This document shows positions 1 to 64,000 of a stretch of DNA of 64,000 nt, piece after piece (position 1 is the first letter of the stretch; every line of letters starts with the position of its first letter). Made by a program: the position numbers and the translations under genes. The DNA lies in the NCBI GenBank assembly GCA_965220965.1, contig OZ244852.1, forward strand, positions 1,024,001 through 1,088,000. Direction: 5' to 3'. The notes under the pieces were generated by a model. That model was given only the letters and a program-made list of their open reading frames with translations. It did no database searches and was not told the DNA's origin. This DNA is from Candidatus Marinacidobacterium sp. GTDB lineage: Bacteria; Acidobacteriota; Vicinamibacteria; Marinacidobacterales; Marinacidobacteraceae.

Positions 1-2
1 GG

Positions 3-329
3 ATCCTCGCCGCGCTGCTGATCGGCGGCGGCGTCGCGCTCGCCGGGCGAACGGTCCGGAGGCGGCGCGCCGGGCGCCTCCCCGAGGACCGGCCCCCGGC
101 CGGACCGCGCCTTCGCCGGTGGGCCCCCTGGGTGGCCGGCGCGTGGATGGCGGGCGCGCTCGCGGCGCTCCCGGTCGTGGGAACCCTCGGAACCCTGCCG
201 CTGCTGGTGGCGGGGCTCCTCTGGCTCGCCGGCGAGCGGACGCCGTGGATCCTGCTGGGGGTTCCCCTGGCGTTTTCGGGCCTCGTCTGGGGTCTGTTCG
301 TCTGGCTCCTCGCTGTTCCCCTGCCGTAG
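3..329 (+). CDS. tctB: Tripartite tricarboxylate transporter small membrane subunit TctB-like, 5' truncated by window edge
   Basis: Open frame from position 3 (ILAALLIGGGVALAG...) to TAG at 329; hydrophobic helices ending LFVWLLAVPLP, typical of TctB C-termini; directly upstream of tctA. Confidence 0.7.
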   Translation: MLAALLIGGGVALAGRTVRRRRAGRLPEDRPPAGPRLRRWAPWVAGAWMAGALAALPVVGTLGTLPLLVAGLLWLAGERTPWILLGVPLAFSGLVWGLFVWLLAVPLP

Positions 330-352
330 CAGTCGTTCGCCGGGAGAGTTTC

Positions 353-1849
353 GTGGAGTTCCTCGACGGGCTCGCGACCGCGCTCTCGCCCGGAAACCTC
401 CTCGCCATCCTCGCCGGCGCCACGCTCGGCGTCTTCGCCGGGGCCGTTCCCGGCCTGAGCTCGACCGTGGGGCTGGCGCTCGTCCTGCCGGTCACCTTCG
501 CGCTCGAGCCCGTTCCGGCGCTCCTCATGATGACCGCGCTCTACATGGCGGCGGAGTACGGCGGGTCGATCACCGCGATCGCCATCGGAGTGCCCGGAAG
601 CGCCCCCGCGCTCGCCACCACCTTCGACGGCTACGCCATGACCCGCCACGGAGAGGCCGCCCGCGCCTTCGGCATCTCGCTGTTCGGGTCGATGAGCGGA
701 GGCATCCTCGGGACGCTGTTCCTGGTGGCCGCGCTCGCGCCGCTCTCCCGCGCCGCGGTGGCGTTCGGCCCCGCCGAGTTCTTCGGGCTCGGCGTGTTCG
801 GATTGGCGATCGTGGCGAACCTGGTCGGGAGGGACCCGCTCCGCGGAGTCATCAGCGCGGCGCTCGGCATGCTCGCGTTTGTCGTGGGGCTGGATGTCCT
901 CACCGGGGCGCCCCGACTGACGTTTGGCTCCACGCGGCTCATGGATGGACTCGGACTCGTGCCGATGCTGATCGGGTTCTTCGCGATCGCGGAGGCGCTC
1001 CGTTCCCTGGCCGAGGGGGACGGTGAGCGGGTCGCCGCGCCCGCCCGGCTCTCCGGGGCGCTTCCGCGCTTCACCGAGCTGATCCGTCTGTGGCCGGCGG
1101 TTCTGCGGGGATCGCTGATCGGCGGTCTGATCGGCGCGGTGCCCGGCGCCGGCGCGACGATCGCCTCGATCGTCGCGTGGAACGAGGAGCGCCGGGCCTC
1201 CCGCGCCCCGCACCGCTTCGGCGCCGGCGAGCCGGCGGGCGTCGCGGCGCCCGAGGCGGCGAACAACGCCTGCGTGGGCGCCGCGATGATCCCGTTGCTG
1301 GCGCTCGGCGTGCCGGGCTCCGCGAGCGCCGCGGTGCTGCTCGGGGCGCTCACCGTCCAGGGAGTGGCGCCCGGGCCGCTCCTCATGTCGGAGCAGTCCG
1401 GTCTGGTTCACGCCATCTACGCGGGGTTCCTGATCGCCGTCGCTCTCATGGCGGGAATCGGACGGCTCGGGATCCCCCTCTGGGTGCGCGTGGCCCGGCT
1501 TCGCCCCGGAATCCTCATGCCGCTCGTGGTGGCCGTGTCGCTGCTGGGGGCGTTCGCGTTGCGGGGCAACCTGGGGGACGCCTGGGCGGCGCTCTTCTTC
1601 GGAGGCGCCGGTTTCGTGATGCTGCGGGCGGGTTACCCGCTGGCGCCCGCCGTCCTGGGCCTGATCCTCGGGCCGATGATCGAGACCAACTATCGCCGCG
1701 CCCTGACCCTCTCCTCGGGCTCGCACTCGGTGTTCCTCGAGAGCCCCATCGCCCTCGCGCTGCTCGCGCTGGCGGCGCTCAGCTTCGCCTCGCCGCTGGT
1801 GCGGGCCCGCCTGCGGCGACGCGCCGGACGAAACGCGACGGACTCCTGA
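353..1849 (+). CDS. tctA: Tripartite tricarboxylate transporter permease TctA
   Basis: Motifs GAVPGLSS, YGGSITAIAIGVPG, DGYAM, GAVPGAGA, APEAANNA, LGLILGPMIE; GTG start at 353 after GGAGAG. Confidence 0.92.
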   Translation: MEFLDGLATALSPGNLLAILAGATLGVFAGAVPGLSSTVGLALVLPVTFALEPVPALLMMTALYMAAEYGGSITAIAIGVPGSAPALATTFDGYAMTRHGEAARAFGISLFGSMSGGILGTLFLVAALAPLSRAAVAFGPAEFFGLGVFGLAIVANLVGRDPLRGVISAALGMLAFVVGLDVLTGAPRLTFGSTRLMDGLGLVPMLIGFFAIAEALRSLAEGDGERVAAPARLSGALPRFTELIRLWPAVLRGSLIGGLIGAVPGAGATIASIVAWNEERRASRAPHRFGAGEPAGVAAPEAANNACVGAAMIPLLALGVPGSASAAVLLGALTVQGVAPGPLLMSEQSGLVHAIYAGFLIAVALMAGIGRLGIPLWVRVARLRPGILMPLVVAVSLLGAFALRGNLGDAWAALFFGGAGFVMLRAGYPLAPAVLGLILGPMIETNYRRALTLSSGSHSVFLESPIALALLALAALSFASPLVRARLRRRAGRNATDS

Positions 1850-1864
1850 CTATCCTGTAACGAA

Positions 1865-3259
1865 ATGAACGAGACGAACGCGGTCCTCGACTTCGCGCTG
1901 GGGACCTCCCTGGACGAGTTTCCGGACGAGCTGATCGCGCTGGGCCGCCGGACGGTCGTCGACGGTTTCGGGGTGCTCCTCGCCGGCGCGACCGAACCCT
2001 GCTGCCGGATCGTGCAGGAGCAGATCCACGTTCAGGGGGGACATGCGGAAGCGACGATCTTCGGGACGAACGGGCGGGCGCCGGCGTCGCTGGCGGCGCG
2101 CGCGAACGGGACCGCCGGCCACGCGATGGACTACGACGACACCCAGTTGTCCAACGCGCCGGACCGGATCTTCGGACTCCTGACCCATCCCACGGTGGCC
2201 CCGCTGGCGGCCGGGCTCGCGGTGGCCGAGCGCGAAGGCGCGAGCGGCCGTCGCCTGCTCGAGGCCTTTCTGATCGGGCTCGAAGTCGAGTGCAAGGTCT
2301 CGGAGGCCATCCACCCGCGCCACTACCAGGAGGGGTTCCACTCGACGGCGACGGTGGGAACGATCGGCGCGACGATCACCGCCGGACTGCTCGCCGGGCT
2401 CGACCGGGATGCGCTCGGGATGGCGCTCGGGATCGCGGCCAGCCTCGCCGCCGGCATCCGGCTGGGATTCGGCACGATGACGAAGCCGCTGCACGCCGGT
2501 CGGGCGGCGGAGAACGGAGTCCTCGCGGTGGATCTCGCCGCCCGCGGGTTCACCGCCGGACGGGACGCCCTCGAGGCGCCGTGGGGGTTCTTCCGGGTGT
2601 TCGGCGGAGGTTTCGACCCGGAGCGCCTCGCCCTCGGCCAGCCGTGGACGCTGATGGACCCGGGCGTCTCGATCAAGATGTTTCCGTCGGGCAGCCTCGG
2701 ACACCCGAGCATCGCGGCGCTCCTGAAGCTCGTCGAGGAGCGTGACGTGGAGGCCGGAGACGTTGACGCCGTCACGTTCCGGGCCGGGAGGAACATCCTG
2801 AATCCGCTGCGCTACGGCGTCCCCCGAAGCGCGCTCGAGGCGAAGTTCTCGATCCCGTTCGTGCTCTCCGCGGTTCTGCTCCGGCGCCGGGTGGGAATCC
2901 GGGAGTTCGCGGACGGGTTCTTCGAGGATCCCGCGACCGTCCGGATGATGCGGCGGGTGAGCGTCGAGTTCGACGAGGAGATCGACGCCCGGGGCTATGA
3001 CCGGATGCGCAGCGCGATGGAGATCCGCCTGCGGGACGGCCGGCTGCTCCGGTGCGAGGCCGACACCTACCCCGGGGGACCCGAGCAGCCCCTCACCACC
3101 GGGGAGCTGCACTCCAAGTTCACCGAGTGCGCCGCGCTGGTGCTCGAGCCGGAGGGCGTCGGCCCGGTTCTGGACCTGGTCGACCGGGTCGACGAGGTCC
3201 CTGTCATGGCGGATCTGGTGCGGGCCCACGACAAGGCGCTCCGCCGGGGTCCGGCGTGA
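1865..3259 (+). CDS. MmgE/PrpD family protein
   Basis: ANGTAGHAMDYDD, THPT, GFHST, TKPLHAG, IKMFPS, AKFSIPF motifs of the MmgE/PrpD fold. Confidence 0.9.
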   Translation: MNETNAVLDFALGTSLDEFPDELIALGRRTVVDGFGVLLAGATEPCCRIVQEQIHVQGGHAEATIFGTNGRAPASLAARANGTAGHAMDYDDTQLSNAPDRIFGLLTHPTVAPLAAGLAVAEREGASGRRLLEAFLIGLEVECKVSEAIHPRHYQEGFHSTATVGTIGATITAGLLAGLDRDALGMALGIAASLAAGIRLGFGTMTKPLHAGRAAENGVLAVDLAARGFTAGRDALEAPWGFFRVFGGGFDPERLALGQPWTLMDPGVSIKMFPSGSLGHPSIAALLKLVEERDVEAGDVDAVTFRAGRNILNPLRYGVPRSALEAKFSIPFVLSAVLLRRRVGIREFADGFFEDPATVRMMRRVSVEFDEEIDARGYDRMRSAMEIRLRDGRLLRCEADTYPGGPEQPLTTGELHSKFTECAALVLEPEGVGPVLDLVDRVDEVPVMADLVRAHDKALRRGPA

Positions 3260-5160
3260 AGTCCGCGCTTCGAGCGGGCGTCGGCGTCCTGGCGCTGGTC
3301 CTCGCCGTGGCCTGCGGCGGCCCGGGGGAGCCTCCCTGGGAGGTCCTCCAGACCGAGTCGGGGCGGATGGTCCCGATGCGCGACGGAGTCCGCCTCGCCA
3401 CCGATGTCTTCCGACCGGCGCTCGACGGGGAGCCGCTGACGGAGCGATTCCCGGCGCTCCTCCACCGCACCCCCTACGACCGGACCTCGGAACGGCTCGC
3501 CGAACAGGCCCGGTGGTTCGCCTCGATGGGGTACGTGGTGGTCCTGCAGGACATGCGCGGCCTCTACGGCTCCGAGGGGGTCTTCCACAAGTACCACGAG
3601 TTCGACGCCCCGGACGGGTTCGACACGATCGCGTGGATCGCGTCGCTCGACTTCACCGGCGACCGGGTGGGCATGTGGGGGACGTCCTACGGCGCCCACA
3701 CCCAGGCGGATGCGGCGAAGCTGGCGCCCCCCGCGCTCGGAACGCTGGTCCTCAACATGGGCGGACTCTCCGACCCCTGGACCCACAAGGTCCGCAACCA
3801 CGGCGCCTTCGAACTGGGACAGCAACTCGGCTGGGCGCACAGCCAGCTCTCCGCGGTGATGGAAGGGGACGAGGCCCGTCGTCAGCTCGAGGCGTCGTCT
3901 CCCGCCGACTGGTTTCCCCTCACGCCCTTCGTCCTCGACGGCTCGCCGCTCGCGGTGGCGCCCAACTTCGAGGCCTACTACCTCGAGATGCAGAACCTGG
4001 GGGACTACGACGACTGGTTCCGTGGAATCGGCCGCAACTGGCTCGAGTACTACGACCAGACCGCCGACGTCCCGATGCTCCACGTCGGGGGGTGGTACGA
4101 CTCCTACGCGCCCGGAACGATCCAGAGCTACGGGGAGCTGGCCGCGCGGAAGACGGCGCCGATGCGGCTGGTCATGGGGCCGTGGACCCATGGGCGCAAC
4201 GCCAGCTCGTTCGCCGGGGACATCGAGTTCGGCGAGGGAGCGGCCATTGCCGACTTCGCCCGCGAGTTCCATCTCCGGTGGTTCGATCACCACCTCAAGG
4301 GACGGGGCGACGGGAATCCGTTTTCCGAGGCGACCGGCCCGGTCACCCTGTTCGTGATGGGCGGCGGCGACGGCCGCCGGGACGCGAACGGGAGACTCTT
4401 CCACGGAGGGGCCTGGGAGAGCTTCGACGCCTGGCCGCCCGCAGGGACCGGCGCGGTGGAGTACTACCTGCGGCGCGGCGGCGGGCTGGCCCTCGAGCCG
4501 CCCGGGGACGGGGAGGGGGACAGCCGGTTCACCTACGACCCGGAGCATCCGGCGCCCACGATCGGCGGCGCCTTTTCGGGAGCGCTGAAGCGGGGGGGAT
4601 ACGACCAGCGGGAGCGGACCTTCGTTTCCCTCGAGGGCGGATCCGCGAACGGATTCTTCGGCTCCGAGGTGGACGGCCGCCGGACCGCGGAGCGACCCGA
4701 TGTCCTCGTCTTCGAGACCGATCCGCTCGAGGAGGACCTCGTCGTGATCGGTCCGGTGAGCGCGCGGCTCTTCGTCTCGTCCAGCGCGCCGGACACCGAC
4801 TTCACCGCCAAGCTGGTGGACGTCTATCCCCCGCACGACGACTATCCCGAAGGGTTCGACCTGAACATCACCGACGGCATTTTGCGGGCGCGCTACCGCG
4901 ACTCACGGGAAGCGGCCGCGCCTCCGATGGCCCCCGGGGAGGTCTACGAGGTCGAGATCACGCTGTTCCCCACCGCGAACCGGTTCCGGGCGGGCCACCG
5001 GCTCCGGCTCGAGATTTCGAGTTCCAACTACCCACGCTTCGACCCGAATCCGAACACCGGAGAGCCTCTCGGCCGCCACACCCGAACCATTCCGGCGGAC
5101 AACACGGTCCACCACGCCCCCACGCGGGCCTCGGCCCTGATCCTCCCGGTCCGGCGGTAA
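3256..5160 (+). CDS. CocE/NonD family serine hydrolase (probable lipoprotein)
   Basis: VPMRDGVRLATD, RTPY, nucleophile GTSYGA, MGPWTH, RLEISSSNYPRFD; LAVAC lipobox; GTG overlaps upstream stop (GTGA). Confidence 0.92.
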   Translation: MKSALRAGVGVLALVLAVACGGPGEPPWEVLQTESGRMVPMRDGVRLATDVFRPALDGEPLTERFPALLHRTPYDRTSERLAEQARWFASMGYVVVLQDMRGLYGSEGVFHKYHEFDAPDGFDTIAWIASLDFTGDRVGMWGTSYGAHTQADAAKLAPPALGTLVLNMGGLSDPWTHKVRNHGAFELGQQLGWAHSQLSAVMEGDEARRQLEASSPADWFPLTPFVLDGSPLAVAPNFEAYYLEMQNLGDYDDWFRGIGRNWLEYYDQTADVPMLHVGGWYDSYAPGTIQSYGELAARKTAPMRLVMGPWTHGRNASSFAGDIEFGEGAAIADFAREFHLRWFDHHLKGRGDGNPFSEATGPVTLFVMGGGDGRRDANGRLFHGGAWESFDAWPPAGTGAVEYYLRRGGGLALEPPGDGEGDSRFTYDPEHPAPTIGGAFSGALKRGGYDQRERTFVSLEGGSANGFFGSEVDGRRTAERPDVLVFETDPLEEDLVVIGPVSARLFVSSSAPDTDFTAKLVDVYPPHDDYPEGFDLNITDGILRARYRDSREAAAPPMAPGEVYEVEITLFPTANRFRAGHRLRLEISSSNYPRFDPNPNTGEPLGRHTRTIPADNTVHHAPTRASALILPVRR

Positions 5161-5172
5161 CGCCGACCGTGG

Positions 5173-5676
5173 TCAGCGGGTCCAGATCGTGATTTCGCGG
5201 ATCCGCCAGGCGGACGGGTTCGAGTCGAGCGGATCGGGGAGGCCCGGCGAATCGCCGACCCCGATCCGTTCGAGGCCCACCCGGAGGCGCTCCTCGACCA
5301 GGCGATCGGTGCCGATGGCGAAGCTGGTCCATTCGGCGATGAACAGCAGGTAGCTGCGGTCCGGCGTGAACCGGATGGATCCGGGGAGTTCTCTCCAGGC
5401 CACCGGGGCGCGGGCCCGGAACAGGCCGGACAGCCTTCGCCGCAACTCCCGGCCGCGCACGCTCCGCCGACTCTCGTCCGGGAAGGCGAGGAGCGCCCAG
5501 TCCGGCGGATACAGGCCCTCGAGCGCGGCGGCGTCGGCCTGGCCGAACGCCGCTTCGAAGCGGCGAAAGATCTCCTCGGTTCCGATTTCCGTCGGCGCGA
5601 GCGGCCCGCAGCCGGCGACGACGACCAGGACATGGGCCGCGAGACCCCGGCCCGCCAGTGAGACGGGAAGCCTCAC
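5173..5676 (-). CDS. Hypothetical exported protein/lipoprotein, possibly NTF2/SnoaL-like fold
   Basis: GTG at 5676 overlaps the kinase stop (GTGA); VVVAGC lipobox-like; FEAAFGQADAAALEGLY helix and terminal WRIREITI strand resemble NTF2-like proteins. Confidence 0.6.
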   Translation of the reverse strand: MRLPVSLAGRGLAAHVLVVVAGCGPLAPTEIGTEEIFRRFEAAFGQADAAALEGLYPPDWALLAFPDESRRSVRGRELRRRLSGLFRARAPVAWRELPGSIRFTPDRSYLLFIAEWTSFAIGTDRLVEERLRVGLERIGVGDSPGLPDPLDSNPSAWRIREITIWTR

Positions 5677-8600
5677 GCCGGATCCCCGTCGGGCTCTTTC
5701 CGAGGCGCCGGCGAACTCTCCGGCGCCGCGGAGGCCTCTTCTCCGAGAGGCAACTCGAGGACCATGAGCGTTCCGCGCGCGCCGTCGGCTCGCGGCCCCG
5801 CCGCAATCCGGCCGCCGTGCGCCTCCGCGAAGCGGCGGGCGTTCGCGAGCCCCAGGCCGGACCCGCGCGTCCGGGTCGAGAACTCGGCGTCGAAGATGCG
5901 GTCCCGGAGGGGCTCGGGGATGCCGGGGCCATCGTCTTCGACCTCGATGCGCGCCAGCCCTCGCGTGGGTTCGCCGGCGACCCGCACCTCGATGCGGCCC
6001 ATTCGGACCGTTTCCCGGGCCGCCGATCCGGCCGACACGTCGTCCTGAAAGGACTCCACCGCGTTCAGCAGCAGGTTCTCCACGATGCGGGCGACGATCT
6101 CCGGGTCGGCCTGCGCCCGGACCGGGCGATCGGTCCGGACGACGACCTCGGGGCCGGACCGGTTGCGGCGCCACGGCCCCACCGTCCGGCGCACCAGACC
6201 CGCCAGGTCCACGCTCTCCCGCTGGAGCGGGGCTCCAAGGGCCGAGAACTCCGAAGAAATCCGCCGCAGGCGTTCGACCTGCGCGAGGATGTCCCCGACG
6301 CTCTCATCGGCGGCCGACCGGGGATCGGCGCCCCGGGGATCCTGAAGCACCCGCCGGATGTAGTCGGCCGCCAACCCGATCGGCGCGAGGGCGTTCTTGA
6401 TGTCGTGAGCCACTCGGCGGGTCAGATCCGCTGCGGCCTCCTCCCGCATCCGCCGCCGAACGCTCGGGATCCGGCGCGCCAGCCGCTCGACGCTACCCGC
6501 GAGCAGCCGCAGCTCCACCACCGTGCCGGGAACCGGGAGCGTCCGGGCGGGAGCGCCGTCCGCGATCCGGCCGGTGGCGCGGGCGAGCCCCCGGACCGGC
6601 GCGGCCAGCCGCCGCGCCAGCAGCCCCGGCAGCAGGATCGCGAAGACGAGCGCGATCGAGCCGCCCCCGAGGATCAGACTGCGCTGGAGAGCCCGCACCT
6701 CCTCGAGGCGTCCAGCTTCGTCGGCGGCGAGGGGAACAGCGAGGAACGTCGGCTCCCCCAGCGGCGAAGGGATCGGCAACGACGTCCAGAGCACCCGGTG
6801 GCGAAGACGCCCCGCCTGTTCGATGCTGAAGTCCTCCGGGATCCGGGGATCCCCCCGCAGAACCGCGGCGTGCGCCTGCGGCGGCGGCCGGGAGGGGAGC
6901 AGCCCGGTCTCGACGAGTTCCGGACGGCTCACCGCCAGCAGCGCGCCTCCGGTGTAGAGAGCGGCGTCGGTGTCCGTCTGGTCGGCGGCGTGCGCCAGCC
7001 GGAGGCCGAGCTCCTCGGGCGGCGCCGCCAGGTCGAACGCGCCCAGCTCCGAGGCCACCCGCTCCACCGTGCGCGAGCGGGCCACCGCCTCCTCGTCGCT
7101 CGCCGCTTCCAGAAGCGTGGCGAACATGCCCTCGGCGAGCAGCGCGAGCCCCAGGATGGCGATCAGGACCGCCGCGGCGAGGGTCTCGGTGAGCTGCATC
7201 TGGAAGCTCCGGCGCGCCGGCGTCCCGCGCGGGTTCGGCCGCAACCGGCGGATCCGCGCGCCGCCGGCGACGAGCAGCGCGAGGAGCGCCGCGAGCAGAA
7301 TCCACCCCAGCAGCGCGGTGACGCGATCGCTGGCCCCGGTCCCGATCCAGGACACAACGAACCGGTCTTCGTCGACCGGAACCGTGACGGCGGTCCGCCC
7401 CGGTTCGGTGGCGAACGCCGAAGCCGCCGGCCGCGTCAGACGAAGGTCCCTTCCGCTGAAGACGGCGGGCGCCGTCCCTCCGCGAACGACGAAGTGGTCC
7501 GCGATGCCGGCGGACCGGGGGACCAGGGGGATCTCGCGGTCGCGGTCCGCCGCCCGCAGGGTCACGGTTTCGCCGGATGCGAAGCGGCGGCGCGTCGTCA
7601 GGAGCGTCTCGTCCCCGAACCTGGGCCGGGACCGCCCTCCGGAAAGATCCTCCGCGGCGCACCCGGCGATGGGCGACCACTCGTTCGGCGCCGGCTCGGA
7701 CGGAGGCGGATCCGGACGCCGCGAGAGCCGTGCGCCGAAGCGCGATGTCGGTCTCTCGGGGTGGCGAACCTCCAGGCCGCTCGCCGCGGTCAGGTGCGGC
7801 AGACCGGTCCGGCGCCACAGCTCGTAGGCGCTCCTCCCCGCAAGCGACGCCTCGGCGTCGAGCGCGCTCCGGGCCTGCTCGAGGGCGTGGCAGATGGCGA
7901 ACCGGTGCCGCAGGACCTGGACCGGCGCGGCGGACCGCGCGTACTGGTTCCGAACCTCTTCCTGCCGCCACTCGAGCGCCGGGTACCAGACCATCGTGGG
8001 CGCGGCAAACAGGCCGAAGGCCGCCAGAAAGGCGAGCCCGGGCTCGTGGGACAGAAGGGGCCGACGCAGGCGACGGAGCGCGAGGAGGCTTCGTCGCCAG
8101 CCCACCACCGCCGCCGCCCCCAGCACCGGGAACACCGCGAGGGCGAGGGGCGCCCCCCAGATCAGGGAAGCGGCCCCGACGACGGCGAGCGCCGCCAGCG
8201 CGCCCGGGAGAACCGGGCGCAGGAGCGCCGCCAACAGCAGGCCGAACGCAGCAAAGAACAGGAGGAAGGCGCTCCAGGCCAGCACTTCGGCCCATCCCAC
8301 GCCGACCCGCCAGGTGGGAGCGAACGGCGTCGCGCCGGATCCGCCTCCGAGCTCGAGGAAGGCCACCGCCGCCACCGCGAACGCTCCGGCCGCAGCGCCC
8401 CGGATCAGGGCGCGCGCGCCGCCCCCCCGGGGCCGCGACCGGCGCAGCATTCGCATCGAGACGACGCGCACCGACAGGAAGAATGCGAGCGCGGTCGCCA
8501 CCGCGTCCAGCGGGGAGCCGGACCAGAAGTCCGCCGAAAGGGCCGGGAGGCTCCCGCCGGCCGGCAGCAGGGGGGCCCCTGACTCGGCGCCGGGCGCCGG

Positions 8601-9761
8601 CGCCGGCAGCGCCCCCACGAAGACGCCGCCGGCGATCCGGATCACCCAGACGCCGGCGATGGCGGCGAGCGATCCGCGTCGCCAGAGCGCGACCCCCGCC
8701 GCCAGCCCCCCGAGCAGCAACGCCGCCGCCCCGATGACGCCGGCGGCGGCGCGCCGCTCGGCGCGCCGGGCCGGAACCGGGGCCACAACCGTGCTCGCGG
8801 AGCCAAGCAACTGGCCGTCGTAGGCGCGAAGCGCGAAGAAATATCGCTGGGAACCCTCGGGGCCATCGACGAATTCCTCTCCGCGCCTCTCGAACAGCTC
8901 GGCCAGCGGCTGCGGGTCTTCGGCGCCCTCCAGAAGCTGCGCCTCGACGCCCCGTCCGGCCGCCGCCTCAACCACCGAAAGCGCCGGCGCCCCGGAGGAT
9001 GGGGGCGATGACACCAGAATCGGCGCTTCCACCGTGACCAGGCCGCGCAGCGTCCGGGTGCAGTCGGCGGCCGCCAGGACCCCGCCCGACCCCCGTTCGG
9101 AGTAGAGGAAGAGCGGAAAGGCCGGATCGGGACAGGTCTCCGGAGTCACGCCGTCCGGAAAGAACTCCGCCAGCGCCTCTCCGAGATCGGTGGCGCCGGG
9201 CGACCACGCGATCGGACGGAGCCGGTCGTCGTGCAGCGTGGCGCCGCCCGGCCCGAACTCATTCCCCGGCAGGGGCCAGCCAGCGAGAATCTCGAACGCC
9301 AGCGACCGGAAGTCGCGCGCATCCGAGCCCTCCACGGCGGCCGCGAGGTTGGGCGTGCGAGCCAGCAGGTAGGCCGCATCCCCGATGCGCCGGGTGGTGT
9401 CCGCCAGCCAGGTGTCGACCCGCCCCGCGGCTCGCGCCGCCGAGCCCGGTCCGGCGACGGGATCGGTCGCGATCGCCGCGCCGCAGACGAACGCCGCGAG
9501 CCCCGCCGCTGCGAGCGGCGCCACGATCCCGGTCGGGCCTGCCGCCTTCCCGGACCCCGAAGCGCGTCGGCGCCACGCCAGCAGGAGAACGCCGGCGCAG
9601 GCGACGACGGCCGACCAACGGGCGAACATCGGGAGCGCGCCGAACGCCGTGCTCACGTCGATCATGGCGATCAGGAACAGCGCGGCCGCCGCGGCCGCGA
9701 CCAATGCTCCGACCGGCCTCGACGAGCCTCGCCAGCGTCTCCAGCCGAGCATGAAATCCAC
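5673..9761 (-). CDS. Large multi-pass membrane sensor histidine kinase (HAMP + HisKA + HATPase; NtrY-like H box)
   Basis: H box RRVAHDIKNALAPI, N box IVENLLLNAVES, G1 VEDDGPGIP, G2 GSGLGLA; many TM segments; GTG start at 9761 after GGAGGAG. Confidence 0.88.
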   Translation of the reverse strand: MDFMLGWRRWRGSSRPVGALVAAAAAALFLIAMIDVSTAFGALPMFARWSAVVACAGVLLLAWRRRASGSGKAAGPTGIVAPLAAAGLAAFVCGAAIATDPVAGPGSAARAAGRVDTWLADTTRRIGDAAYLLARTPNLAAAVEGSDARDFRSLAFEILAGWPLPGNEFGPGGATLHDDRLRPIAWSPGATDLGEALAEFFPDGVTPETCPDPAFPLFLYSERGSGGVLAAADCTRTLRGLVTVEAPILVSSPPSSGAPALSVVEAAAGRGVEAQLLEGAEDPQPLAELFERRGEEFVDGPEGSQRYFFALRAYDGQLLGSASTVVAPVPARRAERRAAAGVIGAAALLLGGLAAGVALWRRGSLAAIAGVWVIRIAGGVFVGALPAPAPGAESGAPLLPAGGSLPALSADFWSGSPLDAVATALAFFLSVRVVSMRMLRRSRPRGGGARALIRGAAAGAFAVAAVAFLELGGGSGATPFAPTWRVGVGWAEVLAWSAFLLFFAAFGLLLAALLRPVLPGALAALAVVGAASLIWGAPLALAVFPVLGAAAVVGWRRSLLALRRLRRPLLSHEPGLAFLAAFGLFAAPTMVWYPALEWRQEEVRNQYARSAAPVQVLRHRFAICHALEQARSALDAEASLAGRSAYELWRRTGLPHLTAASGLEVRHPERPTSRFGARLSRRPDPPPSEPAPNEWSPIAGCAAEDLSGGRSRPRFGDETLLTTRRRFASGETVTLRAADRDREIPLVPRSAGIADHFVVRGGTAPAVFSGRDLRLTRPAASAFATEPGRTAVTVPVDEDRFVVSWIGTGASDRVTALLGWILLAALLALLVAGGARIRRLRPNPRGTPARRSFQMQLTETLAAAVLIAILGLALLAEGMFATLLEAASDEEAVARSRTVERVASELGAFDLAAPPEELGLRLAHAADQTDTDAALYTGGALLAVSRPELVETGLLPSRPPPQAHAAVLRGDPRIPEDFSIEQAGRLRHRVLWTSLPIPSPLGEPTFLAVPLAADEAGRLEEVRALQRSLILGGGSIALVFAILLPGLLARRLAAPVRGLARATGRIADGAPARTLPVPGTVVELRLLAGSVERLARRIPSVRRRMREEAAADLTRRVAHDIKNALAPIGLAADYIRRVLQDPRGADPRSAADESVGDILAQVERLRRISSEFSALGAPLQRESVDLAGLVRRTVGPWRRNRSGPEVVVRTDRPVRAQADPEIVARIVENLLLNAVESFQDDVSAGSAARETVRMGRIEVRVAGEPTRGLARIEVEDDGPGIPEPLRDRIFDAEFSTRTRGSGLGLANARRFAEAHGGRIAAGPRADGARGTLMVLELPLGEEASAAPESSPAPRKEPDGDPA

Positions 9762-9948
9762 GAACGATCTCCTCCCGCGCGCAACCCCGGCGGCGGGCGG
9801 GAGGGGGCGTAAAGTACAAGCAGAACCGGCGCCGCCGGATCTTGGCCTGTTGACGAAGCCGCGTGAGCGCCGGGGCCGCGACCGGGGAAACCCGGACGCG
9901 GAGGTCTGGCCGGGGTCCACCGACGACCCGGCCGGTGGTCTCCGGCGC

Positions 9949-11433
9949 GTGGATCCGGTTCGACCGGGCGGTCGCGCCCGGCGGCTCGCCGCCCGGGTCC
10001 TCCTCGGCGGCGGCGTCCTCCTGCTGTCGGCGTCGACCATCCATCCCCCCGGCCATCCCCCGGAACAACCCCCGGAGCAACCTCCGGAACAGCCCCCGAC
10101 CGAGCCGCCCGGGGAGTCGGAGCTCCCACCACCCGAGGGCGAAGCGGGAGAGGTCGCTCCCCCGGAGACGCCGCCCGACGCCGGCGAGGAGGAGCCCGCG
10201 ACCGAAGGCGCGGTCGAGACCGGCGAGGAGGAAGAGCCGGAGACCGGACCGCCGGGCGCGGGCGCTCCCCCGGACACCGCGGTGGCGCCGCTCGGCGGGA
10301 TTCTCCCCGGAGACCTGATCGTCGCCTCCGGTCCGGGGGGACCGCTCGTCCAGATCCTCCCCCTCGAGCACGGCGTCGCGGCCCGCACGGCGACCGGCGC
10401 AGTCGCGGTCTATTCCGACCGGGCGACCTCGCCCCGCTGGCGAGCCTCGCTCGGCGCGACGTTCCTCGGGGAGGCGACCCAGGGGCTCCTGGTGCTGAAC
10501 CGGGAGGGGGAGGCCGCGATCCACCGGATCACCGATGGAGCGCGCCTCGGCGGCTTCTCCACCGGGCTGGCCCCCGGAGCCACGGCCCCCGGCGACGGTC
10601 CCTGGCCGGAGGATCGGCCTCCGGCGGCCGTCGCGGGCGGGGTGCTCTACGTTGTCGTCGCCGGGGCCCTCCATGGCTACGCCGTCCCGGACGGCGACCG
10701 GGTGCTTCTGGCCGAGCTCCCGGGGCCGGGCGCGACCGCGGTGGTCGCGACGACGCTCCGGGCGGCCTCCGGGGCGCGATCCGGCCGCGCCGCTCCGGCG
10801 ACGCCGGTCCTGCTCGTGTCGCTCGACGCCGACGGCGTCGCGGCGGTCGACGGCCCGACCGCTGGGTCCGGCGGCGTCCGGTGGACGGCGCCAACCGAAG
10901 GGGCGCTCGCAACGCCGGTCGTGGCGCTGCCGGAACGAAACCTGGCGATCGCCGCCGAGGCGAACGGCGGGCTGTCGGCGTTTCGTCTCGAAGACGGCCG
11001 GCGCCGCTGGCGGTGGTCGCTCGCCGAGGGATTCGATCACCCTCCCCTGGCGCAAGGGGATCGGCTCTACGCGGCGACCCGCGCGAACACGATCTACGCC
11101 TTTGACGCCGCCACCGGAGCCGAGCAGTGGAGAGCCGGGCTGCCGGGACGCGCCGCCGCGAGCCCGCTGCGCCTGGCTGGCGCGCTGATCGTGGCCACCC
11201 GCGACGGATGGGTGCTCGAGCTGAACCCGCAGAACGGCATGGCCATGGGCCGGCCCCGCGACCTCGGCGCCGAGGTCACCGGGGCGGTCGCGAGCCGCGG
11301 CGACGCGTCCCGCGAACAGGGCTGGCGCGCCCGTCGCCTGCTTCTGGGCCTTCGGGACGGAAGCCTGGCCACGCTGGGTCCGCGGCTGGGCGCCGCATCA
11401 CCGGCGCCTTCCGGTAATGTCCCGCCGCGCTGA
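9949..11433 (+). CDS. PQQ-like beta-propeller repeat protein (BamB-like) with Pro/Glu-rich N-terminal linker
   Basis: Repeats such as AFDAATGAEQW, AFRLEDGRRRW, SGGVRWT; signal-like RVLLGGGVLLLSAS; start uncertain (TTG 9850 or GTG 9949). Confidence 0.72.
   Translation: MDPVRPGGRARRLAARVLLGGGVLLLSASTIHPPGHPPEQPPEQPPEQPPTEPPGESELPPPEGEAGEVAPPETPPDAGEEEPATEGAVETGEEEEPETGPPGAGAPPDTAVAPLGGILPGDLIVASGPGGPLVQILPLEHGVAARTATGAVAVYSDRATSPRWRASLGATFLGEATQGLLVLNREGEAAIHRITDGARLGGFSTGLAPGATAPGDGPWPEDRPPAAVAGGVLYVVVAGALHGYAVPDGDRVLLAELPGPGATAVVATTLRAASGARSGRAAPATPVLLVSLDADGVAAVDGPTAGSGGVRWTAPTEGALATPVVALPERNLAIAAEANGGLSAFRLEDGRRRWRWSLAEGFDHPPLAQGDRLYAATRANTIYAFDAATGAEQWRAGLPGRAAASPLRLAGALIVATRDGWVLELNPQNGMAMGRPRDLGAEVTGAVASRGDASREQGWRARRLLLGLRDGSLATLGPRLGAASPAPSGNVPPR
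10042..10113 (+). repeat. Intragenic 12-bp tandem repeat encoding (PPEQ)n-type linker
   Basis: ccccggaacaac / ccccggagcaac / ctccggaacagc units translate to HPPGHPPEQPPEQPPEQPPTEPP. Confidence 0.7.
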
Positions 11434-11458
11434 TGCAGTCCGTGGCGATCCCCGCTCC

Positions 11459-13021
11459 ATGACCGCCGTCCCGGACACACCGGGTTGCCCCGAGTCCATC
11501 CTGATCGTGGACTTCGGCTCGCAGTACACCCAGCTCATCGCGCGCCGCCTGCGCGAACTCGGGGTCTTCAGCGAGATCCTGCCCTGCACCGCCGCCCCCG
11601 AGGACCTTCGACGCTCCCATCCCCGCGGCATCGTGCTCTCCGGCGGGCCGGAGAGCGTCTACGGAGACGGCGCTCCGGAGGCGCCGGAGGGACTCCTCGA
11701 CGCCGACGTCCCGGTCCTCGGCGTCTGCTACGGCATGCAGCTCCTCGCCCGCGACTGCGGCGGCGATGTCCGGCCGGCCGAACGACGGTCCTACGGGCCG
11801 GCCGTCTTTCGCCACGACGGTTCCGGGCGGCTGTTCCGCGGGGTCCCGCCGCAATTCCGGGCGTGGGCCAGCCACGGGGACCAGGTCCACGCCCTGCCCG
11901 AGGGCTTCCGCCACACCGGCGGGACGACGCAAAACGCCCTCGCGGCCTTCGAGCACCCGGACCGGGGGCTGTACGGCGTCCAGTTTCACCCGGAAGTGGT
12001 CCACACCGAGCACGGCGCGCGCATTCTGGAGAACTTCGCCTTCGGGGTCTGCGGAGCGCGCGGCGACTGGTCGCCGAGGTCCCACGCCGAGCACGCCATC
12101 GCCGCCATCCGGCACACCGTCGGTGACGGACAGGTCGTCTGCGGCGCCTCCGGCGGCGTGGATTCCACCGTGACGGCCATGCTGGTTCACCGGGCGATCG
12201 GCGACCGGCTCCACTGCATCTTCGTGGACAACGGGGTTCTCCGGAAGAACGAGGCGGCCCAGGTCCGGTCGGCGTTCGAAGAGGGACTCGGAATCCCGCT
12301 CCGCGCGGTGGACGCCTCGGAGCGGTTCCTGAAGCGCCTCGCCGGTGTCCGGAGCCCGGAGCGCAAGCGCCAGGTCATCGGACGCGAGTTCATCCGGGTG
12401 TTCGAGGAGGAGGCGCGGTCGCTCTCCGGAGTCCGCTTCCTCGCGCAGGGAACGCTCTACCCGGATGTCATCGAGAGCGTCTCGGTGAAGGGACCCTCCG
12501 CGGTCATCAAGAGCCACCACAATGTTGGCGGGCTCCCGAAGCGCATGCGGCTCGGTCTGATCGAGCCGCTCCGCGAGCTCTTCAAGGATGAGGTCCGCGC
12601 GCTCGGCAGGGAACTCGGCGCTCCCGAGGCCCTGATCGGACGCCATCCTTTTCCGGGTCCCGGCCTGGCGGTCCGGGTGCTGGGCCCGGTGGAGCCGGAG
12701 GGCCTGGCGCTGCTCCGCGAGGCGGACGCCATCTTCGAGGACGAGATCCGCGCCGCCGGGCTGTACGACCGGATCTGGCAGGCGTTCGCCGTGCTGCTGC
12801 CGCTGAGGACCGTCGGGGTCATGGGCGACGCCCGCACCTATGAGCGCGTCGTCGCGCTCCGCGCGGTGGAGAGCCGGGACGGGATGACGGCCGACTGGGC
12901 CCGGTTTCCGCATGACGTGCTGGTGCGGGTGTCGAACCGCATCACCGGAGAGGTCCGGGGCGTGAACCGGGTCGTCCTCGACATCACGTCGAAACCCCCG
13001 GGCACGATCGAATGGGAGTGA
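11459..13021 (+). CDS. guaA: GMP synthase (glutamine-hydrolysing)
   Basis: DFGSQYTQLIARR, GVCYGMQ, QFHPEV, SGGVDS, IKSHHNVGGLP, KPPGTIEWE. Confidence 0.98.
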   Translation: MTAVPDTPGCPESILIVDFGSQYTQLIARRLRELGVFSEILPCTAAPEDLRRSHPRGIVLSGGPESVYGDGAPEAPEGLLDADVPVLGVCYGMQLLARDCGGDVRPAERRSYGPAVFRHDGSGRLFRGVPPQFRAWASHGDQVHALPEGFRHTGGTTQNALAAFEHPDRGLYGVQFHPEVVHTEHGARILENFAFGVCGARGDWSPRSHAEHAIAAIRHTVGDGQVVCGASGGVDSTVTAMLVHRAIGDRLHCIFVDNGVLRKNEAAQVRSAFEEGLGIPLRAVDASERFLKRLAGVRSPERKRQVIGREFIRVFEEEARSLSGVRFLAQGTLYPDVIESVSVKGPSAVIKSHHNVGGLPKRMRLGLIEPLRELFKDEVRALGRELGAPEALIGRHPFPGPGLAVRVLGPVEPEGLALLREADAIFEDEIRAAGLYDRIWQAFAVLLPLRTVGVMGDARTYERVVALRAVESRDGMTADWARFPHDVLVRVSNRITGEVRGVNRVVLDITSKPPGTIEWE

Positions 13022-16000
13022 CGCCAGCCGCCCCGGAACCGACGACTCCGAAGCCCGCTCCGGCCCCGACGAAGCCCGGCTTCGTCCACCTGCACACCCA
13101 CACCGAGTACTCCCTGCTCGACGGGATGACCCGGGTGTCGCAGGTGCTCGACAAGGCGCGGAGCGACGGCCAGCCGGCGGCCGCGATCACCGATCACGGC
13201 AACCTCTTCGGCGCGCTCAAGTTCCACCGCGCCGCCAGGGAGGCGGGCGTCCGGCCGATCCTCGGATGCGAGGCCTATGTCGCGCCGGGAAGCCGGCGGG
13301 ACCAGAACCCGGACCGCGACAACCAGCACCTGGTCCTGCTCGCCCGCAACGAGACCGGCTACCGGAACCTGATGCGCCTTTCCTCGATCGCGCACATCGA
13401 GGGCTTCTACTTCCGCCCGCGCGTCGACTTCGAGACGCTGGAGCGCCACCACGAGGGCCTCATCGCGCTCTCCGCCTGTCCCAAGGGGATCGTGCCGCGC
13501 GCCATCCTGGACGACGAGGCGGACCCGCTGGAGGTGGCCGGGCGCTACCAGGAGGTCTTCGGGAAGGAGAACTACTACCTCGAGGTCATGGACCACAGCC
13601 CGGCCGGGGCGCCAGCGGAGGCGGGGGCGCGGCTGACCGAGCTGGAGCGGCGCATCGGGGAGGGGCTGCTGGAGCTCTCGAAGCGCACCGGCATCCCGCT
13701 GGTGGCCACGAACGACTCGCACTACGCCGAGCCGGGGGACGCCGCCGCGCACGACCTCCGGCTCTGCATCAGCACGAACAGCCGCATTCACGACCCGAAG
13801 CGGCTCCGGTTCGACACCGAGGAGTTCCACTTCAAGAGTTCCGCCGAGATGGAGCTGCGGTTCCGGGAATTCCCGGACGCCTCCCGGAACACGCTGCGGA
13901 TCGCGGAGGGCGTCGAGGACTATGACCTCGTGGGAGGGCCGAGCCTCCTCCCCGACTTCCCGACGCCCGACGGCGAAACCATCGACGCCTACTTCGAGGC
14001 GACCGCGCGCGCCGGCCTCGAGGCCCGGCTCGAGTCTCCCGAGCTTCACGGGCTGCGTCCGGACCGCGGGGCCTACGAGGAGCGGCTGACGCACGAGCTC
14101 GGGGTGATCCACCGGACCGGATACGCCGCCTACTTCCTCATCGTCGAGGACTTCATCCGGTTCGCCCGCGAGCGGTCCATTCCGGTGGGACCGGGACGCG
14201 GTTCGGCCGCCGGCAGCCTGGTGGCGTACGCCCTCCACATCACCGACATCGATCCGCTGGCGCACGGGCTGCTGTTCGAGCGGTTCCTCAACGCGGAGCG
14301 GGTCAGCCCACCCGACATCGATGTCGATTTCTGCGAGATGCGGCGGGAGGAGGTGCTCTCCTACGTCACGGAGAAGTACGGCGCCGACCGGGTGGCGCAG
14401 ATCCTCACGCTCAACACGATGCAGGCGCGGCTGGTCGTCCGCGACGTGGGACGGATGCTGGACCTCCCGCTCCAGCAGGTGGATCGACTGGCCAAGCTCA
14501 TTCCGTTCGGCGCCAGGCTCGACGAAGCCGTGAAGCAGGTCCCGCGGCTGCGCGAGGCGCAGCGGGATCCGCAGATCGCCCGCCTCTTCGAGCTGGCGCG
14601 ACGCCTCGAGGGCCTCCCGCGTTCGGTCGGCACCCACGCCGCCGGCGTCGTCGTCGCTCCGAAGCCGCTCATGGACATCGCGCCGCTGTACCGCGAGACG
14701 GAGAGTCGGGGAGGCGCCCGCGCCAGAACCGACGACGCGGAGAGCGAAGCCGGCGCCGTCCGGTGGCGAACGCAGTACGACATGAAGGACTGCGAGGCGA
14801 TCGGGCTGTTCAAGATGGACTTCCTGGGCCTCCGGGCGCTGACCCAGATCGAGGACTGCGCCCGCCGGATCGAAGAGGACGCCTCGGCCGGAAGCAGCGA
14901 GGACGACGCCGGGATCCTGCGCCACATCCGCGCCGGACGCTTCGAGAAGGTCCCCCCCGATCCCTCGACCTTCGAGCTCTTCGCCCGCGCCGACACCGAC
15001 GGGATCTTCCAGTTCGAGAGCGGCGGGATGCGCGAACTCCTCGCGAGTTACGGGCCGGAGAACCTGGCCGACCTCGCGGCCATGAACGCGCTCTATCGCC
15101 CGGGCCCGCTGAACAGCGGCATGACGGCCGAGTTCGTCGCCGCCAAGCGGAAGCCGGACGGACTCTCGAAGAAGCTCGACCGACGGGTCCGGCGTCTGTT
15201 CCCGGATACGCGCGGGCTCATCGTCTATCAGGAGCAGGTGATGCTCGCGGCGCGCGAACTCGCCGGCTACACGCTGTCGCAGGCCGACATTCTGCGGAAG
15301 GCGATGGGCAAGAAGGACCCGGCGGTCATGGCGCGGGAGGAGAGCCGCTTCGTGGAGGGCGCCGCCGCCGGCGGTCTGGAGCGCGAGGTGGCCCAGGAGA
15401 CCTTCCAGCAGATCGCCGAGTTCGCCGGCTACGGATTCAACAAATCCCACGCCGTGGGCTACGCGCTGGTGGCCTATGTCGCCGGCTGGCTGAAGCGCCA
15501 CTTCCCGGTCCACTTCACCGCGTCGCTGCTCACCGCGCAGCAGCGGTCCGGCGACCGGGACGAACGGATCGCGCGAACGCGGGCGAAGGCGGAGGCGGCG
15601 GGGATCCCCATCCTCCCGCCCGACGCGCAGACCAGCGGCGCCGACGCCGAGGTCGAGGGCGGAGGGGTCCGTTACGGGCTGGCGGCGGTGAAGCAGATGG
15701 GGGAGCGCGCCGCCCGCGCCATCGAGACCGCCCGCCAGCGCTGCGGCCGGTTCGAGTCGCTGACGCACATGCTGGAAGAGGTCGAGCCGGGGACCCTGAA
15801 CCGGGGCTCGCTCGAAGCCCTCACCGGCGCCGGCGCCCTCGACTGTCTCGGCGTCGACCGCTCCCGGATCGTGGGCGGGATCCCCAGAGCGCTCCGGGCT
15901 GCGAGCCGCGCCCGCGCCCGCCGGGAGAGCGGCGCGCAGGCGCTCTTCGGCGGCGAGGACCCCACCCCCCGGGATCACTTTCCCGAGACCGCCCCCTGGA

Positions 16001-16701
16001 GCGACGCCGAGCGTCTGGAGCGGGAACGCGCCGCGCTCGGGTTCTACTGGTCCGGCCATCCGGGCCGCGACCTCCGCCGGGCGTTCCCCCGCGCCGCCAC
16101 CGAAGTGAGCGGGCTTCTCGAAGCCCGGAAGGATCGCGAGGTCTCGGTCGTCGGCCTGGTGCGCAGTCTCGAACGGCGACGCACCCGGGACGGCCGGCGC
16201 ATGGGCAAGTTCCAGTTGGAGGACGACACCGGGTCCATCGCGGTCGTGGTGTTTCCCGACAACTGGGCGGGCGCGCCCGAACTCGAGACCGAACCCGCCG
16301 TCCTCGTCCGCGGCGCCCTCAAGGGGCGGAACGCGGCGAGTGGGGCGGGGGCCGCTCGCGGCGACGGCCCGGAGATCATCGCCTCGGAGGTTCTCCTCGC
16401 CTCGGACGCCCTCTGGCGCGGAATCCGCTGCGTCGAGATCGAGGTCTCCGACCCGGACGCCGTTGCGGTGGCGCTGCGCGACCTCCTCCAGGAGCACCGG
16501 GGGAACGTTCGCCTGGATCTCCGCCTCCGCTCGGAGGGCGTCGAGTCGCTGCTCACGACGGCGATGCCGGTCGCTCCCAACCCCTCCTTCGGGAGCGCGG
16601 TCGTCTCGCTCCTCGGGCGCCCGTCGCTCCGGGTGGATGGTCGGCCGGTTCCCGCCTTCGCGCTCGCCGAGCCCGCGGCGACGCCGGACTCCGCGAGCTG
16701 A
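13018..16701 (+). CDS. dnaE: DNA polymerase III subunit alpha (replicative DnaE)
   Basis: PHP motifs HLHTHTEYSLLDG and TDHGN, GRGSAAGS, catalytic PDIDVD, YGFNKSHA, OB domain; GTGA overlap with guaA; no intein seen. Confidence 0.97.
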   Translation: MTPAAPEPTTPKPAPAPTKPGFVHLHTHTEYSLLDGMTRVSQVLDKARSDGQPAAAITDHGNLFGALKFHRAAREAGVRPILGCEAYVAPGSRRDQNPDRDNQHLVLLARNETGYRNLMRLSSIAHIEGFYFRPRVDFETLERHHEGLIALSACPKGIVPRAILDDEADPLEVAGRYQEVFGKENYYLEVMDHSPAGAPAEAGARLTELERRIGEGLLELSKRTGIPLVATNDSHYAEPGDAAAHDLRLCISTNSRIHDPKRLRFDTEEFHFKSSAEMELRFREFPDASRNTLRIAEGVEDYDLVGGPSLLPDFPTPDGETIDAYFEATARAGLEARLESPELHGLRPDRGAYEERLTHELGVIHRTGYAAYFLIVEDFIRFARERSIPVGPGRGSAAGSLVAYALHITDIDPLAHGLLFERFLNAERVSPPDIDVDFCEMRREEVLSYVTEKYGADRVAQILTLNTMQARLVVRDVGRMLDLPLQQVDRLAKLIPFGARLDEAVKQVPRLREAQRDPQIARLFELARRLEGLPRSVGTHAAGVVVAPKPLMDIAPLYRETESRGGARARTDDAESEAGAVRWRTQYDMKDCEAIGLFKMDFLGLRALTQIEDCARRIEEDASAGSSEDDAGILRHIRAGRFEKVPPDPSTFELFARADTDGIFQFESGGMRELLASYGPENLADLAAMNALYRPGPLNSGMTAEFVAAKRKPDGLSKKLDRRVRRLFPDTRGLIVYQEQVMLAARELAGYTLSQADILRKAMGKKDPAVMAREESRFVEGAAAGGLEREVAQETFQQIAEFAGYGFNKSHAVGYALVAYVAGWLKRHFPVHFTASLLTAQQRSGDRDERIARTRAKAEAAGIPILPPDAQTSGADAEVEGGGVRYGLAAVKQMGERAARAIETARQRCGRFESLTHMLEEVEPGTLNRGSLEALTGAGALDCLGVDRSRIVGGIPRALRAASRARARRESGAQALFGGEDPTPRDHFPETAPWSDAERLERERAALGFYWSGHPGRDLRRAFPRAATEVSGLLEARKDREVSVVGLVRSLERRRTRDGRRMGKFQLEDDTGSIAVVVFPDNWAGAPELETEPAVLVRGALKGRNAASGAGAARGDGPEIIASEVLLASDALWRGIRCVEIEVSDPDAVAVALRDLLQEHRGNVRLDLRLRSEGVESLLTTAMPVAPNPSFGSAVVSLLGRPSLRVDGRPVPAFALAEPAATPDSAS

Positions 16702-16776
16702 ACGCCTGAGCGCCGCGATGTCCTGGTACAGGACTTGCGTACGCCCCGCGACCGTCTGGTTACACTTCGCTTCGAG

Positions 16777-17796
16777 ATGCAGCGGGAATTCCTGGACTTC
16801 GAGGCGGAACTCCAGACGATCGTCGAGCGCATCGAGTCGCTGACCGGCTATCCGGACCGCCACGAGGCGGAGATCACCGGACTCGAGCGGGAGCTCCTTC
16901 GGCGCCGGCGCGAGATCTACGCCGGTCTCACTCCCTGGCAGCGGGTCCGGGTGGCGCGCCACCCGGAGCGGCCCTACACGCTGGACTACGTGCGGCGGAT
17001 CTTCACCGGGTTCACCGAAATCCATGGCGATCGGGGCTTCGGTGACGACCCGGCGGTGGTGGGCGGCCCGGCGTGGCTGGCCGGCCAGCCGGTCATGGTG
17101 ATCGGCCAGCAGAAGGGGCGGGACACCACGCAGCGGATCCACCGCAACTACGGGATGCCCCGTCCCGAGGGCTACCGGAAGGCGCTCCGGCTCATGCGGC
17201 TCGCCGAAAAGTTCGGCCGGCCGGTCATTTCGCTGGTGGACACCCCGGGCGCCTATCCGGGGATCGACGCCGAGGAACGGGGTCAGGCCGAAGCGATCGC
17301 CAGGAACCTCCGCGAGATGGCGCGCCTGGCGGTTCCGATCGTGGTGGCGGTCATCGGCGAGGGCGGCTCCGGCGGCGCGCTCGGGATCGCCGTCGGGGAC
17401 CGGATCCTCATGATGGAGAACGCCATCTACTCGGTGATCTCTCCCGAGGGCTGCGCCGCCATCCTCTGGAAGGACCCGGAGCGGGCCATGGAGGCGGCCG
17501 AGGAAGCGGCGACCCGGATGCGGATCACCGCCACCGAACACAAGGCCAACGGGCTCATCGACGAGATCGTCCCCGAACCGCCCGGCGGAGCGCACGCCGA
17601 TCCGGACGCGGCGGCGAAGATCCTGGGCGACCGCCTGCGCGCGGCGCTCAGGGACCTGGCTGGCGAAGAGCCCCGCGCGTTGCGTCGCGCCCGTTCCGCC
17701 AAGTTCCGCGCCATGGGATCCGTTGGCCTCGAGCCGAGCCACCGCAGCCCGGAGTCCCCACCGGGACCCGCGCCGCTCCCGGCGGCCGGGAGCTGA
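16777..17796 (+). CDS. accA: Acetyl-CoA carboxylase carboxyltransferase alpha subunit
   Basis: [54 protein letters not shown]. Confidence 0.97.
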
Positions 17797-17801
17797 CGCC
17801 C

Positions 17802-19970
17802 GTGCCCGGTCCGGGCTCTCCTCCGCCGGGCGGAGGCCGGTCGCCGGCGCCGCGCAATCGTCCCCCGGCGACGCTGCGTTGGCGCCGCGCCCGGCGCCTG
17901 GGACGCCTGGCCAGCCTGGCCGCGTTCCTGGGCTTCACGCTCTTCCTGGGACGGGAACTCCGCGAGAGTTTCGCCCGGCGCGGCGCGCCGCCGACGACCG
18001 GGCAGGCCCAGACCGAAGAGCCGGACGAGGTCGTTTCGCGGGCGCTCGAGGCGACCGCCTTCGACAGCGATGGCGCCGTCGTCGAGATCCGCGCAGCCGA
18101 GGCGCTGGGCCACAGCGAAGGCCGTCAGCGCCTCCTGGACGCCGAGGTTCGCCTCGCCGGCGCCGACGAGGGTCGGGATGTCGTCCTGGCGGCCGACGAA
18201 CTGATCCTCGACATCGGCGGATCCATCGCCGTGCTGGATTTCATCGGCAACGCCGTCCTGCGGACCGAGCGGCTGGAGCTGGCCGGTCCGCACCTCCGCT
18301 TCCGGGGAGCGCCGAACCGTCTGTGGTCCATCGACCCCGTTCAGTTCGCCACCGAGGACCTGATCGGGATCGCCGCCGGGATGCAGTTCCGGGTCGGGAC
18401 CGGAGAGGCGCACCTCCAGGGCGTCACCGCCGGGCCGCCGCCCGGAAAGGCCGACCCCGGCGCCGGGGTCCGGATCTCGGCGGGGCGGGCCCACTTCGAT
18501 CCCTGGGAGGGGGTCGTCACCCTCGAGGAGGAGCCGCACCTGACCTCCGGGCGCCTGGAGCTGCGCTCCCGCTCGCCGGTCCTGGTGCGCCGGGACCTCG
18601 AGCGAAGCCAGACCCGCTCGGTGGAGTCCGGCTTCGGAACCGAAGTCGTGGTCCATCCGCCCGGGTCTCAGGACACCGAGCCCGGCGCCGGCGCGACTTC
18701 GGAGGCGATGACCCCGGCCGTGACGCTGCACAGCGACCTCATGGAGATCGAGCTCGGCCCCGCCGCCGTGCCCGCCACCGTCCGGGCCACGGAAAACGTT
18801 GTCCTGGCGCGCGGCGACACCGAGCTTCGCGCCGAGCGGGCGCGGCTCCAACTGACCCCGGAGGGGTCTACCGAACACCTGGAGCTCAACGGGAGCGTCG
18901 AAGCGCGCCTCGAGACCGCCTCCGGAGGTCGGCTCGTCTTCCTCGAGGCCGAACGCATGGAGACCGGCTTCCGCTCCGACGGCGGATTCGGCGCGGCGGA
19001 TTTCTCCGGGGGCGTCAGCGCCCGCATGGGGTCCACGACGTCGACCTCGGAGACCGCCCGCTGGAACGGCCGCGACACCCTCGAGCTGGAGGGCGAGCCC
19101 GCCCTCACCGACCCCGCGCTCCTCGATCTGGAGAGTCCCGAAATCCGGCTGACGCTCGGAAGCGAGAGCCGCGTTCGGGCTCGAAGCGGCGTCATGGTCC
19201 GCTTCGCCCCCGGCGCCCTCGGATGGCTTCCGGGGAAGCACCACGAAGCGGCCCTCACCGCCGATCGCGCCGACCTCTCCGCCGGGAGCGGCAAGGCGCG
19301 GTTCCAGGGCGGCGTGAGGCTCCGCTTCGGCCCGAACCGGGTCAGCTCCGGCGGGCTCGAAGTCGATGCGGAGGCGGGAAAGCTGGTGGCCGCCGGCGGC
19401 GTGGACAGCGCGCTCGAGTTTCCGAGGCCCGCCTCCAGCGAGGAACCGGCGCCGGCGGACGGTGAGGAGCGTCCGGCGCCCGTCGCCGCGGGGCCCTCCG
19501 CCGCTGAGGATGGTGAAGTCCGGGCGCCCGGCGCCGCGCCCGAACCGTTCGCCTTCCGCGCCTCGGCCAACCTGATGGCCTACGACGCCGCAACGTCCCG
19601 CCTCTCGTGGCGCGGGGTCCCCCGGCTGATCCATCGCTTCTCCGAGGACGACCCGAGCGAACTGATCGCCGACCGGCTGGACGCCGCGATCTCGCCGGAC
19701 GGCGCCGCCTCCGCCGTGACCGCCGAGGGCGACGCCCGTTTCGAATGGGAAGCCGGCCGGATCGAGGGCGCCCGGATCCGGTACCGGCCGGGCCTCGACG
19801 AACTGGAAGCCTGGGGCGCTCCCGCCGTCATGGAAGCCGACAGTCGCCGTTCCGAAGGCGGCTGGCTGCGGGTCGGGCTTTCCGAGACGAAGTCCCGGAT
19901 CCATCCTCGGGAGACTCGCCGGGTCGAGACCCGGGTGAAGGTGCGTCGCCCGGGCGGAGACGACCGGTGA
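17802..19970 (+). CDS. LptC/LptA-like (OstA beta-jellyroll repeat) LPS transport periplasmic protein
   Basis: Single N-terminal TM (LASLAAFLGFTLFLG), then repeated beta-rich units (LDFIGNAVL, ATENVVL, FSGGVS, RFQGGVRL, AEGDARF); GTGA-coupled to lptB; start approximate. Confidence 0.72.
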   Translation: MPGPGSPPPGGGRSPAPRNRPPATLRWRRARRLGRLASLAAFLGFTLFLGRELRESFARRGAPPTTGQAQTEEPDEVVSRALEATAFDSDGAVVEIRAAEALGHSEGRQRLLDAEVRLAGADEGRDVVLAADELILDIGGSIAVLDFIGNAVLRTERLELAGPHLRFRGAPNRLWSIDPVQFATEDLIGIAAGMQFRVGTGEAHLQGVTAGPPPGKADPGAGVRISAGRAHFDPWEGVVTLEEEPHLTSGRLELRSRSPVLVRRDLERSQTRSVESGFGTEVVVHPPGSQDTEPGAGATSEAMTPAVTLHSDLMEIELGPAAVPATVRATENVVLARGDTELRAERARLQLTPEGSTEHLELNGSVEARLETASGGRLVFLEAERMETGFRSDGGFGAADFSGGVSARMGSTTSTSETARWNGRDTLELEGEPALTDPALLDLESPEIRLTLGSESRVRARSGVMVRFAPGALGWLPGKHHEAALTADRADLSAGSGKARFQGGVRLRFGPNRVSSGGLEVDAEAGKLVAAGGVDSALEFPRPASSEEPAPADGEERPAPVAAGPSAAEDGEVRAPGAAPEPFAFRASANLMAYDAATSRLSWRGVPRLIHRFSEDDPSELIADRLDAAISPDGAASAVTAEGDARFEWEAGRIEGARIRYRPGLDELEAWGAPAVMEADSRRSEGGWLRVGLSETKSRIHPRETRRVETRVKVRRPGGDDR

Positions 19971-20734
19971 CCGCGAACGGCCAGAGCCTCCCGCCGGAGG
20001 CGCCGTCCCGACGGCTCGAATGCGAGGGCCTCGTGAAGGTCTACGGGAAGCGCCGGGTCGTGGACGAGGTGGGGGTCTCGGTCCGGAGCGGCGAGGTCGT
20101 CGGCCTGCTGGGCCCCAACGGGGCGGGGAAGACGACCACCTTCCGGATCATCGTGGGACTCACGCAGCCCGAGGCCGGCGCGGTGCGGCTGGATGACCAG
20201 GATCTCACCGGCCTCCCCATGCACCGGCGCGCCCGCAGCGGCATCAGCTACCTGCCGCAGGAACCCTCGGTCTTCCGCGGGCTTACGGTCGAGGAGAACC
20301 TCCTGGCGGTCGCCCAGCAGCAGCCGCGACGCCGACGCGCGGCGCGTCGGGAGCAGGTCGACCGCCTGCTCCGGGACTTCGATCTGGAGGCGAGACGCCG
20401 CGATCTGGGCCACTCGCTCTCCGGCGGCGAGCGGCGCCGGGTCGAAATCGCCCGCGCGCTCGTGCCCGAGCCCGCCTTCCTGCTGCTCGACGAGCCCTTC
20501 GCCGCCATCGATCCCATCGCGGTCGGAGAGCTCCAGGAAATCGTCGAGCGCCTCCGGGACCGCGGCCTCGGCCTGCTGGTCACCGACCACAGCGTGCGCG
20601 AGACGCTCCGGGTGACGGACCGCGCCTTCATCATCGAAGAGGGCCGCATCCTGTTCGAGGGAACGCCGGCGGACCTGGTCGAGAGCGCCGCGGTGCGGCG
20701 CGCCTACCTCGGCGAGAACTTCGAGTGGCGATGA
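19967..20734 (+). CDS. lptB: LPS export ABC transporter ATP-binding protein
   Basis: GPNGAGKTTTF, YLPQEPSVFR, LSGGERRRVEIARAL, LLDEPFAAIDP, TDHSVRETL, AYLGENF. Confidence 0.96.
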   Translation: MTANGQSLPPEAPSRRLECEGLVKVYGKRRVVDEVGVSVRSGEVVGLLGPNGAGKTTTFRIIVGLTQPEAGAVRLDDQDLTGLPMHRRARSGISYLPQEPSVFRGLTVEENLLAVAQQQPRRRRAARREQVDRLLRDFDLEARRRDLGHSLSGGERRRVEIARALVPEPAFLLLDEPFAAIDPIAVGELQEIVERLRDRGLGLLVTDHSVRETLRVTDRAFIIEEGRILFEGTPADLVESAAVRRAYLGENFEWR

Positions 20735-22215
20735 CGAAGATGCAGGCGCCGCGCACCGAACTCCGGGTCGGGGTCCGGCAGCAGCAGCGGCTGACGCTCA
20801 CGCCCCAGGTCCGCCAGACCATCGAGATGCTCGCCCTCCCGCTCGTGGAGCTGCGGCTCCGGGTGCAGGAGGAGCTGCTCCAGAACCCGGCGCTCGAGGA
20901 ACTGGCGGATGGCGAGGAGGACGGCGCCGAGGATCTCGACGCGGCCGGCGCGGAGGACCGGGAAGAGGACGAAGAGGAAGACGAGGAGGTCCTCGCGGAG
21001 CCCGACCGCGACCCGATGTCGGAAATCGAGGCGGAGGACTTCTACCGGCACAACCACGAGAACACCGGCGGCCTGGCGCTCGGGGAGGATCCTCCCACGC
21101 TGGAGCGCACCCTCGCCGCCGGGCGCACGCTGGCCGAACACCTGACCGAGCAGCTCGGCGCCACCGTCCGCACCGAGAGGGAGCGCGATATCGGGATCCA
21201 GATCATCGGAAACCTCGACGAGCGGGGCTACCTGGACGCCACCGTGGCGGAGCTCGCCGCCGCGCTCGGCGTCCCCGAGGCCCAGGTCGAGGCGGTGCGG
21301 CGCATGATCCTCGCCTTCGACCCTCCGGGATCGGCGGCGCTCGATCTGCGCGAGTGCCTGCTGGCCCAGCTCGAGGCGATGGGCCAGGCGGACTCGCCAC
21401 CCGCCGCCATCGTCCGGGACCATCTGGATCTCCTGACCGGACAGCGATTCCGCGAAATCGCCCGCGCTCTCGGCGCGCCGCCGCCGGAAGTCATGCGCTG
21501 GGTCCGGCAGATCGGCGAGCTGGACTTCCGCCCGGGAAGCGGTTTCTCGGCCGCGCCCGACGCGGCGGTCATCCCGGACGCGCGGGTCTACCGGTTCAAC
21601 GGCCAGTGGCGCGTCGAAATGGCCGATTCCGGACCCCGGCTCCGGGCGAGCCCGGTCTACCTCCAGATCCTGCGGCGACCCACCGAGCACACCCCCGGGG
21701 AGCAGGCGTTCGCCCGCGAGGCGTGGATCCGGGCCAAGGGATTCCAGCGGTCGGTGCAGCAACGCCAGGAGACGCTGCGGCTGGTCGCCGAGGACATCGT
21801 GGGGAAGCAGTCCGAGTTCCTCGACCGGGGCATCGACCACATCCGGCCGCTCGTCCTGAACGACGTGGCCCGGGACATCGGTCGGGCGGAATCCACCGTC
21901 TCCCGCGTCGTCAGCAACAAGTACCTGGAGACGCCCCGGGGGGTGATCCCGTTCCGGCGGTTCTTCCACAGCGCCCTCGCGCTTCGCAACGGACAGCAGG
22001 TGTCCTCCGAGGCGGTTCGCGCCAAGGTTCAGCGCATCGTCAACCGGGAGGATCCGGAACACCCTCTGGCTGACGACCAGATCGCCCGCCTGCTCGACCG
22101 CGACGGGATCATCATCGCCCGCCGCACGGTCGCCAAGTACCGGAAGGCGCTCCGCATCCCGTCCTCCTCCGAGCGCCGCGCCCGCTACCGGAACCGGCCC
22201 TCCCAAGACTCGTGA
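20731..22215 (+). CDS. rpoN: RNA polymerase sigma-54 factor
   Basis: Gln/Leu region I (QQQRLTLTPQ), NPALE, ESTVSRVVSNKY, RpoN box ARRTVAKYR; ATGA overlap with lptB. Confidence 0.97.
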   Translation: MTKMQAPRTELRVGVRQQQRLTLTPQVRQTIEMLALPLVELRLRVQEELLQNPALEELADGEEDGAEDLDAAGAEDREEDEEEDEEVLAEPDRDPMSEIEAEDFYRHNHENTGGLALGEDPPTLERTLAAGRTLAEHLTEQLGATVRTERERDIGIQIIGNLDERGYLDATVAELAAALGVPEAQVEAVRRMILAFDPPGSAALDLRECLLAQLEAMGQADSPPAAIVRDHLDLLTGQRFREIARALGAPPPEVMRWVRQIGELDFRPGSGFSAAPDAAVIPDARVYRFNGQWRVEMADSGPRLRASPVYLQILRRPTEHTPGEQAFAREAWIRAKGFQRSVQQRQETLRLVAEDIVGKQSEFLDRGIDHIRPLVLNDVARDIGRAESTVSRVVSNKYLETPRGVIPFRRFFHSALALRNGQQVSSEAVRAKVQRIVNREDPEHPLADDQIARLLDRDGIIIARRTVAKYRKALRIPSSSERRARYRNRPSQDS

Positions 22216-22661
22216 TCGGAATCGTCGTCGTCACGCACGGGCAACTGGCCCGGGAGCTCGTCGCCGCCGCCGAAATGATCACCGGCGACGACATCCCGAA
22301 CGCAACCTCGGTGTCCATCGGGTGGCACGACTCTCCGGACGACGCCCGGCGCGCCATCGTCGCGGCGGTGGAGCGGGTGTCGGGTGACGCCGGCGTCGTC
22401 GTCCTGACCGACATGTTCGGCGGCACCCCCTCGAACCTCGCGCTCAGCCTGCTGAAGAAGGGCGTCACCGAAGTCGTGACCGGCGTCAACCTCCCCATGC
22501 TGATCCGGCTCGTCTCCCTCCGGGAGGAGGAACAGGTCTCGACCACCGCGGCGGCCCGCGCGGCGGTTTCCCAGGGCAAGGAGAACATCTACCTGGCCTC
22601 CGAGCTGCTGCGGGAGGCGCCGGACGCCGGAGACTCCCCGGGCGAGGAACCCGGGGACTGA
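22212..22661 (+). CDS. PTS mannose/fructose-family EIIA component
   Basis: IGIVVVTHG, LTDMFGGTPSN, GVNLPML. Confidence 0.93.
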   Translation: MIGIVVVTHGQLARELVAAAEMITGDDIPNATSVSIGWHDSPDDARRAIVAAVERVSGDAGVVVLTDMFGGTPSNLALSLLKKGVTEVVTGVNLPMLIRLVSLREEEQVSTTAAARAAVSQGKENIYLASELLREAPDAGDSPGEEPGD

Positions 22662-22683
22662 CCCCGACGCGGGAGAGCGCAGG

Positions 22684-23019
22684 GTGGCGACGCGGGTCGT
22701 CCGGGTGGTGAATCCGCTCGGGCTGCACGCCCGCGCCGCCGCCCGCTTCGTGAAGGCGGCGAACCGCTTCGACGCCACCGTGGCGGTCACCCATCAGGAC
22801 GCCACGATCGACGGCAAGAGCATCCTGGGCCTCCTGTTCCTGGCCGCCGCCCAGGGGAGCCGCCTCTCGATCCGCACCTCGGGCCCCGAAGAGGAGCAGG
22901 CGCTCGAGGCGCTGGCCGCTCTCGTCAGGAGCGGCTTCGGCGAACTCGCCGGGTCGCCAGGCGTCCCGTCGCCCGCCGACGGGGTCGGCGGCCTCCCGGA
23001 TCCGGCGGAGCCCTCATGA
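22684..23019 (+). CDS. ptsH: Phosphocarrier protein HPr
   Basis: NPLGLHARAAA (His15) and DGKSILGLL (Ser46). Confidence 0.95.
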   Translation: MATRVVRVVNPLGLHARAAARFVKAANRFDATVAVTHQDATIDGKSILGLLFLAAAQGSRLSIRTSGPEEEQALEALAALVRSGFGELAGSPGVPSPADGVGGLPDPAEPS

Positions 23020-24785
23020 CGGCGTCCGGGGAGTCCGCGCCGCCCCGCAAGCCGCCGCGAGACCTGACGCTTCGCGGCGAGCCGGCGGCGCCCGGCGTCG
23101 CCGTGGCCCGAACCCTGCTGTTCGAGCGTCTGGCCGTCCCGGTGTTCCGCCTCCGCATCCCGCAGCGCGCGGTGGCGGCCGAGATCCGACGGTTTCACGG
23201 CGCGCGGCGCGCCGCCGCGGATCAGTTGCGGGCGATCCGGGAGTCCACCAGCAAGGCCCTCGGCGGAGACCGGGCCTTCCTGTTCGAGGCGCAGCGCCTC
23301 ATGCTGGAGGACCCGCTGCTGGTGGACCGGGTCGAGGAGGTCATCGGCTCGGATCAGGTCAACGCCGAGTGGGCGGTCCGCACCGTCCTCCGGGAGCTCG
23401 AGTCCGTCTTCGACGGGCTCGCCGACGAATACCTGCGGCAGCGGAAGGGGGACATCGAGGACGTCGGCGGGCGGTTGCTGCGGAACCTCTCGGGCCCCGG
23501 GACGGCGACGCCGGCGCTCCCGGAGCGCGGGCGGAGCATCGTCGCCGCCACCGACCTGCTTCCCTCCGATGCGGTTCATCTCGACTGGAGCCGGATGGCC
23601 GGGCTCGCGATGGAGTCGGGCGGACCGACCTACCACACCGCCATCCTCGCCCGCTCCCAGGATCTGCCGTGCGTGACCGGGGTGCGCGGCCTGATGCGCC
23701 ACCTTTCTCCCGGCGTGCCGATCGTCGTGGACGGCTCGGAGGGGCTCGTCATCGTCGATCCCTCCCCGGCGACCGCGGCGCGCTACCGACGTCGACGGGA
23801 GCGCCGGCGGAAACGGCTGCTCCAGCTCCGGGCCGCCACCCCGGACCGCGCTGCGACGCGGAACGGCGTCCGGATCACGCTGATGGCGAATCTGGACGAA
23901 CCCGACGAGATCGAGTTCGTGCGCCGGAACGGGGCCGAGGGAGTCGGGCTGTTCCGGACCGAGCACCTCGCCGTCCAGGAAATACCTGGCGAGGAAGAGC
24001 AGTACCGCATCTACCGGGACCTCGCGGCCGCCGTCGCTCCGCATCCGTTCGTGGTCCGCGCCTTCGATCTCGACGCGACGAGCGTTGGATGGTCCCGGGA
24101 GCGAAATCCGGCCCTCGGTCTCCGGGGGGTGCGGCTGCTCCTCGAGGAGGCCTCGGCGATCTTCGAAACCCAGATCCGGGCGGTTCTGCGCGCCGCGACG
24201 CACGGCAACGTGCAGTTGATGTTCCCGATGGTGGGCGGCCTCGAGGAGTTCCGCGCCGCCCGCACCCACGTGACCGCGGCGCTACGGGCGCTCCGGCATC
24301 GGGGCGCGGCGTTCCGGGAGGTCCCGCTCGGCGCGATGCTGGAGGTGCCGTCCGCCGCCGCCACCGCGGATCTGCTGGTGCGGGAGGCCGAATTCCTGAG
24401 CATCGGAACGAACGACCTGATGCAGTACCTGTTTGGCGCCGACCGGGCGAATCAGCGGGTCGCCCGCTACGCCGACGCCCTCCACCCGGCGCTCCTGCGG
24501 ACGGTCCGTTTCGCCGCCCGGGTGACGCGCCGCAGCGGGATCCCGCTCGCCATCTGCGGCGAAGTGGCCGCCGAGCCGGTGGTCATCCCCCTCCTGCTCG
24601 GCTTCGGACTCCGCACCTTCTCCATGAGCCCGCACTCGATTCCCGAGGTGAAGCGGACGATCGCCGCCCTCGACACCGATGAGACCGAAGAGCTGGCGCA
24701 GGAGGCCGTCCTCCTCACGACGGCCCGCCGCGTCCGCGCCCGCGTTCTCCGGCGGACGCCCCCGCGCCAGCCCCGGGGCGACTGA
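23016..24785 (+). CDS. ptsI: PEP-protein phosphotransferase (PTS enzyme I)
   Basis: TYHTAILARS phospho-His, GVGLFRTE, NPALGLRGVR, SIGTNDL, ICGE; no N-terminal GAF domain. Confidence 0.95.
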   Translation: MTASGESAPPRKPPRDLTLRGEPAAPGVAVARTLLFERLAVPVFRLRIPQRAVAAEIRRFHGARRAAADQLRAIRESTSKALGGDRAFLFEAQRLMLEDPLLVDRVEEVIGSDQVNAEWAVRTVLRELESVFDGLADEYLRQRKGDIEDVGGRLLRNLSGPGTATPALPERGRSIVAATDLLPSDAVHLDWSRMAGLAMESGGPTYHTAILARSQDLPCVTGVRGLMRHLSPGVPIVVDGSEGLVIVDPSPATAARYRRRRERRRKRLLQLRAATPDRAATRNGVRITLMANLDEPDEIEFVRRNGAEGVGLFRTEHLAVQEIPGEEEQYRIYRDLAAAVAPHPFVVRAFDLDATSVGWSRERNPALGLRGVRLLLEEASAIFETQIRAVLRAATHGNVQLMFPMVGGLEEFRAARTHVTAALRALRHRGAAFREVPLGAMLEVPSAAATADLLVREAEFLSIGTNDLMQYLFGADRANQRVARYADALHPALLRTVRFAARVTRRSGIPLAICGEVAAEPVVIPLLLGFGLRTFSMSPHSIPEVKRTIAALDTDETEELAQEAVLLTTARRVRARVLRRTPPRQPRGD

Positions 24786-24803
24786 GGGCCGCTCCGGCGG
24801 CCC
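24786..24803. terminator. GC hairpin between convergent ptsI and dnaE2
   Basis: GGGCCGC-TCCG-GCGGCCC perfect 7-bp stem right after the ptsI stop; no U tract. Confidence 0.4.
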
Positions 24804-24819
24804 GGTCCGGGCTGGCCGG

Positions 24820-27800
24820 TCAGTGGAAGTCGCGGCTCGGGACGCGCGGAGCAGGTGAGGGGAGAGGGAGCTCGGGACGGAAGAGATGGTCCACGACGAG
24901 GTGGACGGCGCCGTCTTCGGACTCCATGCGTCCGGCGGCGCCAAGGAACGACTCGGTGCGAGCGATCCCGCCCCAGCGTTCGAAGACCTTCGGCCACAAC
25001 ACCAGGTTCACGAAGCCGGTCTCATCCTCGAGCGTCATGAACACGACCCCCGACGCGGTCCCCGGGCGCTGGCGACAGATGACCAGTCCGGCATAGCGAC
25101 CCCGGGCCCGGTGCGGCAGGGCGTTCAGTTCCCGGGCGGTGGGCAGTCCGGCCGCCGCAAGCCGCTTCCGGATCGGCGCCAGCGGGTGGCCGCGAGTGCT
25201 GTGGGCCAGCGTTCGATGATCCCAGACGATGGATTCCAGCGAATCGAGGGGCTGGAACCGGGTCTCCCTTCCGGGGAGGTCGAGAGACGGAGCTTCCCGC
25301 CGCCGGGCCGCCTCCCGGGCTGCGCCGAGCGCCTCCCAGATCGCCTCGCGCCGTCCCCGGGGGCCGAGGCTGCGGAAAGCGTCCGCTTCGGCGAGCGCGA
25401 GGAGGGCCTTGCGGTGGAGCCCGGTGCGGCCAGCCAGGTCGCGGACCGAAGCGAACGGCGCCTCCTTGCGGACGGACAGGATCCGCTCGCCATCCTCGGC
25501 CCCGAGGCCCTTCACGTACCTCAGCCCCATCCGGACCGCCGGGACCCCGTTCCGGCCGCCCTTCCCATCCTCCGGAAACAGCGAACAGTCCCATCCGCTC
25601 ACCGCCACATCCACCGGAAGGAAACCAACCCCTCGCCGCTTCGAATCCTCGACGATCGTCGCGGGGGAATAGAAGCCCATCGGCTGGGCGTTCAGCAGGG
25701 CGCAGGCGAACTCCGCCGGGTAGTGGCGAAGCAGGAAGGCGCCCACGTAGCTGACCAGGGCGAAACTCGCCGCGTGGCTCTCGGGAAAGCCGTACTCCCC
25801 GAAGCCCTGGATCTGCCGGAAGATCCGCTCGGCGAACCCCGGCTCGATCCCCTTGGCGCACATCCGCGACAGCAGGCGGGCCCGGTGCCGCTCCATCCGC
25901 CCGGTGCGCCGCCAGGCGGCCATGTCCCGGCGAAGCTGGTCCGCCTCCCCGGGGGTGTAGTCGGCGGCCACCACCGCGAGCCGCATGACCTGCTCCTGAA
26001 ACAGGGGAACCCCGAGCGTTTTCTCGAGGACCGGCCGGAGTGACGGGTGGGGATACTCCACCGGCTCCTCCCCCCGGCGGCGGCGGAGGTAGGGGTGGAC
26101 CATCCCCCCCGAGATCGGGCCCGGCCGCACGATGCTCACCTGGATGACGAGGTCGTACCAGGTCCTCGGTCGGAGCCGGGGTAGCATCGCCATCTGGGCC
26201 CGGCTCTCGATCTGGAACACCCCCACGGTCTCCGCCCGCCGGATCATGGCGAAGGTCTCCGGGTCGTCGGCGGGAACCGACGCCATCGACAGCTCCAGCC
26301 CGCGGTGCTCCCGGAGCAGACGAAAGCACAGGTCCAGTTGGGTCAGCGCGCCCAGCGCGAGCAGGTCCACCTTGAACAGGCGCATCTCCTCGATGTCGTC
26401 CTTGTTCCACTGGATGACCGTCCGTCCCTCCATCGCGGCGTTCTCCACCGGGACCAGATGGGAGACCGGCTCCTCTCCGAGGAGAAAGCCCCCGGGATGG
26501 ATCGACAGATGACGCGGGAACCCCTGGATCTCGCCCGCCAGCCGGATCAGGTGGTGAACCGCCGGGTTCTCCGGAGACCAGCCGGCCTCCGGGAGCCGCT
26601 CGGCCGAGAGCGGCTCGTAATGCGTGAACCGCCGGGCCAGCCGGTCCACCGCCCGATCGGAAAATCCCAGCGCCTTCCCGACATCCCGGATGGCCGAGCG
26701 GGTGCGGTAGCGGACCGTGTTCGCCACCATCGCGGCCCGCCCCTCGCCGTAGCGCCGGTACATGAACCGGATGACCTCCTCCCGACGGGAATGCATGATG
26801 TCGAGGTCGATGTCCGGCGGCTCGTCCCGCTCCCGGGACAGGAAGCGCTCGAAGAGCAACCCCATGCGCACCGGATCCACCGCGGTGATCCCGAGGCAGT
26901 AGCACACCGCCGAGTTCGCCGCCGACCCGCGCCCCTGGCAGAGGATCTCCCGCTCCCGGCAGAAGCGCACGATCCGGTTCATGGTCAGGAAGTAGCCGCC
27001 GTAGCCCAGCTCTCCGATGAGCTGCAGCTCCTTCTCCAGTTGCCGGCGGACCCGGTCGGGCACGCCCTCCGGGTAACGCTCCGCCGCTCCGCGGAAGGTG
27101 AGCTGGCGAAGACCATCCGCCGGCCCCATGCCGTCCGGGGCGTCCTCGGCGGGGTAGCGGTAGCGGATCTCGTCGAGCGAGAAGGCGCACTCCCCGGCGA
27201 TCTCGAGGGTCGAAGCAACCGCCACCGGATCGTCGGCGAACCGTTCCCCGAACACCGCCGGAGAGAGCAGCCCATGCTCGGCGTTGGGCCGCAACCGGCG
27301 ACCCGCCTTCGCGAGGGGAACCCCGTGCCGGATCGCGGTGAGCACATCCTGGAGGTCCCGCCGCCCCGGGCGGTGATAGAGCGCCTCCACCGCAGCGGCC
27401 ACCGGGATCCGGAAGCGCTTCGCCAGCCGTCGCCGACGGCCTTCGGCGGGAACATCGGTGTCCCGCCGGTGACGGGTGATCAGGATGTGAAGACGATCCG
27501 GGAACGCCTCCCGCAGCAACTGCGCCGGAAGGTCGGGAGGAGACGCCCCGTCGAGCGCCGAAATCCCGCCTCCCCAGAGCGCGTGGAGCCCCTCGGCGTG
27601 TTCCGCGATCTCCCGCCAGAAGACCCCCGCCGTTCCCTTGCGGGTTCCTCTCACCCCGGGGGACTCCTCCCCCGGAGTGGGGATCCGCGGACCCCGGAGC
27701 AGCCCCCGGGTCAGCAGCCGGCAGAGATTGCGGTAGCCCTTCCGGTCGCGCGCGAGAAGGAGAATGTCCCCCGGAGACTCCGGCGCCGGCGCTTCCTTAT

Positions 27801-28032
27801 CGCGGCGTTTCGGCGCCGGTTCCGGCGCGACCCGCACCTCAGCCCCAAGAAGGAGCTGGATTCCGTGGCGCCGGGCGGCGGCGTGGGCGCGGACCGCGCC
27901 ATAGAGGCCGTTCCGGTCGGTGAGCGCGATCCCCGGGAGACCGAGCCGGTGGGCCTCTTCAACGAGCTCTTCCGGGTGGCTCGCGCCTTCGAGAAAGGAA
28001 GCGTTGCTCTTGTTGTAGAGAGGGAAGTACAC
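24820..28032 (-). CDS. dnaE2: Error-prone DNA polymerase DnaE2 (ImuC)
   Basis: SNASFLEGASHPEEL, QGRGSAANS, PPDIDLD, YGFPESHAASFA, LLNAQPMGFY, C-terminal SRDFH hallmark. Confidence 0.97.
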   Translation of the reverse strand: MYFPLYNKSNASFLEGASHPEELVEEAHRLGLPGIALTDRNGLYGAVRAHAAARRHGIQLLLGAEVRVAPEPAPKRRDKEAPAPESPGDILLLARDRKGYRNLCRLLTRGLLRGPRIPTPGEESPGVRGTRKGTAGVFWREIAEHAEGLHALWGGGISALDGASPPDLPAQLLREAFPDRLHILITRHRRDTDVPAEGRRRRLAKRFRIPVAAAVEALYHRPGRRDLQDVLTAIRHGVPLAKAGRRLRPNAEHGLLSPAVFGERFADDPVAVASTLEIAGECAFSLDEIRYRYPAEDAPDGMGPADGLRQLTFRGAAERYPEGVPDRVRRQLEKELQLIGELGYGGYFLTMNRIVRFCREREILCQGRGSAANSAVCYCLGITAVDPVRMGLLFERFLSRERDEPPDIDLDIMHSRREEVIRFMYRRYGEGRAAMVANTVRYRTRSAIRDVGKALGFSDRAVDRLARRFTHYEPLSAERLPEAGWSPENPAVHHLIRLAGEIQGFPRHLSIHPGGFLLGEEPVSHLVPVENAAMEGRTVIQWNKDDIEEMRLFKVDLLALGALTQLDLCFRLLREHRGLELSMASVPADDPETFAMIRRAETVGVFQIESRAQMAMLPRLRPRTWYDLVIQVSIVRPGPISGGMVHPYLRRRRGEEPVEYPHPSLRPVLEKTLGVPLFQEQVMRLAVVAADYTPGEADQLRRDMAAWRRTGRMERHRARLLSRMCAKGIEPGFAERIFRQIQGFGEYGFPESHAASFALVSYVGAFLLRHYPAEFACALLNAQPMGFYSPATIVEDSKRRGVGFLPVDVAVSGWDCSLFPEDGKGGRNGVPAVRMGLRYVKGLGAEDGERILSVRKEAPFASVRDLAGRTGLHRKALLALAEADAFRSLGPRGRREAIWEALGAAREAARRREAPSLDLPGRETRFQPLDSLESIVWDHRTLAHSTRGHPLAPIRKRLAAAGLPTARELNALPHRARGRYAGLVICRQRPGTASGVVFMTLEDETGFVNLVLWPKVFERWGGIARTESFLGAAGRMESEDGAVHLVVDHLFRPELPLPSPAPRVPSRDFH

Positions 28033-28064
28033 CGCGGGGGGTCACGACGGATCGGAGTGGGGGA

Positions 28065-29690
28065 TCACTCGACCCGGCCCTGCAGATGCCAGGAGCGGCG
28101 TTCGCGGTCGTAGAAGACCCAGCAGACCTCACCCCGCTTCAGGCGGACGAAGAAGTAATCCCGCTGGATCGGTCGACCGGAGAGCTGACGCCACCACCCT
28201 CCCGAAACCCGGTAGGGACCCGCAAACGACTCGACCGGGCCGTGCTCGATCCCCCGGAGAAGCCAGCCGTCCGGCTCCCCCGCGCCCCGGTGGGGGAGGA
28301 TCAGCGGCTGCTCGTAGATGCGGCGAACGATCGCGCCCGGCGGGTCCGCCGAAAGCCGGCGCAGCTTCCTGGAGCGTCGCCGGGCCGTCCCGGGGGAAAC
28401 CACGACCCGGGGCGCAACCGGCCGGACCCGGTAACGGCTCCGCGGAAGGTGCGCCTCGCGGACCTCGACCCGGACCAGGGCGTCATCCCCGAACTCGGCC
28501 TGGATCCGGGCCAGCGCCTCGGCGGCGCGCTTCGGGTCGCGGGATGCGCCGGCCCCCGGCTTTCCCCAGGCGCTCGCGAAAAGATCCGGCTTCCCGATCA
28601 CCGGGGTCCCGCCGCGAGCGCGGAGAACGAAGGCCGTGATTCCCGGTTCCGGAACTCCGGCCGGATCCCGGGGCCCGGGGGACCGCTGCGGGAACTCGCT
28701 CCGGAGCCGCAACCGGAGCAGCGAGAGCAGCCGGACCCCGTCCTCCGACGGCAGCGCCGGAAGCACCGAACCGGTGGCCTGGGACCCGTCCTCGCGGTGG
28801 ATCCGGTAGTTCAGCCCGGTGACCGCGAGCCCCCGGTCCCCGAGCTCCTCGAGGAGCCGGTCCAGCAGCCGCTTCACCTGAAAAACAAGCCGCTCGCCGT
28901 CGGTCTCCGCCGGCTCGAACCGGATCCGGCGTTCGACCGAAGGCTCCCGGGAGACGACGCGGGAAGCGGACGCCTCGATTTCGCCCGAAGCCAGCCGATG
29001 GAGCTGGCGGGCCTCGTCGCCGAAACGGGCGCCCAGCTCCCCCCCTGGAAGCCGTAGCAGATCCCGGAGCAGGCGGACGCCGAGCCGGTCGAGGCCCAGA
29101 AGCGTTCGCTCTGACAGGCCGAAGCGGACCAGGGGGGCTTGTCCCGCCGCCCGCTTCTCCTCCTCGCGCCGCTCGAAGACCTGCTGACCGAAAACCGCGC
29201 GCGCCGCCGCGAAGGCGCCGAACCGGGTGAATCCCACCGCGACCGAAGCCTGGTAACCGTCCTCCGCAAGATCCCGGCGAAGCGCTTCCACCCAGTCCGG
29301 GAGCGGGCCGAACAACGTGGAGAGGCCGGAGGCGCGAAGCCAGAACGACCCGGCGGCGGCGAAACCGGAGAGCTCCGCGCCCGACGTCGAGGCCGAATCG
29401 ACCTGCGGGCTCCAGCGGTGGAGACGCTCCGAGAGCCGCGCCACCTCGCGCTCCACCTCCCGGGGCCGGACGTGGCCTGTCCGCAGGCCGGGGCAGCAGG
29501 TCGACGCCGCCACCTGCGGCATCCCCGGACGCACTCCCAGCCGGACCGCCCGCCGGTTCACCCAGCGGACCCGGGCGTGGACCTTGTCCTCGGTCAGGAC
29601 GGCGACCGGTTCCTCCCGCCACGCCGGGTGGCGCCGGAGCAGAATCTGCAGCGGCAGCGCCGGAACATCAACACATGCCAGCCGGTTCAC
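28065..29690 (-). CDS. imuB: ImuB, inactive Y-family polymerase-like mutasome scaffold
   Basis: RLACVDVP, GVRPGM, WSPQVD; KPDLF possible clamp motif; C-terminal VSGGWW...RDYF...W; SD AGGAG before GTG; between imuA and dnaE2. Confidence 0.9.
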   Translation of the reverse strand: MNRLACVDVPALPLQILLRRHPAWREEPVAVLTEDKVHARVRWVNRRAVRLGVRPGMPQVAASTCCPGLRTGHVRPREVEREVARLSERLHRWSPQVDSASTSGAELSGFAAAGSFWLRASGLSTLFGPLPDWVEALRRDLAEDGYQASVAVGFTRFGAFAAARAVFGQQVFERREEEKRAAGQAPLVRFGLSERTLLGLDRLGVRLLRDLLRLPGGELGARFGDEARQLHRLASGEIEASASRVVSREPSVERRIRFEPAETDGERLVFQVKRLLDRLLEELGDRGLAVTGLNYRIHREDGSQATGSVLPALPSEDGVRLLSLLRLRLRSEFPQRSPGPRDPAGVPEPGITAFVLRARGGTPVIGKPDLFASAWGKPGAGASRDPKRAAEALARIQAEFGDDALVRVEVREAHLPRSRYRVRPVAPRVVVSPGTARRRSRKLRRLSADPPGAIVRRIYEQPLILPHRGAGEPDGWLLRGIEHGPVESFAGPYRVSGGWWRQLSGRPIQRDYFFVRLKRGEVCWVFYDRERRSWHLQGRVE

Positions 29691-30444
29691 GGCATCTCCT
29701 TTCGAACCGGGATCCGGGAGGGAGGGCGGACAATCCGGAAACCGTCCGGTCCCTCCGCGGGGAAGGGGACGGACCGGCGCTCCGGGCCTTGTCCTTGATC
29801 ACCGTGATCACGAGCTCGCTTCCGCGGCGCCTGGCGTCGTAGCGCTGGACCACCCGGGGGTCGATCGAGGCCGCCTGCGCCGGCTTGCCGGTCAGGAGAA
29901 CGAGCGCGCTCGAGTGTTTGCGGGCCAGACCCGAGAGGCGGGAAAGGGGAGGGACAGGCGCCTGCCGGGGAGAAGAGGCTCCTCTCCGGGCGGCGACGGA
30001 AAGGGGCGCAGTCGCCGAATCCACGAGATCCACGACGACGAGCCCGAAGGCGCCGGACTGGGCGATGTGGGTGGCCGCGCGGATCTGATCCGCCAGGGTC
30101 TCGAGCCGGAGGAGAACGAGGCGGTCCAGATCGACGCCCGCTTCCACCGCATCGGGAGGAAAGAAGAGGCTTCGGGTCGTCCCCACCCAGGCGATGAACC
30201 CCTCCTCGCCGTCGGCGCTTTGGGCCTCCGCCACCAGGGCCATCGCCGAAGAGAGCGCGCCGGAGGCGGCGGCGCCGGAAATCTCGACGAGGCCGCCCCG
30301 AAGGCGGGCGAGGGTCCACTCGGGGAGGTCGGGAGCAGCCCGCCGGCTTCGTGGCGCCGCAGACGGGTCGAGAGCGGTCGCGCCGTGCGTGGGAAGCGGT
30401 TCCGGATTGCGTCCGGCGAGCGGGAAGGTGGATGGGAACGTCAT
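29668..30444 (-). CDS. imuA: ImuA / RecA-like protein with degenerate P-loop
   Basis: GGLVEISGAAASG, IAWV, FFPPD..AGVDLDRLVLL, SGAFGLVVVDL; ATGA-coupled to lexA. Confidence 0.85.
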   Translation of the reverse strand: MTFPSTFPLAGRNPEPLPTHGATALDPSAAPRSRRAAPDLPEWTLARLRGGLVEISGAAASGALSSAMALVAEAQSADGEEGFIAWVGTTRSLFFPPDAVEAGVDLDRLVLLRLETLADQIRAATHIAQSGAFGLVVVDLVDSATAPLSVAARRGASSPRQAPVPPLSRLSGLARKHSSALVLLTGKPAQAASIDPRVVQRYDARRRGSELVITVIKDKARSAGPSPSPRRDRTVSGLSALPPGSRFERRCREPAGMC

Positions 30445-31082
30445 CGGAACGTGCGGCGCAGTTCGGTGACGACGCCGAGAATGCGGCAGGTCCCGGGAGC
30501 GGGACGGAGGATTTCGAAGTCGGGGTTTTCGGGGCGGAGCTCGAGACCGCCCGGACCCAGGTGGAGGCGTTTCACGGTGGCCTCGTCCTCCACCAGCGCC
30601 ACCACGATCCGGCCCGAAGCGGGTTGGATCTCCCGCTCCACGATGACGGTGTCCCCGGGAAGGATCCCGGCCCCGGTCATGCTCTCGCCGCGGACGCGCA
30701 GAGCGAAGAAGTCGGAGGCGTCGCGCGAATCCGGAACTTCCACCGGGAGAGTCCCGGCGGGGTCTTCCACGGCCTCCTCGAACCCCCCGGCGGCGACCTC
30801 CCCGAGGAGAGGGACCTCCTCGAGGCGACGCCGGAAGGAAAACCGCCCGGAGACCTCATGGGGGAGTCCGTCCGGAAGCCGGTAGCCCCGGGACCTGCCC
30901 GGCTGACGGTCGAGGCGCCCCTCCTCCACCAGCGCGGCGAGGTGCGTCCGCACCGTTTCCACCGCCCGGAAGCCGAAGTGGTCCCGCACTTCGCGAAGCG
31001 AAGGCGAGTCTCCCCGCAGCAGCCGGTCGCGGACAAAACGGAACACCCGTTCCCGGGTCTGTCCTGGAGGAGTTCGGGGCAT
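30441..31082 (-). CDS. lexA: LexA SOS repressor
   Basis: wHTH PSLREVRDHFGF...VRTHLAAL; cleavage site GEVAAG; catalytic VRGESM and ATVKR. Confidence 0.95.
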   Translation of the reverse strand: MPRTPPGQTRERVFRFVRDRLLRGDSPSLREVRDHFGFRAVETVRTHLAALVEEGRLDRQPGRSRGYRLPDGLPHEVSGRFSFRRRLEEVPLLGEVAAGGFEEAVEDPAGTLPVEVPDSRDASDFFALRVRGESMTGAGILPGDTVIVEREIQPASGRIVVALVEDEATVKRLHLGPGGLELRPENPDFEILRPAPGTCRILGVVTELRRTFR

Positions 31083-31089
31083 GCCGGGA

Positions 31090-31115
31090 GCATACCAGAC
31101 ATTTGTCTGGTATGC
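31090..31115. promoter_or_regulatory. Palindromic operator (candidate LexA box) overlapping an extended -10 promoter of lexA
   Basis: GCATACCAGACA-TT-TGTCTGGTATGC; on the minus strand TG-G-TATGCT lies 6 nt before the lexA ATG. Confidence 0.75.
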
Positions 31116-31193
31116 GAATTGACCTGATCACCTGTTACGCGCCGTTGCGCGACAATCCGTCCCGAGCCGCACATCGGGAACGCAGGAACGACG

Positions 31194-32063
31194 ATGCCAG
31201 GAACCCCACGCCCACCGACTCTCCGGGGCCGTCGTTCCCTCCTCGCCTCAGCCGGCTTCGTCTTCGCCGCCCTCGTCGTCTCCTCCTGCGCCGCCACCGG
31301 CCCCGATCCGGCCGTCTTCTGGTCGGACCACGACGACGCGAATCCCGCCTCGATCCGGCATGACCTCTGGCAGGAGATCCTCGACGCGCGTCTCGTGACC
31401 GACGACCCCTCCGGCGTCCACCTCTTCGACTACGGCGGCCTCCAGGCCAGCCCGGGGGACCGAAGCCGGCTCCGGGGCTACCTCTCCCACCTCGAGTCGA
31501 TCGACCCCAGGCGCTACTCGCGCGACGAGCAGATGGCCTACTGGATCAACTTCTACAACGCCCTCACGGTGGAAGTGGTCGTGAGCGAATACCCGGTGGA
31601 CTCGATCCGGAACATCCACCAGGGCATCGTGCCCCTCTCCGGCCCGTGGGGGGATGTGCGCGCCGCGGTCGCCGGGCAGGGCCTGACCCTCGACAACATC
31701 GAGCACGACATCCTGCGCGCGCTCTGGCGGGACCCCCGGATCCACTACGCGGTGAACTGCGCCAGTCTCGGCTGTCCGAACCTGCTCCCCACCGTCTTCC
31801 GCGCCGAAACCCTCGAACCGATGCTGGAAGCGGCGGCCCGGGGTTACATCAATCACCCCCGCGGCGTGGATGTCCGGGGCCCGACCTCCGCCGTCGCCTC
31901 GAGCATCTACGACTGGTTCCAGGAGGACTTCGGAGGGACCGAGGCCGGAGTCCGGGACCACCTGCTTCGCTACGCCGAACCGGACCTCGCGAGCCGCCTC
32001 GCGGCCTTCGAAGGCTCGTTCGACTACGAGTACGACTGGGCGCTGAACGACACGCGCGAATAG
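31194..32063 (+). CDS. DUF547 domain-containing lipoprotein
   Basis: MAYWINFYNALT, LTLDNIEHDILR, DPRIHYAVNCASLGCP, SIYDWFQEDF, YDWALND; VVSSC lipobox. Confidence 0.9.
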   Translation: MPGTPRPPTLRGRRSLLASAGFVFAALVVSSCAATGPDPAVFWSDHDDANPASIRHDLWQEILDARLVTDDPSGVHLFDYGGLQASPGDRSRLRGYLSHLESIDPRRYSRDEQMAYWINFYNALTVEVVVSEYPVDSIRNIHQGIVPLSGPWGDVRAAVAGQGLTLDNIEHDILRALWRDPRIHYAVNCASLGCPNLLPTVFRAETLEPMLEAAARGYINHPRGVDVRGPTSAVASSIYDWFQEDFGGTEAGVRDHLLRYAEPDLASRLAAFEGSFDYEYDWALNDTRE

Positions 32064-32076
32064 CGGCGGAACGCCC

Positions 32077-33264
32077 CTACCAGGCGCCCTCGAACAGCCC
32101 CGCCGCGCCCTGGCCGCCGCCCACGCACATCGTCACGACGCCGAGCTCCGCCCGGCGCCGCTTCATCTCGTTGGCCAGCGCGCCGACGAGCCGCGAACCG
32201 GTCATCCCGAACGGATGGCCGATGCTGATGGCGCCGCCGTTCACGTTCATCCGGTCGTTCGGGATCCCGAGCCGGTCCCGGCAGTAGACGACCTGAACCG
32301 CAAAGGCCTCGTTCAGCTCCCAGAGCGAGATGTCCTCGACCTTCTTTCCGTGGCGCTTCAGGAGCTTCGGAACAGCGAAGACCGGGCCGACGCCCATCTC
32401 GTCGGCCTCGCAGCCCGCCGTGACATACCCCCGGAACAGGAGCCGGTACGGGATCCTCAACTGATCGGCCCGCTCGCGTGACATCACGAGCGTCACCGAG
32501 GCGCCGTCGGAAAGCTGGGAGGCGTTTCCGGCGGTCACCGAGCCCCGGCCCGACTCCCGATCGAAGTGCGGGGGAAGGGCGGCCAGCCCTTCGAGGGTCG
32601 TGTCGGGCCGGTTGCATTCGTCCCCGGCGAGCAGGTGTTCTTCCCGGCCGCCGATCCGTTTCGTCTTCCGGTCGAAGATGCCCCGGGTGACCCGCATCGG
32701 AGCGAGTTCCTCCTCGAAGAACCCGGCGCGCTGCGCCGCGGCGGTGCGCTGCTGGCTCTGGAAGGCGTAGCGATCCTGGGCCTCCCGGCTGACGCCGTAG
32801 CGCCGGGCCACGACCTCGGCGGTCGCGCCCATCACCTGGTAGACCCCGGGATGGCGCTCGAGGAGCGCCGGGTTCGGAGAGTTGTCGCGCTCCATCATGG
32901 TGATGGACTCGACGCCGCCCGCCAGAACCACGTCCTCCCCCTCGACCAGAATCTGATGGGCCGCCATGGCGATCGCCTGGAGGCCCGAGGCGCAGTGCCG
33001 GTTGACCGTGGTCCCTCCCACCGAAGCGGGAAGGCCGGCGAGCAGCGCGGCGACCCGGCCCACGTTGTGGCCGGACGGTCCGTGGGGCTGGCCGCAGCCC
33101 AGGATCACGTCCCCGACTTCGGCCGGGTCGACCTCCGGGCGCCGCTCGAGCAGCGCCCGGATGCAGTGGGCCGCCTGATCATCGGGGCGGGTGAGATTCA
33201 GCGAGCCGCGAAACGACTTCGCCAGCGGCGTCCGCGCCGAATCCACGATGACCGCTTCGCGCAC
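32077..33264 (-). CDS. Acetyl-CoA C-acyltransferase (thiolase)
   Basis: NRHCASG, ELNEAF, NVNGGAISIGHPFG, TMCVGGGQG; SD GGAGGAG. Confidence 0.95.
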   Translation of the reverse strand: MREAVIVDSARTPLAKSFRGSLNLTRPDDQAAHCIRALLERRPEVDPAEVGDVILGCGQPHGPSGHNVGRVAALLAGLPASVGGTTVNRHCASGLQAIAMAAHQILVEGEDVVLAGGVESITMMERDNSPNPALLERHPGVYQVMGATAEVVARRYGVSREAQDRYAFQSQQRTAAAQRAGFFEEELAPMRVTRGIFDRKTKRIGGREEHLLAGDECNRPDTTLEGLAALPPHFDRESGRGSVTAGNASQLSDGASVTLVMSRERADQLRIPYRLLFRGYVTAGCEADEMGVGPVFAVPKLLKRHGKKVEDISLWELNEAFAVQVVYCRDRLGIPNDRMNVNGGAISIGHPFGMTGSRLVGALANEMKRRRAELGVVTMCVGGGQGAAGLFEGAW

Positions 33265-33327
33265 GTCGTGGTCTCTCCTCCCGGAACGCGGGGAAGCCTC
33301 GCGGGGACGGTCCGGTCGCCCGATTCC

Positions 33328-34116
33328 CTAGAACGGGATCACGTCGTCTTCGTCCGCGTTGGTGTCCACGCCGCTCGCGCTGTCGTCCCAGTTCTTCCGG
33401 GACTCGAGACGGTCGCGCATGGCGTCCCGCTCCGGCCGGGCGCCGCGATCCCCGGGTTTCCGGCCGCCGCTGCCGGAAACGGTGCGCGGACGCAGTTCGA
33501 GGGTGCGCCGCTCGCGGCCGTCCTGGCCTTGCCACTTCCGGGTGGTCAGCATCCCCTCGGCGAAGACCCGCTCCCCCTTGGAGAGCGCGGTGTGGAGACG
33601 CCGGGCCTGATCCCCGAAGGCCGAGACCTGGAGCCACTCGGTGTGCTCCTGGGAGGCTCCCGTCCGGGAGGTCCACCCCTCGCTCATCGCCATCCGGAAG
33701 TTCAGCACGGTGAAGTTGGGAAACTCCCGCAGTTCCGGGTCGGCGCCCAGGTTCCCGACGAAGACGCCCCGGTTCACCTGGGGGTCCGGGTCCTCGGCTT
33801 CCCGCACGATGTCGGCGACGACGGTGGTCATGTAGTTCTTCTCCCCGTCGCGCTCCCAGCTCCGGGTGCGGAGCTTGCCCTCGACGTACACCGGATGATC
33901 GGGGGCGAGGCGCTCGGCGATCTCGCCGAACTTGTCCCCCCAGACATCCACCCGGTGCCAGGCCGGCCGCTCGCGCAGCGCTCCTTCATCGTCGCTCTCC
34001 ATGGTCACGGTCTTGACGGTGAGGTTCACGAGCTTGCGCGTCCCGTCGCCGACCATCCTCGACTGCGGGGCGTCCGAAACCACGCCTCGCAGAATGACCT
34101 TGTTCACATCCCGCAT
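33328..34116 (-). CDS. ssb: Single-stranded DNA-binding protein with two tandem OB folds
   Basis: OB1 VNKVILRG...WHRVDVWG...VYVEGKLRTRSW; OB2 VNRGVFVGNLGADPELR...EWLQVSAFG...VFAEGMLTTRKW; acidic tail DEDDVIPF; SD AGGAG. Confidence 0.92.
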   Translation of the reverse strand: MRDVNKVILRGVVSDAPQSRMVGDGTRKLVNLTVKTVTMESDDEGALRERPAWHRVDVWGDKFGEIAERLAPDHPVYVEGKLRTRSWERDGEKNYMTTVVADIVREAEDPDPQVNRGVFVGNLGADPELREFPNFTVLNFRMAMSEGWTSRTGASQEHTEWLQVSAFGDQARRLHTALSKGERVFAEGMLTTRKWQGQDGRERRTLELRPRTVSGSGGRKPGDRGARPERDAMRDRLESRKNWDDSASGVDTNADEDDVIPF

Positions 34117-34153
34117 CTCAGGGACTCCTTCCGGTCAGACATCGACCGGATCG

Positions 34154-35047
34154 TTAGGCGCCGGGTTCCGGGGGCCCCATGGCGTCCAGCTCCCGCTGGG
34201 CGGCCAACGCGGCCGGGGTCCCGGCATACACATCCACAATGTCCTCAAAGATCTCTCTGGCGTCGGACTCGTGCCCGAGCCGACGCAGGATGACGCCCCG
34301 CTTGACCCACGCATCACCGATGCGCTGGCTGTCGGGGAAATCCCGGATGACCATCTCGAACTGGTCGAGCGCGGGCTCCAGCTCATCCCGCGCCAGCAGC
34401 GCGTCCCCCAGGAAATAGCGCGCGTCGTCCGCGACCTCGCTCTCGCGCTCGACGACCTGCTGGAAGCCCTGGATCGCCAGCTCGTAGCGGCCCTGCAGGT
34501 AATCCGCCTGGGCCTGCATGTAGATCTCCACGATGGAGGGGCCGTCCAGGACTTCCACGCCGCCCGAATCCGCCTCGTCTCCGCCTTCGGGGTCGGGGCC
34601 CTCATCGGGCGCCGCGTCCTCCGCGCCTTCCCCGGCGTCCGCGGCCGTCGCGTCCTCACCCTCGTCTTCCGCCGGAGCGGAGGCGAACGCGGCCGCCCGC
34701 TGGGCCTCCCGCACCGACGCCACCTCGGCCGTCAGGCCGGAAAGCCGCTCGTTCATCTCGACGAGCGCGGCGCCCAGCGCGGCGACGTCCCGCTCCATCC
34801 GCACGACCGAGTCCTGGGTGTCGGCCCGGCTCCGCCGGTCCGCGGCGGACTCCGACTCGCGGGCGTCGAGGAAAGTCTCGAGCGCCGAGGTGAGCGTCGC
34901 CTGCGCCTCCGTCAGCGTGGCGAGCTGCGCCTGGATCTGGCGGATTTCCGCGAGCAGCCGGTCCTGGTTCCGCTGGGCGCCTTCGCTCCCCGCTCCCGGA
35001 AGGAGCGCGAAACCGGCCAGCGCCAGCGCCGCGCGACGGAGTCTCAT
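34154..35047 (-). CDS. cpoB: Tol-Pal associated CpoB/YbgF-like coiled-coil + TPR protein
   Basis: Signal peptide, coiled coil, TPR (YMQAQADYLQGRYELAIQGF, ADDARYFLG, FPDSQRIGDA); ATGA overlap with pal. Confidence 0.85.
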   Translation of the reverse strand: MRLRRAALALAGFALLPGAGSEGAQRNQDRLLAEIRQIQAQLATLTEAQATLTSALETFLDARESESAADRRSRADTQDSVVRMERDVAALGAALVEMNERLSGLTAEVASVREAQRAAAFASAPAEDEGEDATAADAGEGAEDAAPDEGPDPEGGDEADSGGVEVLDGPSIVEIYMQAQADYLQGRYELAIQGFQQVVERESEVADDARYFLGDALLARDELEPALDQFEMVIRDFPDSQRIGDAWVKRGVILRRLGHESDAREIFEDIVDVYAGTPAALAAQRELDAMGPPEPGA

Positions 35048-35760
35048 TTCGCGATGATCTCCAGGTGAGCCCGGCGGTTCCGGCGCCACGCCTCCTCGTT
35101 GGACCGGATATCCAGCGGGAACTCCTTGCCGTAGCTGATGATCCGCATGCGGCTCTCCTCGATGCCGAGCCCCCGCAGGTAGTCCCGCGTCGAGCGCGCC
35201 CGTTCCTCTCCGAGAGCCAGGTTGTATTCGACCGTCCCGCGCTCGTCGCAGTGGCCCTCGATGAGAACGCGCACGTCGGGATACCGCGACAGCCATGCGG
35301 CGTTCTCCTGAAGGATCCCGCGCGCCTCCTCGCTGAGGTTGGCGCTGTCGTACCCGAACTGGATATCGCGCAGCACGCCGCTGGCGTTCAGTTCGTCCAG
35401 CGTGACGCCTCCGAGACCGATCACGTCCACCCCGACCTCGTCCTCCGGCGGCAGGGCCCGGATCTCGGCGTCGGTGAGGCCTCCGGCAGCGGACGCGACC
35501 GGCTCGGGCGCCGGCTCGGTCGTCTCCGGCGCCTCCGGCTCGACCAGCGACTCGGCCGGCGCGGCCGCGGTCGCGGGGGTCCGGTCGACGGAGGAACACC
35601 CGGCGAGGAGCATCGGCAGCAGCGCCGCCGCGGCCACCGCGCCCCGGGACGGGCGAAGCGCGCTCTCCGACGCCCGGCCAGCGGGCCTCAACATGTCATG
35701 AGTCGTCATAAGCCGTGAGAGGAACGAAGCGCGGCGGCTGCGGCGGGCCGGGCCCGACAT
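35044..35760 (-). CDS. pal: Peptidoglycan-associated lipoprotein Pal
   Basis: LLAGC lipobox, IQFGYDS, IEGHCDERGTVEYNLALGEERA, ISYGKEFP, NRRA; real start may be an internal ATG. Confidence 0.93.
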   Translation of the reverse strand: MSGPARRSRRASFLSRLMTTHDMLRPAGRASESALRPSRGAVAAAALLPMLLAGCSSVDRTPATAAAPAESLVEPEAPETTEPAPEPVASAAGGLTDAEIRALPPEDEVGVDVIGLGGVTLDELNASGVLRDIQFGYDSANLSEEARGILQENAAWLSRYPDVRVLIEGHCDERGTVEYNLALGEERARSTRDYLRGLGIEESRMRIISYGKEFPLDIRSNEEAWRRNRRAHLEIIAK

Positions 35761-37340
35761 CAGCGGTCGCCTCCGGAACCGGTCATGGTCTGCGGCGCGG
35801 GGGGGTTTCCCCATCGGGGAGTGGAGTTGCGTCCCTCGCGGGTCAGTTGCCGCAGGTTCGATCCGTCCCGATGCATCGCGAACACCTGGTCGCCCCCGGT
35901 GCGGTTTGAAGTGAACACCAGATGGAGGCCGTTCGGCGCCCAGGAGGGGCTCTCGTTGCTGCCCCGGCCGGTGGTGAGCTGGCGGGTCTGCCGGGTCTCG
36001 AAGTCGTGGACGACGATGTCGAAGGGGCGCCGCTCGATCCGCGAGGCGTAGGCGATCTCGCTGTTCTGCCGCGAGGGCGACCACGCCGGGGAGTCGTTCC
36101 ACGCGCCTTCGAACGAGACCCGGCGCAGGTTCAGACCGTCCCGGTCCATCACGTAGATCTGCGGAGCTCCGGTCCGGTCCGACGTGAACGCGATGAGCCG
36201 GCCGTTCGGAGACCAGGTGGGCGCCACGTCGATGGCGGGGTTGCTCGTGAGCCGGCGCAGCTCTCCGCCGTCCACCGACGAGAGGTAGATCTCGGACTGC
36301 CCGTCGCGGTTCGAGGTGAACGCGATCCACCGGCCGTCCGGCGACCAGGCCGGGGTGAACGACTGGAAGTCCCCGATGAGCTTCTGTCCCCGGCCCTGGT
36401 AGAGGAAGGCCAGAAAGAGCGCGGGCGCGCCATCGCGGTAGGAGATGTAGGTCAGCGCCCGGCCGTCAGGAGACCAGCTCGGCGTGAGGTTCAGCGAACC
36501 GTTGGCGGTCACCGGGCGCTGGGCGTGACCGTCGTAGTCCATCAGGTAGATCTCCTTGCCGGGAGTCCGCCCGCGCCGCCCTTCGCGGCTCGAGGAGAAC
36601 GCGATCCGGGTGCGCGCCACGCCGCGGTAGTTCCCCGCCTGGAGCAGGATGTCGTCGGCGATGCGGTGCGCCAGGCTGCGCCGGGCGTCGGCGTCCACCG
36701 TGTAGCGCCGGGCGAAGACGTTCTCCTGCGCCCGCACCGCATGGAGGCGCACCTCCACGACCAGCCGCTCGCCGTCCCGGCGGACCGATCCGTCGACGAG
36801 GATGTCGGCGCCAACGGACTCCCACTGGTAGTAGTCGAGCACGCCCTCCCCCGAGCCCTCCCTGGCGATCCGGTAGAACCTCCGGGGGAGCATCCGGTAG
36901 ACCCCGGCGTAGGCGATGTCGTCCCAGAGCACGTTGCTGATCTCGGCGGCTTCGGCCTCCGGAAGAGCGCCCGCGAGGTCGTCCGGCGAGCCCTCGGGGC
37001 GTTCCCCGGCGGCGCCGGCGTCCGCGCCGCCCGGGCCCGCCTCCCCGGCGGCGCCGTTCCCGGCCTCCGCCGGCTCGACGAGGAACTCGGGGATCGCGAT
37101 GCGCACCGGCGCTCCGGGGCGGGTGATGTCGAGGTACCAGTCTCCGGTCGCCCCGGTTTGCCCGGCGGCCTCCGCGCCGGACTCGGGGAGCGGCGCGAGG
37201 GGCAAGGGGCCCAGCGTCCCGGCCAGCCCGACCGCCAGCCCGCTGCCGGCGAGCGAGAGCGCGAGCCGCGCGCCGAGGAGGCGGGCGATTCCGCCGCGCC
37301 GCCGTGGGGGCCCCGCCGCGCGGGCTTCGCGAGACTTCAT
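35760..37340 (-). CDS. tolB: Tol-Pal beta-propeller protein TolB
   Basis: RIAIPEF, AHRIADDI, TRIAF, EIYLMDYDG, repeated P.WSPDG (PD40) motifs. Confidence 0.93.
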   Translation of the reverse strand: MKSREARAAGPPRRRGGIARLLGARLALSLAGSGLAVGLAGTLGPLPLAPLPESGAEAAGQTGATGDWYLDITRPGAPVRIAIPEFLVEPAEAGNGAAGEAGPGGADAGAAGERPEGSPDDLAGALPEAEAAEISNVLWDDIAYAGVYRMLPRRFYRIAREGSGEGVLDYYQWESVGADILVDGSVRRDGERLVVEVRLHAVRAQENVFARRYTVDADARRSLAHRIADDILLQAGNYRGVARTRIAFSSSREGRRGRTPGKEIYLMDYDGHAQRPVTANGSLNLTPSWSPDGRALTYISYRDGAPALFLAFLYQGRGQKLIGDFQSFTPAWSPDGRWIAFTSNRDGQSEIYLSSVDGGELRRLTSNPAIDVAPTWSPNGRLIAFTSDRTGAPQIYVMDRDGLNLRRVSFEGAWNDSPAWSPSRQNSEIAYASRIERRPFDIVVHDFETRQTRQLTTGRGSNESPSWAPNGLHLVFTSNRTGGDQVFAMHRDGSNLRQLTREGRNSTPRWGNPPAPQTMTGSGGDR

Positions 37341-38263
37341 GACGCGGTCGCCGAGCCGCCAACGCCCTCGGCGTCGTCCGGGCCTCCGGTGGCCTGGCCG
37401 CTGTAGGTGAACAGCAGGTGGACCCCGACGCGGTCGCGCGGATAGCTCTCCGGAAGGGGAGGCAGGGGGGCCGCCAGTTGAACCGCCCGCAGCGCGGCCC
37501 GGTCGAGGAGCGACTGGCCGCTCGAGGTCTCCACCTCGGCGTCCAGCACCTCGCCCTGGGCGAGGATCGTGAAGCGGATCACCACCTTCGCCTCCCCGCG
37601 CACCGGAATCTGCTGCCAGTTCGCCTGGATCCGGGCGATCATCTGGCGCTGGTAGTAGGCGTACTCGAAGTCCTGGTCGAAGCCTCCGCCGGCGACGCCG
37701 CCCAGCCCGATGCCCCCGGCGCCCCGGTTTGCGGCCTGCGGCGCCGGGGCGGCGGCGGGACGGGTCGGCCTCGATGTGGTGTCGATGGGTCGCCGGGACT
37801 CCAGGCGGGCGGAGTCGGCCCAGGCCGCGTCCCGGCCGCGCAGACCGGAGTCGGGACGCTGCGGCCTCTCCCGCCGGCGCTCGCGCGCGTCGGGTTCCGG
37901 CATCCGGTCGCGATTCTCGGTCGTGGGACGAACGACTTCGGGGCGGGATTCCACCGGAGGAGGCGCAACCGGCTCCGGCTCGGGGGGAGGCGGCGCGGGT
38001 TCCGGTTCGGGTTCGGGCTCCGGTTCCGGCTCGGGTTCGGGCTCCGGTTCCGGCTCGGGCGGGGCGGGGGACGCGGGGGCCCCGAGGCCCGGCGTGGGCG
38101 CGGGTCCCGACATACCGAGCTCGATGAAGGCCGCGGAGGGCGCCGGGAGCCCGGCGCCGCCGAAGTTCATGCCGACCAGCGCCACCGACAGGGCGCCGAT
38201 GTGGATGGTCGCCGACCAGAACACGGTGCGCCCGAAGGACGCGGGGGTCGGGGAAGGGCGCAT
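37337..38263 (-). CDS. TolA/TonB-like energy transducer (Pro-Glu linker, TonB C-terminal domain)
   Basis: TM with SxxxH (SATIH), (PE)n linker, IRFTI..GEV...SSG...LDRAALRAV..AAPLPPLP; tolA position in the operon. Confidence 0.82.
   Translation of the reverse strand: MRPSPTPASFGRTVFWSATIHIGALSVALVGMNFGGAGLPAPSAAFIELGMSGPAPTPGLGAPASPAPPEPEPEPEPEPEPEPEPEPEPAPPPPEPEPVAPPPVESRPEVVRPTTENRDRMPEPDARERRRERPQRPDSGLRGRDAAWADSARLESRRPIDTTSRPTRPAAAPAPQAANRGAGGIGLGGVAGGGFDQDFEYAYYQRQMIARIQANWQQIPVRGEAKVVIRFTILAQGEVLDAEVETSSGQSLLDRAALRAVQLAAPLPPLPESYPRDRVGVHLLFTYSGQATGGPDDAEGVGGSATAS
37996..38059 (-). repeat. Intragenic (Pro-Glu)n low-complexity repeat
   Basis: About ten PE dipeptides encoded by alternating ccc/ccg-gag/gaa codons. 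Confidence 0.8.
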
Positions 38264-38279
38264 CGGACCAGGTTCCGCG

Positions 38280-38771
38280 CTACCTGCTCCCCTGCTCCCC
38301 GGGGTACGCATAAACCAGCCCCACGCGATCGAATCCCGCTCGCTTCATCGAATCGATCACCTCGATGACGCGACCGTATTCTAGCGAGGCGTCCCCCTGC
38401 AGATATCCCTCGCGGGCGCCCTCGAACGCCACCAGTTCCCTCAGCCGCTCCTCGAGCAGGAGGGGGTTCACCGCCCGGTCCCGGACGAACGTCCGGCCCT
38501 CAGCGTCCACGGTGACGATCACCCGTTCCGTCGCTTCCGAAGAGCGCGTCCGGGCGGTGGGGAGGTTCACATCGAGCGACCTCACCAGGAGCGGCGCGGT
38601 CACCATGAAGATGATCAGGAGAACGAGCACCACATCCACGAACGGGGTGACGTTGATCTCGGAGAGCGCGCTCCCGCCGCCCGCTTCGCGCCGGGCCGCC
38701 AGCCGGTCCAGCGCCGATCCCCCGACGCCGCGGCTCCCGCCGCCGCCTCCACCGCCGATCGATGCTCCCAC
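38280..38771 (-). CDS. tolR: TolR/ExbD family protein
   Basis: SEINVTPFVDVVLVLLIIFMVTAPL, VNLP, GD..L.YG.VIEVID...AGF..VGL. Confidence 0.92.
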   Translation of the reverse strand: MGASIGGGGGGGSRGVGGSALDRLAARREAGGGSALSEINVTPFVDVVLVLLIIFMVTAPLLVRSLDVNLPTARTRSSEATERVIVTVDAEGRTFVRDRAVNPLLLEERLRELVAFEGAREGYLQGDASLEYGRVIEVIDSMKRAGFDRVGLVYAYPGEQGSR

Positions 38772-38775
38772 GTTC

Positions 38776-38959
38776 AGCAGCCTGTTGACGAAGTCACGCG
38801 GCGTTCGAGCGGCGATGCATCCCGCCCGAACCGCACCCCTACGGGGCGCTCATCGTTGCGTGTCACTCGGAATATTGCCGATATTCCTCGCTCACGCGCC
38901 TTGTCGGCCGGGCGCCTCACCGCTCTCGGCGCTGCACGGGACTTCATCAAAAGGCCGCT
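38776..38959 (-). mobile_element. 184-bp non-coding structured repeat (MITE-like), copy 1, between tolQ and tolR
   Basis: Imperfect terminal inverted repeats AGCGGCCTTTTGATGAAGTC ... GACTTCGTCAACAGGCTGCT (minus strand); about 60 bp core identical to copy 2 at 57238-57298. Confidence 0.85.
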
Positions 38960-39800
38960 AGCGCACCAGATGCCGCTCGAGAAGCGCCACGTATTCCATC
39001 GAGAACCCGTCCATCGAGTTCCCGATGCCGCGGATGCGGGCGAGGAAGGCGTTGTAGGCGATGACCGCGGGGATCGCGGCGCCGAGACCGGCGGCGGTCG
39101 CGATCAGCGCCTCCGAGACTCCGGGCGCGACCACGCTGATGTTGGCCGCCTGCGTCGCGGCGATGTCCCGGAAGGCGTTCATGATGCCCCAGACCGTGCC
39201 GAAGAGCCCGATGAACGGCGTCGCGCCACCGGTCGTCGCCAGGAACGTCATCCGCTGCTCCAGCCGCGCCATCTCGGTGGAGGAAGCCCGGAGCATGGCG
39301 CGGGCCACCGCCTCCAGATTCGACACCCGCAGGCGGGTCGCTTCCCCGTCGTCGCTGTGCGACTGGTAGATGACCTCGTCGTATCCGGCGCGGAAGACCC
39401 GCACGAGGGGGTTTTCGGGATTCCGGGCCGCGATCTTGCCGATGTCGGCGAGCCGCTCGGCCTTGCGGAAACCGCGCAGGAACTCCGCCGACTCCCGCTC
39501 CGCGCGTCCGAGGACCCGCATTTTGGACAGGATGATCGCCCACGACACGATGCTGAAGAACAGCAGCGTCGCCAGCACGACCCACGCGACCGGACCGGCG
39601 GCGATGATCAGCGCGACGAAGCCTTCGGCGAATATGCCGCCGCCGGTCTCGATCGCAACCGAGGTGACTTCCTCGGCCTGGGGCTGCTGTTGTCCGAGGG
39701 CCGGCGACGCGAAGAGACCGGCGCCCAGGACCCCGGGAACTGCGAGCCGGAGCGGAGCGGAGACCCGACAACGCGTCAGGGTGCGAAGGAGGTGCGCCAC
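38958..39800 (-). CDS. tolQ: TolQ/ExbB proton channel protein
   Basis: FSIVSWAII, FLATTGGATPFIGLFGTVWGIM, VAPGVSEALIATAAGL..AIPAVIAYN; start uncertain (GTG 39800 or 39839). Confidence 0.93.
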   Translation of the reverse strand: MAHLLRTLTRCRVSAPLRLAVPGVLGAGLFASPALGQQQPQAEEVTSVAIETGGGIFAEGFVALIIAAGPVAWVVLATLLFFSIVSWAIILSKMRVLGRAERESAEFLRGFRKAERLADIGKIAARNPENPLVRVFRAGYDEVIYQSHSDDGEATRLRVSNLEAVARAMLRASSTEMARLEQRMTFLATTGGATPFIGLFGTVWGIMNAFRDIAATQAANISVVAPGVSEALIATAAGLGAAIPAVIAYNAFLARIRGIGNSMDGFSMEYVALLERHLVR

Positions 39801-39857
39801 CTTACAAGAATGGTACCCGGCGCCCCTTCCGCGCGCCACCTCTGCGCGGTCGGACTG

Positions 39858-41369
39858 CTAGCCCCGGATCCAGTCGAAGCTGCGCTCCACCGCGCGCCGC
39901 CAGACGGCGAGGCTCTCCCGGCGATCGGCCGCCCCCATCGCCGGCTCGAAGCGGCGCTCCTCGGCGACCGCCTCGGCGAGCTCGGCCTCCGACTCCCAGA
40001 AGCCGACCGCCAGTCCGGCGGCGATGGCGGCGCCGAGCGCGGTCGTCTCGAGGCAGCGCGGACGAACGACCGGGACACTGAGGACGCCGGCCTGGAAGCC
40101 GAGCAGCAGATCGCTGACCGTCATGCCGCCATCGACCCGAAGTTCTGACACCGCCGCGCCGGCGTCCGCGCGCATCGCCTCGATGACCTCCAGAACCTGG
40201 AACGCGGTGGCCTCGATCGCCGCCCGCGCCAGGTGGCGCCGGTCCGAATGGCGCGTGAGGCCGCAGATCACCCCCCGGGCGTCGCTTCTCCACCAGGGGG
40301 CGAAGAGGCCCGAAAACGCCGGGACGATGACGACGCCGCCTGAATCCTCGACGTCGAGCGCCAGCGCCTCGACCTCCGCGGCCGAGTCCGCGAAGCCGAG
40401 CTGGTCCCGAAGCCACTGGATGAGCGATCCGGCGACCGCCACCGACCCCTCGAGCGCGTAGTCCACCCGCGCTCCGTCCGAAAACGCCACCGTCGTCAGC
40501 AGGCCGGCGTTCGACGCCACCGCCTCGGACCCGGTGTGCATGAGCACGAAAGCGCCGGTCCCGTAGGTGCACTTCGTCTCGCCCGGCTGACGCCGGAGCT
40601 GGCCGAGGAGCGCCGCCTGCTGGTCCCCGATGACGCCGGTGATCGGGACTTCGGCGCCGAAGGGGCCGTCGGCGGTGGTCCGGCCCCAGGCCTCCGGGTG
40701 GGAGGAGGGGGCGGGCTCGGGCAGCATGCGCCGGGGGACCCGCAGGGCCTCGAGCAGCTCGTCGCTCCAGGCGAGCGCGCGGAGGTCGAACATCTGCGTC
40801 CGGCAGGCGTTCGTGTGGTCGGTGCGGTGGACCGCCCCGCCGGTCAGACGCCAGACGAGCCAGCTCTCGACCGTTCCGAACACCGCGCGCCCGGCGCGCG
40901 CCCGGTCCAGGAGGCCGTCCTGGTTCTCGAGGAGCCAGCGGAGCTTGGGGCCGGAGAAGTAGGTGGCGGCGGGAAGTCCGGTTCGCTCCCGGAGCGCCGC
41001 CGCCCCGACATCCCGCTCCAGTTCGGCGGCGAGTCCGGCGGTCCGCGTGTCCTGCCAGACGATCGCCGGCGCGAGCGGCTCGCCGGTCTTCGGGTCCCAG
41101 ACCACCGTGGTCTCCCGCTGGTTCGTGATCCCCACCGCCTCGACCGTGTCTCCGGACACTCCGGCGCTTTGAAGCGCCCCCCCGATGACCTCGAAGACGC
41201 GGTCGCTGATCTCGACGGGATCGTGCTCCACCCAGCCTGGACGCGGAGTGATCTGGCGGTGTTCGCGCTGCGCCGCGCCCCGGACGACGCCCGCGCGGTC
41301 GAAGAGAAGGACCCGACTGCTGGTGGTCCCCTGATCGATCGAGGCGATGAGCCGCTCGCCGCCGCTCAT
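39858..41369 (-). CDS. glpK: Glycerol kinase
   Basis: IDQGTTSSR, GITNQRET, WQDTRT, YFSGPK, GDQQAAL, KCTYGTG, PAFSGLFAPWW, RVDGG, ETTALGAA. Confidence 0.96.
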   Translation of the reverse strand: MSGGERLIASIDQGTTSSRVLLFDRAGVVRGAAQREHRQITPRPGWVEHDPVEISDRVFEVIGGALQSAGVSGDTVEAVGITNQRETTVVWDPKTGEPLAPAIVWQDTRTAGLAAELERDVGAAALRERTGLPAATYFSGPKLRWLLENQDGLLDRARAGRAVFGTVESWLVWRLTGGAVHRTDHTNACRTQMFDLRALAWSDELLEALRVPRRMLPEPAPSSHPEAWGRTTADGPFGAEVPITGVIGDQQAALLGQLRRQPGETKCTYGTGAFVLMHTGSEAVASNAGLLTTVAFSDGARVDYALEGSVAVAGSLIQWLRDQLGFADSAAEVEALALDVEDSGGVVIVPAFSGLFAPWWRSDARGVICGLTRHSDRRHLARAAIEATAFQVLEVIEAMRADAGAAVSELRVDGGMTVSDLLLGFQAGVLSVPVVRPRCLETTALGAAIAAGLAVGFWESEAELAEAVAEERRFEPAMGAADRRESLAVWRRAVERSFDWIRG

Positions 41370-43015
41370 TCTCCGGCCGCCGCGGCTCGTTCCTCGGTGA
41401 GCCGGAGCGCCTTTCCCGGTCGGGCGCCGGTCACCTCGCCGTCCCGCAGCACGAACTCCCCGGAGACCAGCACGTGATGCATCCCGGCGGCGTAGTGGTG
41501 GGGGTCCCCGAACGCCGCGAGCTCCTCGACCTCATCCGGATCGAACACCGCGATGTCCGCGACCCATCCGGCCTCGAGCCGTCCGCGGTCGGCAAGCCCG
41601 ATGCGCGCCGCCGGGAACGCGCTCATCTTCCGCACCGCCTCGCCGAGCGAAAACAGCCCCGCCTCCCGGACGTAGAGGCTCAGCACCCTGGCGAAGGTCC
41701 CGTAGTTCCGCGGATGCGGGACGCCCTCGCCCGGCGCCACGACGCCGCCATCGGAGGCGATCATGGTCCGCGGGTGGACCATGATCCGCCGCACGTCCTC
41801 TTCGTGCATGGCGTGGAAGACGCCGCCAAATCCACCCTTTGCCTGGATCTCGAGCGCCAGTTCGGCGCCGTTTTCGAGGTTGGATTCGAGACCCCGCTCC
41901 CGCAGGAGGTCGCCGAGGCTCTTGCCCTCGAGCGACCGGTCCCAGGAAGCGCTCGCGATAACGACGTTATCCGGACTGCCGCCGCCCCGGTCGTCGCGCA
42001 GGTTGACCTCGATGGCTTCCCGGATCCGCGCGCGTTCGGCGGGATCGGCCATCCGCTCCGCGAGAGCCTCGGCGCCCCCCTCGAGGCTCCAGGCCGGAAA
42101 CAGGATCGTGAGGCTGGTGGAGGAAGCGGTGTAGGGGTACTGATCGATCGTGACGTCCACGCCGCGCCCGACCGCCTCGTCCACCAGCCGCAGCGACTCG
42201 ACGCTCTGGCCCCACATGGGCGCCCCCACGACCTTGTGGTGAGTGAGCTGGGTCGGCAGTCCGCCCTCCTCGCCGATCCGGATCGTCTCGCGCACCGCGT
42301 CCATGAGTTCGAGCCCCTCCTCCCGCATGTGGCTGACGTGGAATCCGCCGTAGGGGGCGGCGACTTTCGCCAGTTCGATGACCTCCTCGGTCTCGGCGAA
42401 CGCCCCCGGCACGTACTTGAGCCCGGTGGAGAGGCCGAAGGCGCCCTCGCGCATCGCCTGGTCCACCAGCTCCCGCATCCGGTCCAGCTCTTCCGCCGTG
42501 GGGGCGCGGTCTTCCAGCCCGAGGACCTCGCGCCGCACCGTTCCGTGACCGACGGTGAGCCCCATGTTGATGGCCGATCCCTCCGCTTCGAACTCGTCGA
42601 GCCATTCCCCGATGGGTAGGGGCGAGCCGCCGTCCGGCCCGCCGAGAGCCGTGGTGACGCCCTGATGGAGGTAGTTCTCCGCGAGCGGGTGGCGCCCGAT
42701 CCCCCGGACGGCGTGGCTGTGGACATCCACGAACCCCGGCGCGACCACCAGCCCGGAGATATCGATCCGCGTCTCGGCCCGCGCGCCCCCGAGATCTCCG
42801 ATGGCGGCGATCCGGTCGCCCCGGATCCCCACGTCGGCGGCGCGCGCCTCGCCGCCGCTCCCGTCATGAACCTCCCCTCCAGCGAGCACGATGTCGTAGG
42901 ACGCCGCGCATCCGGCGAGGAGGATCGCGGCGAGCGCCGCGGCGGCGGCCCGCAATGTGCTGCTCTCGCCTGGCGCGCTATCGGAAATCTGCTGCATCTC
43001 GGTGGCCTCGTTCAC
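41366..43015 (-). CDS. N-acyl-D-amino-acid deacylase family amidohydrolase (probable lipoprotein)
   Basis: APGFVDVHSH, GAFGLSTGL.Y.PG, SHMR, DQYPYTASST, ASDG, HPRNYGTF; LLAGC lipobox. Confidence 0.9.
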   Translation of the reverse strand: MNEATEMQQISDSAPGESSTLRAAAAALAAILLAGCAASYDIVLAGGEVHDGSGGEARAADVGIRGDRIAAIGDLGGARAETRIDISGLVVAPGFVDVHSHAVRGIGRHPLAENYLHQGVTTALGGPDGGSPLPIGEWLDEFEAEGSAINMGLTVGHGTVRREVLGLEDRAPTAEELDRMRELVDQAMREGAFGLSTGLKYVPGAFAETEEVIELAKVAAPYGGFHVSHMREEGLELMDAVRETIRIGEEGGLPTQLTHHKVVGAPMWGQSVESLRLVDEAVGRGVDVTIDQYPYTASSTSLTILFPAWSLEGGAEALAERMADPAERARIREAIEVNLRDDRGGGSPDNVVIASASWDRSLEGKSLGDLLRERGLESNLENGAELALEIQAKGGFGGVFHAMHEEDVRRIMVHPRTMIASDGGVVAPGEGVPHPRNYGTFARVLSLYVREAGLFSLGEAVRKMSAFPAARIGLADRGRLEAGWVADIAVFDPDEVEELAAFGDPHHYAAGMHHVLVSGEFVLRDGEVTGARPGKALRLTEERAAAAGE

Positions 43016-43189
43016 GGTTCTCCCGCCGGTATCCCACCCGCGGAGCGGGTCCCCGGACCGGCGGATCAGTCTCGATGGGTGTTTTCGAGGATACCGGAGG
43101 GTTCTTCTTCCGGGGCTCCGGCCCGCTCCGGTACCCTCCCCTCCACGCGCCGGTGGCGGCCGCGAATCTCAACAGTCGGGAGTCTCTTC

Positions 43190-44569
43190 ATGCGCTCATT
43201 CTTCGGATCCCTGACCGCGCTGGCTTTGCTGGCGACCCTGCTTCCCCCGGTCGAAGCGGCGGCGCAGGAGAACCCGACGGTGCTCCCGCTGCGGGAGCGC
43301 GCCGCGCTGGTCGACCGCTGGCTCGAAGTCCGCTTCGAGACGGTCCTGCCCGAGATCATGCGCCGCGAGGGGGTGGACCTCTGGATCGTCTCGGCCCGCG
43401 AGTACAACGAGGATCCGGTCATCCGGACGATGCTCCCCTACACCTGGCTGGCCGCCCGCCGGCGCACGGTGCTGCTGTTCCACGATCGCGGCGAGCCGCA
43501 CGGCGTGGAGCGGCTGGCGGTGGCGCGGTATGACATCGGCGGGATCCCGGGCGCCTGGGACCCCGAGACCGAGCCCGATCAGTGGGCGCGGGTCGCCGAG
43601 CTGGTCCGCGAACGGGATCCGCAGGTCATCGGCCTGAACCGGTCCCGCGACTTCGGTCTGGCCGACGGCCTCACCGCGACCGAGTACGAGGCGCTCCGGG
43701 AGGCCCTGGGGCCCGACCTCTCATCGCGGCTGCTCGACGCCGAGCGGCTCGCGATCGCCTGGCTCGAGACCCGCACCCCGGAGGAAATGGCCGCCTACCC
43801 GACCGTGGTGCGCCTCGCGCGCTCCATCATGATGGAGGGGCTCTCGGAGAAGGCGATCCAGCCGGGGATGACGACCACCGAGGATCTCTCCTGGTGGCTC
43901 CGCGAGCGCATCCGGGAGCTCAAGCTCCAGACCTGGTTCCAGCCCGGGGTCTCGCTCCAGCGGCCCGAAGGCGAGATGTTCGGCGGCAACGAGGGGGGGC
44001 AGGGGGACTTCTCCTCCCGACCACCGCCGGACACGATCCTGCCGGGAGACCTTCTCCACCTGGACTTCGGCATCACCTACCTCCGGCTCAACACCGACAC
44101 CCAGATGCAGGCCTACGTGCTCCGGCCGGGCGAGACCGACGCCCCGCCCGGGCTGCGGGAGGCCTTCTCCACCGGCAACCGTCTCCAGGACATCCTGACC
44201 GACGAGTTCGTCGCCGGCCGCACCGGCAACGAGATCCTCGCCGCGGCGCTGACGCAGGCCGACCGCGAGGGGATCACCGCCTCCATCTACACCCATCCGA
44301 TCGGATTTCACGGTCACGCCGCCGGCCCCACGATCGGTCTCTGGGACCGCCAGGAGGGCGTGCCGGGGAAGGGCGACTACCCCCTGTTTCCGATGACCGC
44401 CCACTCGATCGAGCTGAACGCGCGCGTCCCGGTTCCCGAATGGGGCGGGCAGGACGTCCGGATCGCGCTCGAGGAGGACGCCATCTTCGACGGGGAGACC
44501 ACGACCTACATCGACCCGCGAGCCGAGCGCCTGCTGCTGATTCCCCGCCAGACCCGGACCCACCGGTAG
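43190..44569 (+). CDS. M24 family metallopeptidase (Xaa-Pro aminopeptidase-like), secreted
   Basis: Signal peptide; REYNEDPV, HLDFG, TDTQ, THPIGFHGHAAG, SIE, LEED metal-ligand motifs. Confidence 0.88.
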   Translation: MRSFFGSLTALALLATLLPPVEAAAQENPTVLPLRERAALVDRWLEVRFETVLPEIMRREGVDLWIVSAREYNEDPVIRTMLPYTWLAARRRTVLLFHDRGEPHGVERLAVARYDIGGIPGAWDPETEPDQWARVAELVRERDPQVIGLNRSRDFGLADGLTATEYEALREALGPDLSSRLLDAERLAIAWLETRTPEEMAAYPTVVRLARSIMMEGLSEKAIQPGMTTTEDLSWWLRERIRELKLQTWFQPGVSLQRPEGEMFGGNEGGQGDFSSRPPPDTILPGDLLHLDFGITYLRLNTDTQMQAYVLRPGETDAPPGLREAFSTGNRLQDILTDEFVAGRTGNEILAAALTQADREGITASIYTHPIGFHGHAAGPTIGLWDRQEGVPGKGDYPLFPMTAHSIELNARVPVPEWGGQDVRIALEEDAIFDGETTTYIDPRAERLLLIPRQTRTHR

Positions 44570-44603
44570 CCGGGACCGCGCGCTGCGCGGGGGGGCCGCC
44601 GGG

Positions 44604-45743
44604 CTAGGAACGGCCGGAGAGCACCCGGGTGTCGGCCACCGGCCAGTGGATGCGGACCCGGTCGCCCTCGCGGGCCAGGCTCCCGAACAGCGAGTTCCCG
44701 CGCGCCACGAGCTGGTGGCCGCCCTCGATCTCCAGCTCCATTTCCAGCCGGTCGCCGAGGAACGAGATCCGCCGGACCGCCGCGTCGGCGACGTTGAACC
44801 CCGGCGCCGCCGGGGGATGCCCGACCTGAACCACCTCGGGCCGGATCCCGAGCATGACTCTCCGGTCACCCCTCCGGTCGCGTTCGAGGCTGTCCCGGGC
44901 CGCCTCGACTCCCGGTCCCGACCGGACCCGGAACCGCCCCGCTTCGCCGGCGGCCTCCGCCGGGAGCAGGTTCATCTTGCCGACGAAGGCCGCCACGAAC
45001 GCATTCGCCGGGCGGGTGTGCAGGTCGAGCGGGGAGGCGAACTGCTGGACCCGGCCCTGATGGACCACCGCAACCCGGTCGGCCACGCTCAGCGCCTCCT
45101 CCTGGTCATGGGTGACCCAGAGCGTCGTCGCCAGGAACTCCCGCTGGAGCCGCCGCAGCAGGACCCGCAGCTCACGGCGCAGCGCGGCGTCCAGGCTCGA
45201 AAGCGGCTCATCGAGGAGCAGGACCTCGGGCCGGATGGCGAGCGCCCGGGCCACCGCCACGCGCTGCGCCTCGCCACCCGAAATCCGCCTCGGCAGCCGT
45301 TCGGCGAGGTCGCCGAGGCCCACCCGGTCCAGCATCTCGTTGGCGATTTCCGTGGCCCGCTTGCGGCTCTCCCCCCGGCGCTCGGGGCCGAAGGCGACGT
45401 TCCGCCGCAGGTTCAGGTGGGGGAAGAGGGCGTAGCTCTGAAAGACCATCCCGACGTGCCGCTTCTCGGGCGGGATCCCCTCCATCGGCTCCCCGCGGAT
45501 CCAGACCTCGCCGGAGTCCGGCTCGAGGTGGCCGGCGATGCACCGCAGGATCGTCGTCTTTCCGGCGCCGCTCGAACCGAGGAGCGCCACCAGCTCCCCC
45601 GGCTCGATGGCCAGCGTGACATCCACGACCGGTTCGGCGTCGCCGAACCGTTTCCGCAACGCATCCAGACCCAGTCCCGCCCGGCGGAAGTCCACCGGGC
45701 TCTTCTCCGGACCCTTCTGACGCCGCTCCAGCCAGGCGCTCAC
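44604..45743 (-). CDS. ABC transporter ATP-binding protein (PotA/FbpC-like, TOBE domain)
   Basis: GSSGAGKTT, VFQSYALFPHL, ISGGEAQR, LLLDEPLS, VTHDQEEA; GTGA overlap with upstream gene. Confidence 0.92.
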   Translation of the reverse strand: MSAWLERRQKGPEKSPVDFRRAGLGLDALRKRFGDAEPVVDVTLAIEPGELVALLGSSGAGKTTILRCIAGHLEPDSGEVWIRGEPMEGIPPEKRHVGMVFQSYALFPHLNLRRNVAFGPERRGESRKRATEIANEMLDRVGLGDLAERLPRRISGGEAQRVAVARALAIRPEVLLLDEPLSSLDAALRRELRVLLRRLQREFLATTLWVTHDQEEALSVADRVAVVHQGRVQQFASPLDLHTRPANAFVAAFVGKMNLLPAEAAGEAGRFRVRSGPGVEAARDSLERDRRGDRRVMLGIRPEVVQVGHPPAAPGFNVADAAVRRISFLGDRLEMELEIEGGHQLVARGNSLFGSLAREGDRVRIHWPVADTRVLSGRS

Positions 45744-47242
45744 CCCGTGGAGTCTCCGTCGAACAGCCGCCCGGCGGCGCCGTCCTCCGGAATACGCCAC
45801 GGCTCCCGAAGCGCGCTCCCGCGAGCGAACTCCCCGAATCGCTCCCGGAGCGCCCCCGGCGGAGGCGGGGCCCAGGGCGTGTCGGATTCGGCTTCCGCCT
45901 CCGCCCCGCGCTGGGTGCGGACCCGGACGCGCGCTTTCCGGACCCGCGTCCCCGGCGGATCATCCGGACGCCCGAACTCATGCGAGCGAAGCTCGATCCT
46001 TCGCGCCAGCGCCGCGGTGTCCGGCGCGAGTTCTCCGGCGTAGTCGACGGCGCCGAACGCCTCCCCCCGGAACCGGGCTTCGAGGAAGAGCGCCGCCGCC
46101 GTGGGGATGTGCATCTGTCGCGCGATCGGGCGCGCCGGGGGGTGAGCCCAGGAGGAGACCACCGTCGAGAACGGGTAACTGAGGATCTCGAGGTCGGTCA
46201 CCTCGGCGGGATCGAACCGCGGCATGGTCTCGAGCGCCGCGAGCGCCGGCTGCACCGCGCGGGAGCCGGGGTACTTCTTGAAGCCCACCCGCAGGACCGC
46301 CCCGCTGGCGGCCGCGTCCGGGAACCCGCGCGCCGGAGTGGTCCCCGCAGCCGGTTCGTCGCCGGCGCCGGAGGACGAGGCTTCGAGCGCCGCCTCGAGG
46401 CCCAGCGCCTGCCCCCAGGCGCCGTAGGCGAACTTCACCGGAGCGCCATCGGCGAACGCCCGGTAGGGGTGCATCGGGGTCCGGGCGTCGGCCAGACGGA
46501 GCGCCCGCTCGGTTCTCCCCGGGTCGTGGCCGAGAAGCCGGCTCACCACCGCGGCGGCGGCGATCGAGGCCAGCGCGCCCGGAGAGTGGACGCCGGTCCG
46601 CTCCATCGCGCCTCCGATGAGATCCCGGTGCCAGGCGCCGATGCCGCAACCGATCGCGATCGCGTCGAGGAGTTCCCCCAGGCTCCGTCCGAAAGCCTCG
46701 GCGGCCCCGACCGCGGCGGAGACGCACTCGGGGCCCACATGGAGCTCGAGCGGGTCGCCGCAGAAGCGGTTCCAGAACACCGCGCGAACCAGGTCGGTGC
46801 GGCGCCGCCCTCCGACCGGACGCCAGAGGCAGGCGTGCGGCGTCGGGGCCGCCTCGCCGTTCGGCGGACCCAGAATGGCATCACCCATCGCCGGGGTCAG
46901 GAAACCCGGAACCGGCGGCGCCGCGCCCACGGCCAGGCAGTCCGTCAGGAGATCGAGCGCGGCGCCCCGGGCCTCTTCCGAAGTCACTGCGGAAGCGATC
47001 CAGGCCGCGGCGTCTTTCAGGTCCTGCGGATGGATCCGGTCGACGAGGCGCAGATCCCGCCGGATCTCCGGCCCCGGGTGCGGCGGCGCCCCGGGACGCG
47101 GGTCGAAGGAGGGAGGCTCGATACCAGCGGCCAGCCAGGCCTGAAGCCAGGGGGCGCTCCCTTCGGGGACGGGGAGGTCCGGACTCAGACACGCGGCCAG
47201 TGAACGCGCCGGATCGGCGATATTGGGGTCGTTTGCGCTCAT
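45740..47242 (-). CDS. Divergent MmgE/PrpD family protein
   Basis: LLTDCLAV, LHVGPECVSAA, ELLDAIAIG, GVHSPG.LASIAAAA, VK, FKKYPGSR; ATGA overlap with the solute-binding protein stop. Confidence 0.72.
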   Translation of the reverse strand: MSANDPNIADPARSLAACLSPDLPVPEGSAPWLQAWLAAGIEPPSFDPRPGAPPHPGPEIRRDLRLVDRIHPQDLKDAAAWIASAVTSEEARGAALDLLTDCLAVGAAPPVPGFLTPAMGDAILGPPNGEAAPTPHACLWRPVGGRRRTDLVRAVFWNRFCGDPLELHVGPECVSAAVGAAEAFGRSLGELLDAIAIGCGIGAWHRDLIGGAMERTGVHSPGALASIAAAAVVSRLLGHDPGRTERALRLADARTPMHPYRAFADGAPVKFAYGAWGQALGLEAALEASSSGAGDEPAAGTTPARGFPDAAASGAVLRVGFKKYPGSRAVQPALAALETMPRFDPAEVTDLEILSYPFSTVVSSWAHPPARPIARQMHIPTAAALFLEARFRGEAFGAVDYAGELAPDTAALARRIELRSHEFGRPDDPPGTRVRKARVRVRTQRGAEAEAESDTPWAPPPPGALRERFGEFARGSALREPWRIPEDGAAGRLFDGDSTG

Positions 47243-48234
47243 TCGGGGAGGATCTGTTGACGGAAACGCTGTGCCCAGGCGGCGCGCAGCTCTCCGAGCC
47301 TCGCCATGTCGAAGCGCAGAACGCCTGCGAGTGACGGCAGGGAGTCGGGAACGTCGGCGTCCAGCCGGGACGGAATCAGAAGGAGTTCGCGCGCGGCGGT
47401 GGACTGCGCGTCGTACGAGAACATGTGGGCGGCGAAGGCCCGCGCCAGCGCCTGGTTCCGGGCGCCGGCGACCACCTGAACGCCCTGCGGAAGCGCGATC
47501 GCGCCTTCGGCCGGCGCCACCCAGCCGACGGGAGCTCCTCCCGCCGCGAGCTGGCGCGCCTGCGCCGGGAGGCCGAGCGTCACCCACGCCTCGCCCTGGG
47601 CCACGAGCTGGTTGTTGGCCGGACCGCTCGTCCCGAAGACCGCGACCTGCTCGCGGAGCCGGCGCAGCCGGTCGAAGCCGGCGTCGGCGTCGGTCTCGCT
47701 TCCGGTTTCGGCCTGGGCGAGCGCGGCCACCGTGAGGCCGCCGAGCGTGCTGCCGAAGCCGAAGAGCGCGAGCCCGCCGCGGAACCGCGGCTCCTCGAGC
47801 GCCGCCCACGAAGCCGGGGGAACGGCGAGAGCCTCGGTGTTGTAGAGGAACCCCACCGGCGAAGCGAAGGTGGCGGGCAGCGCGCCGTCATGGATCCATG
47901 CGCCGGGGTCCATCAGATCGAGGTCCGGGAGGCCGGCGGTCGCCGGATCCTCGAGCAGTCCCTCCTCGGCCAGGATCGCGGCCTCCCCCGCGTCGATCCA
48001 CAGGGCGTCGAGCGAGGGATTCCCGGCCTCGACCCGGACGCGCGCCGCCTGGTCCGAGGAGCGGAGCCCCACCGCCACGATGCGGGAGGAAGTGGCGGCC
48101 TCGAAGGCGGGAGCGAAGTGGGTTTCCAGGTCGGCGATGCGGCCGGGGGGAACCGCGACGACGAGGTCGGTGGCTTCCGGACCGCAGGCGCCGAGCAGGA
48201 CCGCCAGCGCGGCTGGAAGCAGACGGGAGATCAT
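47239..48234 (-). CDS. ABC transporter solute-binding lipoprotein (PotD/AfuA-like)
   Basis: LLGAC lipobox, FEAAT, GFLYNT, PPASWAAL, QGEAW, APAEGA; within ABC operon. Confidence 0.88.
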   Translation of the reverse strand: MISRLLPAALAVLLGACGPEATDLVVAVPPGRIADLETHFAPAFEAATSSRIVAVGLRSSDQAARVRVEAGNPSLDALWIDAGEAAILAEEGLLEDPATAGLPDLDLMDPGAWIHDGALPATFASPVGFLYNTEALAVPPASWAALEEPRFRGGLALFGFGSTLGGLTVAALAQAETGSETDADAGFDRLRRLREQVAVFGTSGPANNQLVAQGEAWVTLGLPAQARQLAAGGAPVGWVAPAEGAIALPQGVQVVAGARNQALARAFAAHMFSYDAQSTAARELLLIPSRLDADVPDSLPSLAGVLRFDMARLGELRAAWAQRFRQQILPE

Positions 48235-48246
48235 GAGGAGGCTCGT

Positions 48247-49086
48247 TCAGGCGGGGCCGCGCGCCCGGGGCGCGCCGCTGTTGCGGGAGAGTCGCTCGGC
48301 GCAGACGGCGGCCACTCCGGTGATCGCGATCGCGACCGTGCTGATGGCGGCCACCGTCGGGTCCTGGTAGCGGTCCACCGCCTCGAAGATCGCGACCGGC
48401 AGCGTCACCGTGCGTCCCGAAGCGAGGAGCAGCGACAGCGCGAAGTTGCCGAAGGAGATCACGAAGGCGGACACCGCGCCCGCGACGATACCCGGGCGGG
48501 CCCCCGGCAGCGTCACCAGGAAGAGCGTGGCGAGCGGACCAGCCCCCAGGCTCCGCGCCTGTTCCTCGAGAAGCGGGTCCGTCGACTCGAGCGAAGCGAC
48601 CACGCTGCGGGTGACCCACGGGACGGTGATCAGCAGGTGGGCGACCGCCAGCGGGGCGAGCGTTCCGGCGAGCTGCGCTCCCGAAGTGCGGGCGAGCAGC
48701 GACACGCTGGTCAGGAGCCCGACGCCCAGAACGAGCCCGGGCAGGGCCAGCGGAGACAGGAGCAGCGAAAGCAGGAACTCCCGGCCCCGCAGCGATCCGC
48801 GCGCGATCCCGAGCGCCGCCGGCGCGCCGATCAGCACGGCCGCCGCGCTGGACAGCGCCGCCAGCATCAGGCTCGTTCCGAGTCCCGAGAGCAGCCTCGG
48901 CTGGTCGAGGAGCCCGGCGTACCAGCGGAGACTGAGCCCGGAAGGCGGCGCCTGAACATGGGCGGTCGGGCTGAAGGAATGGAGAACGACCGCAACCGGC
49001 GCCAGCAGCAGCACCGCGAACGAGAGGCCCGCCCCCGACAGGAACGCGGCCCTCGCCAGCCGGGAGCCCGCGGCGCGCGTCGCCAT
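48247..49086 (-). CDS. ABC transporter permease (PotC-like)
   Basis: SLRWY, SPLALPGLVLG, LEEQARSLGAGP, FVISF, TLPV; TAATG overlap with upstream permease. Confidence 0.9.
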   Translation of the reverse strand: MATRAAGSRLARAAFLSGAGLSFAVLLLAPVAVVLHSFSPTAHVQAPPSGLSLRWYAGLLDQPRLLSGLGTSLMLAALSSAAAVLIGAPAALGIARGSLRGREFLLSLLLSPLALPGLVLGVGLLTSVSLLARTSGAQLAGTLAPLAVAHLLITVPWVTRSVVASLESTDPLLEEQARSLGAGPLATLFLVTLPGARPGIVAGAVSAFVISFGNFALSLLLASGRTVTLPVAIFEAVDRYQDPTVAAISTVAIAITGVAAVCAERLSRNSGAPRARGPA

Positions 49087-49943
49087 TACGTCCCGAAGAT
49101 GCTTGCGGAGCGGCGCCGGCTGAAGGCGGAGGCCGCCGCGAGGAGCGCGCACGCCGCGACCAGCAGGATGATCGAGGCCGCGGCCGCGGTCGGCCAGTCG
49201 AACGTGACCGCGACGAGCTCGTAGATCTCGAGCACCAGGGTGCGCGCGCCGCTTCCGCCGAGGAGCGCCGGCGTCGCGTAGGCCGACAGACAGCCCACGA
49301 CGACGAAGCTGGCGCCGGAGAGCAGTCCCGGGACGGTCAGCGGGAGCGTCACCCGGAAGAAGGTCGCGAGCGGCGATGCGCCGAGACCGCGCGCGGCGTC
49401 CACCAGACCCCGGTCCGCGCGATCCAGGCTGGCGGTCAGCGCCAGGATCATGAACGGCAGGAAGGACTCCGTCAGCGCGATCAGCACCGCCGCCTCGGTG
49501 TGGAGGAGCCCCGCCCGCGGCAGCCCGAGGGCCACCAGCGTCTCGCCCAGGACCCCCTGGCGGCCGAGCAGCAGCGTCCAGCCATAGGCGCGAACCACGA
49601 TGGACATGAGCAGCGGCGAGACGACGAGCAGCGTCAGCACGCTTCGGGTGGCCCCGGACGAGCGCGACAGCACCCACGCCGCCGGAAACCCGAGGAGCGT
49701 CGTCAGGCCCGCGGTGGATAGCGCCAGCCGGACGGTGCGCAGCGCCGACTCGGGGTAGGGGGCCTCGAGCAGCGCGGCGAACGAACCGAGCGCCGGGCCG
49801 CCCTCGAGCGGCGCGAGCGGCCCGGGCGGAAAGAGCGAGACCCGCAGGAGGATCCCGACCGGGATCGCGGCCCCGACGAGGATGACCCCCAGCGCCGGCA
49901 GCAGCAGGAGCATCGCGGCGCGCCGGGGGGCTCCGCTGTCCAT
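49086..49943 (-). CDS. ABC transporter permease (PotB-like)
   Basis: SIVVRAYGW, LPFMIL, LVDAARGLGAS, TPALLGG, DWPTAAA. Confidence 0.9.
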   Translation of the reverse strand: MDSGAPRRAAMLLLLPALGVILVGAAIPVGILLRVSLFPPGPLAPLEGGPALGSFAALLEAPYPESALRTVRLALSTAGLTTLLGFPAAWVLSRSSGATRSVLTLLVVSPLLMSIVVRAYGWTLLLGRQGVLGETLVALGLPRAGLLHTEAAVLIALTESFLPFMILALTASLDRADRGLVDAARGLGASPLATFFRVTLPLTVPGLLSGASFVVVGCLSAYATPALLGGSGARTLVLEIYELVAVTFDWPTAAAASIILLVAACALLAAASAFSRRRSASIFGT

Positions 49944-49987
49944 GCGCCGCGGGATTCTATGGGTCCGCCCGTTGTACCGTTGCCCGG

Positions 49988-50362
49988 TTGCGTTCCCCCC
50001 TGCGGTCGCTGGTCGGCCCCGCGCTCGCCTTCATCGCGGTCTCGGCGATCGGCGCGCTCTTCTTCCTCGATCTCTGCGATCTCATCTACGACTGCGGGTG
50101 CGCGTCCTGGTGGGCGGGCGGCGCGAGCCACTGCAACATCCAGACGCCCGGCCCGCCCGACTGCCCGTTCTGCGCGCACCCGACGGCGTCCGCGGCGGCC
50201 TGTTTCCTCGGGATCGGCGCCCAGGCCGGCATCATCCTCCGGCGGTTCTCCGCGGGCCCGCGCGTTCTCCTTCGGCGCGCCCTGCTCGCGCTGGCCGCCT
50301 TTGCGCTGGTCATCGCCGCCGCCGGAGGGGTCCTCGGCGTAGCGGTCAGCTACTGGGGCTGA
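49988..50362 (+). CDS. Hypothetical Cys-rich small membrane protein
   Basis: Three hydrophobic segments; loop CDLIYDCGC...HCNI...CPFCAH; TTG start 7 nt after TACCGT. Confidence 0.7.
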   Translation: MRSPLRSLVGPALAFIAVSAIGALFFLDLCDLIYDCGCASWWAGGASHCNIQTPGPPDCPFCAHPTASAAACFLGIGAQAGIILRRFSAGPRVLLRRALLALAAFALVIAAAGGVLGVAVSYWG

Positions 50363-50427
50363 TCCTCACGGCAACCGGTATCATCGGCCGCCGGACCCAC
50401 TCCCCCAGCGACGAAGGGAAGACCTCG

Positions 50428-50829
50428 ATGGACCGCACGAACGAAGTTCGCCACCTCCGATGGGAGGCGATGCCGAAGGAACGCCTGAAGGAGGGCCTGC
50501 ACCGTCGGATGGTGACCGGGGAGCGCGCGATGCTGACCCAGGTCTTTCTCGACAAGGGGGCGGTCGTCCCGATGCATTCGCACGAGAACGAGCAGCTCAC
50601 CTGGGTCGTCGAGGGCTGCCTCCGGTTCTGGATCGGGACCGAGGACTCCGAGCCGGTGGATGTCCACGCCGGCGAAGTCCTGGTGCTCCCCTCGCAGGTG
50701 CCCCACAAGGCGATCGCGCTGGAAGACACGCTCGACGTGGACATCTTCACGCCGCCCCGCCAGGACTGGCTTGACGGCACGGACTCTTACCTGCGGGGGA
50801 CTTCGGGAGAACAAGACGCGTCCTCGTGA
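50428..50829 (+). CDS. Cupin domain protein
   Basis: PMHSHENEQ, GEVLVLPSQVPH, DIFTPPRQDW; SD GAAGGGA. Confidence 0.92.
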   Translation: MDRTNEVRHLRWEAMPKERLKEGLHRRMVTGERAMLTQVFLDKGAVVPMHSHENEQLTWVVEGCLRFWIGTEDSEPVDVHAGEVLVLPSQVPHKAIALEDTLDVDIFTPPRQDWLDGTDSYLRGTSGEQDASS

Positions 50830-50905
50830 GGCCCGGACGGCGGCGACGGCCCGCTCCCCGGGACTTCGCCGCGCGGGGACTCCCGACGGGCCCTGAAGTC
50901 GCGCG

Positions 50906-53206
50906 GTGATGCCCAACAAGCTGCGCATCCTGGCTGCGGGGGCGGCGCTGACGGTCGTCACCGTCGTGCCCCTCTACGGCGTGGCCGGCGCCAACTTCGG
51001 CCTTCTCGAGAGCCCCATGTCGGGGGCGCTCGTCGGCATCCTGGCGGGACTCGTGGCCCTCGGCCTCTGTTTCGCGGTTCTTCACTGGGCCGGCAAGCTG
51101 GCGAGCTGGTTCAGCCGGGACGTCCTCGTCGTCATCCTCACCTCGGCGGCGGCGCTGGTGCTGCTGCGGGAATACGTCGTGGGGTGGCCGGCGGCCCTCC
51201 TTCCGGGTCTGTTCGGCGTTGCGCTCGGGACGCCGTTCCTGCTCGGGTGCGGACTGGCCCTGCTGTTCCGGCCCCGGCGGCAGCGACACCGGATCCTGGG
51301 GTCCTTCGGCGTCCTCGGCGGCGCCGCGCTCGGCGTCTGGGGGATCACCTGGCTGATGTCCCCGGGCGAGGATCCGTTCCCTCGCAACCCGCTCGCCCAG
51401 CCGGACGCGCGCGTCGCGGTGCTCGAGGATCCGGCGGATCACGGAGACTACGAGTTCACCCTGCTGACCTACGGGAGCGGTGATGACCGGCGGCGTCCGG
51501 AGTTCGGCGAGGACGTGGACATCCCCTCGCGTTCGGTGGACCTCTCGCCGGTGCTTCCCGAGTGGCGGGGATTTCGCGCCACCCACCGCGAGTGGTGGTG
51601 GGGGTTCGGGATCGAGCGCGCCCCGGTCAACGGACGGCTCCACCTCCCCGACGTGGAGTCCGGGGACCGGCGGCCGCTGGCGCTGATCGTCCACGGCAAC
51701 CACCGCATGGACGACTTCTCGGACGACGGCTACGGCTACATCAACGAGTTGCTCGCGAGCCACGGCATCGCCGCCGTCTCGGTGGACGCCAACTTCCTCA
51801 ACGGGACGTGGTCCGGCGACTTCGGGGGCCGTGAGATGCCGGCGCGGGCGATCCTGCTGCTCGAACACCTGCACCAGCTCCGCGAGTGGGCCCGGAACCC
51901 GAGGACCCCGGTCTTCAACCGGCTCGACTTCGACCGGGTGGCGCTTCTCGGACACTCGCGCGGAGGAGAGGCCGCCGCCATCGCGGCGGCGTTCAACGAA
52001 CTGGGGCGATTCCCGGACGACGCGCGCTACGAGTTCGACTACCGGTTCGGGATCGAGGCGGTCGTGGCGATCGCGCAGATCGACCGCCGTTACTCGCGCC
52101 GCATCGAACTCGAGGATGTCCATTTCCTCGCCGTCCACGGGTCCTACGACACCGACGAGCCCAGCTACCACGGCCTCCGCCAGTTCCACCGGGTGCGCCT
52201 CTCGCCGGCGACGGCGCCGGCCGGGGAAGCGGAAGAGGGCGCGGCCGACCAGGCCGGTCTCTCTTACCGGATCAAGGCCGGCGTCCTCGCGCACCGCGCC
52301 AACCACGGGCAGTTCAATTCGACCTGGGGGATGGACTCCGGTTTCCCCGGCCACTACTGGCTGAACCGCGCGCCCCTCCTTCGGGCCTGGGAGCAGCAGC
52401 GGATCGCGGCGGTCTACATCTCGGCCTTCCTCCGGGCGACCCTGCTGGGCGAGGAGCGGTTCGTTCCCCTCCTCCAGGACTACCGGGCCGGCCTGGCCCA
52501 TCTGCCGGAGACCCTCTACCAGAGCCAGTACTCCGACTCCCGGACCGGGACCGTCGCGGACTTCCGGGAAGACCTCGACCTCTCGACGGCGACGCTCCCC
52601 GACGCCGTCATCGAGGCAAGCGGTTTTGCGCGCTGGACCGAGGAGGAGGTGTTCTTCCGGGACGGATCGAAACAGGGCGACTCGGCCGCGCGGCTCACCA
52701 TAGGAAACACCGGCGACGAGGACCCCACCTACGAGATCCGGTTCGCCGAGCCCCTCGATGTGAGCGAGGAAGACGAGCTGTCGCTGGCCATCGCGTGGGA
52801 TCCGGCGCGGCCCGAACCCCCTCCCGAGGGCGGCTGGGCGCGCCCTTCGCTGGCGATGACGGTCCAGTTCGTGATGGGGGACGACACCTCCGGTTCCCCG
52901 GTCGCGGTGGCGTCGGTCCGGTCGCCCGAGCCTCCGTTCCAGGTCCGGTTCCTGAAGCCGGAGGGCCTGAACCGCGAGCGGTACCGGCGCGACATCGAGT
53001 GGATCCCGCAGACCGTGCTGATCGGGGTCGCCGGGCTGCTGCCGCCGGCGCCGGAGACGACGAACCCCCCGCAGGCGATTCCACCCGTCGTCCCGCGAAC
53101 CGTGCCCCTTCGAAGCATCCGCTTCCGCTTCGACCGCCGGGTCCCCGGAGAAGTCCTCCTCCAGGAGGTGGCGCTCCGGAGGGCCGCCAGTCCGGTCGGC
53201 GGCTGA
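50906..53206 (+). CDS. Membrane-anchored alpha/beta hydrolase
   Basis: About five N-terminal TMs; LIVHGNH, GY.Y...LASHG, nucleophile GHSRGG, ANHGQFNSTWG. Confidence 0.85.
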   Translation: MMPNKLRILAAGAALTVVTVVPLYGVAGANFGLLESPMSGALVGILAGLVALGLCFAVLHWAGKLASWFSRDVLVVILTSAAALVLLREYVVGWPAALLPGLFGVALGTPFLLGCGLALLFRPRRQRHRILGSFGVLGGAALGVWGITWLMSPGEDPFPRNPLAQPDARVAVLEDPADHGDYEFTLLTYGSGDDRRRPEFGEDVDIPSRSVDLSPVLPEWRGFRATHREWWWGFGIERAPVNGRLHLPDVESGDRRPLALIVHGNHRMDDFSDDGYGYINELLASHGIAAVSVDANFLNGTWSGDFGGREMPARAILLLEHLHQLREWARNPRTPVFNRLDFDRVALLGHSRGGEAAAIAAAFNELGRFPDDARYEFDYRFGIEAVVAIAQIDRRYSRRIELEDVHFLAVHGSYDTDEPSYHGLRQFHRVRLSPATAPAGEAEEGAADQAGLSYRIKAGVLAHRANHGQFNSTWGMDSGFPGHYWLNRAPLLRAWEQQRIAAVYISAFLRATLLGEERFVPLLQDYRAGLAHLPETLYQSQYSDSRTGTVADFREDLDLSTATLPDAVIEASGFARWTEEEVFFRDGSKQGDSAARLTIGNTGDEDPTYEIRFAEPLDVSEEDELSLAIAWDPARPEPPPEGGWARPSLAMTVQFVMGDDTSGSPVAVASVRSPEPPFQVRFLKPEGLNRERYRRDIEWIPQTVLIGVAGLLPPAPETTNPPQAIPPVVPRTVPLRSIRFRFDRRVPGEVLLQEVALRRAASPVGG

Positions 53207-53232
53207 GCGCGGACCCGTCGGGAACCGGCAGG

Positions 53233-53985
53233 GTGGCCACCAGCGGGGCCGCCGGCCCGCGGACGAGCGATCTGGCCGCCTTCGGGCCGCCGGCGCCCGC
53301 CCCCGGACTCCGGCGGCCGCTGGTCACCGTCAGCTACGCCCAGAGCCTCGACGGTTCGATTGCGGAGAACCCGGGGGAGCAGCTTCGTCTGAGCGGCGCC
53401 CGGTCCCTCGAGATGACGCACAGCCTGCGGGCGGCCCATGACGCCATCCTGGTGGGGATCGGCACGGTGCTGGCCGACGACCCCCAGCTCAACGTTCGCC
53501 TGGCGGCCGGCCGCAGCCCGGTCCCCATCGTTCTGGACAGCCGTCTCCGGCTTCCCCGCGACTCGCGCCTCGTGACGGGCGCGGCGCAGTCCGGGACTCC
53601 GGGGGTCCTCGTGGCCTCGACGGACGACGCCCCGGCCTCCGCCGCGGCGGCCCTCGAACGCCTGGGGGTCTCGGTGCTCTCCTTTCCGGGGAAGGAGGGG
53701 CGCGTCCCGCTCGGTCCGCTGTTCCGGGAGCTCACCCGCCGGGGCGTCCGCCGGGTTCTCGTCGAAGGCGGCGGGCAGGTGCTGACCTCGCTCTTTGGAG
53801 AACAGCTCGTGGACTGGGTGGTGATCACGGTGGCGCCCCGCCTGGTGGGAGGCGAGCCCGCGCTCTTCCGGATGGGCGCCCCCGTCGAACTCGAGGGCCT
53901 TCGGTGGACGCGGCTGGGGAACGATCTCGTCTTCGGCGGCCGCCCCCGCTTTGGCCGACGCGCATCCGGAGCGGCCGGGCGATGA
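53233..53985 (+). CDS. RibD C-terminal (pyrimidine reductase) domain protein
   Basis: VTVSYAQSLDGSI, HDAILVGIGTVLADDPQLNVR, VLDSRLR, VLVEGG; no deaminase domain; start approximate. Confidence 0.85.
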   Translation: MATSGAAGPRTSDLAAFGPPAPAPGLRRPLVTVSYAQSLDGSIAENPGEQLRLSGARSLEMTHSLRAAHDAILVGIGTVLADDPQLNVRLAAGRSPVPIVLDSRLRLPRDSRLVTGAAQSGTPGVLVASTDDAPASAAAALERLGVSVLSFPGKEGRVPLGPLFRELTRRGVRRVLVEGGGQVLTSLFGEQLVDWVVITVAPRLVGGEPALFRMGAPVELEGLRWTRLGNDLVFGGRPRFGRRASGAAGR

Positions 53986-55037
53986 GCGCCGGCGCGGGCG
54001 GCGGCGTCGAGCGCCTCTCGGTCTGGTTCGAGGCTCCGAAGACCATCGGGGTGCGCCGTGACCGCTGCCCTGCACCCGGCCCCGGAGAGGTCCGGGTGCG
54101 CGTCCGGTTCTGCGCGATCAGCGCGGGGACCGAGCTGGCCGCCTACCGGGGCCAGCTCGACCCGGACCTGGAGCGCGACGAAACCCTCGGCGCCTTGCGG
54201 GAGGGCGGGTTCCGGTTCCCGTTCCAGTACGGGTACGCCTCGGTGGGCCGGGTCGTGGCGCCGGAACCGACCGATGCGGACCGACCCGGGCGCCGGGTCT
54301 TCGCGTTCACGCCCCACCAGACGGTCTTCTGCGCGCCGGCCGAGGACCTTCACGCCGTGCCGGACGCCGTCCCGGACGAGCGGGCGGCGCTATTTCCGTA
54401 TCTGGAGACCGCGGTCAACCTGCTCCTCGACGGGCCGCCGCGAGTCGGCGACCGGGTGGCGGTCGTGGGGCAGGGAGCGCTGGGCCTCGCGCTGACGGCC
54501 GTGCTCGCGCGCTTTCCGCTCGGCGCGCTGGCGACGGTGGAGCCGAAAGCGGAACGCCGGAAGCTCTCGCGAGCGTTCGGCGCGCGGGAGTCCGTCGCCC
54601 CCGAGGCGGGCCCGGAAGCGGTCCGGGCTGCGCTCGGCGGCCGAGCCGAACTCGTGTTCGAGGTTTCGGGCAGCGGGGCGGGCCTCGACCTGGCCGTCCG
54701 CCTGGCCGCCCGCGAGGGGCGCGTGGTGGCCGGCTCCTGGCATGCGGGGTCGCCCACGCCGCTGGACCTCGGGGGCTGGTTCCACCGCGGCCGGGTGCGG
54801 ATCGTCTCGAGCCAGGTCAGCCGCCTGCCGCCGCTCCCGCCCGCCTGGACCGTGGAGCGTCGCCGCGCCCTCGCCTGGTCGCTGCTCGAGTCCGTTCCCC
54901 TCGAACGGCTGGTGGACCGCGTCGTCCCGTTCGGGGAGGCGGCCCGCGCCTACGCGACGCTGGATCGGGGCGAGGCCGTTTCGGTGCTGCTCTCCTGCGA
55001 GGAAGGGGCGGCCGCGTCGACGTCCCCCTCTTCCTGA
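53982..55037 (+). CDS. MDR-superfamily alcohol dehydrogenase-like oxidoreductase
   Basis: ISAGTE, FPFQYGYASVG, VFAFTPHQT, ETAVN, VVGQGALG, FHRGRVRIVSSQV; ATGA-coupled to the RibD-like gene. Confidence 0.85.
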   Translation: MSAGAGGGVERLSVWFEAPKTIGVRRDRCPAPGPGEVRVRVRFCAISAGTELAAYRGQLDPDLERDETLGALREGGFRFPFQYGYASVGRVVAPEPTDADRPGRRVFAFTPHQTVFCAPAEDLHAVPDAVPDERAALFPYLETAVNLLLDGPPRVGDRVAVVGQGALGLALTAVLARFPLGALATVEPKAERRKLSRAFGARESVAPEAGPEAVRAALGGRAELVFEVSGSGAGLDLAVRLAAREGRVVAGSWHAGSPTPLDLGGWFHRGRVRIVSSQVSRLPPLPPAWTVERRRALAWSLLESVPLERLVDRVVPFGEAARAYATLDRGEAVSVLLSCEEGAAASTSPSS

Positions 55038-57088
55038 GCCCGGGTCTCCTCGGCGAGCCACTCGTAGATCGACTGCTGCGCCGCCGCCGGCGGCCCCTCC
55101 CTGAAGGCCCGCTCGTTCAGGCCGAAGGAGTCGTGCTTTCGCGCCTTGAGGTTGTCCGCCCACTGCAGATCCAGATAACGGCGAAGCGCCGACTGGATCC
55201 TGGGGTCGTAGATCGGACACGCGATCTCGACCCGGCGGTTGAGATTCCTGGGCATCCAGTCGCTGGACGCGAGGAAATAGAGCGGGTCGCCCCCGTTGCC
55301 GAACACCAGGATCCGCGAGTGTTCGAGGTACCGGTCCAGGATCGACACCGCGCGGAAGTTCTTCTCGTCGAGGTCCTCGCAGGGCATCGAGAAGGTGCCC
55401 CGCACCAGGAGCCGGACCTGAACGCCGGCCTCGGCGGCGTCGCGCAGCAGGGCCACGATTTCCGGGTCGGAGAGGTGGTTCAGCTTGGCCTCCACCAGGG
55501 CGGGTTCTCCGGCGCGGGCGCGCTCGGTCTCGGCGAGGATCAGCTCGCGGAGGTGGGAACGGAGCGCCCAGGGGGCGACCACCAGATGGTCCATCTCACG
55601 CGACCCGTAGGGCCGCTCGATCACCCGGAGCAGGCGCCGGATGTCCTCACAGATGCCGGGGTGGGCGGTCAGCAGGAAGTGGTCGGCGTAGAGGTTGGCG
55701 GTGACCTCGTTCAGGTTGCCGGTTCCGATGAAGCCGTAGAGCCCCGACTTGCCCTTGCGGACCCGTTCGATGAGGCCCACCTTGGCGTGGATCTTGAGCC
55801 CGGGCGGGCCGAAGAGCACCGTGACGCCTTCCCGGGTCAGTTCGTCGGTGAACTCGATGTTCGAGGTCTCGTCGAAGCGGGCGGTCAGTTCGACGACCGC
55901 GGTGACCTGCTTCCCGTTCCGCGCCGCGTTGATCAGCGCCCGCACCACGCCCGAGTTCGTCGCGACCCGGTAGAGCGTCACGCCGATCCGGGTCACCTTG
56001 GGGTCGATGGCCGCCTCGCGCAACAGATCGAGCACGTAGGAGAAGCGCTGGTAGGGGGTGTGGATGAGGATGTCCCGGGTCCGCATCGCCCGCATCACGG
56101 AGCGCCTTCGATCCAGCTCCGGGATCCTCAGGTTCGGCCACTTGCGGTGCCGATGGGCCCGGTCGACCCGCGGAAAGTCGATGAAGTCCTTGAAGTTGTG
56201 GTGGCGCCCGCCCGGAACGAGCACCCTCGGGTCATGGACCTGAAGCCCCTGACGGACCATCCCGAGCAGGTCGTCGGGCATGGCTTCGTCGTAGACGAAC
56301 CGGACGAGGGCGGCCGTCCGCCGCCGCTTGACGCTCTTCTCCACCCGCTGGAGAAAGCTGTCCTTCGGGTGCCCCTCGAGGTCGAGACCCGCGTCGCGGG
56401 TGAGCTTCACGACGAAACCCGCCGCGGACTTCACCCGGAAGATCGAGAAGACGTCGGGCAGGCGGTGCCGGATGATGTCCTCGAGCAGGATGATCGTGAC
56501 CCGATCGTCCGCGTCGGGGAGGCGAACGAAGCGGGGGACGGCGCGGGTCGGCACATCGACCATCGCGTAGATCGGGTCGCGCTGACCGACGCGGATCACC
56601 CGCACCGCGAGGTAGATCTCCCGCTCGTCGAGGTTCAGCACCCGGTCATCCCGGCCGAGCATGATGGGGGTGATGTGGGGGCGGACCTTGCCGTCGAAGA
56701 AGTCCCGGACGAAGTCCGCCTGTTCCGGATTCAGGTCCGCCTCGGTGACGATCCGGATGCCGTGATCCTCGAGACGCGCCAGGACCTGGTGGTAGGTGCG
56801 CAGGAAGATCGTCTGGTCCCGGAGGATCCGCCGCTGGATCTCCGCGAGCAGCGCGCCCGCGCGGCGGCCCTCGGCGTCACGCGCCGCCCGCCGCCGCACG
56901 GTGGCGACGCGGACCCGGTAGAACTCGTCCTGGTTGCTCGAGAAGATGCCGAGGAAACGAAGCCGCTCCAGCAGCGGCGTGGATTCGTCCCGAGCCTCCT
57001 GGAGCACGCGGGCGTTGAACGCGAGCTGGGACAGCTCGCGCGGGATGAGTTCCGTCGACCGGGCCGTCGACCTGGACTGATGCGCCAT
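54950..57088 (-). CDS. ppk1: Polyphosphate kinase 1
   Basis: RELSQLAFNARVL, FSSNQDEF, TLYRV, ELTARFDE, LKIHAK, GTGN, RYLEHSRI, M.RNLNRRVE. Confidence 0.96.
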   Translation of the reverse strand: MAHQSRSTARSTELIPRELSQLAFNARVLQEARDESTPLLERLRFLGIFSSNQDEFYRVRVATVRRRAARDAEGRRAGALLAEIQRRILRDQTIFLRTYHQVLARLEDHGIRIVTEADLNPEQADFVRDFFDGKVRPHITPIMLGRDDRVLNLDEREIYLAVRVIRVGQRDPIYAMVDVPTRAVPRFVRLPDADDRVTIILLEDIIRHRLPDVFSIFRVKSAAGFVVKLTRDAGLDLEGHPKDSFLQRVEKSVKRRRTAALVRFVYDEAMPDDLLGMVRQGLQVHDPRVLVPGGRHHNFKDFIDFPRVDRAHRHRKWPNLRIPELDRRRSVMRAMRTRDILIHTPYQRFSYVLDLLREAAIDPKVTRIGVTLYRVATNSGVVRALINAARNGKQVTAVVELTARFDETSNIEFTDELTREGVTVLFGPPGLKIHAKVGLIERVRKGKSGLYGFIGTGNLNEVTANLYADHFLLTAHPGICEDIRRLLRVIERPYGSREMDHLVVAPWALRSHLRELILAETERARAGEPALVEAKLNHLSDPEIVALLRDAAEAGVQVRLLVRGTFSMPCEDLDEKNFRAVSILDRYLEHSRILVFGNGGDPLYFLASSDWMPRNLNRRVEIACPIYDPRIQSALRRYLDLQWADNLKARKHDSFGLNERAFREGPPAAAQQSIYEWLAEETRAQEEGDVDAAAPSSQESSTETASPRSSVA

Positions 57089-57174
57089 CGTTTCGGGGGA
57101 GCTGCGGTCCTGACCCGCCGGCGCCGCGGGCTTCGGCCGGAGCCGCGCCGCGCGGTGTGCTCTGACCGCATTCG

Positions 57175-57189
57175 TACACTAGACGAATG
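57175..57189 (+). promoter_or_regulatory. -10 hexamer TACACT 6 nt upstream of ATG 57187 (leaderless promoter for the SDR gene)
   Basis: ttcgTACACTagacgaATG; an overlapping TAGTGT on the minus strand could serve ppk1. Confidence 0.5.
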
Positions 57190-58252
57190 CCGCCGAGCGG
57201 AGCGCCTCCGACCGCTAGCAGTCCGTTGATAAAGTCGCGTGCAGCGCCGAGAGCGGTGAGGCGCCCGGCCGACAAGGCGCGTGAGCGAGGAATATCGGGA
57301 ATATTGCGAGCGAAACGCAACGATGAGCGCCCCGAAGGGGCGTGATTCGGGCGGGGCCAGTCCTCCCGGTGGGGGCCATCGCCGCTCGAACGCCGCGGGA
57401 CTTTGTCAACGGGCTGCTCAAGACCGAGGCGGGGCCGCGGAAGGCTGGACGCTGGTCACCGGCGCCTCCATGGGAATCGGCCTGGAACTGGCGCGGATCG
57501 CCGCCGCGGACGGCCGGAATCTGGTGCTCGTGGCCCGGACGGCTTCGCTCCTCGAAGAGCTCGCCGCCGATCTGCGCAGCGCGCACGGCGTCGAGGTCCG
57601 GTGCCTGCCGGTCGACCTCACCGAGCCCGGGGCGGCCGACCGGATCCATTCGGCGACCGAGGAGGCCGGCATCGAGGTGGACTTCCTGGTGAACAACGCC
57701 GGCGTCGGGTTCAGCGGGGCGTTCCATCAGACGGCCGTGAAGCGACACCGCTTGATGCTCTCGCTGAATCTGGGGGCGCTCGTGGAGCTCTCGTCCCGCT
57801 ATCTGCCGGCCATGGTGGAGCGGGGCGGGGGACGCATCCTGAACGTGGGATCGGCGGCGGGCTTCGTCCCGGGCCTCGGATTCACCACCTACGCCGCGAC
57901 CAAGAGCTTCGTGCTCTATTTCACCGAGGGGCTCCATGCAGAGCTGGGCGGTACCGGGGTCACGGCGAGCGTGCTCGCCCCCGCCACGGTGGCGACCCCG
58001 TTCCTCGACAAGGCGGGCATTCCCGGGGCCCCGCGCTGGCTGCGGTGGTCGGTCGCGGACGCCCGGGCGGTCGCCGAGGCCGGCTATCGCGGAGCGCTGC
58101 GCGGCCGGGTCGTGATCACCCCGGGCTTCGCGTTTCCGGTGGCGATTCTCTCCCGGTTCTTTCCGCGCCGGGCCTGGCGCTGGATCGGGCGGCAGGTGGC
58201 GCGCCGGTTTCTCCGCAACGCTCCGGCCGCTCCCGGAGGGAACGCTTCGTGA
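57187..58252 (+). CDS. Short-chain dehydrogenase/reductase, 5' end interrupted by the repeat (possible pseudogene or restart at GTG 57281/ATG 57323)
   Basis: LVTGASMGIG, LVNNAG, ILNVGS, YAATK; ATG 57187 joins the SDR frame only if 57217-57418 is removed. Confidence 0.8.
57217..57418 (+). mobile_element. 202-bp non-coding structured repeat (MITE-like), copy 2, inserted after codon 10 of the SDR gene
   Basis: Terminal inverted repeats AGCAGTCCGTTGATAAAGTC ... GACTTTGTCAACGGGCTGCT; homologous to 38776-38959 over nearly the full length. Confidence 0.85.
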
Positions 58253-58737
58253 CGTCCGACGCGACGCTCCCGGCCCACCGGCATCTGGACGAGCGCGGGA
58301 TCCCCTGGGAGCGGAAGGTGTTTCCGGCCTCGACCCCCCGGGGAGCGGCGTCGGTGGCGCAGGCGCTCGGCTTCCGCGAGCGTCAGATGGTGAAGACCCT
58401 GATCTTCGAGTCGGGGACCGGAGAGCGCGCCCTCATCGGCGTGGGCGGCGACCAGAACGTCGTCTCCGGGCTGCTCAAGAAGGCGATGGGAAACCGGAAC
58501 ATCCGGCTCGCGTCCCCGGAAGCGGTGATCGCGTTCACCGGCTACCGGATCGGCTCGATCCCGCCGTTCTCCTGGCAGCCCGCCGGCGCGCGCACCTTCC
58601 TGGACGAGGCCCTCATGGAGGAGCCGGTCCTGGGGGTCGGCGCGGGGGTCTGGGGCGAGGAGATCCTGATCACGCCGGCGGACCTGGTGAAGGCCGCGTC
58701 CGCGATCGTGGTGAACCTGACCCGCCGCCCGGCGTAG
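58249..58737 (+). CDS. YbaK/EbsC (ProXp-type) aminoacyl-tRNA editing domain protein
   Basis: QMVKTLIF, LASPE.V...TGYRIGSIPPF, VGAG..G.EI.I.PADL; GTGA overlap. Confidence 0.88.
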   Translation: MTSDATLPAHRHLDERGIPWERKVFPASTPRGAASVAQALGFRERQMVKTLIFESGTGERALIGVGGDQNVVSGLLKKAMGNRNIRLASPEAVIAFTGYRIGSIPPFSWQPAGARTFLDEALMEEPVLGVGAGVWGEEILITPADLVKAASAIVVNLTRRPA

Positions 58738-58757
58738 CGATCCGCTACCGGTCGGCG
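58723..58757. terminator. Hairpin formed across two convergent stop codons
   Basis: Core GTAGCG-ATC-CGCTAC (58734-58748) includes both TAG stops; imperfect GC extension; no U tract. Confidence 0.35.
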
Positions 58758-59860
58758 CCGGCCGCGGTCTCGCGCACCAGGTCCACGATGGCCCCCGGAT
58801 GGGAGACCCGCACCGACGCCCCGGCGGGCAGGCGGATGGGCTCGGCGAACAGGAACCGCTCGTTCCAGTCCGCCTCGAAGCGGCGGATGCGCAGGAGCTC
58901 GGTGATCTCCCCGGACTCGCCGACCGCATCGACGCGGAACACCTCGTCCTGATCGCGTTCGGACGCCGAGGCGCCGAACGGCGGCAGGACGGCGAGCAGC
59001 GAGGCCGGACCGATCTCGGTGGTTCCCGGCTCGAGGACCATCACCTCGACGGCGGCGCCCGCTCCGGCGGGGAACACCGCGACCTCGAGGTCGTCCTCGA
59101 AGGCGTACCCCTCGGTCTCGAAGCCCTTCCGGTAGGTGACCTGGAGATGGAGCCCGGCCCCTTCCGGCAGTCGGTCGAACGTTCCGCCCGGACGAAGGCG
59201 CGGCCCCTGTCCCACGACCCAGGTGAACAGCGGAAGGCCGCTGTCGCAGCCATCGCCGACGAACAGCGCGGCGCGCCGCCGGATCGCATCGGCGCCGCCC
59301 GACCCCGACACCAGCGCGAATCCTCCCGCGGTCTCCGGGACGCCGGGGTCCCGCGCCAGTTCGGCGCAAACGGTGGCTGCGGAGGTCTCTTCGTCGATGA
59401 CGACCGGCTCGGCGAGCCGCAGCCGCGCCTCGGGGAGCGGTGAAGCCGCCGCGGCGTCTTCCGGCATCTCCGCCGGCGCAGGTCCCTCGGGAGCGAGGCC
59501 GATGGCCCAGTCCACCAGCATGTTCGTTTCCCGCTCATCGAGCGTCCGGGCGTGCGCGAAGGCGCCGACCCCGTCCTCGGGCAACCACGGCGGCATCCGG
59601 CCCTCGAGCACCTGACGGGCGATCGAGTTCGCCCACGGGATCGCATCGGCGTACCGCATCAGGTTGACCGGCGCCGGACCCTCGCCGCGGTGGCAGGAAG
59701 CGCAGTGGATCTCCATCAGCGGACGGATGTCCTCCCAGTAGGTGAACTTCGAGAGCTCGGGTTCGTGCGCTTCGGCCTCGGGAAAGAGCCCGGGGGCGAG
59801 CATGGCGGCGGAAATCAGCGCGCCTCCGGCGAGGGCGACGAGAAGCCTCCGGGCGTTCAT
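58745..59860 (-). CDS. Exported c-type cytochrome (CxxCH) fused to a copper type II monooxygenase-like domain
   Basis: Signal peptide; DIRPLMEIHCASCHR...RMPPW...LVDW...APEG; C-terminal LLRIRRFEADWNERFLFAEPIRLPAG. Confidence 0.72.
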   Translation of the reverse strand: MNARRLLVALAGGALISAAMLAPGLFPEAEAHEPELSKFTYWEDIRPLMEIHCASCHRGEGPAPVNLMRYADAIPWANSIARQVLEGRMPPWLPEDGVGAFAHARTLDERETNMLVDWAIGLAPEGPAPAEMPEDAAAASPLPEARLRLAEPVVIDEETSAATVCAELARDPGVPETAGGFALVSGSGGADAIRRRAALFVGDGCDSGLPLFTWVVGQGPRLRPGGTFDRLPEGAGLHLQVTYRKGFETEGYAFEDDLEVAVFPAGAGAAVEVMVLEPGTTEIGPASLLAVLPPFGASASERDQDEVFRVDAVGESGEITELLRIRRFEADWNERFLFAEPIRLPAGASVRVSHPGAIVDLVRETAAGADR

Positions 59861-61047
59861 TCCGGCCCTCCACCGGGTCCGCCGCTCGCCTCCGGCAGGC
59901 CGTCCACCCCCTCGGCGAACACTTCGTAGGCCTCCGCGACCCGCGTGCGGTCCCCCAGATCCCCGTACATGTCGAGCAGCCACGCGCCCTGCACGATGCG
60001 CTTGAGCGCCACCCAGGGGCGGTCTCCGCCGCGCTCGCTGTAGGCCAGCGCGAGGTCCTTGGCCTCCAGCGCCGGGATGAACAGATCCGCCCAGCGTCCC
60101 GCCTGGATCAGCGCCCGGACCCGACGGTCCCGGTCGTGGATCGCCGCGAGGATCTCGTCGCCGGTCTGCGGAATGACGAGTTCGGGAAGCGCGGAGGGCA
60201 GCGTCCGGGCCGCCGGGGTGAGGTCCTCCCCGGCCAGCGCCGCCAGCTCCGCTTCGGAGAGGAAGATGAAGTCGAAGCGGTCCGGCGCCTCCCGTTCGGG
60301 GAACTCCACGAACGCCGTGAAGGCGGAGCGTTCGCCCTCCCGCACGTCCGTTCCCTCGAGGGAGGCTTCGAAGTGCGTCGGCGTCGCGACCAGCGCGAGG
60401 TCGTCGCCCACCGGGTTCCCGTTGTCGTCGCTCCGGCGCACCCGGGCGGCGAACGGCTCGGGAGAGACGGACTCGGTGAAGGCGTCGTAGAAGTAGAGAC
60501 GGAAGCGGCCGTCCTGGATCGCGCCTTCGAGGTGGTGCACGCCATCGGGCGCCATGAAGAGCACTCCGCCGTGGCGCGGGTTGTGGTCCCCGTGGGCCGC
60601 GGCGCGGGTCATCAGCGTCCGCCTCGCGCCGTCCTCGCAGACTCCCGGTTCCTGGTGCTCCCCCGGCGCGTCCTCGCAGATCCACAGGACTTCGCGCGTC
60701 GTGGGAACCAGCGGCTCACCGGTCGCCGGACAGACGCCGGGCGCCTCCTCGACCACGCCGTCGTCCTCCCCGAGGCAGACGTACCGGGTGACGAGGGTCC
60801 GCTGGACCATCCTCATGCCGCAGATCGGACAGTTCGCCTCGTCGTGCGACTGGTTGTCCTGATGCATCGGACAGAGCCAGACGGTGTAGGCGTCCTCCGG
60901 CAGCTCGTGCTCCGGAAGCTCCTGCGCCGCGTATTCATGGGCCGCGTGTTCGTGGGCCGACGCGCCGGAAGCGCCCGCCAGCAGGCACAGGGCGGCGAGG
61001 CCGGTGACGAACCGCGAGCGCGCGGGTTTCATCGCGCGGAAGGGCAT
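59857..61047 (-). CDS. Exported heavy-metal-binding-domain (HMBD) repeat protein
   Basis: WLCPMH...CPICGMRM, then two degenerate repeats (YVC...PGVCPATG; WIC...PGVC) and HGDHNPRHGG...HHLEG; signal peptide; start 61047 or 61032. Confidence 0.8.
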   Translation of the reverse strand: MPFRAMKPARSRFVTGLAALCLLAGASGASAHEHAAHEYAAQELPEHELPEDAYTVWLCPMHQDNQSHDEANCPICGMRMVQRTLVTRYVCLGEDDGVVEEAPGVCPATGEPLVPTTREVLWICEDAPGEHQEPGVCEDGARRTLMTRAAAHGDHNPRHGGVLFMAPDGVHHLEGAIQDGRFRLYFYDAFTESVSPEPFAARVRRSDDNGNPVGDDLALVATPTHFEASLEGTDVREGERSAFTAFVEFPEREAPDRFDFIFLSEAELAALAGEDLTPAARTLPSALPELVIPQTGDEILAAIHDRDRRVRALIQAGRWADLFIPALEAKDLALAYSERGGDRPWVALKRIVQGAWLLDMYGDLGDRTRVAEAYEVFAEGVDGLPEASGGPGGGPE

Positions 61048-61117
61048 GCGCCGTTCTTCAAGAGGCCCCCGTGGACGGCTGCCGTCCACGGGGGCGTGGT
61101 CCGCAAGGGGACCGGGT

Positions 61118-62743
61118 CTACTGCTGGAGCTCGTCGGTCGCCTGGGCGGTGTGCGAGCGAACCTCGTCGAGGAACGCGACATCCGCATCCGCCTCGGTCA
61201 GGAACGTGGCGAGCGTGCTGTAGGCGCGGGCTGCGGCCGCATCGTCGCCGAGCGCCGTGGCGGCGCGGGCGAGGCCCAGCAGCGAGGCCGTGCGGTTCGG
61301 GGTCCGGGTGAGGCTGGTCTCGAACGCCTTCCGGGCCTTGTCGGCCTTGCCGGCGCTCAGCAGGATCTCTCCGTAGAGCTCATGCGAGGGCTTCATCGGG
61401 TAGGTGGGGCCGGACGGCGGATCCTGGGTCTCCTCGATCTTCGCCGCCTTCGCCGCGTGCTCGATCGCCGCGTCCATGTCGCCGGAGGCCTGGGCCGCGA
61501 GCGCCAGGATCTCATGCTCCATGATGCGCACCGAGTCGGCCTGGTACTCCTGACCCTCCTCGGAGCGGGCGGCCGCCAGCTTTCCGAGCAGCTTCGCGGC
61601 GCGCTCCGTGCCGGCGACATCCCCGGCGGCGGCGGCCTTCATCCCGGCCGCCGTCAGCAGGTTGGCGGTCGAGTTGTAGCGGCTGGTGTCCATGTTGTCG
61701 TCAGCCGGAAGCTCGATGGCGTCGAACCGGCCGGTCTCGATGGCGTGGCGAGCGGTCATCGAGGCGGCGATCCGGCGCAGGCGGAGGTCATCCACTTCCT
61801 CGGCCGCCTGCTCGACGACCTCGATGGCGTCCTGCGAGGCGCTGTAGACGCCGCGCTGGAGATCGGCGTAGGCCTTCCACTCGAGGCTGTGGTAGTCGCG
61901 CTTGGTGATCGAGAGGTTCTTCCGCTCGACCCACTTGGCCGAAGCGTCGTAGGCGATCTGGTTCGAACTCGAGACCCGGTTCCACATCCCGTGCTGCACG
62001 AAGATGTGGGAGGGCATGTGCTGCGCGTGGTGCGCTTCGGGGGCGATCTCGGCGTAGCGGTTCGCCGCCTCGAGCGCGAGCGGCGCATGCTCGGGGTCAT
62101 CGAACGAGTGGATCACGTAGTGGGCGGCGCCCGGATGGTTCGGCTCCTCCTGGAAGAGCTTCGAGACGATCGCGCCGGCCTTCATCTGGCGGTGGAAGCC
62201 CGGCTCGCCCCGCCGGACCAGTCCGAGGTAGGACAGCGCGTAGAACGCCTGGGCCTCGTTGTCCTCGGGGTGCGCCTCGGCGAGCCGCCGGAGCGCCTGG
62301 TGGTAGAGCTCGTCCCGCTCGTACTTGTCGCCGGGGCCGTAGAGCACCTCGACGGTGTCCATGTAAAGCCGCTCGCGCTCGGTCGGAGTCTTCGCCCGGC
62401 GCTCGGCGCGGGTCGCGCCGAACTGGCTGAGAACCTCGCGCCCGGCGCTGATGTCCTGCTCGGACCACAGCGGGTGGTTGTGGCTGATGGCCTCGCCCCA
62501 GTAGGCGAGCGCGAAGTCGGGATCGATCTCCCGGGCTTTCCGGAACGCTTCCTCGGCTTCCTCGTACCAGAAGCTGTGGAGAGCGGCGACGCCCCGCTGG
62601 AACGCCTCCTGCGCCTCGGCCTTCCCGGAGTTCGGGAAATGCACGGTTCCGAGCGCCGACTGCGCCGCTGCGCTTCCCGCGAGCGAAAGAGCGACGCCGA
62701 GCGCGAGCGCCGCGACCCGGAATCTACCGGTTGAGAACAACAT
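61118..62743 (-). CDS. Secreted tetratricopeptide repeat protein
   Basis: Signal peptide; GTVHFPNS, FQRGVAALHSFWY..A...F, PNHPGAAHYVIHSFD, HAQHMPSHIF; SD GGGAGG. Confidence 0.85.
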   Translation of the reverse strand: MLFSTGRFRVAALALGVALSLAGSAAAQSALGTVHFPNSGKAEAQEAFQRGVAALHSFWYEEAEEAFRKAREIDPDFALAYWGEAISHNHPLWSEQDISAGREVLSQFGATRAERRAKTPTERERLYMDTVEVLYGPGDKYERDELYHQALRRLAEAHPEDNEAQAFYALSYLGLVRRGEPGFHRQMKAGAIVSKLFQEEPNHPGAAHYVIHSFDDPEHAPLALEAANRYAEIAPEAHHAQHMPSHIFVQHGMWNRVSSSNQIAYDASAKWVERKNLSITKRDYHSLEWKAYADLQRGVYSASQDAIEVVEQAAEEVDDLRLRRIAASMTARHAIETGRFDAIELPADDNMDTSRYNSTANLLTAAGMKAAAAGDVAGTERAAKLLGKLAAARSEEGQEYQADSVRIMEHEILALAAQASGDMDAAIEHAAKAAKIEETQDPPSGPTYPMKPSHELYGEILLSAGKADKARKAFETSLTRTPNRTASLLGLARAATALGDDAAAARAYSTLATFLTEADADVAFLDEVRSHTAQATDELQQ

Positions 62744-62909
62744 GAGAACCTCCCGACGCCAGCATCAGACTCCAGCGTCCCGCACTATTTTACTTCCCGC
62801 TTCTCCGCGCCTTCATCCGGCGGACGCGGCCGGCCCGCCATCCCGGCTCGCGCTCCCCCGGTGGGTAAATTTCGCAGGGAACGACGGCGGCGTTTTCCGG
62901 GTTCTTCCG

Positions 62910-63925
<1,016 letters not shown>

Positions 63926-63929
<4 letters not shown>

Positions 63930-64000
63930 TCCCCTGGCTGGCGGGGCGACGCGCCGGGCCGGAAGCGTCCGCCGCCGGACCGCCCCCGGTATCCACCGAG
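63926..64000 (+). CDS. 5' fragment of next gene (by context possibly DUF58)
   Basis: GTG overlaps the MoxR stop (GTGA) and the frame stays open to the window end; identity from usual moxR gene order only. Confidence 0.35.

Follow-up and report, generated by a model that had tools for sequence, protein, structure and literature searches.

Two copies of a repeat lie in a 64,000-nt stretch of DNA (here, the window) that we analyzed from a bacterium of class Vicinamibacteria. An earlier note on this DNA, reading them along the host transcript, had suggested a mobile element whose single strand folds under selection. We asked whether the repeat moves, whether its fold is maintained beyond the terminal repeats, and what might mobilize it. 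Both copies are real, and the family alignment and end motifs place their true ends 2 nt inside those first given, at each end. The features of the two sites are as follows.

38778 to 38957, minus strand: element copy 1, 180 nt, the basic form without the module
38958 to 38961, minus strand: left flank of copy 1, CTAG
38774 to 38777, minus strand: right flank of copy 1, CTGA, a degenerate duplicate
38895 to 38918, minus strand: conserved internal block of copy 1, the same as in copy 2
57219 to 57416, plus strand: element copy 2, 198 nt, equal to 180 nt plus one 18-nt module
57215 to 57218, plus strand: left flank of copy 2, CTAG
57417 to 57420, plus strand: right flank of copy 2, CTCA, degenerate
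57258 to 57281, plus strand: the most conserved internal stretch in copy 2, GAGGCGCCCGGCCGACAAGGCGCG, forming part of the inner helices on their left side
57356 to 57376, minus strand: nested short repeat (the module) in copy 2, GCCAGTCCTCCCGGTGGGGGC on the plus strand, net +18 nt

As first described, CGGCCTTTTGATGAAGTC/GACTTCGTCAACAGGCTG forms the closing stem of copy 1 and CAGTCCGTTGATAAAGTC/GACTTTGTCAACGGGCTG that of copy 2. Pairs 6 and 13 differ on both sides between the two copies, four of the five non-Watson-Crick positions are G-T, and the identical core common to both copies measures about 62 nt (about 60 bp in the earlier note). Copy 1 lies in the sense direction inside an exbB-exbD operon. 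It follows the stop codon of the exbB/tolQ-like gene and precedes the exbD/tolR-like gene, which starts with a GTG at 38771-38769. The present stop codon of the upstream gene is the TAG of the left flank (38960-38958, minus strand); in relatives with an undisrupted site, TGA ends the gene, and the right flank of copy 1, CTGA, keeps this ancestral TGA. Immediately 3' of copy 2 is a short-chain dehydrogenase gene that lacks its ancestral start codon, and the place matching the left flank of copy 2 in relatives has a single TTAG. Elements placed over stop and start codons in this way will lead gene callers to mis-model the neighbors of element copies.

The repetition goes far beyond chance: a genome-wide blastn search of the window's genome (G000) recovered 31 full-length copies, together with fragments, all on contig C1. 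The element matched 19 of 24 genomes of the same family, and a 24-mer pattern taken from the most conserved internal block matched at least 113 stretches in public genomes. The element is dispersed among relatives within class Vicinamibacteria (Acidobacteriota). A plasmid collection searched with blastn in distant mode contained no match. Full copies range from 180 to 249 bp and carry terminal inverted repeats (helix 1 has 17 pairs, with 98.9% of cells paired). In size, dispersed copy number, and terminal repeats the family is a structured MITE of about 180 bp, putatively non-coding. We found no description of it in the literature, where the supplementary MITE catalogue of PMC11602168 may list it.

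The element is mobile DNA that duplicates 3 to 4 bp of a YTAR target, in line with the mobility that the earlier note had suggested. The site orthologous to that of copy 1 is empty in all five relatives compared (G001, G002, G004, G006, and G007), and the site of copy 2 is empty in all four that have both flanks (G001, G002, G006, and G007). Identical tetranucleotides flank 39 of 91 copies, compared to 26.1 ± 2.6 in within-genome shuffles, with none of 5,000 shuffles reaching 39. Over the same 91 copies, the outer flank letters co-vary (T/T 16, C/C 48, T/C 5, C/T 2), and rare flank words occur as matched pairs (CTTG/CTTG, TATT/TATT, CTAA/CTAA). Left flanks read CTAG in 37 copies, TTAG in 10, and TTAA in 9; right flanks read CTAG in 35, CTAA in 12, TTAA in 8, and TTAG in 6. 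The duplication length is ambiguous: in G007, all 10 left flanks are CTAG, with right flanks divided between CTAG (six) and CTAA (four). Target-site duplications and empty sites in relatives are both features of MITEs. Short-read contigs from two DNA runs, compared to copy 1, break inside the repeat, and none joined across an empty site.

IS5-family and PIF/Harbinger transposons prefer YTAR/TWA targets and duplicate 3 to 4 bp. The element likewise duplicates 3 to 4 bp of CTAG/TTAG/TTAA-type sites, and such a target and duplication are characteristic of MITEs derived from the IS5 family. It differs from that family in that one subfamily of G002 duplicates AATT and that no IS5-family element with its ends was found. 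A MITE derived from IS630/Tc1-mariner would have a TA duplication and a DDE_3 transposase in its host lineage. Most flanks here have a central TA; the outer letters, however, co-vary as for a longer duplication, and AATT flanks occur in G002. The domain PF13358 was found in one of five genomes (G021) and is absent from G007, in which element copies are near-identical and therefore recent.

To examine the fold, we aligned 91 copies from 14 genomes and used the 84 distinct rows for shuffle tests over 49 pairs. In these rows, 98.3% of cells were paired compared to 92.0% in shuffles, 23 of 49 pairs showed two-sided change compared to 11.3, and the covariation score was 0.247 compared to 0.126; for each of the three measures, none of 500 shuffles reached the observed value. 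Slid controls left only 33 to 46% of cells paired. Two-sided changes occur in helices inside the terminal repeats and also in the inner helices (four of eight pairs in helix 5, three of eight in helix 6, three of four in helix 9). The alignment folds at -73.6 kcal/mol in the sense direction and at -10.7 in the antisense direction. One copy folded as RNA reached -113.7 kcal/mol compared to -76.2 ± 4.3 in 200 shuffles (z = -8.7, with z = -5.6 for the antisense fold). The structure is thus strand-specific, and compensatory changes maintain it outside the terminal repeats as well, as had been claimed, and covariation of this kind is what is asked of a functional structured RNA.

No Rfam 15 family matched the window at the gathering score, and the sole match of seven copies at E ≤ 1 was a chance one to sR36 (E 0.77). 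The GNA triloop that the earlier note had singled out is common; it is not conserved, since loops include GAA, GTA, AAA, GGA, TCCA, TCT, and others. Inspection by eye only gave no support for attC-like R boxes or promoter hexamers; the ends in relatives are GTGGA/TCCAC and not GTTRRRY/RYYYAAC.

On balance, we consider it probable that the element is a MITE, most likely moved by a DDE transposase, whose one-strand rod fold is kept by selection. A DDE-type transposase acting in trans would make a short staggered cut at a TA-centered YTAR site, the kind of target used by the IS5 / PIF-Harbinger superfamily. Unlike in an ordinary MITE, the rod-like fold of one strand spans the whole element, with pairing restored by two-sided changes in the closing stem and inner helices, and with mismatches that are almost only G·U(T) and pair on one strand only. 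The folded single strand, which might be ssDNA exposed at replication or a transcript of the element, could bring both ends and the core to the mobilizing protein.

An ordinary MITE, in which the fold is a by-product of a long imperfect palindrome derived from IS ends and the G·U excess reflects composition and master-copy changes, would also have the terminal repeats, target duplication, and empty sites described above. We regard this explanation as unlikely. Strand asymmetry is in part compositional, as shuffling leaves the sense sequence about 9 kcal/mol more stable than the antisense one (means of -76 and -67), and mismatches that occur as singletons are unbiased (six G·U and four A·C). 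Recurrent mismatches, in contrast, are strongly one-sided: G·U occupies 371 cells in 33 pair columns, 13 of which have it in at least five rows, whereas A·C occupies 13 cells in eight columns, none of which has it that often. The inner helices with two-sided changes lie 33 to 60 nt from the ends, including in lineages with quite different termini. Finally, all subfamilies have the same asymmetric core, which argues for a single folded ancestor rather than repeated palindrome formation.

MITEs are usually seen as passive deletion derivatives, constrained only at their transposase-binding ends. In this family the pattern is inverted across a deep phylogenetic span: the ends vary, and a one-strand fold and the core are preserved. 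Thirteen invariant columns fall at element positions 37 to 63, compared to three at positions 1 to 17 and three at 164 to 180. Termini differ strongly between subfamilies, and such divergence around a conserved core is contrary to what is predicted if a protein binds specific end sequences, which speaks against the DDE reading. Among 27 cluster representatives, which were found by the left-core 24-mer so that conservation of the core in this sample is not independent, right-arm motifs that had not been searched for occurred in 20 to 24 and the G000-type terminus in 11. The family is therefore a good natural system for asking whether non-autonomous copying requires duplex ends or a substrate of folded ssDNA or RNA.

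A different kind of machinery could account for this pattern if it read the folded core on one strand, as RNA or ssDNA, and cut at the base of a sequence-free closing stem, with no classical transposase that binds terminal sequences. If an enzyme reads the folded core rather than the terminal sequence, the closing stem may drift by compensated changes. Besides core conservation, the greater stability of the sense strand in all 84 distinct copies and the fact that no partner IS was found in the genomes examined are consistent with such a mechanism. We nonetheless think it improbable: a short duplication of a TA-centered target is typical of DDE transposases, the bias with respect to replication that ssDNA transposons show does not appear in G007, and the pair CCCGGCTGA/TCAGCCGGG might just as well serve each end as a subterminal site for double-strand binding. 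In addition, the Y1 transposase domain PF01797 had no match in G000, G002, G006, or G007, all four of which bear the element. Y1/HUH transposases are thus not found in these genomes, and the element, which has a target duplication, lacks both marks of REPINs and IS200-IS605 PATEs (a Y1 transposase and no duplication).

The search for a mobilizing enzyme covered seven transposase families (PF13359, PF13358, PF13586, PF01548, PF00665, PF01797, and PF01609). None was found in the window, in agreement with the earlier statement that it encodes no transposase, and G000 had no match to PF01609, PF13359, PF13358, PF13586, PF01797, or PF01548. An rve-type IS of G000 was rejected as the parent, its ends being unlike those of the element. 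Pairs of terminal inverted repeats 260 to 6,000 bp apart in G000 were just neighboring MITEs or chance, with no IS-like pair; the element's ends were absent from 20 PF01609 loci of relatives; and an inverted-repeat search at two IS loci found nothing. In G007, where IS boundaries were defined by comparing copies, two defined PF01609 IS types also have unlike ends (11 of the 13 PF01609 matches in G007 were covered). The IS5-like elements of G007 are 1,225 bp long with ends GGAAGGTCTGA..., which do not match those of the element as they would in a parent of an IS5-family-derived MITE. When 175 loci (1.1 Mb) were scanned for pairs of ends 600 to 3,600 bp apart, seven candidates emerged; for six of them we listed ORFs and the positions of cores, and only L270 was read in sequence. 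This most promising candidate proved to be a gene flanked by two MITE copies. An autonomous element with the same ends, which the earlier note had advised looking for, was found in none of the genomes examined, in a search that was non-exhaustive.

Orientation bears on where selection on the fold acts. Twenty-two copies lie between genes that run in the same direction, 11 in sense and 11 in antisense orientation. Random orientation was an outcome that the earlier note had itself named beforehand as refuting, and here it speaks against a role in the host transcript. The fold is therefore not tied to host transcripts, and it is most likely the propagation of the element itself, rather than host mRNAs, on which selection acts. 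Orientation is random to replication as well in G007, where no choice of origin and terminus beats shuffles and the best split was reached by 1,553 of 2,000; GC skew in G000 is too weak for placing an origin (873 of 1,732 gene models co-oriented). Random orientation on both counts would also suit an ordinary MITE. That the copies are host-recruited regulatory RNAs (mRNA stabilizers, processing sites, or attenuators) kept for their effect on neighboring genes is highly implausible: copies are almost always intergenic, often 0 to 20 nt from a stop or start codon, copy 1 is sense-oriented within its operon, and other MITEs are known to act so according to the account in PMC3184786, but orientation is balanced, insertion sites are unshared between genera with orthologous sites empty, and closeness to stop codons is explained by a target that contains TAG/TAA.

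Among known systems, bcr1 of the Bacillus cereus group is described as a dispersed mobile repeat of about 155 bp whose RNA structure is kept by compensatory changes (Klevan 2007 and Kristoffersen 2011, as reported in PMC3184786); it has 5-bp duplications, folds into a cruciform with two separate stem-loops, and is known to be expressed as RNA (PMC3184786). The element resembles bcr1, as described there, in being a small dispersed mobile repeat with a short target duplication and compensatory changes in its secondary structure. It differs in forming one long rod, in its 3-4-bp YTAR duplication, in its occurrence in Acidobacteriota, and in having no sequence similarity to bcr1. Correia/NEMIS elements of Neisseria, ERIC, RUP, and other foldback MITEs are 100 to 200 bp long, with terminal inverted repeats, a TA-containing target, and a long single-strand hairpin (PMC3184786). 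Size, terminal repeats, TA target, and whole-element hairpin are common to these elements, as that source presents them, and to ours. In Correia/NEMIS, ERIC, and RUP, the terminal repeats are the conserved part, whereas here the termini diverge and the internal core is nearly invariant. The strong G·U-only mismatch spectrum measured in this family is a further difference from foldback MITEs.

REPIN/REP elements mobilized by RAYT are long-lived, vertically persisting hairpin repeats for which single-strand folding matters, according to the accounts in PMC3116915 and PMC3733652. Like them, as characterized in those accounts, the element forms a persisting family of hairpin-forming repeats, and its 19-nt module is REP-like in size, GC content, and copy number. 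REPINs are described as being without target duplications. The element, unlike REPIN/REP, has a target duplication, and it occurs in the four genomes without a Y1 domain named above.

The difference in length between the two window copies is a single 18-nt indel, as the earlier note had it; rather than a length variant of the element's own side region, it is a nested separate short repeat. Nine of the 31 copies in G000 carry the module at the position seen in copy 2, and it is absent from the rest at the same site. Across the element it is present or absent at at least seven sites, and this 19-mer is also found elsewhere, including within other families of repeats, with 376 to 773 copies in three of five relatives counted. 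The insert is always net +18 nt, usually with 2 to 3 nt replaced at the site. The 18-nt difference is a copy of a separate GC-rich 19-nt mini-hairpin repeat that entered the element at several sites. A 19-nt repeat that is present or absent within the element is a new observation. The pair e23/e24, considered as a recent segmental duplicate recording a module gain, was rejected: its identity of 85 to 90% marks the region as an old, complex repeat.

It is conceivable, though rather doubtful, that the family combines a mobile element recognized by its single-strand structure with an independently spreading "nano-element" of 18 to 19 nt, present in hundreds of copies per genome in the element and in other repeats. 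The two would be layered, putatively non-coding replicators in Vicinamibacteria, with no identified encoded protein. An 18-nt sequence that behaves as an insert spreading on its own is relevant to the question of how very short repeats such as REP and SDR multiply. Elhai et al. in 2008 reportedly described cyanobacterial SDRs as repeats of about 20 nt inside longer repeats, present or absent at homologous sites and associated with hairpins. These SDRs are the best analogue of the module, which differs from them in phylum and sequence, in its constant net gain, and in forming 44-nt tandem arrays in one relative.

Two copies of the dispersed hairpin element lie in the window, with borders taken from the alignment of the element family:

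38778-38957, minus strand, copy 1, 180 nt
57219-57416, plus strand, copy 2, 198 nt

A check of the window sequence bore out the particulars that the earlier note had given for this pair: the closing stems it quoted are present in both stretches, two stem positions are compensated, four of the five non-Watson-Crick positions are G-T wobbles, the copies have an identical core of about 62 nt in common, and a single 18-nt indel separates them. The genome-wide BLASTN search for more copies that it had proposed yielded 31 full-length copies plus fragments in the host genome (G000), and every match is on contig C1. G000 consists of two contigs, one of 2.88 Mb (71.3% GC) and one of 0.36 Mb (73.4% GC), and the window spans C1:1024001-1088000. 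Contig C2 (363 kb, 11% of the genome) holds 0 of the 31 full copies.

Among 40 related genomes searched, the element has matches in 19 of 24 from the same family and weaker matches in genomes of the same order. Public records containing a conserved 24-mer of the element are titled as Vicinamibacteria, Vicinamibacterales, or "Candidatus Marinacidobacterium" MAGs. The 24-mer, and sometimes most of the element, also occurs in a few MAGs labelled Ca. Rariloculaceae, Polyangiaceae, Thermodesulfobacteriota, and Bryobacterales (L187, L176, L210, L188, L229); the Ca. Rariloculaceae match is in a complete chromosome, yet covers the left half of the element only. These off-lineage matches reflect either horizontal spread or mis-binned contigs.

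The element is real, mobile, apparently non-coding DNA. Copy 1 separates an exbB/tolQ-like gene from an exbD/tolR-like gene, and its site is empty, with both genes adjacent, in G001, G002, G004, G006, and G007; copy 2 is missing at the orthologous site in G001, G002, G006, and G007. Copies are flanked by YTAR words, a target style resembling that of the IS5 and PIF/Harbinger families. The tetranucleotides on the two sides match exactly in 8 of the 31 G000 copies and in 31 of the 60 taken from 13 relatives, hence in 39 of 91 overall, compared to 26.1 ± 2.6 when right flanks were permuted within genomes (0 of 5,000 shuffles reached 39). Because the outer flank letters co-vary (T/T 16, C/C 48, T/C 5, and C/T 2 among the 91 copies) and rare words (CTTG, TATT, CTAA) match on both sides, we read the flanks as a direct duplication rather than an extension of the inverted repeat. 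The left flank in G007 is CTAG in 10 of 10 copies and the right flank is CTAG in 6 and CTAA in 4; overall, flank letters l4 and r4 disagree as G/A in 20 copies. We call the target duplication 3 to 4 bp, centred on TA. One element subfamily in G002 duplicates AATT.

The element was active recently in G007, because its copies there are near-identical. A search for an autonomous element with the same ends, as the earlier note had suggested, found none in the transposase families tested in G000 or G007. G000 has no match to PF01609, PF13359, PF13358, PF13586, PF01797, or PF01548, and its three rve-family genes were rejected as partners, since they belong to a 2142-bp IS with ends unlike those of the element. 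On the same grounds we rejected two insertion sequences of G007, one IS5-like and 1225 bp long, the other of 1917 bp; in this genome 11 of 13 PF01609 matches were examined and no DDE_3, IS110, rve, or Y1 match was detected. Y1/RAYT genes were not found in G000, G002, G006, or G007, which is evidence against a system of the REPIN or IS200/IS605 kind.

For the fold we used an alignment, A2, in which the 31 G000 copies and the 60 from the 13 relatives give 84 distinct rows. RNAalifold predicted 49 pairs, 23 of which include at least one sequence changed on both sides with the pair kept. In none of 500 shuffles did the alignment reach the observed proportion of cells in standard pairs (98.3% versus a shuffled mean of 92.0%), number of pairs with two-sided change (23 versus 11.3), or covariation score (0.247 versus 0.126), counts that are not probabilities, since the structure was derived from the same related sequences. 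When the 3' partners were slid by 1 to 3 columns, just 33 to 46% of cells paired. Two-sided change affects 10 of 17 pairs in the terminal repeat and extends to inner helices 5 (4 of 8 pairs), 6 (3 of 8), and 9 (3 of 4), which lie 33 to 60 nt from the ends.

If strand were irrelevant, transitions at paired positions would give G·U and A·C equally often. Across the 49 pairs we counted 371 G·U cells in 33 pair columns (13 columns with at least five rows) versus 13 A·C cells in 8 columns (none with at least five rows). The alignment folds at -73.6 kcal/mol with 50 pairs in the sense orientation and at -10.7 kcal/mol with 23 pairs as the complement, and sense RNA is the more stable in all 84 distinct copies (means of -112.6 versus -91.0). 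Base composition accounts for part of this difference in folding energy: shuffles of one copy averaged -76.2 sense and -67.1 antisense (z = -8.7 and -5.6). The covariation and the strand specificity claimed from the window copies both extend to the family, and the covariation includes the inner helices. Singleton mismatches, which are likely post-insertion mutations, are unbiased (6 G·U versus 4 A·C), and this fits selection on propagating lineages rather than on each resident copy.

In A2, invariant columns number 3 at element positions 1 to 17 and 3 at element positions 164 to 180, compared to 13 at positions 37 to 63 and 7 at positions 98 to 107. Scanning public genomes with a 24-mer from the left core returned at least 113 stretches with 141 core occurrences, forming 27 clusters. 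Their termini vary widely (CAGCCTGTGGTGAAACC..., GGAGTCTGTCCCGGTAATG..., GGGTCCGTCCAGAAATAAG..., and, in locus L261, a very dissimilar end), and in every case the divergent terminus remains paired to the arm that partners it. Right-arm motifs, which lie outside the query, occur in 20 to 24 of the 27 cluster representatives versus 11 of 27 for the G000-type terminus, a contrast that is indicative only, since the sample was chosen by the core itself. The ends are less tightly constrained than the internal core and the fold of one strand.

The earlier note had read this fold in the sense of the host transcript and had named random orientation relative to host genes as a refuting outcome. Using a simple GC3-based gene model covering 81% of C1, we found 22 G000 copies flanked by co-directional genes, 11 in the sense and 11 in the antisense direction; of the others, 7 lie between divergent and 2 between convergent genes. 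This random orientation refutes a role in the host transcript, but not the fold. No replication-strand bias was detected in G007, where 1,553 of 2,000 shuffles reached the best origin/terminus split (38 left ends), and GC skew in G000 is too weak for assigning replication strand.

Element lengths in G000 are quantised (180, 195, 198, 216, 230/231, and 249 nt) because a nested module is present or absent. Its consensus is CCCC(C/T)ACCGGGAG(A/G)AC(C/T)GG, a mini-hairpin, CCGG-GAGAA-CCGG, with a C-rich tail. The 18-nt side-region difference reported between the window copies is a real indel, explained by this separate repeat. The module is present or absent at six places in A2, in both orientations, and at one of them it has one orientation in G000 copies and the opposite in a G006 copy; other genomes commonly have it at a seventh place, within helix 5. 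Of the G000 copies, 9 carry the module at site A and 10 at site B (both 6, A only 3, B only 4, neither 18), so the two sites behave independently. Locus L104 has a clean 18-nt insertion and elsewhere 2 to 3 nt are replaced, the net gain always being 18 nt. The module's 19-mer is not private to the element, since three copies of a different G000 repeat also contain it.

Genome-wide copies of the 19-mer at no more than one mismatch
G002: 376
G014: 695
G021: 773
G006: 68
G007: 2

The reversed 19-mer gave 0 in all five genomes, and G000 has about 17 copies at the same threshold, far below G002, G014, and G021. The module is hyper-abundant in some genera of the host family, and in our view it is a very short dispersed repeat in its own right, which has inserted into the element on repeated occasions. 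It resembles the small dispersed repeats of cyanobacteria reportedly described by Elhai and colleagues in 2008. The second G000 repeat (C1:329573, 329873, and 1161496, outside the window) has the pattern …atcgaaacttg…caagtttcgat… then gggaggggg-ttc-cccctccc, with the module immediately following the G/C hairpin. In G002 the module sits inside a different small repeat, …GCCGGACTCCAGTC…GCCGGG-module-CGCCGGACTCCAGTCCGGCAATT (L281, G002:C1:62040-62420; L286-L289), which is arrayed in tandem every 44 nt and terminates in AATT, also the word that flanks the G002 element subfamily. The longest G000 copy (e24, 249 nt) has four modules; together with copies e23 and e26, it lies in a region of complex dispersed and tandem repeats of 80 to 93% identity (C1:2108000-2116000, outside the window).

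By anatomy the element is a MITE, but an unusual one, with a constrained one-strand fold and core and a second, 18-nt repeat that it hosts. Of the proposal that it is an undescribed structured mobile element, the structure and mobility stand and the host-transcript sense does not. We found no description of the family in the literature; the supplementary MITE catalogue of PMC11602168 may contain it. Its foldback architecture is common to Correia/NEMIS, ERIC, and RUP. The closest described case is bcr1 of the Bacillus cereus group, likewise a mobile repeat that has a short duplication and whose RNA structure is preserved by compensatory changes (PMC3184786).

Both window copies touch neighbouring genes. 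At window 38769-38961, the exbB-like gene now stops at a TAG formed by the left junction of copy 1, the ancestral TGA is kept on the other side, 3 nt ahead of the GTG at which the exbD-like gene starts, and the 180-nt hairpin is now inside this operon in the sense direction. Downstream of copy 2, a short-chain dehydrogenase gene has lost its start codon (ATGAACGGG in G001/G002, GAGGCGGGG in G000; window 57281-57520). Judging from the reading frame, either the start codon may now be provided by copy 2 or the gene may have become inactive. The frame is open back into copy 2, with an in-frame GTG at 57281 and ATG at 57323, and the left end of copy 2 holds a TGA in frame with the gene.
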